Of a DNA stretch of 14,241 nucleotides, positions 1-14,241 are shown in pieces. The stretch lies in the IMG/VR virus record IMGVR_UViG_3300007162_000002, one strand, 5' to 3'. How positions within the stretch are numbered: position 1 is the stretch's first letter; every line of letters starts with the position of its first letter. The notes under the pieces were generated by a model. That model did not search any database. It worked only from the letters and a program-made list of their open reading frames with translations, and was not told where the DNA came from. The position numbers and the translations under genes are program-made. This DNA comes from a virus.

Positions 1-120
1 AATCCTAACGCTCTTGTTTTTGCTGATCCAATGTTAGTAACAAATTCTGAATTTCCTACCCCTACAAATGGCATTGCTGAAATTATAGTTTCTCCAGCAG
101 CAACAGCAAAAGCCTACATG
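1..120. repeat. Terminal direct repeat, copy 1 (identical to 14122..14241). Circular-genome or assembly overlap.
   Basis: A base-by-base reading of 1..120 matches 14122..14241. The offset is 14121, which is divisible by 3, so the long ORF frame is preserved across the junction. Confidence 0.95.
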
Positions 121-3100
121 TATTATCTACCATTAGTTCCACTAGGTGTTGGAACTGCAAGTGGTGTTTCAAGATATACAAATGTATATCATAGAGTATT
201 ATATTCATTAAATTCTCACACAGTAAACCACGTTGATCAAGAAACAGATTCTTACTGGTTAACAGTTCCAGATACTAGTGAAGGAAACATTAGTTACATT
301 CAACAAAGAACTCCCGCAGGATCAACAATTAGACAACCAATATATTTACATTGGTTTTCTTTTGCTAAATCAAATGCAAATTATGCTAGTTTTATTAATC
401 TTGGTGTTGGACCTGTTTTTGCTGGTGATCAAGCAGGCAGCCAAGTAGTAAAAGTGCCACTTAGAGTTGGAAACATATCTTATAGAGGAAATACTGATTA
501 TATTCAATATCCAAGTAGTGGATTTGCAACTAAACCATTTAATTATGAAGATACTGGACCTGGAAACACTTGGCAATTTAAATTTGATGGAGAATCATAT
601 TTAAGAATACCTGAAGCAGGTCAAAGCGATTATGGTACTTATTTACAAAATTATATGACTGGCTCATATTATGGATCTTACGAAATGACAATTAGAACTG
701 ATCAAAACAATTGTGTTTTAGGTTCTGTTAGCCAAAGCATAAAAGCAACAGTAGATGGAACAGATATTTTTTCTTCAATACATTCAAGACCTTCTTCAAA
801 AGATAGTGAATTTGTTCAAGCAGAAATAAATAGCATTAGAACTGAAAGTCCATATACTACTTATACTGATAGATATCATAATAGAACATTAGAATATGCA
901 TATTTAGATGAAGGCGATTATATAAATTATGCTTCTAGTGATCAAGGTAGAAATTATGGCGACATTAGAATTGTAGATGGAAAAATAGCATTTTATCACA
1001 AAGATAGACTTAGTGGTGTAGAAACTTTAGTTTTAGGAACTACTTTAATAAATGATTTAAACAATCATCATATTATTGTAAATAGAACTGTTGATGGATT
1101 TGGCAATATGAATCAAGCAGATAAAAATAAAAAATCAAGATTAGAATTGTGGGTAGATGGTAATTTAGAAGCAATTTCTTATGAAATTAATGACAAAATT
1201 TGGTTAAATAGATTTTCATTTTTAGGAACTGGTTGGTCATTAGAAAAAAGCGGAAATGCTGAAAATGGTGAAGTAGTTACATTTAGACCAGTGTTTGATG
1301 AAAGCCAAGTATTTACTGGCTATATGCAAGATTACATTTGCAGAAGTAATAGACCATTAACAGAAATTGAAATTCAAAGATTGGCTCGTGCTAGATTTGA
1401 AATAATTGCTAAAAAAACAGATCCAATAATTGCTTCATCATCTATGCCTAACGCTACAGTTACAACAAATGCAAAAACTATATTAAGACTATATTGGGAT
1501 ATAGATGAAACTAGACAAAATGGTTTAAGTTTTACAAATAACAATTACAACATTTATACTTACAATGTTTTAAAAACTACATACAATAAACCATCAGAGT
1601 TATTTAATTTAGATCAAAACTTTAAAAATAAATTGCAAGAATTAGAAGAGGTAAGTGCAATAACTAATGATTATGTATACCTAAGCGACCCTTCTGTATT
1701 TTTAATTGATCCAGGCAATGTTGCAAATCAATTTGCATTAGGCAGTGAATTAGTTACAACTACAAGACCAAGGAAATATCATCAAGAATTTTTAGTAGAT
1801 GGAGTTATTATAAACACTGGCGATAGATTTGCTGTAACTGGTCAAACAGATCCTAGGCAAAATGGTTTATATGTATACAATGGAAGAGGAAAACCAGCAT
1901 TAAGAACAACTGATTCAAATACTGCATCTAAATTAACTAATTGTTATTTTTATGTAAGAAATGGTAATACAAATAAAAATACTTATTGGACATGCGTTTC
2001 TGAAAATATAACAAAAAGAATAGAGGCTGGATTTGGAAACTTAAGAGGAAAAAATTCTCCTTTAATATTTAAACAAATATATGATACAGAGATAACAGAA
2101 TCTTCTCCAATATATGATGATTATTATAGAAATGGAATTGCAAAAACTCCTAGATTTATAGATGTAAATAATGATATTGAATTTGATTATGACATTATTA
2201 CATTTATTAACTATCCAACAAATAGTAATGAGTTGTTAGAATCAATTCCTGGTTATGACAAACAATATGTAAGCAATCTTTATAAAGACTTTATTAATAA
2301 TTTAATTACTGCTGCTGCAAATGGAAAAAATATATTTGTAAACAGTCCAATGCTTACACAAGATTTAGGAATAGCAACAAATGTAGTAAATGTTCCTCAA
2401 ACTTTTGACACAAACGATACAAAAAGTCAATCTGAAAACTTATTTGATTTAACAACTTCTGGATCTATTCATTTTGATAATTACAGAAATAATAAATATC
2501 AAGTTGTAAACACATTGTCTGGTTTAACAAATCAATCAACATATATTATGACAGATTTTGTTAACTATATACCAGAACAATCTTGGTTAAATGATCAATA
2601 TCACATAAAATATACAAATAAAACAAGCGGTTTATCAATAAATGATGAATATATAATTCCAACTTTGCCAGTTAGGTCTGCACAACTTAATTTAATAAAA
2701 TCTAACAATCAAATTGGATCAAAAGATATATTTGGAGTTTTAGGTTCAAACATAATAGTTGGAACACCAATAACAACTTTTGGTCAAAATTATTGGGTTA
2801 ATAATACATTAACTTCAAATCCATATAAAAATTATGTAACAACTATTGCTGTAAATTCTGGATCTGTAGTAAAAGGTATTACTATAACTGGTAAAATATT
2901 TGTTAATTTAGTAGAAGATGGATTAACTGCTGGCAGAGAAGATTATAATTATGCAATTTTACAAGACGTTCCAAATACTCAAGAAACTGCTGCTAAAAGA
3001 CTTTGGCAATATTCAACCAGTCGTTTAAGAAAAAATAAAAAATATGTTCTTGAAGAAGAAGCCTACAACATTCAAAGACTTCCAAGCAATTCTGGTGGAG

Positions 3101-3279
3101 GTCCTATAGTTCAAATGCCAACAAACATTACCGATGGAACTATTAGGAATAATTATGATATAGAAAATGGTAATGCTTATTCAACAGAATATAATAATGT
3201 TGAAAATGAATTATATACCACAATAAAAGTTCCGTGTTTAAGTATGTCTTACATGGGATTAAAATGGTTAGGGGGTTAA
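1..3279 (+). CDS. Giant multidomain virion (tail or receptor-binding?) protein, C-terminal 1092 codons. Continuation of 12319..14241 across the circular junction.
   Basis: Frame 1 is open from base 1 to TAA 3277..3279 and is the same frame as the ORF entering from 12319. The combined ORF is 5082 nt / 1693 aa. There is a LamG/ConA-like signature at about 577..1401 (FKFDGESYLRIPE ... RLELWVDGNLEA ... FTGYMQDY). There is a tail-fibre-like motif at about 1819..1998 (GDRFAVTGQTDPRQNGLYVY...RTTD...YFYVRNG...TYWT). Confidence 0.8.
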   Translation, partial: NPNALVFADPMLVTNSEFPTPTNGIAEIIVSPAATAKAYMYYLPLVPLGVGTASGVSRYTNVYHRVLYSLNSHTVNHVDQETDSYWLTVPDTSEGNISYIQQRTPAGSTIRQPIYLHWFSFAKSNANYASFINLGVGPVFAGDQAGSQVVKVPLRVGNISYRGNTDYIQYPSSGFATKPFNYEDTGPGNTWQFKFDGESYLRIPEAGQSDYGTYLQNYMTGSYYGSYEMTIRTDQNNCVLGSVSQSIKATVDGTDIFSSIHSRPSSKDSEFVQAEINSIRTESPYTTYTDRYHNRTLEYAYLDEGDYINYASSDQGRNYGDIRIVDGKIAFYHKDRLSGVETLVLGTTLINDLNNHHIIVNRTVDGFGNMNQADKNKKSRLELWVDGNLEAISYEINDKIWLNRFSFLGTGWSLEKSGNAENGEVVTFRPVFDESQVFTGYMQDYICRSNRPLTEIEIQRLARARFEIIAKKTDPIIASSSMPNATVTTNAKTILRLYWDIDETRQNGLSFTNNNYNIYTYNVLKTTYNKPSELFNLDQNFKNKLQELEEVSAITNDYVYLSDPSVFLIDPGNVANQFALGSELVTTTRPRKYHQEFLVDGVIINTGDRFAVTGQTDPRQNGLYVYNGRGKPALRTTDSNTASKLTNCYFYVRNGNTNKNTYWTCVSENITKRIEAGFGNLRGKNSPLIFKQIYDTEITESSPIYDDYYRNGIAKTPRFIDVNNDIEFDYDIITFINYPTNSNELLESIPGYDKQYVSNLYKDFINNLITAAANGKNIFVNSPMLTQDLGIATNVVNVPQTFDTNDTKSQSENLFDLTTSGSIHFDNYRNNKYQVVNTLSGLTNQSTYIMTDFVNYIPEQSWLNDQYHIKYTNKTSGLSINDEYIIPTLPVRSAQLNLIKSNNQIGSKDIFGVLGSNIIVGTPITTFGQNYWVNNTLTSNPYKNYVTTIAVNSGSVVKGITITGKIFVNLVEDGLTAGREDYNYAILQDVPNTQETAAKRLWQYSTSRLRKNKKYVLEEEAYNIQRLPSNSGGGPIVQMPTNITDGTIRNNYDIENGNAYSTEYNNVENELYTTIKVPCLSMSYMGLKWLGG

Positions 3280-3280
3280 A

Positions 3281-3688
3281 ATGTTTGCAACAACAACACA
3301 AGTATTTAATTTAACAGCAGTTAATGTTAACGAATCATTAATTTCTCGTGCTCAATCTATAATTGAAGTTTATATTGGAAGATTAGAAGCATCTGTTACA
3401 AATACTACTGATTTAGAATATTTAAAAAGAGCAGTGTCTTATCAGGCTGCCTACATGTTAAACAATGAAGATATTGTTTTTGAACAAATAGCAGCAAGTA
3501 CTATAAGTCAAAATGATTCAGTAGTAACTTTTAAGCCAGGAGATCAAAATGCACCATGGATAGCACCTTTGGCTATTATGGCTTGTAAAAGATTATCTTT
3601 CTTAAAAACTCGTTATATAAGAACAGGAAAAATAGATCCAGTAACACTTTTGTCTGATGATATAGATTCTGATTGGACAACAATCTAA
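3281..3688 (+). CDS. Head-tail connector/adaptor (gp6-like, Phage_connect_1-like).
   Basis: 135 aa. A GGGGG ribosome binding site sits just upstream (3271..3275). The pattern ...SRAQSIIEVYIGR...LKRAVSYQAAYMLNN... resembles gp6/gp15-type connector proteins. Confidence 0.55.
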   Translation: MFATTTQVFNLTAVNVNESLISRAQSIIEVYIGRLEASVTNTTDLEYLKRAVSYQAAYMLNNEDIVFEQIAASTISQNDSVVTFKPGDQNAPWIAPLAIMACKRLSFLKTRYIRTGKIDPVTLLSDDIDSDWTTI

Positions 3689-4014
3689 TGAAATTATCAT
3701 CGGTATTTAGAAATAAATATATTGGAGATTACCACAATTATATAAATAAAAAACAAGGCAATCAAACAATACAAGAATTTTTCTTTGATAAAAAGATTAA
3801 TTTTACTATGGGAACAGAAGGAAGTGCTGAAAGGCTTTCTTTTTATTCTGAACATAGTTTAAGAGTTGGTGCTGAAATTAGAAATGTTAAAGATTCTAGA
3901 GGAATTAATATTTTTCCAGAAGGATACTATAGTATTACTAATGCACAGCCTATAGTAAATGTATTTAATAATATATCAGGATATAAATATAGAGCCATAA
4001 GAATATTGGAGTAG
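3688..4014 (+). CDS. Hypothetical small structural-module protein (108 aa).
   Basis: The ATG at 3688 overlaps the upstream TAA (TAATG). The TTG at 3673 in the ORF track is a less likely start. No recognisable motif. Confidence 0.6.
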   Translation: MKLSSVFRNKYIGDYHNYINKKQGNQTIQEFFFDKKINFTMGTEGSAERLSFYSEHSLRVGAEIRNVKDSRGINIFPEGYYSITNAQPIVNVFNNISGYKYRAIRILE

Positions 4015-4019
4015 GATAA

Positions 4020-4535
4020 ATGTTTGGTGCATCTTACTTGGTTCGATTTATAGGAAGAACTACTGCTAGAAGATTAGCAAGATATATATCTAGAGATTTT
4101 TTTAGAAGAATTAGAGGTTCTTTAGGTTCTTACGTAGATGATTTTTTAGCATCTGAAAGTGCTGAAGAATTTGGTCAGGCTATTATTGCCGCTTCTATTG
4201 TAGAAGCAATAGGTGTAATGTCTACTATGGTAGTTAACGCTGGTATGGAATCAATTTTTGAAGATTATGTAGTTCCAGCCTTTGAAGGCATAGAAATTAG
4301 TCCAGAAGATTGTGATCCAGAACAAGTTTATAACGATATACCTGCAGAATATTTAGAATTTATGTCTGATATGGTGTCAGAAGGGGTTTCTATAGTTGAA
4401 GCCGCAAAAGAAGAAGCCTTAGAAATAGCAGAATTTGCTTCTCTTTCTGGCGTAAAAGTAGGTGCTGGTATGTCAAATCAAGGCATAGGTGAAGGAATAG
4501 GTGGAGGAGAAGACTTTGATGGTGAAGACGATTAG
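4020..4535 (+). CDS. Hypothetical protein (171 aa) with a basic N-terminus, a hydrophobic centre and an acidic Gly-rich C-terminus.
   Basis: ATG 4020 is preceded by GGAGTAGGA. The N-terminus is RFIGRTTARRLARYISRDFFRRIR. The hydrophobic stretch is AIIAASIVEAIGVMSTMVVNAGM. The C-terminus is GIGEGIGGGEDFDGEDD. Confidence 0.65.
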   Translation: MFGASYLVRFIGRTTARRLARYISRDFFRRIRGSLGSYVDDFLASESAEEFGQAIIAASIVEAIGVMSTMVVNAGMESIFEDYVVPAFEGIEISPEDCDPEQVYNDIPAEYLEFMSDMVSEGVSIVEAAKEEALEIAEFASLSGVKVGAGMSNQGIGEGIGGGEDFDGEDD

Positions 4536-4538
4536 ACC

Positions 4539-4566
4539 TTGACAGTTGTCCACCGTATGGTATAAT
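4539..4566 (+). promoter_or_regulatory. Near-consensus sigma-70/sigma-A promoter for the rep gene.
   Basis: TTGACA at 4539..4544, a 16-nt spacer, then TGgTATAAT (TG 4558..4559, TATAAT 4561..4566). It lies immediately after the stop of the upstream gene and 28 nt before the rep ATG. The spacer contains an iteron copy. Confidence 0.8.
4544..4552 (+). repeat. Iteron copy (AGTTGTCCA) inside the rep promoter spacer.
   Basis: Exact match to the 9-mer repeated at 4889, 4910, 4931, 4952 and 5132. Confidence 0.8.
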
Positions 4567-4593
4567 AGTAGTACACAAGTAGAGAGGTGTAAT

Positions 4594-5265
4594 ATGAATC
4601 ATCATTCATTTAGAATGTTAATTAAAGACATTCCTAGCAATATATTAAAAAATAATAATATAAATCCAGCACATTTTAAAGCAGTTTGCTTTATTTTGTC
4701 TATGTATGGCAGTTACGAAACAGGCACAAGCGTATTTCCATCTTGGCTTACTGTGGCTAAAGAGGCTGGTGTTGATAGAAAAACTGGTATGAAAGTAAGA
4801 GATTTTTTGCTTAAATACAATATTTTAACTCCTATAGGTAAAAGATTAAAGAATGTATCAGAATATAAATTCTCTGATCCATCAGATGAGTTGTCCATTA
4901 TGATGAATAAGTTGTCCACTTTAGACATGCAGTTGTCCACTTTACCAAATCAGTTGTCCAGTATTGATGGACACAATAGTATTATAGATACTACTATAGA
5001 TAGTATTAATTATATTATTAAAGAAGATTTAAAAGAAGAAAAAAATCAAGGGGTAGATTATTCTTTGATTAATAATTTAAATACCCTTGATTATGAATTA
5101 ATAGATTGGGATGATGAATCCGAAGATGACCAGTTGTCCAATTTAGACTACCCAGATGAGGAATTAGATAAAGTCTTTCAAGAAGACTACCAAAATTCGG
5201 GGGTAGAAAAGAATAAAGAATTAGAAGATATGATGAATAGTTACTTTACCTTTGGAAAGATATAA
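4594..5265 (+). CDS. Replication initiator / origin-binding protein: winged-HTH N-terminus and acidic C-terminus.
   Basis: ATG 4594 is preceded by GAGAGGTG (4582..4589). HTH-like segment SWLTVAKEAGVDRKTGMKVRDFLLKYNIL. The iteron array lies inside the linker coding region, and the C-terminal half is acidic. The TTG at 4546 in the track falls inside the promoter and is unlikely. Confidence 0.6.
   Translation: MNHHSFRMLIKDIPSNILKNNNINPAHFKAVCFILSMYGSYETGTSVFPSWLTVAKEAGVDRKTGMKVRDFLLKYNILTPIGKRLKNVSEYKFSDPSDELSIMMNKLSTLDMQLSTLPNQLSSIDGHNSIIDTTIDSINYIIKEDLKEEKNQGVDYSLINNLNTLDYELIDWDDESEDDQLSNLDYPDEELDKVFQEDYQNSGVEKNKELEDMMNSYFTFGKI
4889..4960 (+). repeat. Iteron array: 4 direct copies of AGTTGTCCA with exact 21-bp spacing (putative ori).
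   Basis: Copies start at 4889, 4910, 4931 and 4952. They are read in frame as xLS(I/T/S). A markedly AT-rich tract follows (about 4961..5045). Confidence 0.85.
5132..5140 (+). repeat. Sixth iteron copy (AGTTGTCCA).
   Basis: Exact 9-mer in the same orientation, preceded by C as in three other copies. Confidence 0.75.
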
Positions 5266-5435
5266 TGACTAAATTATTTATTGATGAAACTAGAAATTAT
5301 TATGTATTTGTTTGTCCAAAAGATGGAGAAATTGATATAGTATATACTGAAGAATTAGACAAACCTATTGGATCATATTTTCATCCAACATGTAAAACTG
5401 AATGTGACCTACTAGAACTAGATTGGGTATTATAA
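5265..5435 (+). CDS. Small hypothetical protein (56 aa) with a Cys/His cluster.
   Basis: Not in the ORF track, presumably because it is too short. ATG 5265 overlaps the rep stop (TAATG). The frame is open to TAA 5433..5435. The protein MTKLFIDETRNYYVFVCPKDGE...HPTCKTEC carries C-x22-H-x2-C-x3-C. Confidence 0.5.
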   Translation: MTKLFIDETRNYYVFVCPKDGEIDIVYTEELDKPIGSYFHPTCKTECDLLELDWVL

Positions 5436-5638
5436 TGGGAACTCCTAGAATCAAAATAAAAGAAACAAAAACAACATATCAATATACAATTTTATATTGT
5501 AACAATGAAAATCGTGCTGAAATAATTTCATACAAAACAGAAGCCTTTGATAAAAATCCCCAAGTTAAGTGCTCTTCTTGTGAATGCAATCATTTTATGC
5601 AAGTTATAGGTTGGGAAGAAGAAACGTGGAAAGCGTAG
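5435..5638 (+). CDS. Small hypothetical protein (67 aa), Cys-rich.
   Basis: ATG 5435 overlaps the upstream TAA (TAATG). The TTG at 5423 in the track is less likely. Contains CSSCECNH. Confidence 0.55.
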   Translation: MGTPRIKIKETKTTYQYTILYCNNENRAEIISYKTEAFDKNPQVKCSSCECNHFMQVIGWEEETWKA

Positions 5639-5817
5639 TAAGTCCTTTAAACCCTATTGAAATCATACTTAAATATCCAGATATTTGTCAGATCTGTAAT
5701 CAAAAAATGAAGATGCTTGATTTAGGAATATGGAGAGGTAAACAATACGGTATGCTTCACACCGATTGTTACAACAAAAGTGTTAACACAACATTAGAAG
5801 AATTGCTTGATTGGTAA
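5626..5817 (+). CDS. Small putative zinc-binding protein (63 aa from GTG 5626, or 77 aa from ATG 5584).
   Basis: Contains C-x2-C-x20-H-x2-C (ICQIC...HTDC). The start is ambiguous, and the frame overlaps the end of the preceding ORF. Confidence 0.5.
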   Translation: MESVVSPLNPIEIILKYPDICQICNQKMKMLDLGIWRGKQYGMLHTDCYNKSVNTTLEELLDW

Positions 5818-5831
5818 CTATGTGCTATAAT
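5803..5831 (+). promoter_or_regulatory. Putative extended -10 promoter.
   Basis: TTGCTT at 5803..5808, a 17-nt spacer, then TGcTATAAT (TATAAT 5826..5831). Confidence 0.5.
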
Positions 5832-5837
5832 AAACCT

Positions 5838-5855
5838 ATAAGTCTTCTGACTTAT
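5838..5855 (+). other. AT-rich hairpin (7-bp stem, TTCT loop).
   Basis: ATAAGTC at 5838..5844 pairs with GACTTAT at 5849..5855. It lies between the two putative promoters. Confidence 0.4.
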
Positions 5856-5876
5856 TAATTATATTAGTAGCCATAT

Positions 5877-5885
5877 TGATATAAT
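5877..5885 (+). promoter_or_regulatory. Putative extended -10 promoter element (TGaTATAAT) with no good -35.
   Basis: TG at 5877..5878 and TATAAT at 5880..5885. The predicted transcription start is about 5891..5893, at the foot of the GC-rich hairpin. Confidence 0.5.
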
Positions 5886-5893
5886 CACCTCTC

Positions 5894-5947
5894 GAGGGAG
5901 GGGCGGGATCTGTGGGGTCACAGTCATACTACGCCTCTCCTTCTTTT
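5894..5947 (+). terminator. GC-rich compound hairpin plus T-tract: an intrinsic terminator or attenuator, or the body of a small RNA.
   Basis: GAGGGAGGGGCG at 5894..5905 pairs with CGCCTCTCCTTC at 5932..5943 (12 bp including G-U pairs). There is an inner CTGTG/CACAG hairpin at 5910..5923. TTTT follows at 5944..5947. This is the only strongly GC-rich island in an AT-rich genome. Confidence 0.6.
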
Positions 5948-5997
5948 AAAGAGGTAGATTGCAATGTTGCAGTAACTAGTATAAATGGGAGGATTAA

Positions 5998-6102
5998 ATG
6001 AGTTCTGGCTTTACAGAAGAATTAACTTTAGAACAACTTCAAGCATTAAATTTAAATCCACCAATCGTTGGTGCACAAATTTCGGGGTATACAGAAGAAT
6101 AA
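5998..6102 (+). CDS. Small hypothetical protein (34 aa).
   Basis: ATG 5998 is preceded by GGGAGGA (5987..5993). Sequence MSSGFTEELTLEQLQALNLNPPIVGAQISGYTEE. The stop TAA 6100..6102 overlaps the next ATG. The ATG at 5985 in the ORF track sits on top of this ribosome binding site and is in another frame. Confidence 0.5.
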   Translation: MSSGFTEELTLEQLQALNLNPPIVGAQISGYTEE

Positions 6103-6266
6103 TGATATTATTTCCTACTGCTAATGATGTATCCTATGATATAGAAAAGAAACATATATCCTTTTCAATGATATTCTTTGATGAAACAAATAAAACTAAT
6201 ATAGTTATAACATTTAAGGCTGATACCGCTCTTCAAGAAGTAATAGAAGATTTGTTGGTTAAATAA
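6102..6266 (+). CDS. Small hypothetical protein (54 aa).
   Basis: In-frame ATG 6102 of track ORF 5985..6266, coupled to the upstream stop (TAATG). MILFPTANDVSYDIEKKH... Confidence 0.5.
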   Translation: MILFPTANDVSYDIEKKHISFSMIFFDETNKTNIVITFKADTALQEVIEDLLVK

Positions 6267-6454
6267 TGGTAAATAAATGGTATTGGAAGAATAAAATGAG
6301 TAAATATGTAGGGACCGCCGCAAGTGTGTGTCTTAATCCTAAAAACCCTGGTTCATGCTTAAATTTGAGGGTATATAAATGTAAAGATATATGTAATTTT
6401 GTTAATAATAGTAAATATGATTATTATATGAATAAATCAAGGATAAGTTTATAA
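6266..6454 (+). CDS. Small hypothetical protein (62 aa) with four Cys.
   Basis: ATG 6266 overlaps the upstream TAA (TAATG). An alternative start at ATG 6296 follows GGAAGA. Confidence 0.45.
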   Translation: MVNKWYWKNKMSKYVGTAASVCLNPKNPGSCLNLRVYKCKDICNFVNNSKYDYYMNKSRISL

Positions 6455-6462
6455 GGAGATAT

Positions 6463-6954
6463 ATGGGATATAGTAAATATAATGAAGATCAAATAGAAGA
6501 ATTTATTTCTACCGCCGATGAAATGGGCCTTGGGCCAGCAATCCGCTATTTAGGCTATCCAGGCTCTTATCATACAGCCAAGAAGTTTTATACACAAAGA
6601 GGATTAGATCTTCCTACCCCCGATAGTTTGGCGGTACTGGCAAGAAATTTAGGTATATTTTATACTGATAAAGAAAAGATAGTAGCAGCACAAGCAGTAT
6701 TAGATAGATGCTTTGAAAAACTAATGGAAGATAGTCTTAATAGTGAAGAATTAAATAAATTATCAAATGCTGTTCATAAAGCAATACAAACTATTAATCT
6801 AATAGAAGGAAAATCTACTAATATTAATGAAAATAGATCTAAAGATGGTACAGATCTAGCATTAGTTGATATGATTAATGAAGCAAAGATTAAAAATAAT
6901 GAAATGAAAGAAAGAATTATAAATAAATCTATTGACAAGGTAAATAATATATGA
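6463..6954 (+). CDS. Putative terminase small subunit.
   Basis: 163 aa, with an AAGGAG ribosome binding site at 6453..6458. It sits upstream of the large terminase. The N-terminus is HTH-like (EEFISTADEMGLGPAIRYLGYPGSYHTAKKFY) and the C-terminus is coiled-coil-like. The call rests on position and size only. Confidence 0.5.
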   Translation: MGYSKYNEDQIEEFISTADEMGLGPAIRYLGYPGSYHTAKKFYTQRGLDLPTPDSLAVLARNLGIFYTDKEKIVAAQAVLDRCFEKLMEDSLNSEELNKLSNAVHKAIQTINLIEGKSTNINENRSKDGTDLALVDMINEAKIKNNEMKERIINKSIDKVNNI

Positions 6955-7051
6955 TAGGGCAGGGGTACCCAAACGTATTATTAATTTTAAAAACAAAATT
7001 TTCGCTTCCCCAGACAAATATTTTTAATAAAAATGAAATCCTAGGGGTTTT

Positions 7052-7261
7052 ATGACTCCAGACATGATAACTGCTATAGGGGCAATAGTTCTTGGCATTT
7101 TAGGTGGTTTTTGGGCCTTTATGAGGTATCTGGTGACCAAGTTCTTATCAGAGTTAAAACCTAATGGTGGTTCTAGTTTAGTTGATAAAGTAGATAGATT
7201 AGAAAAAAGAATTGATGATATATATATTATATTAATTGAAAAGAAAACTAGGAGAAAATGA
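7052..7261 (+). CDS. Single-pass membrane protein (69 aa), holin-like topology.
   Basis: N-terminal TM segment ITAIGAIVLGILGGFWAFMRYLV. The tail is charged and ends KKTRRK. The stop overlaps the terL start (ATGA at 7258..7261). Confidence 0.65.
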   Translation: MTPDMITAIGAIVLGILGGFWAFMRYLVTKFLSELKPNGGSSLVDKVDRLEKRIDDIYIILIEKKTRRK

Positions 7262-8757
7262 GAGCAGAAGATATAATATCAAAGGTTCCAGTTGAACTAT
7301 TAACTGTCAAAGAAGGCAGAATAGAATTAACTAAGTATGATCCTTTATTATTTGCTTTAGTTTATTTGCCTCATCATTTAAAAAATTCTAAGAATGAGAT
7401 TACCCTTTCCGAGTTCCATGTTGATTTAGCGGAGTTTGGGAAATCTTGGATAGTCCCGCCGACTTATCCGAAGCAACATAGGGATGCGTTTATTGCCCCT
7501 AGGGAATCTGGAAAGAGTACATGGGTCTTTCTAATTCTTCCTTTGTGGGCTGCTGCTCATAATCACGTAAAGTTTATTGCAGCCTTTTCAGATGCTGCTT
7601 CCCAAGCCGAAACTCATCTGCTAACATTTAAGAATGAATTGGACACTAATGAATATTTACAAAGCGATTATCCAGAGATGTGTAAGCCTAAGATGGTATC
7701 TACAACAGGTAGGGCGTTGGCTAACAACTCATGGAGAATTGTCCAATCAAATGATTTTATTTTTGATGCTAATGGTATTGATACTAACTCATTAGGTAAA
7801 AAGGTATTTGGTCAAAGACCAGATCTTATTATTTTAGATGATATTGAAAAAGGCGAAAAGAACTATTCTGAGTATCAGGCTGGACAACAGTTAAATACAG
7901 TCTTTGATGATATTGCTCCTATGAACATATATTCTAGGATGATTTTTGTTGGAACTACAACTATGCCTAATTCTATTATGGATCAATTTAGAAAAAAGGC
8001 TGAAGGTTTTAAAGAAGCAGAATTAGGATGGATAACTGATCAAAATGTAAAAGTTCATTATTATCCAGCAATTATGCAAAATGAAGACGGTTCTGAAAGG
8101 TCTGTTTGGGAAGAAAAGTGGACTTTAGAATGGCTACAAAGCCAAAGACATTTAAGAGACTTTGCTAAAAACTATATGAATAAACCAGTTAACTTAGATG
8201 GTAACTTTTGGGCTAATGAAGATATAATTATAGAAGAAGCAGAAGAGTATGGAAATACTATTATTTCAGTAGATCCAGCAGTAACTAAAAACAAAGTTTC
8301 TGATTATACAGGTATAGCCGTATTGTCAAGAGGCATAGATGCTTTAGGTAATGAAAACATTTACATAAGAGATGCTCAACAAGTTAAATTGTCACCATCT
8401 GATTTATGTGAAAAAATAAAAGACTTGGCAAAAACATATGATGCAGGATTATTATATGTTGAAACTAACCAAGGTGGAGATCTTTGGCAGGATGTGTTTA
8501 AAACTATTCCTATTAAATATAGATCAAAACATCAAAAGTTGTCTAAACAGATTAGGGCTGGAAAAGCCTTAAACTTTTATCAACAAAAGAAAATACGACA
8601 TAATGCTCATTTTCCTGCATTAGAAGAGCAAATGTGGTCTTTTCCAAAAGTGTCACATGATGACGTACTTGACGCTGTAGTCACAGGAGTATTGTATTTC
8701 CTAGACAATAAAGCAGTAAAAGTAATAGCAAGACAATTTAACTATTTAAGGAGTTAA
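7258..8757 (+). CDS. terL: Terminase large subunit.
   Basis: 499 aa. Walker A APRESGKST and Walker B DLIILDDIE. C-terminal RNaseH-like nuclease acidic motifs are present (IISVDPAV, LYVETNQGG, SHDDVLDAV). The portal gene follows immediately. Confidence 0.9.
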   Translation: MRAEDIISKVPVELLTVKEGRIELTKYDPLLFALVYLPHHLKNSKNEITLSEFHVDLAEFGKSWIVPPTYPKQHRDAFIAPRESGKSTWVFLILPLWAAAHNHVKFIAAFSDAASQAETHLLTFKNELDTNEYLQSDYPEMCKPKMVSTTGRALANNSWRIVQSNDFIFDANGIDTNSLGKKVFGQRPDLIILDDIEKGEKNYSEYQAGQQLNTVFDDIAPMNIYSRMIFVGTTTMPNSIMDQFRKKAEGFKEAELGWITDQNVKVHYYPAIMQNEDGSERSVWEEKWTLEWLQSQRHLRDFAKNYMNKPVNLDGNFWANEDIIIEEAEEYGNTIISVDPAVTKNKVSDYTGIAVLSRGIDALGNENIYIRDAQQVKLSPSDLCEKIKDLAKTYDAGLLYVETNQGGDLWQDVFKTIPIKYRSKHQKLSKQIRAGKALNFYQQKKIRHNAHFPALEEQMWSFPKVSHDDVLDAVVTGVLYFLDNKAVKVIARQFNYLRS

Positions 8758-8758
8758 T

Positions 8759-10132
8759 ATGACAGATATAAAAAATGCGTTAGAAAGACTTATAGATCGT
8801 AGAAACGAATATAATCTTGCTCACGTTTACTATGATGGAAATCAAAAAGAATTGTTTCCAAACCAAAAATGGGCAACTATTTTTAGAACAACCGCTAATC
8901 ATTTTAGATTTAATTTTACTAGAACAGTGGTTGATTCAGTTTTAAATAGGTTAGAAATTGCTTCAGTTTTAGCAACAACCGAAGAAGCAGATCAAATTAT
9001 TAATAGAGTTTGGGAATCAAATGATTTAGTGTTAGACGCTAATGAAATTCACAAAAGAGCATTAGTTTATGGAGATGCTTATGCAATTGTATGGACAGAT
9101 GAAAATGGAGAAATTCAAATAAATTACAATTCTCCATTAACAACCGTAGTCGTATACGATACAGAAAATCCAAGAATAAAAAGATTTGGTGCAAAGATGT
9201 GGCAACATTCAGATCCATATGATGCTTTTAATAATAAAGTAATTAGATTAAATATGTATTATCCAGATCGTATTGAAAAATATGAAGCATATGGAGAAGT
9301 AGATACAATAGTTTCATCAACAGCATTTACTTTATTAGAAATTGTTGAAAATCCATGGAACGAAGTTCCAGTATTTCATTTTAGAACATCAAAACAATAT
9401 GGAAGACCAGAACATTACGATGCTTATGGACCACAAGATGCTATCAACAAGTTAATCATTACACATATGAATACAGTTGATTATCAAGGTGCACCTCAAA
9501 GGTACGCACTTGCTGGTGGGGGAACAAATGAATCAGAAATTGTTGATTTTGACGAAACAGAAGAAGCGGTTAATGTTGGAACATTAAAAAATGGACCAGG
9601 AGAACTTTGGTACCTTAAAGGTATAACAAGAGTTGGAGAATTTGCTCCAGCAGATCACAAAGTGTTTACTGAGCCAGTTACAGAATACATTAAGGCAATG
9701 GCTTCATTAACATCAACACCTATTCACTATTTTGATAAAACAGCAGGACAATCTAGTGGTGAATCTTTAAGAACAGCAGAAGCACCTTTAATTAAAAAAA
9801 TACAAGATAGACAAATATCTTTTGGTAGTACATGGAGAGATTTGTTTAGATTTATATTAAAAATTGAAAATCTAGAATCTGAAATTATGACAGGTAATTT
9901 AGATGTTCAAATTAAATGGGTTCAACCAGAAAGTTTAGATACTTTAGACTCATGGGAAGTAGCAGTTAAAAAACGTGTTGTTGGAGTATCTTTGCAACAA
10001 GTTTTATTAGAGATGGGCTATGATTTAGAAGTAGCAAATAGAATTGTTGAAGAAGCAGATGCTGGATTAATGTCTCAAGGCATGAATGCTAGTAATATTG
10101 CTGCTCAACAAGCAGGGCAAAGAATAGAATAA
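8759..10132 (+). CDS. Portal protein (SPP1 gp6-like family by appearance).
   Basis: 457 aa, 1 nt after terL, with an AAGGAG ribosome binding site. N-terminal AHVYYDGNQ motif. Size and position are typical of a portal. Confidence 0.85.
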   Translation: MTDIKNALERLIDRRNEYNLAHVYYDGNQKELFPNQKWATIFRTTANHFRFNFTRTVVDSVLNRLEIASVLATTEEADQIINRVWESNDLVLDANEIHKRALVYGDAYAIVWTDENGEIQINYNSPLTTVVVYDTENPRIKRFGAKMWQHSDPYDAFNNKVIRLNMYYPDRIEKYEAYGEVDTIVSSTAFTLLEIVENPWNEVPVFHFRTSKQYGRPEHYDAYGPQDAINKLIITHMNTVDYQGAPQRYALAGGGTNESEIVDFDETEEAVNVGTLKNGPGELWYLKGITRVGEFAPADHKVFTEPVTEYIKAMASLTSTPIHYFDKTAGQSSGESLRTAEAPLIKKIQDRQISFGSTWRDLFRFILKIENLESEIMTGNLDVQIKWVQPESLDTLDSWEVAVKKRVVGVSLQQVLLEMGYDLEVANRIVEEADAGLMSQGMNASNIAAQQAGQRIE

Positions 10133-10141
10133 GAGGAAAAT

Positions 10142-10597
10142 ATGGAAGAAGAAGTAAATATAGAAAATATGGTTTCTACGGAGATTAAAGATCCTAAAAA
10201 GGTTCTTGATGCTTTAGATAGAGCCAAATCTGATGCTAAAAAGTTCAGAGAAGAAAAAGAAGAACTAAAAAAACAATATGAAAAAGCAGTTGTTGAATTA
10301 AATGATTGGTCTGCAGAATTATTAAAAGAAAGGGTATCTAGAAAATTAGAAAAAGATGGATTACCTAATGCAGATAGATTATTTAAATATCTTGATTTTG
10401 GAAAAATTGGTTTTGATCCTGATAAAGATATAGTTGGATTAGATGAACAAATGGAAGTCCTTAAAGGTGATTTTCCAGAACTTTTTGATCCAAAAATAAG
10501 AGTTGGGGGTAGGGTAAATGCTGCGGCAGACAATCCTGCAAACACTTCTTTATCTGCAACTGAAAAACAAGCAAAATACATATTAGGCAAAATTTAA
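10142..10597 (+). CDS. Scaffolding protein.
   Basis: 151 aa, highly charged and Lys/Glu-rich with a helical character. It lies between the portal and the major capsid gene. The capsid protein lacks a delta domain. Confidence 0.6.
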   Translation: MEEEVNIENMVSTEIKDPKKVLDALDRAKSDAKKFREEKEELKKQYEKAVVELNDWSAELLKERVSRKLEKDGLPNADRLFKYLDFGKIGFDPDKDIVGLDEQMEVLKGDFPELFDPKIRVGGRVNAAADNPANTSLSATEKQAKYILGKI

Positions 10598-10612
10598 TAT
10601 GTGTGGTATAAT
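10584..10612 (+). promoter_or_regulatory. Putative extended -10 promoter for the capsid mini-operon.
   Basis: TAGGCA at 10584..10589 (4/6), a 17-nt spacer, then TGgTATAAT (TATAAT 10607..10612). A roughly 100-nt leader follows before the AAAGGAG ribosome binding site and ATG 10721. Confidence 0.55.
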
Positions 10613-10626
10613 GAATATATCAAAAC

Positions 10627-10656
10627 GCAATACTCTAAATGGACGTTTAGGATTGC
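10627..10656 (+). promoter_or_regulatory. 5'-proximal leader hairpin of the capsid mRNA.
   Basis: GCAAT at 10627..10631 pairs with ATTGC at 10652..10656. Further CT:GG and TAAA:TTTA pairs surround the loop TGGACG. It starts about 8 nt from the predicted transcription start. Confidence 0.35.
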
Positions 10657-10720
10657 TATATTTTGAATTAGACGATTCATTATTCACAAACTAAACTAAA
10701 ATTATAAAAGGAGTAATATC

Positions 10721-11626
10721 ATGGCATTAACACGTACAGACTTTACCGAAGCCAATGGTTACATCTTAGAGGAACAAGGTAGCCAAGCAGTTCAAGCAAC
10801 CTTAGTTAACTCTGCAGTTGAATCATTTGCACGTAGAGAAGCAATGGCTTCACGTACTAAATCAGTACCTCGTTTTGTTTCAGATGCAGCAGATGTAGTC
10901 GCAGAAGGCGATGAAATTCCATCAGCAGTAGCAACACTAGACGAAGTAGTATTAACAGCAAAGAAATATGCACAAATTATGTACATCTCTGAGGAAGACG
11001 TAAACGATTCAATCGTAGACGTACTTGCAACATACAAAAGAGAATGGGCATCACGTTGGGCACGTAAATTTGACAACGCAACACTTGCAGTTACAGTGGC
11101 AACAGATGGTACAGACACTGCACCATTTACATCACTATACAGAGCAATTACAACCTCTCCATCAGCAAGTGCAAATCTAATCACAACAGGTGGTGCACTA
11201 TCTTTTGCAGACATTAACAATGCTTTATCAGCAGTTGAATCAAGCGAAAAATTTGATGCAGCAAACACAGTATTTATGGCACATCCAAAAATGCTAGGTC
11301 ACCTTCGTGGAATGATTGACAGCAACAACGATTTGGTTCTTCCAAATCCAATTGCAGCAACACCAGGACAATTATTTGGTTATCCATTAGTTGTTTCTTA
11401 CGGTGCAGCAAAATCTTCAGCAGCAACAGATGCTCCAACAGGAAACGAATTATTAATCGTTGGTAACCGCCAAATGTTAATTAATGGCGTTCGTGGTGGC
11501 GTAGAATCAGTTGTTTCTCGTGATGCAGAATTCGCAAAGGATGGCGTTCTTCTTAAGACTCGCATTCGCAGAGGCTTTGCAGTAGCAGATGCTGGTGCGT
11601 TCGCAATCGTAGAGAAAACGGCATAA
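10721..11626 (+). CDS. Major capsid protein, HK97 fold (Phage_capsid-like).
   Basis: 301 aa. Motifs typical of HK97-family capsid proteins: VAEGDEIP...LTAKKYAQIMYISEEDVNDS...KFDNATL...HPKMLGHLRG. Strong AAAGGAG ribosome binding site. Codon usage is distinct from the rest of the genome. Confidence 0.9.
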   Translation: MALTRTDFTEANGYILEEQGSQAVQATLVNSAVESFARREAMASRTKSVPRFVSDAADVVAEGDEIPSAVATLDEVVLTAKKYAQIMYISEEDVNDSIVDVLATYKREWASRWARKFDNATLAVTVATDGTDTAPFTSLYRAITTSPSASANLITTGGALSFADINNALSAVESSEKFDAANTVFMAHPKMLGHLRGMIDSNNDLVLPNPIAATPGQLFGYPLVVSYGAAKSSAATDAPTGNELLIVGNRQMLINGVRGGVESVVSRDAEFAKDGVLLKTRIRRGFAVADAGAFAIVEKTA

Positions 11627-11642
11627 GGGGGGGGAATAACAC

Positions 11643-12077
11643 ATGGCTTCAAAGTTATATGGTTCCTTCTTACTAAAAGCATTAAATAAGGAAATTGATT
11701 GGGACACTGATACCATTAAGGTAGCACTTCTAACAAGTTCTTATACACCAAACCAAGATACTCACGACTATTTCGATGATGTAGTCGCAAATGAAGTATC
11801 TGGCACAGGATATACTGCAGGTGGAAATACCTTGGCTTCAAAAACTATCACTTATGATGGTGCAACAAACAAGGTTGTTCTTGACGCAGCAGATACTACT
11901 TGGTCAGCAAGTACTATCACAGCACGTTACGCAGTAGTTTATGATGCTTCACCAGCATCCGATGCAACAAGACCAGTAATTGGTTATGTTGACTTTGGTT
12001 CTGATCAATCATCATCTTCAGGTAATTTTACAATCACATGGGATGCAACAGGTATTGTTGTTATTACAGTAGCGTAA
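11643..12077 (+). CDS. Hypothetical virion protein co-expressed with the capsid protein (decoration or auxiliary head protein?).
   Basis: 144 aa, with a GGGGGGG ribosome binding site at 11627..11633. It shares the GC-richer composition of the capsid gene. The sequence pattern IKVALLTSSYTPNQDTHDYFDDV..EVSGTGYTAGGN...ARYAVVYD looks like a conserved phage family that I cannot name. Confidence 0.7.
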   Translation: MASKLYGSFLLKALNKEIDWDTDTIKVALLTSSYTPNQDTHDYFDDVVANEVSGTGYTAGGNTLASKTITYDGATNKVVLDAADTTWSASTITARYAVVYDASPASDATRPVIGYVDFGSDQSSSSGNFTITWDATGIVVITVA

Positions 12078-12096
12078 ATTATATGAATATAAGAGT

Positions 12097-12253
12097 GCAG
12101 GCTAAATCAATTGAATTAATAGCAAAAACTATTAATCCTTTTGTAGTAATTAAATTAAATTATCTTCCTATGGATATAATTAATTACGCAACCATTAGCC
12201 TGCCTCTACTTAACAAAGTTCTTTCAATTGCAGGACATAGCATTTCAGCAATT
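12097..12253. repeat. Cluster of nested inverted repeats (structured RNA or DNA element).
   Basis: GCAGGCTAA at 12097..12105 pairs with TTAGCCTGC at 12195..12203. These enclose ATTAATAG 12115..12122 / CTATTAAT 12129..12136 and GTAATTAA 12146..12153 / TTAATTAC 12180..12187. A further pair is AATTGC 12226..12231 / GCAATT 12248..12253. Confidence 0.6.
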
Positions 12254-12281
12254 AACCCAAAATTTTTAAGAGGTGAAACAG

Positions 12282-12315
12282 TAGCCGTATACGCATAAGC
12301 GTTGCGGCTATTTTT
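12282..12315 (+). terminator. Rho-independent terminator after the capsid mini-operon.
   Basis: A 12-bp stem with one bulge (12282..12294 pairs with 12299..12310) and loop ATAA, followed by TTTTT at 12311..12315. Confidence 0.7.
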
Positions 12316-12318
12316 ATT

Positions 12319-14241
12319 ATGTTAATGAAAAATTGGACTGTAACTGAATATAATCCAGACTATTTTTGGGATTTTGAAGACGCAACAATAGAAAATATGA
12401 CAAGCGATGGGTCTGTTTCTGATCCAACGTTTACAAAAACAAATACTCCAGCAAGATTTGATATATCAGAACAATATTATGGCATGTGGCCATCTGACAA
12501 TGCTTTCTTTAACAATTCAACTGGATTTGTACAAAGTACTAATAGTACACTTGGTGACTATTTAGATAATGGCAATTACGCAATTAACTTTTTTATAGAA
12601 TTTTCAAAACATGGTGTTAGTGGAACAAAAAATCTTTTAGCAATAAACTTTGCAAGCAATTCTTTAGTTTTACAATTATTAGGAACTAGTGCTGGTGCTG
12701 ATGCTTATAAATTAAGAGTTACAAGTGGTGGAAATACTCTTTTAACATCTACTCAACAGCATTGGTCATATGCTGCAAGTGGTGCGGTAGTTAGTGGTGG
12801 ATTTTTAAGCACTCCTACTGGATGGACTGGATTGCGTCCAGCATTTATGATGGTTACATTAAGACAATCTGGTGGCAATATAGAATTATATATAAATGGT
12901 TCTTTAGATGTTTCAACTTCATTTACAGCACCAAGCGGAGCCTTTACTAATTTTAGAATAGGCTCAGATTCCGTAAGTGTTAACTTTCTTATGGATCAAT
13001 TAAGTGTTGCTTCTTCATCTACATATACTGCAACTAATTTAGCAACTTTGTGGGATTTATTTTTATTAGGAGAAATTCCAGTAGATGCAATGACAACAAG
13101 TTCTGCAATTTTTGCTGATCCAACTGTTGTTATTACTAGCCCAGATGTTACTTATGTAGCAGATAGTATGGATGCTAGTTCAGATTTTATAAACCCATTT
13201 CCAGAAATTGCAGAAATTAATCCAGCCGATGTTCTTTTAGCAGATTGTTTATTTAACGATCCTTTAATTTCTATAGAAGAAGATAATTCTGAAAACGAAA
13301 TGACTGCAAGTGCTGAATTTATAGATCCAACAATCATAACAAATTTAATTTTAATAGTTGCAGCAGATCCTGCTCTTGCAAATGCAGAAATGATTGATCC
13401 ACAAGTTGTGGCATCTCAAGATAATAATTTTGTTGCAGATGAATTTTTAGCCTCTGCTGACTCTGGAAATCATTTATATTCTTGGTATCATGTTAGACGT
13501 TTTAATAGAAGAGACAAAATTCCAAGCGGAACAGATGCAATTTATGACATAGTAAATGTTTTTAGTAGTCAAAATTTATGGTTTTATCAAGCACAAATTG
13601 ATGATGATTCAAGAATAACAAGCACTACTCCTTTATATTTTAAACCAGAATTAAGTGGCATTGCAAGTGGATCTGTTGTTAAGGCTTTAATTAAACTTCC
13701 AATTAAAAATTTTAGTGCAACTTCTGGAACTAGCATTCTTGACATGTACAGAACAACTGGTGCTTGGTCATTAAATACAATAATTAATTCAAATCAACCA
13801 GCAGCAAGTTTAGTAACTAATGATTATTCATTTAGTTGGACTTCTGGTGATTTTCATTACATAGATGTTACTGAACTTTACAATAATTTATCATCTAACT
13901 CTAATACAGGTTTTTATATATCGCTTTCAAGTGGCAATCCAGTATACTTTGATTTAGAAAGTTTTGGTCATCAATTTCAATTAGATTTATATCTTAACAC
14001 TCCACCAGTTAATGCAATAATTGCAGCAGACCCTGCTTTGGCAAATGCAGAAGTTACTTTTGGAAATAAACAAGTTTTTGTAGACCCTGCTTTGGCAAAT
14101 GCAGAAATGATGCCAACAACAAATCCTAACGCTCTTGTTTTTGCTGATCCAATGTTAGTAACAAATTCTGAATTTCCTACCCCTACAAATGGCATTGCTG
14201 AAATTATAGTTTCTCCAGCAGCAACAGCAAAAGCCTACATG
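12319..14241 (+). CDS. Giant multidomain virion protein, N-terminal part. It runs off the window end and continues at 121..3279 of the circle.
   Basis: Frame 1 opens after TGA 12274..12276. The first ATG is at 12319 (a second is at 12325), and there is no stop before the window end. There is a LamG/ConA-like signature at about 12364..13070 (NFFIEF...NLLAINF...AFMMVTLRQSGGNIELYINGSL...FRIGSD...MDQLSV). Short xDPxx repeats follow. There is a DNRLRE/CBM96-like beta-sandwich signature at about 13463..14010 (...MYRTTGAWSLNTIINSNQPA...FHYIDVTELYNNL...NTGFYISL). Confidence 0.8.
   Translation, partial: MLMKNWTVTEYNPDYFWDFEDATIENMTSDGSVSDPTFTKTNTPARFDISEQYYGMWPSDNAFFNNSTGFVQSTNSTLGDYLDNGNYAINFFIEFSKHGVSGTKNLLAINFASNSLVLQLLGTSAGADAYKLRVTSGGNTLLTSTQQHWSYAASGAVVSGGFLSTPTGWTGLRPAFMMVTLRQSGGNIELYINGSLDVSTSFTAPSGAFTNFRIGSDSVSVNFLMDQLSVASSSTYTATNLATLWDLFLLGEIPVDAMTTSSAIFADPTVVITSPDVTYVADSMDASSDFINPFPEIAEINPADVLLADCLFNDPLISIEEDNSENEMTASAEFIDPTIITNLILIVAADPALANAEMIDPQVVASQDNNFVADEFLASADSGNHLYSWYHVRRFNRRDKIPSGTDAIYDIVNVFSSQNLWFYQAQIDDDSRITSTTPLYFKPELSGIASGSVVKALIKLPIKNFSATSGTSILDMYRTTGAWSLNTIINSNQPAASLVTNDYSFSWTSGDFHYIDVTELYNNLSSNSNTGFYISLSSGNPVYFDLESFGHQFQLDLYLNTPPVNAIIAADPALANAEVTFGNKQVFVDPALANAEMMPTTNPNALVFADPMLVTNSEFPTPTNGIAEIIVSPAATAKAYM
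13358..13392 (+). repeat. Intragenic repeat encoding (V)AADPALANAEM, copy 1.
   Basis: TTGCAGCAGATCCTGCTCTTGCAAATGCAGAAATG. It differs from copy 2 only at synonymous positions within the shared peptide (GAT/GAC and CTT/TTG). Confidence 0.85.
14021..14055 (+). repeat. Intragenic repeat encoding (I)AADPALANAEV, copy 2.
   Basis: TTGCAGCAGACCCTGCTTTGGCAAATGCAGAAGTT. It lies 663 nt (221 codons, in frame) downstream of copy 1. Confidence 0.85.
14082..14106 (+). repeat. Intragenic repeat encoding VDPALANAE, copy 3.
   Basis: The 25-nt AGACCCTGCTTTGGCAAATGCAGAA is identical to 14028..14052 and lies 54 nt downstream of it. Confidence 0.9.
14122..14241. repeat. Terminal direct repeat, copy 2 (identical to 1..120).
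   Basis: Same as copy 1. It lies inside the open frame that starts at 12319. Confidence 0.95.

Follow-up and report, generated by a model that had tools for sequence, protein, structure and literature searches.

An uncultured 14.1-kb genome unit homologous and syntenic with the satellite phage MiniFlayer

Described satellites and small tailed phages

MiniFlayer (OQ357865) is an integrase-less satellite that fastens onto the neck of its helper, the Streptomyces siphovirus MindFlayer; it is not propagated without a helper, has never been observed attached to cells, and has a GC content that follows the helper and not the host (deCarvalho et al. 2023, PMC10690885). Comparison by BLASTP (hhalign for gp11) with the 14,241-nucleotide stretch analysed here (the window) revealed homologues of TerS, TerL, portal, scaffold, MCP, gp6, gp8, gp10 and gp11, at 27–72% protein identity and in the same gene order; the tenth MiniFlayer homologue, gp9, is absent from the window and is retained, along with a longer gp8 match, in a subclade of its family. 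Both genomes are small, carry their genes on a single strand, have iterons arrayed within an ORF near the middle of the genome, and lack integrase, primase/helicase/polymerase, lysis genes and tail tube. They differ in a number of respects: firstly, the unit is 14.1 kb at 32% GC in the window as compared to 17.4 kb at 46.7% in MiniFlayer; secondly, MiniFlayer has gp9 and an HNH nuclease, and the window neither; thirdly, the fibre has 1,693 aa in the window and 1,376 aa in MiniFlayer, with differing N-terminal halves; fourthly, the window's initiator has a wHTH of HTH_36/O-like type, with no detectable similarity to MiniFlayer gp13. Finally, MiniFlayer is a soil Streptomyces isolate with termini formed by a 1,057-bp DTR and with experimentally studied helper dependence and attachment, whereas the window comes from a metagenome and is known, ends included, from assembled sequence alone.

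The temperate satellites Mulchroom (OQ784832) and Ando (PMC13587820) have a homologous head-packaging module and a similar size (13–15 kb). They encode a tyrosine integrase, an HTH regulator and Lsr2, whereas the window has no lysogeny genes, and their long tails are made by the helper, the gp6/gp8/gp11 adsorption module being missing from them. The distinct minimal lineage of the original prediction is not an isolated one, as the window is clearly homologous and syntenic with MiniFlayer and, to a smaller extent, with Mulchroom. The cf-PICIs are likewise satellites that make an HK97-type capsid, portal, terminase and connectors of their own, have no tail or lysis genes and are similar in size. 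They reside in the chromosome as islands, are induced by helper prophages, and carry an integrase besides a separate replication module; for the window neither an integrase nor an integrated copy was found, and no sequence relationship between cf-PICIs and the MiniFlayer group is reported (PMC10690885).

A capsid-encoding 'true' satellite phage of 2024 is outlined in PMC12822802 and PMC13587820 as attaching to its helper so that the two infect simultaneously. This helper is a myophage that infects a Gram-negative bacterium; the satellite resembles the window in this description, and is absent among the TerL matches listed. The phi29-like small podoviruses share a sub-20-kb dsDNA genome and a small capsid with the window, but have a protein-primed PolB, terminal protein, pRNA-dependent packaging, tail knob/collar and lysin, none of which the window has, and terminase and portal types unlike its own. 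That sub-20-kb tailed phages carry a protein-primed PolB, as had been assumed, is not general: astrithr, an autonomous Salmonella phage of 11.6 kb, departs from it, as do satellites of 12–20 kb (bioRxiv 10.1101/2025.06.18.659913).

Genome unit and virion genes

The window begins and ends with the same 120 nt, its longest exact terminal overlap, which leaves a unit of 14,121 bp (GC 32.0%).

1–120, no strand: identical duplicate of 14122–14241; closure overlap from assembly, not a biological repeat

The source contig (ena:ERZ27245853:k141_443871) measures 14,262 bp, equal to 14,121 plus the 141-nt MEGAHIT k-mer overlap; a 1,693-aa ORF spans the junction (12319 to 3279), and six contigs from other JGI/ENA/Logan assemblies cross the junction ±400 nt at 100% identity. 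Self-closing was also seen in relatives L048 and L053, and longer contigs, of 47 kb and 29 kb, consist of the unit repeated head-to-tail. The exact repeat, the read-through ORF and the six independent assemblies bear out the closed unit originally proposed, 'circular' meaning closure of the assembly. The single-strand layout was confirmed as well, all 18 plausible genes lying on the + strand with summed lengths of ~96% of the unit.

By homology, the window has genes for all components required to assemble a small HK97-type head and package DNA into it (TerS, TerL, portal, scaffold, MCP), and for a neck made of an adaptor and a gp11-like protein:

6463–6954, +: small terminase subunit TerS; 33%, E 1e-25 to MiniFlayer TerS, 31% to Mulchroom TerS
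7258–8757, +: large terminase subunit TerL; Terminase_6C 3.6e-10, phrog_38 2.6e-74
8759–10132, +: portal, SPP1 gp6 type; PF05133 3.1e-25, phrog_104 6e-67
10142–10597, +: scaffolding protein; PF06810 8.2e-11, 39% to MiniFlayer
10721–11626, +: HK97-fold major capsid protein; PF05065 3.6e-23, 45% to MiniFlayer
3281–3688, +: head-to-tail adaptor, MiniFlayer gp10-like; 47% to gp10, 36% to the Mulchroom adaptor, phrog_22288
3688–4014, +: MiniFlayer gp11 homologue; hhalign 97.5%, E 5e-12 to gp11, gene call in L003

TerL is 44% identical to that of MiniFlayer and 51–56% to that of Mulchroom, and in a search of 50,697 phage records these two Streptomyces satellites gave its best two matches; portal identity is 42% to MiniFlayer and 44% to Mulchroom, and MCP identity to Mulchroom is 40%. 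The ORF of the gp11 homologue is open from 3673, with a conserved Met at 3688 as the likely start, and a weak match to the Mulchroom stopper suggests that it is possibly a stopper-like neck protein. The complete head-and-packaging module seen by the earlier reader was recovered, with TerL, portal, scaffold and MCP identified by Pfam/PHROGs profiles and the TerS and adaptor candidates proving homologous to annotated MiniFlayer and Mulchroom proteins.

The adsorption module surrounds the junction:

11643–12077, +: MiniFlayer gp6 homologue; 72% over 144/144 aa, phrog_644 1e-44
12083–12298, +: small 71-aa ORF at the site of MiniFlayer gp7; gene calls, family homologues
12319–14241, +: giant fibre/adhesin ORF, variable N-terminal part, aa 1–641; continues at base 1
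1–3279, +: giant fibre/adhesin ORF, continuation, aa 602–1693; 27% over 340 aa to MiniFlayer gp8

The gp6 homologue, the most conserved gene, is a virion structural protein of this module; homologues are present in autonomous phages, two of them annotated as minor tail protein. Its AF2 model is beta-rich (pLDDT 62.6) and matched no solved fold, and the neighbouring 71-aa ORF has no detectable similarity to gp7. The N-terminal part of the giant ORF contains a ConA-like/LamG domain, CBM96 (1e-7), Laminin_G_3 and repeated ADPALANAE linkers, and in the family conservation map this region is common only to L016. The conserved C-terminal module (about aa 800–1693) is homologous to MiniFlayer gp8, shows a weak decoration/fibre-type domain match, and has 1,786 representative homologues in which it is invariably C-terminal in proteins of 1,000–2,200 aa. 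Lectin domains occur in 23 of 28 homologues examined, and the giant ORF and these 28 proteins contain lectin/fibre domains only, with no enzyme domain; by its predicted domains, the giant ORF is a lectin-type fibre and not a concealed enzyme.

Replicon, late control and small ORFs

Downstream of the neck genes lies a candidate replicon:

4539–4566, +: consensus sigma-70 promoter, TTGACA-16-TGnTATAAT; 12/12 match, extended -10
4594–5265, +: replication initiator of 223 aa, winged-helix and lambda-O-like; family HTH_36 cluster matched by hhalign at 88%, E 3e-6
4889–5140, +: putative origin within the initiator gene; AGTTGTCCA iterons, four in 21-nt phase at 4889–4960 and a fifth at 5132–5140

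Members of the HTH_36 cluster have matches to the PHROG families 'replication initiation O-like' and 'DnaD-like helicase loader'. The AF2 model of the initiator has an N-terminal winged helix (pLDDT 90–97), and its Foldseek matches are wHTH folds, among them plasmid RepA N-terminal domains. The iteron AGTTGTCCA occurs six times, all inside 4544–5140, as compared to 0.13 by chance, and the peptide encoded by the iteron stretch of the initiator gene is predicted to be disordered. One copy (4544–4552) lies across the spacer of the initiator promoter and the final base of its -35 hexamer; a binding site in the initiator's own promoter suggests autoregulation, a trait shared with the Rep proteins of iteron plasmids, and we read 4539–4566 as a putatively autoregulated promoter of the initiator. 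The window thus appears to carry a minimal replicon consisting of a lambda-O-like initiator, a consensus promoter with the initiator's own predicted site, and iterons within the gene. The iteron-type initiator of the original prediction stands, the array lying inside a winged-helix O-like gene, and such an initiator implies that the replisome must come from elsewhere.

The window's iteron is also found in L053 and L021, and other initiator variants go with other iterons. MiniFlayer gp13 holds an analogous, previously unreported array (four iterons, 22-nt spacing), and has no detectable similarity to the window's initiator. Lambda O and ori-lambda likewise pair an initiator with phased iterons inside its own coding sequence; however, the initiators of the window's relatives, at about 150 aa, are much shorter, the window has no P-like helicase loader, and its iterons are 9-bp cores in 21-bp phase.

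The remaining features flank this replicon or the terminase genes:

4020–4535, +: conserved 171-aa protein; one hydrophobic segment, acidic tail, conserved in the family
5265–5817, +: trio of short overlapping ORFs, 56, 71/67 and 77 aa long, resembling Zn ribbons; weak DUF4428/Zn-ribbon matches only
5823–5955, +: late-operon control region; extended -10 TGCTATAAT at 5823–5831 and TGATATAAT at 5877–5885, then hairpin
6102–6454, +: pair of short conserved ORFs, 54 and 62 aa long, ahead of TerS; also called as genes in L003, L004 and L006
7052–7261, +: conserved 69-aa single-pass membrane protein; phrog_9869, TM segment, family-conserved

The late-operon hairpin (5887–5955) is GC-rich, has a U-run at its end and folds with a dG of -38.2 (z -3.67); the promoter-hairpin-promoter arrangement is kept across the family, and CACCTC is present in 9 of 13 leaders, as compared to 0.26 expected. 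The three small ORFs at 5265–5817 occupy the position of the relatives' HNH/EndoVII nuclease, and the HNH cluster, present in 43 loci, is absent from the window. The 171-aa protein did not match MiniFlayer gp12, while the 54-aa ORF has homologues throughout the family. The 69-aa membrane protein, for which a homologue search returned nothing informative, is the sole holin-like candidate and has no partner lysin.

Lifestyle, candidate helper and family

Searches of the window with Pfam, PHROGs, NCBIfam and PADLOC returned no polymerase, primase/helicase, integrase, endolysin, prohead protease, tail tube, tape measure or baseplate; the polymerase, integrase, lysis and tail genes reported missing by eye were likewise undetected with these four profile libraries. 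The same functions were not found in 36 accessory-ORF representatives of relatives, whose only profile matches were HTH_36/O-like initiators and HNH/EndoVII nucleases. These absences are best explained by helper dependence because the window is homologous and syntenic with the satellite MiniFlayer, and by analogy with the MiniFlayer/MindFlayer pair a dependence on a helper is most likely. We consider the window to be, with reasonable probability, the complete unit of an uncultured freshwater-type MiniFlayer relative, a capsid-encoding, non-integrating ('virulent') satellite. Such a satellite would enter the cell jointly with a larger helper siphovirus, its fibre possibly gripping the helper virion at entry. 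Its own initiator would then fire its own origin with a replisome borrowed from the helper (or host), the late operon would be driven by host-type promoters just ahead of a promoter-proximal terminator hairpin, and the roughly 14-kb genome would be packed in the satellite's own small capsids and released via the helper's holin and endolysin. Since the early and late promoters are of host-type consensus and the initiator is its own, expression and origin firing need not depend on the helper. The lack of MiniFlayer's gp9 and HNH nuclease in the window also counts against the satellite reading.

These same promoters, initiator and origin would also serve an autonomous minimal short-tailed phage that adsorbs by its lectin fibre, recruits the host replisome through the O-like initiator and lyses with an unrecognised small protein, an alternative that we regard as unlikely. 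The fibre's carbohydrate-binding modules are typical of host-surface receptor binding, so that unaided adsorption to cells might occur; a small conserved membrane protein is present, members of the family are highly abundant, a precedent exists in an autonomous tailed phage of 11.6 kb, and a non-canonical lysis or ejection function could be hidden in the 6–8 function-less small ORFs or in stretches of the giant protein. However, the window and its relatives have no endolysin, holin-lysin pair, tail nozzle/tube or ejection proteins, and we know of no tailed phage without a muralytic enzyme. The closest characterised relative, with the same gene set, needs a helper and is unseen on cells (PMC10690885), and this homology favours helper dependence over the autonomous lifestyle first suggested.

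Rather improbable is a satellite of the Mulchroom/Ando or capsid-forming-PICI type, whose tailless heads would join helper tails and which would persist as an iteron plasmid without integration. The adaptor and weakly stopper-like gp11 recall tail-hijacking satellites, the apparently autoregulated iteron replicon is typical of plasmids and its initiator has fold matches to plasmid RepA, and plasmid persistence is possible for P4 (PMC10690885). Against this, the gp6-gp8(-gp9)-gp10-gp11 adsorption module is MiniFlayer-specific and missing in Mulchroom, and profile searches returned no partition, maintenance, toxin-antitoxin or repressor genes. Among GTDB genomes (one per species, 185,579 species) there was no integrated copy and no copy in an isolate genome or plasmid-like contig, the single match being a free 11-kb contig binned in a MAG; these results speak against the plasmid-like carrier state proposed earlier. 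Finally, an assembly artefact, or a piece of a larger phage genome falsely closed on a repeat, is effectively refuted: although the 120-nt terminal repeat directly follows short internal repeats of the giant ORF, the junction is intact in six independent assemblies, the gene set and the 14–16.7-kb ceiling recur in dozens of relatives, and longer contigs merely iterate the unit.

The window, from a metagenome sample series that we take to be freshwater, is one of a very large uncultured family with at least 274 IMG/VR contigs, unit lengths of about 14–16.7 kb and a GC of 31–41%. Read as MiniFlayer-like satellites, this family forms an extensive freshwater branch, as yet undescribed, of a kind of satellite phage for which a single soil isolate had been known. 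The low-GC host originally proposed does not follow, because the GC content of MiniFlayer follows that of the helper phage, not that of the bacterium (PMC10690885). MindFlayer encodes endolysin, holin, DnaB-like helicase, primase, SSB and a full tail, and relatives of the helper portal number more than 529 in IMG/VR. Among them, a low-GC MindFlayer-like (Stanwilliamsviridae-like) clade (GC 33.5–41%) is collinear with MindFlayer gp46–gp59, neck genes included, with a gp45-like segment detected in most members. A search for a sequence link between the window and any helper found none; on circumstantial grounds, namely its presence in several metagenomes that also contain the satellite family, this clade is the obvious helper candidate. 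The lists of the best 80 matches each for satellite family and helper portal have six metagenome IDs in common (raw overlap), and, as a point against helper dependence, the satellite family is at least as abundant as the putative helper clade.

Genome closure, gene content and kinship with MiniFlayer

The longest exact terminal overlap of the window is 120 nt (bases 1-120 equal 14122-14241). Closed on this overlap, the genome unit is 14,121 bp long with 32% GC, and a 1,693-aa ORF runs through its junction (12319 to 3279); a collapsed DTR would also make an assembly close as a circle. Other JGI, ENA and Logan assemblies contain six contigs that cover the junction and 400 nt on either side of it at 100% identity. 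The capsid protein was found on 14 public contigs, the longest of which (ena:ERZ27245853:k141_443871, 14,262 bp) exceeds the 14,121-bp unit by the 141 nt of a MEGAHIT k-mer overlap. The unit is no assembly artefact, since contigs of other assemblies cross the junction and the source contig is the unit plus a k-mer.

Of the 18 plausible genes, every one is encoded on the + strand; together their lengths add up to ~96% of the unit. Pfam and PHROGs confirmed TerL, an SPP1-type portal, a scaffold and an HK97-fold capsid protein, while TerS and the adaptor were identified by homology to MiniFlayer, a Streptomyces satellite phage. Searches of the window with Pfam, PHROGs, NCBIfam and PADLOC revealed no polymerase, primase, helicase, integrase, lysin, protease, tail tube, tape measure or baseplate gene; the NCBIfam, tRNA and Rfam scans gave no matches at all, and PADLOC found no defence genes. 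Profile searches likewise detected no polymerase domain in any window ORF, the giant ORF included, and no lysis gene, tail tube or tape measure in any window ORF or in homologues of the giant protein; a 69-aa membrane protein of the window had no informative homologues. The original prediction had described one closed genome unit with all genes on one strand, a head and packaging module, and no polymerase, primase/helicase, integrase, lysin, protease or tail genes, and this description was correct, because closure, strand, head module and absences were all confirmed.

At the nucleotide level, megablast of the whole genome gave no match among 50,697 phage records; relatives were seen solely in protein searches. 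The best two TerL matches among these records were Mulchroom (14.8 kb), a temperate Streptomyces satellite whose record gives another phage as 'host', and 'Satellite phage MiniFlayer' (17.4 kb). The order of genes is equal in the window and MiniFlayer: the head module TerS-TerL-portal-scaffold-MCP is collinear and without a protease, and the MiniFlayer-specific adsorption/neck module is present as counterparts of gp6, the giant gp8, the adaptor gp10 and gp11.

Window genes (+ strand) and their identity to MiniFlayer
TerS: 33%
TerL: 44%
Portal: 42%
Scaffold: 39%
MCP: 45%
11643-12077, gp6-like protein: 72% to gp6, over all 144 residues
12319 through the junction to 3279, giant ORF: 27% to gp8 over 340 aa
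3281-3688, adaptor: 47% to gp10

MiniFlayer gp11 was matched by the family profile of a 113-aa ORF (hhalign 97.5%, E 5e-12). A gp9 counterpart is absent from the window and was found in two of its relatives, and the window's 171-aa protein did not match MiniFlayer gp12.

Comparison with known systems provided a number of distinctions: firstly, Mulchroom shares only the head module and adaptor with the window, and carries an integrase, a regulator and Lsr2, none of which has a counterpart in the window, where the window has its adsorption module; secondly, capsid-forming PICIs are integrated islands with an integrase and their own primase/rep module, whereas the window has no integrase, primase or integrated copy; thirdly, phi29-like small podoviruses encode a protein-primed family-B polymerase and terminal protein, and no window ORF has a polymerase domain. 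The window resembles the MiniFlayer type in lacking an integrase/lysogeny module, primase, helicase and polymerase, lysis genes, tail tube and tape measure. MiniFlayer DNA is linear with a 1,057-bp DTR and encodes no integrase or replicase; the phage could not be separated from its 130-kb helper MindFlayer on purification, and its ~42-nm capsids with short fibres were seen on the helper neck and never on cells (deCarvalho et al., 2023; PMC10690885). Further traits of the type are ~1-kb DTRs that include TerS and over-representation in mixed lysates; the window is known from metagenomic sequence alone. Together, these comparisons suggest that the window genome probably belongs to the MiniFlayer kind of satellite phages, as a new and reduced member. 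The overall interpretation that had been proposed thus stands in part: its iteron-type initiator is real, but its distinct minimal lineage is not upheld, since the genome is homologous to and collinear with MiniFlayer.

When aligned to the window TerL, Mulchroom TerL (661-2565 of its genome) matches over residues 1-249 and again over 393-634; the ~143-aa gap between the two blocks looks like an insertion, perhaps an intein or a homing-endonuclease-type insert.

The giant fibre and the gp6-like protein

The giant ORF, judged from its domains, is a lectin-type fibre or adhesin. Its N-terminal ~750 aa are variable and bear a ConA-like/LamG domain and a CBM96, and its C-terminal ~900 aa are conserved across the family and in MiniFlayer gp8. 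An exhaustive HMMER search with this C-terminal module recovered 1,786 representative homologues, in which it is always C-terminal, in proteins of 1,000-2,200 aa. LamG/ConA-like lectin domains occurred in 23 of 28 homologues sampled and CBM96 in four; phage tail-fibre N-terminal domains were found in single members, and none of the 28 carried a lysin or polymerase domain. Against the PDB, the module profile gave only a weak match to a decoration/fibre domain and a LamG-like match, and profile and fold searches detected no nozzle or tube in the giant ORF or the gp6-like protein. A lectin-type fibre is compatible with attachment to a helper neck and is not specific to such attachment. An exact 25-nt direct repeat (14028-14052 and 14082-14106), just upstream of the assembly junction, codes for DPALANAE, a peptide that occurs four times in the giant protein; these repeats are probably linkers between fibre modules.

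Homologues of the gp6-like protein form thousands of clusters in a collection of 5.8 billion proteins, and the 120 closest members lie almost always on 14-17-kb contigs; among its relatives is UFOVP552_17, a GenBank protein of an 'uncultured Caudovirales phage'. Homologues in autonomous phages are annotated as a minor tail protein in two records, and one is a domain of a 502-aa 'Structural protein' of Agrobacterium phage 7-7-1. Sequence searches of the PDB with the gp6-like protein and the adaptor found no match, and Foldseek with the AF2 model of the gp6-like protein (moderate, pLDDT 62.6) retrieved homologues only and no solved fold.

A lambda-O-like replicon and the late-operon control region

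The motif AGTTGTCCA occurs six times in the window, all within 4544-5140, against 0.13 expected, in and directly upstream of an ORF whose promoter is a perfect TTGACA-16-TGnTATAAT:

4594-5265 (+), ORF of the 223-aa initiator
promoter directly upstream, one AGTTGTCCA overlapping the last -35 base and the spacer
inside the ORF, four AGTTGTCCA in 21-nt phase
further downstream in the same ORF, one AGTTGTCCA

The product is homologous to the HTH_36 cluster of the family (hhalign 88%, E 3e-6), and a close variant of it weakly matched a PHROG initiator family. Its AlphaFold model has a confident N-terminal winged helix (pLDDT 90-97) and a disordered iteron-encoded part; Foldseek returned DNA-binding winged-helix proteins, among them the N-terminal domains of plasmid RepA. 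Across the family, the iteron type varies with the initiator variant (AGTTGTCCA, AGAAGTCCA, and AAAGATAA at ~10.5-nt spacing). A lambda-O-type replicon has a DNA-binding initiator with phased iterons in or near its own gene; the window has this arrangement, and its origin activity is predicted. We conclude that the initiator is real, because iteron clustering, HTH_36 homology, the winged-helix model and the initiator-linked iteron types agree; the iteron-type initiator proposed from the sequence is thus borne out as lambda-O-like through the homology of its relatives to O-like proteins. Profile searches of the window found no helicase, loader, primase or polymerase alongside it. Three ~150-aa winged-helix homologues of the initiator (P0286, P0306 and P0312) carry the JGI names 'DsrC/TusE', 'Cas2' and 'cellobiose phosphorylase', which look like spurious automatic annotations.

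MiniFlayer was published as having no replication genes (PMC10690885). Its gp13 (11911-13017, 'hypothetical') contains four GTCTGTCC repeats at 22-nt spacing (12335-12408), an array that by analogy with the window looks like an unrecognised origin with its initiator; gp13 has no PHROG match and no BLASTP match to the window initiator. The O-like initiator does not conflict with membership of the MiniFlayer type, because gp13 holds this comparable array. The homologous 'membrane protein' genes MiniFlayer gp19 (14888-15206) and Mulchroom gp15 (11854-12086), both phrog_10376, contain short direct-repeat clusters (GAATGCGA / TGCGAACG; CACGACAG) that may be a second cis-acting site.

The element could also be read as an autonomous minimal phage: its promoters are of host type, it encodes its own initiator and a small membrane protein, its fibres are of a carbohydrate-binding type, and several of its ORFs have no assigned role. 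We consider this unlikely, as it would then be a tailed phage without a muralytic enzyme or a recognisable tail.

A conserved layout precedes the late operon at 5823-5955 of the window and in its relatives (L021, L029, L038, L039, L044, L047, L070, L082, L089 and others compared): an extended -10 promoter, a strong hairpin of ~70-130 nt, a T-run, a second promoter and a 55-aa ORF. Hairpin stems vary among members with complementarity kept, and the anti-Shine-Dalgarno-like CACCTC, mostly in the loop, is present in nine of 13 distinct leaders against 0.26 expected. The window's CACCTCTC is reverse-complementary to GAGAGGTG (4584-4591), the RBS of the initiator gene. The hairpin region may serve as an attenuator in the manner of lambda PR'-tR', or may give a small regulatory RNA. 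Contigs of two independent assemblies (JGI 3300006862 and ENA ERZ27245792) both start exactly at 5888, which lies 3 nt past a TATAAT, at the foot of a GC-rich hairpin and upstream of TerS. Such a shared start may mark a physical DNA end, the beginning of a transcript (if the data are transcriptomic) or a breakpoint of strain variation; as a sign of a MiniFlayer-like DTR end it is only a hint.

An uncultured family and its candidate helpers

The window genome stands for a large uncultured family, of which our literature search found no published description. Scanning IMG/VR with TerL identified at least 274 relatives at 77-86% identity, on contigs that top out at ~14-16.7 kb and have 31-41% GC; members are currently filed as generic 'uncultured Caudovirales', and the source metagenomes of the window are presumably lakes, going by the IMG sample series. 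One architecture is kept across eleven long loci.

Gene order of the family
First part: TerS, small membrane protein, TerL, portal, scaffold, MCP, gp6-like protein, small ORF
Second part: giant protein, adaptor, gp11-like protein, acidic protein of ~95-185 aa, variable region, 55-aa ORF

The giant protein is a single ORF of ~1,700 aa or two ORFs of ~1,000 aa. A subclade (L018, L019 and L025) has a longer match to gp8, and L018 and L025 encode a homologue of the gp9 'tail fibre' (36-42% identity). The family's accessory ORF clusters, all of them covered by 36 representatives, yielded only HTH_36, 'replication initiation O-like' or 'DnaD-like' proteins and HNH/EndoVII nucleases, the last absent from the window.

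A 47-kb ENA scaffold (L179) and a 29-kb JGI contig (L181) consist of tandem head-to-tail copies of a ~15-kb unit. Successive copies vary in the accessory region (98-aa versus 153-aa ORFs, for example), and they are either true concatemers or assemblies walking through co-existing strains. We rejected the idea that the 23-47-kb contigs reflect integration or a larger genome, both contigs examined (47 kb and 29 kb) being unit concatemers.

A GTDB search over 185,579 species, each represented by a single genome, revealed no integrated copies and a single match, a free 11-kb family copy (RHCX01000049.1) in the 'Nitrososphaeria archaeon' MAG WBC_8_2A_255; this contig has low GC and no cellular genes or flanks, and was almost certainly mis-binned into a low-GC archaeal MAG. 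Profile searches found no integrase or lysogeny genes in the window or the 36 accessory representatives. A satellite that hijacks tails and has a plasmid carrier state would fit the iteron replicon, but it fits neither the MiniFlayer-specific adsorption module nor the element's absence from cellular genomes, and we regard it as quite improbable. An archaeal host was rejected, as the Nitrososphaeria contig is free, the expression signals are bacterial (sigma-70 promoters and Shine-Dalgarno sites) and the nearest cultured relatives of the window's head genes are phages of Actinomycetota.

The element encodes what it takes to make and fill a small head, and it has a neck, a fibre and, driven by a host-type promoter, a minimal origin-plus-initiator; a replisome, lysis functions and a tail for DNA delivery are missing. 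Following the example of MiniFlayer, it would co-infect with a helper siphovirus, its own origin would be served by the replisome of the helper (or host), and it would be released by the helper's lysis system. Precisely these missing functions are found in MindFlayer, which encodes endolysin, holin, DnaB-like helicase, primase, SSB and tail.

An alignment of helper-lineage portals, used to scan IMG/VR, yielded more than 529 relatives, among them a clade with 33.5-41% GC and contigs as long as 104 kb. Twelve low-GC (33.5-39.8%) Stanwilliamsviridae-like siphovirus contigs (L200, L213, L222, L223, L227-L230, L235, L242, L246 and L247) are collinear with MindFlayer across gp46, portal, protease, MCP, adaptor, stopper, gp54/55 and major tail protein (23-64% identity), with collinearity running into the tape measure in 11 and a gp45-like segment detected in nine. 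To our knowledge, the Stanwilliamsviridae-like family was known only from high-GC soil actinomycete hosts. In the MiniFlayer type, GC and codon usage are tuned to the helper and not the host; the window family has 31-41% GC and the candidate helpers 33.5-41%. Six metagenome IDs are common to the best 80 satellite and best 80 helper loci, which fits satellite-helper pairing; this co-occurrence is circumstantial, because general co-abundance of freshwater phages is uncontrolled and no sequence links the two groups.

Tentatively, MiniFlayer may be no one-off, and the family may form a highly diverse and abundant lake lineage of non-integrating, capsid-encoding satellites, paired with a low-GC Stanwilliamsviridae-like sister clade of helpers, that keeps head, neck, lectin fibre and lambda-O-like origin-plus-initiator and takes replisome, lysis and entry from the helper. 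If so, hitch-hiking phage-on-phage hyperparasitism would be common in freshwater and not a curiosity. We know of helper-riding virulent satellite phages from only one or two laboratory isolates. The MiniFlayer gene set is well conserved in hundreds of IMG/VR contigs of this family, and many genomes are now available to define what such a satellite must keep and can lose; new here are a putative replication origin and initiator overlooked in the type isolate and a concrete candidate helper clade. Tiny 'complete' phage genomes from viromes may be satellites, which affects estimates of virus-host links and virus abundance.

Upstream of its morphogenesis module, MindFlayer encodes a glycosyltransferase (gp42, 8098-9066). 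Speculatively, the lectin-rich satellite fibre may recognise glycans on the helper virion.

Follow-up and report, generated by a model that had tools for sequence, protein, structure and literature searches.

Locus and genome context

The window, which here means the whole 14,241-nt stretch of viral DNA analysed, contains at 4539-5265 a strong promoter and a gene for a 223-aa predicted DNA-binding protein, together with six copies of a 9-mer, most of them inside the gene itself. The features of this region, and the structural genes that follow it on the same strand, are as follows.

4539..4566, + strand: promoter of the predicted initiator gene, TTGACA, 16 nt and TATAAT with an extended -10 TG, consensus score 12/12
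4544..4552, + strand: promoter iteron, a candidate autorepression site, covering the last -35 base and the 8 nt of spacer directly after it
4594..5265, + strand: predicted initiator gene, 223 aa, with ATG at 4594 and ribosome-binding site GAGAGG
4594..4878, + strand: predicted winged helix-turn-helix DNA-binding domain, aa 1-95, with helices at 51-58 and 62-74 and wing at 79-92
4889..4960, + strand: four-iteron array, AGTTGTCCA at 21-bp spacing, coding for a predicted disordered linker and conserved in relatives at the DNA level
4968..4973, + strand: inverted half-site TGGACA, 7 bp past the last iteron, family-wide codons GGA CAY
4974..5045, + strand: AT-rich low-stability tract, the proposed DNA-unwinding element, with 12-bp units at 4976-5023 (ATAGTATTATAG / ATACTACTATAG ...)
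5132..5140, + strand: distal iteron, 180 bp downstream of the array, which places iterons on both sides of the AT-rich tract
6463..6954, + strand: TerS
7258..8757, + strand: TerL
8759..10132, + strand: portal
10142..10597, + strand: scaffold
10721..11626, + strand: major capsid protein
11643..12077, + strand: 144-aa protein, homologue of MiniFlayer gp6
12319, past the window end and on to 3279, + strand: giant fibre-like gene

Since the fibre-like gene crosses the window end, the assembly is circular or permuted. Cumulative GC skew rises monotonically and is uninformative on the origin, because all genes lie on one strand. The ORF tool had listed TTG 4546 as the start of the predicted initiator gene; we rejected it, as it lies inside the promoter and the homologues begin MNHH. 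Polymerase, helicase, primase and integrase genes were found in none of the ORFs scanned, in agreement with an earlier sequence-only reading that had noted the absence of a phage polymerase. Rfam and tRNA scans gave no matches, which disfavours an RNA element.

For TerL, the top matches come from two Streptomyces satellite phages, MulchRoom (14.8 kb) and MiniFlayer (17.4 kb), at 44-54% identity. TerS shares 33% identity with its MiniFlayer counterpart (E = 2e-27) and the 144-aa protein shares 72% with gp6. The gene order of MiniFlayer is also kept, with TerS, TerL, portal, scaffold, capsid, gp6 and giant fibre in synteny on ~14-17 kb with no replisome genes. By gene content, the window element is assigned to the MiniFlayer-like mini-phages or satellites. 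Relatives are found on 14-15.5 kb contigs from lake, freshwater, subsurface, estuarine and marine metagenomes, while a scan of 185,579 species genomes gave no relative and so no host or prophage clue.

Phased repeats and an unstable tract

All six same-orientation 9-mers of the sequence-only reading are present at the coordinates it gave: exact AGTTGTCCA occurs on the + strand at 4544, 4889, 4910, 4931, 4952 and 5132 of the 14,241-nt window, against 0.13 copies expected by chance, and six copies were reached in 0 of 200 shuffles. The four copies proposed to be phased within the coding sequence are indeed separated by exactly 21 bp inside the ORF 4594..5265, where they are translated as (E/K/Q)-L-S. 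This is the lambda-type arrangement, with at least three same-orientation iterons about two helical turns apart in the putative initiator ORF, after the DNA-binding domain, and an array of 3-5 iterons at 21-23 bp recurs in each of the 18 aquatic loci. The promoter and distal copies also stand at near-integral helical distances from the array in the window (345 and 180 bp), but this phase varies among relatives and we do not claim it as a feature.

The segment 4961..5045, described earlier as very AT-rich, has a GC content of 18.8% against 32% for the window (rank 64 of 14157 85-mers), and by nearest-neighbour energy the 60 bp following the array form the least stable block in the window, confirming low duplex stability as well as low GC. 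The same 60 bp are among the least stable 0-7% of each genome in 18/18 aquatic loci, so a readily melted AT-rich tract adjoins the iterons, again as in a lambda-type origin. A second tract with GC even lower than that of 4961..5045 lies at ~6370-6440, upstream of terS.

The tract beyond the array has a 12-bp period. Across 21 loci, its mean self-match is 0.54 at lag 12 and 0.48 at lag 24, against 0.39-0.44 at other multiples of 3 up to lag 21, and the 18 aquatic loci carry 3-4 units of 12 bp of the type AATACTACTATA / GATACTACTAAT after the half-site. The TGGACA half-site itself forms the codons of the near-invariant Gly126 His127. Further downstream, the fifth copy reported at 5132 is exact and has counterparts 160-222 bp downstream in L001, L003, L006, L008, L009, L034 and L037; counting exact and one-mismatch copies, a distal iteron is present in at least 8 lineages, the window included. 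Some distal copies lie past the stop codon and in another frame: those of L006 and L009 are exact, fall in a zinc-ribbon ORF and read S-C-P.

Constraint on the repeats as DNA

In 82 of 82 homologues of the 223-aa protein, the conserved N-terminal domain (~95 aa) is followed by (Q/E/K)LS heptads, and the sequence-only reading had accepted that the repeats would merely reflect a peptide repeat if homologous phages kept the protein and lost the phased 9-mers. The divergent relatives keep both: the exact 9-mer and its 21-bp phase are retained in ten lineages with the canonical iteron, where identity to the window protein is down to 44-57%. Codon choice at these sites is uniform and rare. In these genomes TTG accounts for 13% of Leu codons and TCC for 2.9% of Ser codons, yet TTG TCC is used at 39/39 (Q/E/K/D)-L-S sites of canonical-iteron genes, array and distal copies together. 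The single LS dipeptide of L013, from a clade with variant iterons, is not part of an iteron and is coded TTA TCA. The residues flanking the core are limited by the flanking bases, xAG before it (Q, E, K) and Axx after it (I, T, N, S, K, R); exceptions are few, and each costs one base of the 9-mer.

Copies of the motif also occur in other reading frames. L012 and L035 have an extra copy 23 bp ahead of the array that reads x-V-V-Q, L034 has one 22 bp ahead that reads S-C-P, and in L036 three more exact copies, all distal, fall in frame 2. In MiniFlayer, a 22-bp spacing rotates the copies through all three frames (RLSS, VSVLS, SVCPP, QCLSS). Since the rare codons, the other-frame copies and the 21-23 bp phasing are all conserved, the repeats are constrained as DNA, and the sequence comparisons identify them as a DNA element and not a peptide repeat.

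Co-variation of protein and repeats

Two independent events, the only two in the data set, link the repeat to the encoded protein. In the clade of L013, L029 and L030, all four array copies are changed to AGAAGTCCA, with the fourth out of frame at 22 bp, and the N-domain has only four positions with residues absent from 77 canonical proteins: L52K and M66F in the helix-turn-helix helices, which are otherwise 99-100% invariant, E85S in the wing, and one variable site. The second event concerns L040, a member of the MiniFlayer group, which has a different N-domain and a different iteron, ATACCCCTGCTG..GAAGGGG, in five copies, one of which overlaps the -35 of its own promoter. L040 retains the C-terminal domain and, despite the swapped iterons, the 12-mer tract. 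Protein and repeat co-vary as an initiator-iteron specificity module would, which points to the encoded protein as the reader of the repeats.

A counterpart in MiniFlayer

The syntenic slot of the predicted initiator is occupied in MiniFlayer (OQ357865) by gene 13 (11911..13017), which encodes a 368-aa hypothetical protein. Within it, GTCTGTCCT occurs four times at exact 22-bp spacing (12335-12409), with an inverted copy at 12262 and a distal copy at 12624, and the array is followed by a 12-bp periodic ACTACTAA tract (12422-12467). An exact GTCTGTCCT copy lies at 11813, 5 nt upstream of a TTGACA hexamer, and the terminal repeat contains another copy, which is palindromic, 64 nt ahead of terS. 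Exact copies number 9 in this genome, against 0.29 expected.

MiniFlayer gene 13 therefore resembles the window gene in its syntenic slot, its intragenic array with a distal copy, its promoter-side copy and its 12-bp tract, and its iterons share the core TGTCC. In contrast to the window, its iteron is a 22-bp unit with dyad symmetry, and the protein is longer (368 aa), has a conserved C-domain and is only marginally similar in its N-domain. The window-family N-domain compared with gp13 gives E = 0.0077-0.013 at a probability of 3-5%, so that homology of the two N-domains is only suggestive at the sequence level. Neither gene 13 nor its repeat region was found in any other of 50,697 phage records, and the central region of MulchRoom contains no comparable array. 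In the published description of MiniFlayer, neither primase homologues nor obvious replicases are reported, iterons are not mentioned, and the phage is stated to rely on its helper for replication (PMC10690885).

Fold and family links of the encoded protein

AlphaFold predicts a confident winged helix for aa 1-95 (pLDDT 94), followed by disorder in the iteron-encoded segment and the next ~50 residues. Foldseek searches with full-length and domain-only models return generic winged-helix matches (MarR, TubR) at E ~0.01. The Rep-DNA complex 5kbj ranks 39 (E = 0.011) and is not in the top 50 with the domain-only model. The modelled fold indicates a DNA binder and no more, and does not separate an initiator from a regulator.

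The sequence links are more specific, though they are indirect. On its own, the window protein passes the threshold of none of the curated families, and its match to Pfam HTH_36 (E = 0.18) is below threshold. Among 30 family members, 16-20 match the PHROG "replication initiation protein" or "O-like" families at 1e-4 to 1e-6, N-terminus to N-terminus, and 10 match HTH_36 weakly. An exhaustive HMM profile search of 1.84 billion representatives yielded 39 proteins, of which the distant ones match HTH_36 at 1e-25, also DnaD_N, and PHROGs of initiator, O-like or DnaD-like-loader type with E-values as low as 1e-31. Many of these profile-found relatives, the closest included, bear their own 7-aa (21-bp) repeats after the domain, in the distant relatives usually then followed by an HN..N motif. 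The N-domain is thus linked by sequence to the HTH_36 / PHROG replication-initiation (O-like) superfamily transitively, via intermediates, and not directly. No distant relatives were gained from a word-indexed protein search with the N-domain profile, searching PDB sequences by profile gave nothing but noise, and neither the window DNA nor the protein had a match among the 50,697 phage records. JGI names some of the homologues "GntR family".

Two known initiator classes do not accommodate the protein. Iteron-plasmid Rep proteins have two tandem winged-helix domains, whereas the window protein has a single winged helix followed by a disordered region. For the RepA_N class, we found no Pfam RepA_N match, and 5kbj is not the top structural match. 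The short family members (~140-150 aa) have no obvious helicase-recruiting domain.

A repeat copy in the promoter

The promoter upstream of the gene had been called near perfect, with an iteron inside its 16-nt spacer. It scores 12/12, with TTGACA at 4539-4544 and TGgTATAAT placing the -10 at 4561-4566, and the iteron occupies the last -35 base in addition to spacer positions. It is also the only site in the window, on either strand, that reaches 11/12 or better against the sigma-70 consensus. Counting + strand copies with at most one mismatch and no more than 150 nt upstream of the gene, we found a promoter-proximal copy in 4/18 aquatic lineages (window, -50; L037, -50; L012, -69; L001, -98), against a background of 0.013 per region (P ~7e-5). 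Promoter-proximal copies are also present in MiniFlayer (11813) and L040 (2948), and other lineages have an inverted repeat around the -35 in place of the promoter copy.

The proposal that the promoter iteron provides autorepression finds partial support. Promoter copies recur in 4/18 aquatic lineages, MiniFlayer and L040, but they are missing in the other 14/18. The predicted autoregulation is consequently recurrent but not universal, an add-on that is not part of the conserved core function.

A predicted origin inside its own initiator gene

Taken together, these results suggest that 4539..5265 is a lambda-type origin located inside its own initiator gene, forming a self-contained replication-initiation cassette, a prediction to which we assign a probability of roughly 0.75. 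All computational tests that were run favour an intragenic origin read by its own winged-helix initiator, as the sequence-only reading had proposed, and the case is made by the sequence anatomy, by the DNA-level conservation of the repeats and their co-variation with the protein, by the fold and by remote, transitive links to initiator families. From these we infer the steps of binding, melting, replisome recruitment and repression by the initiator. The N-terminal winged helix (aa 1-95) of the 223-aa protein would bind the 9-bp core AGTTGTCCA, and the two-turn spacing of the four copies would line up the bound molecules along the same face of the helix. The array would then join with the inverted TGGACA half-site and the distal iteron (5132) in a nucleoprotein complex that melts the adjoining 12-bp-periodic AT-rich tract at 4974..5045. 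Because no helicase, primase or polymerase was found in the ORFs scanned, the opened origin would need an external replisome and may be passed to that of the host or, as in satellites, of a helper phage. The idea that the element recruits the host replisome agrees with this need, but the replisome may be that of a helper phage instead, the element being a relative of the satellite MiniFlayer. In this lineage, the spacer copy in the sole strong promoter would let the initiator silence the operon it belongs to, in effect the entire one-strand genome.

The alternative that retains most weight, though we regard it as improbable, is that the winged-helix protein is only a transcription factor, such as an early/late switch or an immunity repressor, with the repeats serving as operators or roadblocks. 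The best structural matches are MarR-type regulators, some homologues bear the GntR name, and copies are found in the only strong promoter of the window and, in MiniFlayer, both at the gene 13 promoter and upstream of terS. However, promoter copies are missing in most aquatic lineages, whereas the intragenic array and the unstable tract are universal, and 3-5 same-orientation sites spaced by two turns beside a conserved AT tract of 12-mers characterise an origin and not an operator. The sequence links, moreover, are overwhelmingly to replication-initiator families.

An element that has no replisome genes and is related to helper-dependent satellites might instead offer its repeats to a protein of the helper phage or the host, such as an initiator that it hijacks, and in three window copies the core matches a DnaA box at 7/8 bases. 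We consider this very unlikely, since the repeat changes together with the helix-turn-helix residues, or the whole N-domain, of the element's own protein, and a similar protein or repeat region was found in none of the 50,697 phage records. The family consensus has A, not C, after TCCA, so the likeness to a DnaA box is not conserved; the iteron as DnaA box (TTGTCCAC vs TTATCCAC) was dropped as a candidate, as the family consensus differs at further positions.

Slimmer still are the chances of a centromere-like or packaging site (partition, pac/cos) recognised by the winged-helix protein. The Foldseek matches include TubR, a centromere-binding winged-helix protein, and repeat arrays within genes are known for pac sites; yet a partition NTPase was found in no ORF scanned, the element has a separate TerS homologous to that of MiniFlayer, and the physical ends of MiniFlayer (terminal repeats 1-1057 and 16393-17449) are far from its array at 12335, ~4 kb from the nearer repeat. 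Finally, that the repeats only encode a heptad, leucine-zipper-like peptide and have no DNA function, as a Leu every 7 residues and the QLS conserved in 82/82 homologues might suggest, is effectively refuted by the out-of-frame copies, which are exact where they read SCP or VVQ or lie past a stop codon and which in MiniFlayer run through all three frames, and runs against the invariant rare codons and the predicted disorder of the segment.

Relation to known replication systems

An origin inside its own initiator gene, as predicted here, has its nearest architectural parallel in phage lambda, where the annotated ori has four iterons at nt 349-433 of gene O with a spacing of 20-24 bp. Both loci have four same-orientation iterons within the ORF after an N-terminal DNA-binding domain (starting at nt 349 in lambda and 296 here), an AT-rich tract directly downstream and an iteron-coded segment that forms a linker, and in both the N-domain and the iterons evolve together, with the C-terminal part standing apart. 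An initiator gene that contains iterons and an AT-rich tract is textbook lambda biology, and the kind of origin proposed here is not new. The earlier description of the locus as lambda-ori-like is apt for this architecture but does not extend to detectable homology with lambda O: hhalign of the window protein against lambda O found nothing (probability 0.1%), and there was no Pfam Phage_rep_O match. Unlike lambda, the window has a 9-bp core without dyad symmetry except in the last copy, no P-like helicase-loader gene and a copy in the promoter, and many members of its family are without any C-terminal domain.

The iteron plasmids pSC101, R6K, P1 and F have an autoregulated rep. Like the window, they combine direct repeats in ~22-bp phase with an adjacent AT-rich unwinding region, and they achieve autorepression through an iteron-like site that overlaps the rep promoter; they differ in having a Rep with two winged-helix domains and an intergenic origin, where we see one domain and an intragenic origin. 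Many RepA_N plasmids have the origin inside repA. RepA_N initiators, found in Gram-positive plasmids and as the RepA of PLE, share with the window family a winged-helix N-domain, which in RepA_N binds iterons, and a variable C-domain. PLE RepA, from a Vibrio cholerae satellite, is an iteron binder without helicase or primase and fires only with the replication machinery supplied by ICP1 (PMC7145576). By analogy, it is the closest mechanistic precedent among satellites, although the PLE origin is in a non-coding region.

Implications for satellite phages

What is new is the setting, namely a widespread uncultured family of aquatic 14-15 kb mini-phages and the same slot in the cultured MiniFlayer. 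If the prediction is confirmed, these satellites encode their own origin recognition, and the definition of dependence in a "satellite virus" would be refined. We lean slightly towards a broader proposal, in which all MiniFlayer-type satellites carry a minimal modular initiator-origin cassette, set the start and time of replication themselves and borrow only the helper replisome, with the domain and its iterons, promoter copies included, exchanged as a unit. On that reading, and with the same narrow preference, the parts of the cassette would be a ~95-aa winged helix, 3-5 iterons inside its own gene and an unwinding array of 12-mers that stays constant. If true, the cassette would determine incompatibility or specificity when satellites co-infect. 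In the MindFlayer/MiniFlayer/Streptomyces system, gene 13 with its iterons would offer a small and tractable genetic handle on how a satellite captures the replisome of its helper. Independently of replication, the family provides an unusually clean natural case of one DNA motif kept in all three frames of a protein-coding gene.

Kinship with satellite phages and genome form

Synteny with the satellite phage MiniFlayer (OQ357865) extends over the whole element (window 1..14241): both have the order TerS, TerL, portal, scaffold, capsid, 144-aa protein, giant fibre, adaptor and initiator, and the 144-aa protein is 72% identical to its MiniFlayer counterpart. Since the scan of window ORFs turned up no gene for a polymerase, helicase, primase or integrase and no recognisable lysis gene, the element could be a freshwater satellite virus that depends on a helper. 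A single giant ORF of about 1,730 codons, fibre-like and with Laminin_G_3 present in relatives, leaves the window end and resumes at its start (12319..14241 joined to 1..3279), indicating that the window is a complete genome of about 14.2 kb, either closed into a circle or permuted. L015 is another assembly of this element, with a different permutation.

Module exchange and iterons outside the array

Comparison of MiniFlayer itself (11911..13017) with L040 (3046..4071), another member of its group, shows exchange of a single block: the iterons, the promoter site and the N-terminal domain differ together, and the 12-mer tract and C-terminal domain are unchanged. Gene 11 of another satellite phage, MulchRoom (8158..8427), encodes a small HTH protein matching phrog_10724, as do a few members of the window initiator family and of its distant relatives. 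The neighbourhood of gene 11 showed no iteron array.

Iteron copies or iteron-like sequences also lie beyond the initiator gene, in the MiniFlayer terminal repeat and in a small zinc-ribbon ORF downstream of the initiator gene:

MiniFlayer 100..130 and 16492..16522, palindromic iteron GTCTGTCCTtaaatgaGACAGAC
Window 5265..5435, zinc-ribbon ORF
Related locus L006, 10429..10569, zinc-ribbon ORF
Related locus L009, 5454..5585, zinc-ribbon ORF

The MiniFlayer copy is complete and belongs to the direct terminal repeat, where it precedes terS by 64 nt, which suggests that the presumed iteron-binding protein also acts at the packaging or the late operon. In the zinc-ribbon ORFs, the iteron-like sequence falls at Cys-Pro codons; the L006 and L009 copies are exact and translated S-C-P, and in the window GTTTGTCCAA is followed 35 nt later by an inverted partner (5310..5319 and 5355..5364).

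Upstream of the initiator gene

Lineages without the promoter iteron have in common a conserved box upstream of the gene:

L006, about 9950..9985, TAGTTTAATTAATCATTAG box
L008, L009, L027 and the variant-iteron clade (L013, L029, L030), upstream of the gene, TAGTTTAATTAATCATTAG box

In these lineages, the -35 is flanked by an inverted repeat (AGTGCTTT N9 AAAGCACT in L027, diverged in others), which probably serves as an operator bound by another regulator. In the window, the gene 5' of the initiator promoter (4020..4535) encodes an acidic, Gly-rich C-terminal tail that includes 2.4 tandem copies of a 12-bp unit, AAGGAATAGGTG, at 4480..4508; it falls within the part of the window where GC skew is highest (about 0.34).

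Surroundings of terS

Directly upstream of terS, 6370..6440 is the window's lowest-GC stretch (11.7% GC over 60 bp), possibly a promoter, a terminal-repeat boundary or a packaging region. Between TerS and TerL, a 69-aa ORF (7052..7261) with an N-terminal transmembrane segment matches phrog_9869 (function unknown); it is the window's sole membrane-protein candidate, and a holin-like function is possible.

Follow-up and report, generated by a model that had tools for sequence, protein, structure and literature searches.

The window, which is the whole 14,241-nt stretch of DNA that was analysed, is a complete, circularly assembled genome, and the giant gene that spans its ends is real. Judged by its gene content and gene order, the window probably represents a capsid-forming mini-virus of the satellite type, similar to MiniFlayer, and the 1693-residue product of its giant open reading frame (ORF) would be an adsorption fibre that corresponds to MiniFlayer gp8. 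MiniFlayer (OQ357865) is a satellite phage of Streptomyces with a capsid of 42 nm, and short fibres attach it to the neck of its helper (deCarvalho et al. 2023, PMC10690885). Its dependence on the helper was shown experimentally, and the attachment to the neck is known only from TEM (PMC10690885). The genome of MiniFlayer has no primase and no integrase; genes beside a small 'tail fiber' gene were proposed to be an adsorption module, and gp8 was not analysed (PMC10690885).

Integrity of the genome and of the giant ORF

Positions 1-120 of the window are identical to positions 14122-14241, which is an exact 120-bp direct repeat at the termini, and the unit genome without the repeat has 14,121 bp. 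The terminal overlaps of related contigs are 30, 55, 127, and 141 nt, which are the k-mer sizes of assemblers. Therefore, the 120-bp repeat indicates that the assembly was closed into a circle and need not exist as a physical repeat at the termini. The original prediction held that a frame is open from the ATG at 12319 through the window end and continues across the junction over about 36% of the genome. The 641 codons from this ATG to the window end do not contain a stop, and the joining of 12319..14121 to 1..3279 yields 5082 nt that encode 1693 residues and a stop (5082/14121 = 36%). An in-frame stop is located upstream at 12274. The list of ORFs contains only the piece 31..3279, as had been remarked, because ORFs running off the ends go unlisted.

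A chimera from wrong circularisation or a collapsed frameshift might be suspected, as the giant ORF crosses the contig junction and is unusually long for a genome of 14 kb; however, this artefact is already refuted. The Logan assembly of run SRR5691554 provides an independent check, because its contig L006 is cut at a different point. This contig of 14,151 bp (14,121 plus a 30-nt k-mer overlap) contains the identical 1693-residue ORF (P0001) at 1706-6787, and neither a frameshift nor a stop interrupts it. Homologues with 34-43% identity are encoded by one single ORF each (1682-1739 residues), as are those from other samples over the wider range of 34-90% identity (1682-2069 residues), and the giant protein is conserved along its entire length.

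Table 1 Features of the window, their positions, and the evidence for each assignment
Feature	Position	Strand	Evidence or remark
Giant ORF, 5' part, aa 1-641	12319..14241	+	Open frame; last 120 nt duplicate 1-120
Giant ORF, 3' part, aa 602-1693 and stop (3277-3279)	1..3279	+	In frame from 14121
Terminator-like hairpin (12281-12311) and U-rich tract up to the ATG of the giant ORF	12281..12318	+	Folding energy, conservation
LamG1, ConA-like/LamG jelly-roll, aa ~60-250, exchangeable	12496..13068	+	AF2, Foldseek
Repeat array 1, aa ~255-385, about six units	13081..13473	+	PSSM scan
CBM96 module, aa 427-544	13597..13950	+	Pfam PF24517
Repeat array 2, aa ~561-641, end of exchangeable N-module	13999..14241	+	PSSM unit and direct reading
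Start of C-module, aa ~650-880, no known fold	145..837	+	Alignment with downstream gene of split relatives
LamG2, aa ~881-1075	838..1422	+	Laminin_G_1/2 matches in homologues
Tail-fibre/decoration-type domain of ~70 aa, aa 1200-1269	1795..2004	+	phrog_2647, phrog_11518, tblastn
C-terminal signature domain, aa 1291-1693, ends ...GLKWLGG	2068..3276	+	blastp to MiniFlayer gp8
gp6-like 144-aa protein (phrog_644)	11643..12077	+	72% identity to MiniFlayer gp6
gp7-like 71-aa ORF	12083..12298	+	Gene calls in L003, L006, all relatives
gp10 homologue, 135 aa, adaptor-like (phrog_22288)	3281..3688	+	47% identity to MiniFlayer gp10, E 3e-42
Packaging/head module as a whole	6463..11626	+	PHROGs, Pfam, MiniFlayer identity
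TerS	6463-6954	+	PHROGs/Pfam
TerL	7258-8757	+	PHROGs/Pfam
Portal	8759-10132	+	PHROGs/Pfam
Scaffold	10142-10597	+	PHROGs/Pfam
HK97-type major capsid protein (MCP), 301 aa	10721-11626	+	PHROGs/Pfam

Relationship to MiniFlayer and surroundings of the giant gene

The window has its own packaging and head genes, which are homologous to those of MiniFlayer and are contained in a genome of less than 20 kb. The identities to MiniFlayer are 33% for TerS, 44% for TerL, 42% for the portal, 39% for the scaffold, and 45% for the MCP (those of the gp6 and gp10 homologues are listed in Table 1), and the gene order is identical. Among deposited phages, the satellites Mulchroom and MiniFlayer have the closest TerL. 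The Streptomyces satellites MiniFlayer, Mulchroom, and Ando resemble the window in their size of 14-17 kb, in encoding TerS, TerL, portal, scaffold, and HK97-type MCP, and in the lack of recognisable replication genes. However, Mulchroom and Ando contain an integrase, have no giant gene, and borrow the siphovirus tail of the helper. By contrast, the window shares with MiniFlayer the giant gene and the lack of a detected integrase.

Based on homology and synteny, the predicted giant protein is the counterpart of gp8 (WDS61315.1), a 1376-residue 'hypothetical protein'. Both are encoded at the same site of a cassette formed by MCP, gp6, gp7, giant, and adaptor genes, and both start codons follow the same hairpin. 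The N-terminal Laminin_G_3 domain, repeat arrays (PMxGSG/PMTASA), internal LamG, and C-terminal domain of gp8 follow in the same order as in the giant protein; visual inspection alone suggested a CBM96-like region in gp8. The C-terminal domains of about 400 residues are homologous, as the signature domain of the window matches residues 872-1192 of gp8 with 27% identity (blastp, E 2e-26), and this similarity is limited to the C-terminal third. The positions of repeat units in gp8 and the family member P0041 are almost superimposable. The giant protein of the window is 317 residues longer than gp8, owing to an extra region of about 240 residues (aa 642-880) and the ~70-residue fibre-type domain, which gp8 lacks. 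Conversely, gp8 has a repeat tail after the ...WLG motif that is missing from the window protein, and MiniFlayer contains an additional 111-residue 'tail fiber' gene (gp9) between the giant and adaptor genes, which the window does not have.

The gp6-like gene is always two genes upstream of the giant gene, and a gp7-like ORF, of 66-72 residues across relatives, is always located between them. Homologues of the gp6-like protein that are 50-67% identical were found in 435 phage records; their genes lie distally in tail modules and are sometimes annotated 'minor tail protein'. The 3' end of the giant gene is adjoined by the homologue of gp10, annotated in MiniFlayer as a head-to-tail adaptor. The giant protein had been proposed to replace a tail module; however, the adaptor homologue (3281-3688) and the gene of minor-tail type (11643-12077) flank it as separate genes. 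Large ORFs downstream of the 144-residue homologue in true phages were considered as relatives of the giant protein and rejected, as Sixama gp105, GMA1 Orf28, REQ3 Orf59, Ccr10 gp076 (2797 residues), and the 1385-residue protein of Pseudoalteromonas phage Y7 exhibit no similarity to it. PMTASA-type units are present in three of the seven immediate downstream genes of those phages (3, 2, and 1 units), which is a lead only. The idea that the giant gene was inserted between adaptor and stopper genes of the Mulchroom type was dropped, because the small proteins of the window lack similarity to Mulchroom gp6 and gp7.

The hairpin before the giant gene has a folding energy of -21 kcal/mol (z -4.4), and no Shine-Dalgarno motif precedes the ATG. 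The combination of hairpin, U-tract, and AUG is present in 11 of 11 related loci, including that of MiniFlayer, and the inner-stem sequences differ. The hairpin abutting the start codon probably holds the expression of the giant gene well below that of the head genes.

Exchangeable N-terminal module

The N-terminal LamG/ConA-like fold that had been recognized by eye (~12364..13070) was recovered by AF2 and Foldseek, and by Pfam in homologues. The AF2 model of LamG1 is confident for residues ~70-250 (pLDDT 60-88). Its Foldseek matches in the PDB are lectin-like subdomains of clostridial neurotoxins, the lectin domain of a trans-sialidase, and galectin (E ~5e-7 to 2e-5), whereas those in BFVD (best E 1e-12) include LamG-containing minor tail or baseplate proteins and ConA-like proteins of uncultured Caudovirales with 900-1100 residues. 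The LamG1 sequence of the window itself is below Pfam detection; the Pfam matches, to Laminin_G_3 at 1e-17 to 1e-18, come from the equivalent domain of aligned homologues and of MiniFlayer gp8. The giant protein contains a ConA-like lectin/LamG domain (Pfam clan CL0004). The CBM96-like sandwich that had been placed at ~13463..14010 belongs to PF24517 (E 2.4e-7, 31.2 bits against a gathering cut-off of 26 bits) and is predicted to bind carbohydrate. CBM96 is also present in P0002 and further family members. LamG/ConA-like and CBM proteins from the minor tails of actinophages and the baseplates of cyanophages have the same lectin fold on the virion surface; however, they are parts of complete tails, are not encoded in mini-genomes, and have neither the C-terminal signature domain nor the PMTASA arrays.

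The short DP-type repeats of the original prediction were confirmed by a PSSM scan, which identified seven units in the whole giant protein compared to 0.07 in shuffles. The unit of array 1 is about 22-24 residues long with the core (D/E)-P/x-M/L-T-A-S-A-x-M/F-x-D-P, and units are positioned at residues 282, 304, 326, 350, and 374. Array 2 contains a unit at residue 589 and weaker DPALANAE units that were read by eye. AF2 modelled the repeat regions as disordered, with pLDDT below 30 in array 1. The median across the giant-protein family is 10 units per protein, with a period of 22-26 residues, located between domains.

The N-terminal third of the giant protein is the most variable part of the genome. 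Domains are exchanged among homologues: P0004-P0006 have a different LamG in place of LamG1, and the closely related genome L003 contains a LamG-type module of about 370 residues inserted at repeat array 2. The other genes of L003 are 92-99% identical to those of the window, whereas LamG1 is 71% and array 2 only 36% identical. Such variability is expected of proteins that bind targets, and that of the N-terminus therefore fits a target-binding protein.

Conserved C-terminal module

In naturally split relatives, the downstream gene starts at the beginning of the C-module, at residue ~650. P0011 and P0010-type proteins, which have 1000-1050 residues, align to the giant protein from this position onward, and a 15.2-kb relative has the giant gene split into genes for 1150 and 1039 residues at the boundary of the N- and C-modules. 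The second LamG-like region, suspected at 577..1401, was recovered at residues ~881-1075 by weak Pfam matches to Laminin_G_1/2 at the aligned positions of P0003 and P0004. This LamG2 is the best-conserved block of the giant protein in the conservation profile and aligns weakly to residues 675-815 of MiniFlayer gp8. The tail-fibre-like motif GDR..V.GQTD...NGLY (1819..1998) was substantiated by matches of its domain ('GDR..TGQTD..NGLY') to phrog_2647 (2.6e-12) and phrog_11518 'tail fiber' (9.5e-5), and by tblastn matches in proteins of Erythrobacter, Gordonia, and Thermus phages.

The C-terminal signature domain has no sequence relative in Pfam or the PDB, including searches with a profile of 22 sequences, and weak Pfam matches pooled over the 22 domains do not indicate a consistent family. 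Searches of PDB sequences with the whole protein, the C-module profile, and the 22-sequence profile returned nothing credible. The motif DYDxIxF...GKxLxV raised the suspicion of an alpha/beta subdomain similar to GATase1 or flavodoxin, for which support was not found. The AF2 model of residues 642-1693, calculated from a six-sequence alignment, has a mean pLDDT of 27.8, and no inference was drawn from it. Therefore, two thirds of the giant protein are without a fold assignment.

The original prediction combined nozzle, fibre, and receptor binding, and perhaps cell-wall penetration, in one chain. The binding and fibre-type domains of this proposal stand, whereas the fused nozzle and the penetration are unsupported because no nozzle, tube, hydrolase, or depolymerase domain was detected. 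Pfam, PHROGs, and PDB-profile searches provided no match to a nozzle, tube, or knob domain, and residues 642-1693 have no usable model. Peptidoglycan hydrolase and depolymerase domains were not detected in the giant protein or in 26 diverse family members; in the window protein, beta-helix depolymerase and glycosidase domains were searched for in Pfam, PHROGs, and PDB sequences without result. The sole matches of this kind in the 26 relatives are weak ones to Polysacc_lyase and 3keto-disac_hyd (three members each), which, on the basis of Pfam clans, we take to be ConA-like cross-matches. LamG-type domains occur in 22 of the 26 proteins, and no enzyme domain recurs.

Helper dependence and host

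Replication, lysis, and integration genes were not found elsewhere in the window by Pfam and PHROGs, and about ten small ORFs are without assignment. This points to dependence on a helper and not to an autonomous minimal phage. Non-detection among small unassigned ORFs is a weak sign of gene absence. It is unlikely that the window is instead an autonomous minimal podovirus that replicates and lyses by its own genes and has its entire tail in one chain, the giant protein. Such a virus would explain why no other tube, nozzle, or fibre gene is recognisable while the giant protein has lectin and fibre-type domains, and why all assemblies are free circular units without integrated copies; the small ORFs, two of which have TM-like segments, could hide replication and lysis functions. 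However, the only characterised relative is a satellite with experimentally proven helper dependence, and no polymerase, primase, helicase, initiator, endolysin, or holin was detected in the window by Pfam and PHROGs. The tail would also not be a single chain, given the separate adaptor homologue and minor-tail-type protein, the lack of a nozzle, tube, or lytic domain in the giant protein and 26 relatives, and the division of the giant protein into two genes in some relatives.

No integrated copy, which would point to a host, was found in 185,579 reference bacterial genomes. The GC content of the window is 32%, compared to 47% in MiniFlayer. Inference of the host from GC content was rejected, since MiniFlayer itself has 47% GC on a Streptomyces host, and Streptomyces genomes are much richer in GC than that. 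Shine-Dalgarno motifs precede about half of the genes of the window, which argues, and no further, against hosts that do without Shine-Dalgarno sites, of which Bacteroidota are an example.

Proposed function of the giant protein

The giant protein is probably a beads-on-a-string adsorption fibre composed of two modules. The exchangeable N-module (residues 1 to ~650; LamG, array, CBM96, array) would recognise a glycan-type target, which could be a surface glycan of the host or, as in MiniFlayer, the helper virion. The C-module (residues ~650-1693), which includes the region without known fold, LamG2, the ~70-residue domain, and the ~400-residue domain, would perform a lineage-invariant function; it most likely anchors the fibre at the portal vertex, with the adaptor, gp6-like, and gp7-like proteins as connectors, and/or docks to a conserved partner. 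The giant protein would be exposed on the virion and act there as a fibre. The polarity of the giant protein, with its variable N-end and conserved C-end, counts against this proposal, because it is the reverse of that in most phage fibres, which are anchored by a conserved N-terminus and bind the receptor with a variable C-terminus.

The virion of a ~12-kb phi29-like satellite likewise carries a long protein of several domains, with repeated ones that putatively bind carbohydrate, and it infects only while attached to a helper virion (PMC11476376). However, that satellite belongs to an unrelated lineage with protein-primed replication and its own DNA polymerase, its domains are Ig-like and not LamG, it docks on the contractile tail of the helper and not on the neck, and no sequence similarity to the window was found.

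It is improbable that the giant protein is an internal, ejected 'pilot' protein, which, like T7 gp16 or the N4 virion RNA polymerase, would form a DNA conduit or act early in infection. Podoviruses commonly contain very large proteins inside the virion, the hairpin implies that few copies are made, and the conserved C-terminal domain without known relatives could be enzymatic. However, the multiple LamG/ConA-like domains and CBM96 are extracellular binding modules, and the hypervariable N-module, swapped between close genomes, is typical of surface recognition. The capsid, presumably small given the 14-kb genome and 301-residue MCP, would have little room for several copies of a 190-kDa protein. 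Furthermore, fibres are seen on the outside of MiniFlayer particles, and all other genes are too small to encode them.

The probability is slightly lower still that the giant protein is a polyprotein, with repeats that serve as processing or docking sites, and that it is cut into, or works as, separate lectin subunits. A conserved 12-residue motif recurs exactly at domain boundaries, the N- and C-modules are separate genes in related lineages, and the repeat regions are modelled as disordered. However, no protease gene was found in the window, and arrays of 3-5 units with a strict period of 22-26 residues resemble a shaft or spacer and not cleavage sites; the intertwined shaft of an oligomer would also result in a low pLDDT of the monomer.

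A widespread group of mini-genomes

An exhaustive HMMER search with the profile of the C-terminal domain identified 259 protein clusters, nearly all of 1000-2200 residues. When three distant family members were used to scan IMG/VR, the only matches were unrelated phages with LamG domains. The 11 sampled contexts are all 10-17-kb contigs with the same cassette, and every sampled relative with the genes on its contig has the order MCP, 144-residue protein, ~70-residue protein, giant protein, and ~130-residue adaptor-like protein. The giant gene constitutes 25-41% of closed genomes. It had been regarded as an unusual solution within an ordinary tailed phage; instead, it is a normal, conserved hallmark of MiniFlayer-like mini-genomes in 11 of 11 contexts. 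The giant protein of the window has the C-terminal domain, the cassette position, the LamG domains and ~24-residue PMTASA arrays, and the hairpin of the gp8-like family. As judged by these shared features, it is a member of a known, barely characterised kind and marks a widespread, little-known group of mini-genomes. The relatives L024 and L029 contain the giant gene together with an integrase; therefore, possession of the giant gene does not require the virulent, helper-riding lifestyle that was proposed for MiniFlayer. Such relatives provide a test of the idea that attachment to the helper evolved to offset lost lysogeny.

No other satellite of the MiniFlayer type has been characterised, and the largest MiniFlayer gene had never been examined before. 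The gp8-type gene is now indicated to be a conserved hallmark of a large clade that is widespread in the environment, with a two-module architecture, a hot-swappable lectin end, a C-terminal domain without known relatives, and a conserved hairpin. The giant protein is a concrete candidate for a device that grapples the helper or the host, and the profile of its C-terminal domain offers a route to such elements in metagenomes. A more speculative possibility is that the approximately 260 clusters represent a globally distributed, unrecognised clade of 10-17-kb MiniFlayer-like elements, ranging from low to high GC content, in which the giant protein is the whole adsorption organelle that grapples a helper virion or a shared host glycan. 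If so, the ~400-residue C-terminal domain would be a new fold for particle anchoring or helper docking, and the reversed fibre polarity together with the ~24-residue PMTASA arrays would define a fibre shaft of a new type. Hitch-hiking of one virion on another would then be common as a lifestyle and not a curiosity of Streptomyces.

Genome organization and relationship to MiniFlayer

All genes of the window are on the + strand, and PHROGs and Pfam searches identify TerL, portal, scaffold, and major capsid protein genes among them (see table). The top matches of TerL among 50,697 deposited phage records are the Streptomyces satellite phages Mulchroom and MiniFlayer. The window and MiniFlayer have an identical gene order, with gene-by-gene BLAST identities of 33% for TerS, 44% for TerL, 42% for the portal, 39% for the scaffold, 45% for the major capsid protein, 72% for gp6, and 47% for gp10, the "head-to-tail adaptor". 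MiniFlayer is a satellite characterised by experiment, with a capsid of 42 nm and short fibres like those of podoviruses, and it lacks a primase and a lysogeny module; its virions have been seen fixed via these fibres to its helper, the siphovirus MindFlayer, at the neck (PMC10690885). No polymerase, primase, helicase, integrase, endolysin, or holin was detected among the remaining small ORFs of the window, which contains no tRNAs or Rfam matches. Because of the homology to MiniFlayer and the lack of detectable replication, lysis, and integration genes, the element is likely to be helper-dependent.

Positions of features in the window, the giant protein, and related loci
Feature	Location	Strand	Basis or remark
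171-aa ORF	window 4020-4535		hydrophobic segment
Sigma-70 consensus	window 4539-4566		12/12 match
Stretch without convincing gene	window 5638-5998		~360 bp
GC-rich island with hairpin	window 5885-5950		60% GC
69-aa ORF	window 7052-7261		hydrophobic segment
TerL	window 7258-8757	+	PHROGs, Pfam
Portal, SPP1-type	window 8759-10132	+	PHROGs, Pfam
Scaffold	window 10142-10597	+	PHROGs, Pfam
Major capsid protein, HK97-type	window 10721-11626	+	PHROGs, Pfam
gp6-like 144-aa protein	window 11643-12077	+	phrog_644; two genes upstream of giant gene
Hairpin and U-tract	window 12281-12318		ends at AUG of giant gene
Giant gene	window 12319..14121 + 1..3279	+	1693 aa
LamG1, ConA-like/LamG jelly roll	giant aa ~60-250		AF2 pLDDT 60-88; Foldseek
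Short-repeat arrays	giant aa ~255-385 and ~561-641
CBM96	giant aa 427-544		score above Pfam threshold
LamG2	giant aa ~881-1075		Pfam matches in homologues at aligned positions; best-conserved block
~70-aa domain	giant aa 1200-1269		common to phage tail-fibre and decoration proteins
C-terminal signature domain	giant aa 1291-1693
Tyrosine integrase	L024 11670-12749
Tyrosine integrase	L029 13086-14330
Ccr10 gp076	L038 593-8986		2797 aa
GMA1 Orf28	L026 6447-7706		3 PMTASA-type units
REQ3 Orf59	L032 5439-6530		2 PMTASA-type units
HTVC023P gp58	L036 5427-5882		1 PMTASA-type unit

The 171-aa and 69-aa ORFs, each with one strongly hydrophobic segment of about 19 residues, are the sole membrane- or holin-like candidates in the genome. 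The stretch without a convincing gene includes a GC-rich island (genome average 32%), the folding of which gives a long hairpin (-38 kcal/mol, z -4.5); a U-rich run comes next. Its conservation is limited to the close relative L003, and conceivable roles are those of terminator, small RNA, origin, or pac-type site. The only perfect sigma-70 consensus of the window (TTGACA, 16 nt, TG-TATAAT) is located about 30 nt upstream of ATG 4594, the start of a 223-aa coiled-coil-like ORF.

Integrity of the giant open reading frame

The terminal 120 bases of the window are identical at both ends, and the non-redundant unit is therefore 14,121 bp long, with a GC content of 32%. The frame of the giant gene is open for 641 codons up to the window end and carries on into 121..3279, as 14,121 is a multiple of three. 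The joined ORF of 5082 nt encodes 1693 residues and a stop, and occupies 36% of the genome, which bears out the original prediction of an ORF spanning the genome junction. The nearest in-frame stop 5' of its ATG is at position 12274. A mechanical ORF list contains only the piece 31..3279, since ORFs that overrun the ends are not listed. An assembly of a public run from Logan (L006; 14,151 bp, equal to 14,121 bp and a 30-nt overlap) is cut elsewhere, and there the identical protein of 1693 residues is encoded without a break, which refutes the explanation of the giant gene as an assembly artefact. The terminal overlaps of related contigs, 30, 55, 127, and 141 nt, are assembler k-mer sizes. The window and the related contigs are therefore all assemblies closed into circles, and the 120 repeated bases do not have to reflect a physical terminal repeat.

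Domains of the giant protein and comparison with gp8

The predicted structure of LamG1 matches lectin-like subdomains in the binding domains of clostridial neurotoxins, the lectin domain of trans-sialidase, and galectin (Foldseek E-values 5e-7 to 2e-5), as well as LamG proteins of uncultured Caudovirales with E-values down to 1e-12. LamG1, CBM96, LamG2, and the ~70-aa domain correspond to the N-terminal lectin fold, the CBM96-like and second LamG-like regions, and the tail-fibre-like motif that had previously been recognized by eye. The short DP-type repeats noticed at the same time are also substantiated: their consensus across the family is (E/D)-P-M-T-A-S-A-x-M-P-x-P, and the giant protein contains seven such PMTASA-type units, compared to 0.07 in shuffled sequences at equal threshold. 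Family members have a median of 10 units each, and the spacing between units shows a sharp peak at 22–26 residues. The arrays are placed between globular domains, and their positions in gp8 of MiniFlayer and one relative are almost superimposable. The AF2 monomer model has pLDDT values below 30 over the arrays, which is compatible with disorder as well as with an intertwined oligomeric shaft. The model of residues 642–1693, with a pLDDT of 28, supports no fold reading. The C-terminal signature domain has no relative in Pfam or among PDB sequences, even with a 22-sequence profile.

Judged from homology and synteny, the giant protein is the counterpart of MiniFlayer gp8, a 1376-aa "hypothetical protein" encoded at the same position, after the genes of the major capsid protein, a 144-aa protein, and a ~70-aa protein; only the small gp9 "tail fiber" gene separates gp8 from the adaptor-like gene. 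Residues 1310–1609 of the giant protein are 27% identical to residues 872–1192 of gp8 (E 2e-26), with a weaker match in the internal LamG region. The parts of gp8 follow the same order: it starts with a Laminin_G_3 domain at the N-terminus (E 1.6e-18), continues with short-repeat arrays and an internal LamG, and finishes with a C-terminal domain ending in ...WLG. A CBM96-like stretch of gp8 has been identified by eye only, and, unlike the giant protein, gp8 lacks the ~70-aa domain. The MiniFlayer study refers to gp8 only implicitly, where it suggests that hypothetical proteins beside the small "tail fiber" gene "could constitute an adsorption module" (PMC10690885).

Two modules of the giant protein

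All proteins of the nearest relative, L003 (15.2 kb), are 92–99% identical to those of the window, except for the giant protein. Its LamG1 is 71% and its second repeat array 36% identical, it contains a LamG-type insert of about 370 residues, and from residue ~586 onwards the identity is about 90%. LamG1 of the more distant L004 has kept 65% identity, against 32–49% for the remainder of the protein. P0004-P0006 and L008 have a different LamG in place of LamG1. The N-terminal third is thus diversifying and swapped, and comparison of homologues, as proposed originally for detecting domain shuffling, reveals that the N-module (residues 1 to ~650) is mosaic. In a 15,160-bp contig, JGI 3300050339, the giant gene is naturally split into two adjacent, overlapping genes encoding a 1150-aa protein with LamG and a 1039-aa protein. 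The latter belongs to a class of 1000–1050-aa proteins that start at the equivalent of residue ~650–670, directly past the second repeat array. About a dozen clusters consist of 1000–1060-aa proteins, which points to a common split form. Because of the N-terminal mosaicism and the split near residue ~650, the giant protein can be read as two fused modules, an exchangeable one for recognition and a conserved core, the C-module (residues ~650 to 1693). Most phage fibres have a conserved N-terminus and a variable C-terminus; the polarity of the giant protein is the opposite.

Hairpin at the start of the giant gene

The ATG of the giant gene lacks a Shine-Dalgarno motif, which about half of the other window genes have. 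A GC-rich hairpin with a U-tract (dG -21 kcal/mol, z -4.4) ends exactly at its AUG. The same layout is present in 11 of 11 related loci, including MiniFlayer. It precedes the giant gene in L001 (5833-5866), L003, L004, L007, L008, L023, L024, L027, L028, L029, and L031. Closer relatives share the outer stem UAGCCG/CGGCUA; elsewhere the inner stem, or the stem as a whole, is different. The hairpin looks like an attenuating terminator that would hold expression of the giant and downstream genes low relative to the head proteins. Judging by the hairpin of L028, the gene there really starts 27 nt ahead of the called start.

The gp6-like neighbour

The conservation of the gp6-like protein, at 72% identity to MiniFlayer gp6, is unusually high, as the remaining shared proteins are 33–47% identical. 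Its homologues, with up to 67% identity, occur in 435 deposited phage records (Mycobacterium, Gordonia, Caulobacter, Pseudomonas, Pelagibacter, and others), and it is therefore not satellite-specific. They are usually encoded at the distal end of tail-gene clusters, or right behind head genes in podoviruses, and some are annotated as "minor tail protein". These locations provide circumstantial support for a virion or adsorption context. In phage Sixama, the homologue adjoins an LtfC-like gene.

Large ORFs following the homologues in other phages are unrelated to the giant gene. A small gp6-like gene is nevertheless paired repeatedly with a very large ORF: the one directly following the homologue in phiCbK-like Caulobacter phages encodes a hypothetical protein of 2797 aa, Ccr10 gp076, in which similarity to the giant protein was not found. 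PMTASA-type units occur directly downstream of gp6-like homologues in GMA1, REQ3, and HTVC023P (0.0–0.3 expected; none in four other neighbours), which may hint at a functional tie between the gp6-like protein and the motif.

Family breadth and possible role in adsorption

When 1.84 billion representative proteins were searched exhaustively by HMMER with the C-terminal-domain profile, 259 clusters were identified, 214 of them at E-values of 1e-10 or better. Nearly all are 1000–2200-aa proteins that carry the domain at, or close to, their C-terminus, and their amino-acid compositions range from AT-rich through GC-rich coding. All retrieved genomic contexts (the window, L003, L004/L005, L007/L008, L023, L024, L027, L028, L029/L030, L031, and the P0010 contig) are 10–17-kb contigs with the same cassette; several are closed circles and none exceeds 20 kb. 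The giant gene occupies 25–41% of the closed genomes. Among deposited phages the domain is found in MiniFlayer only, and a scan of 185,579 reference bacterial and archaeal genomes found no copy. LamG-type domains are present in 22 of 26 diverse members, in addition to other ConA-like families and CBM96. The role in cell-wall penetration considered in the original prediction finds no support, as no lysin, peptidase, or clear depolymerase was detected in these 26 proteins.

A four-step adsorption mechanism appears, as a whole, reasonably probable. The element would build its own small capsid, and a few copies of the giant protein would be mounted at the portal vertex via the C-module, along with the adaptor, gp6-like, and gp7-like proteins. 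The repeat arrays would form a shaft or spacer, and the LamG and CBM96 modules would bind a glycan-type target. By analogy to MiniFlayer, the target may be the helper virion; a host surface polysaccharide fits the carbohydrate-binding domains equally well. An autonomous minimal podovirus, with tail functions fused into one chain as in the original prediction, has no positive support and is unlikely, given that adaptor and minor-tail-type genes exist separately and that relatives have split genes. It is very unlikely that the giant protein is an internal pilot protein, to which swappable lectin modules are poorly suited. A processed polyprotein, the sole pointer to which is motifs at domain boundaries, is hardly plausible.

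The MiniFlayer-type satellite with a gp8-type giant gene was already known, from a single isolate. What is new is how broad the family is, that the giant protein has a two-module architecture with repeat arrays and an orphan C-terminal domain, that the hairpin is conserved, and that a giant gene can occur together with an integrase. In the closed relatives L024 (16.7 kb), which also encodes Lsr2, and L029 (17.1 kb), a gp8-type giant gene is found alongside a tyrosine integrase. Therefore, the giant gene is not confined to integrase-less elements of the MiniFlayer style. It has been proposed in the literature that attachment to the helper makes up for lost lysogeny; the co-occurrence of the giant gene with an integrase complicates this idea.
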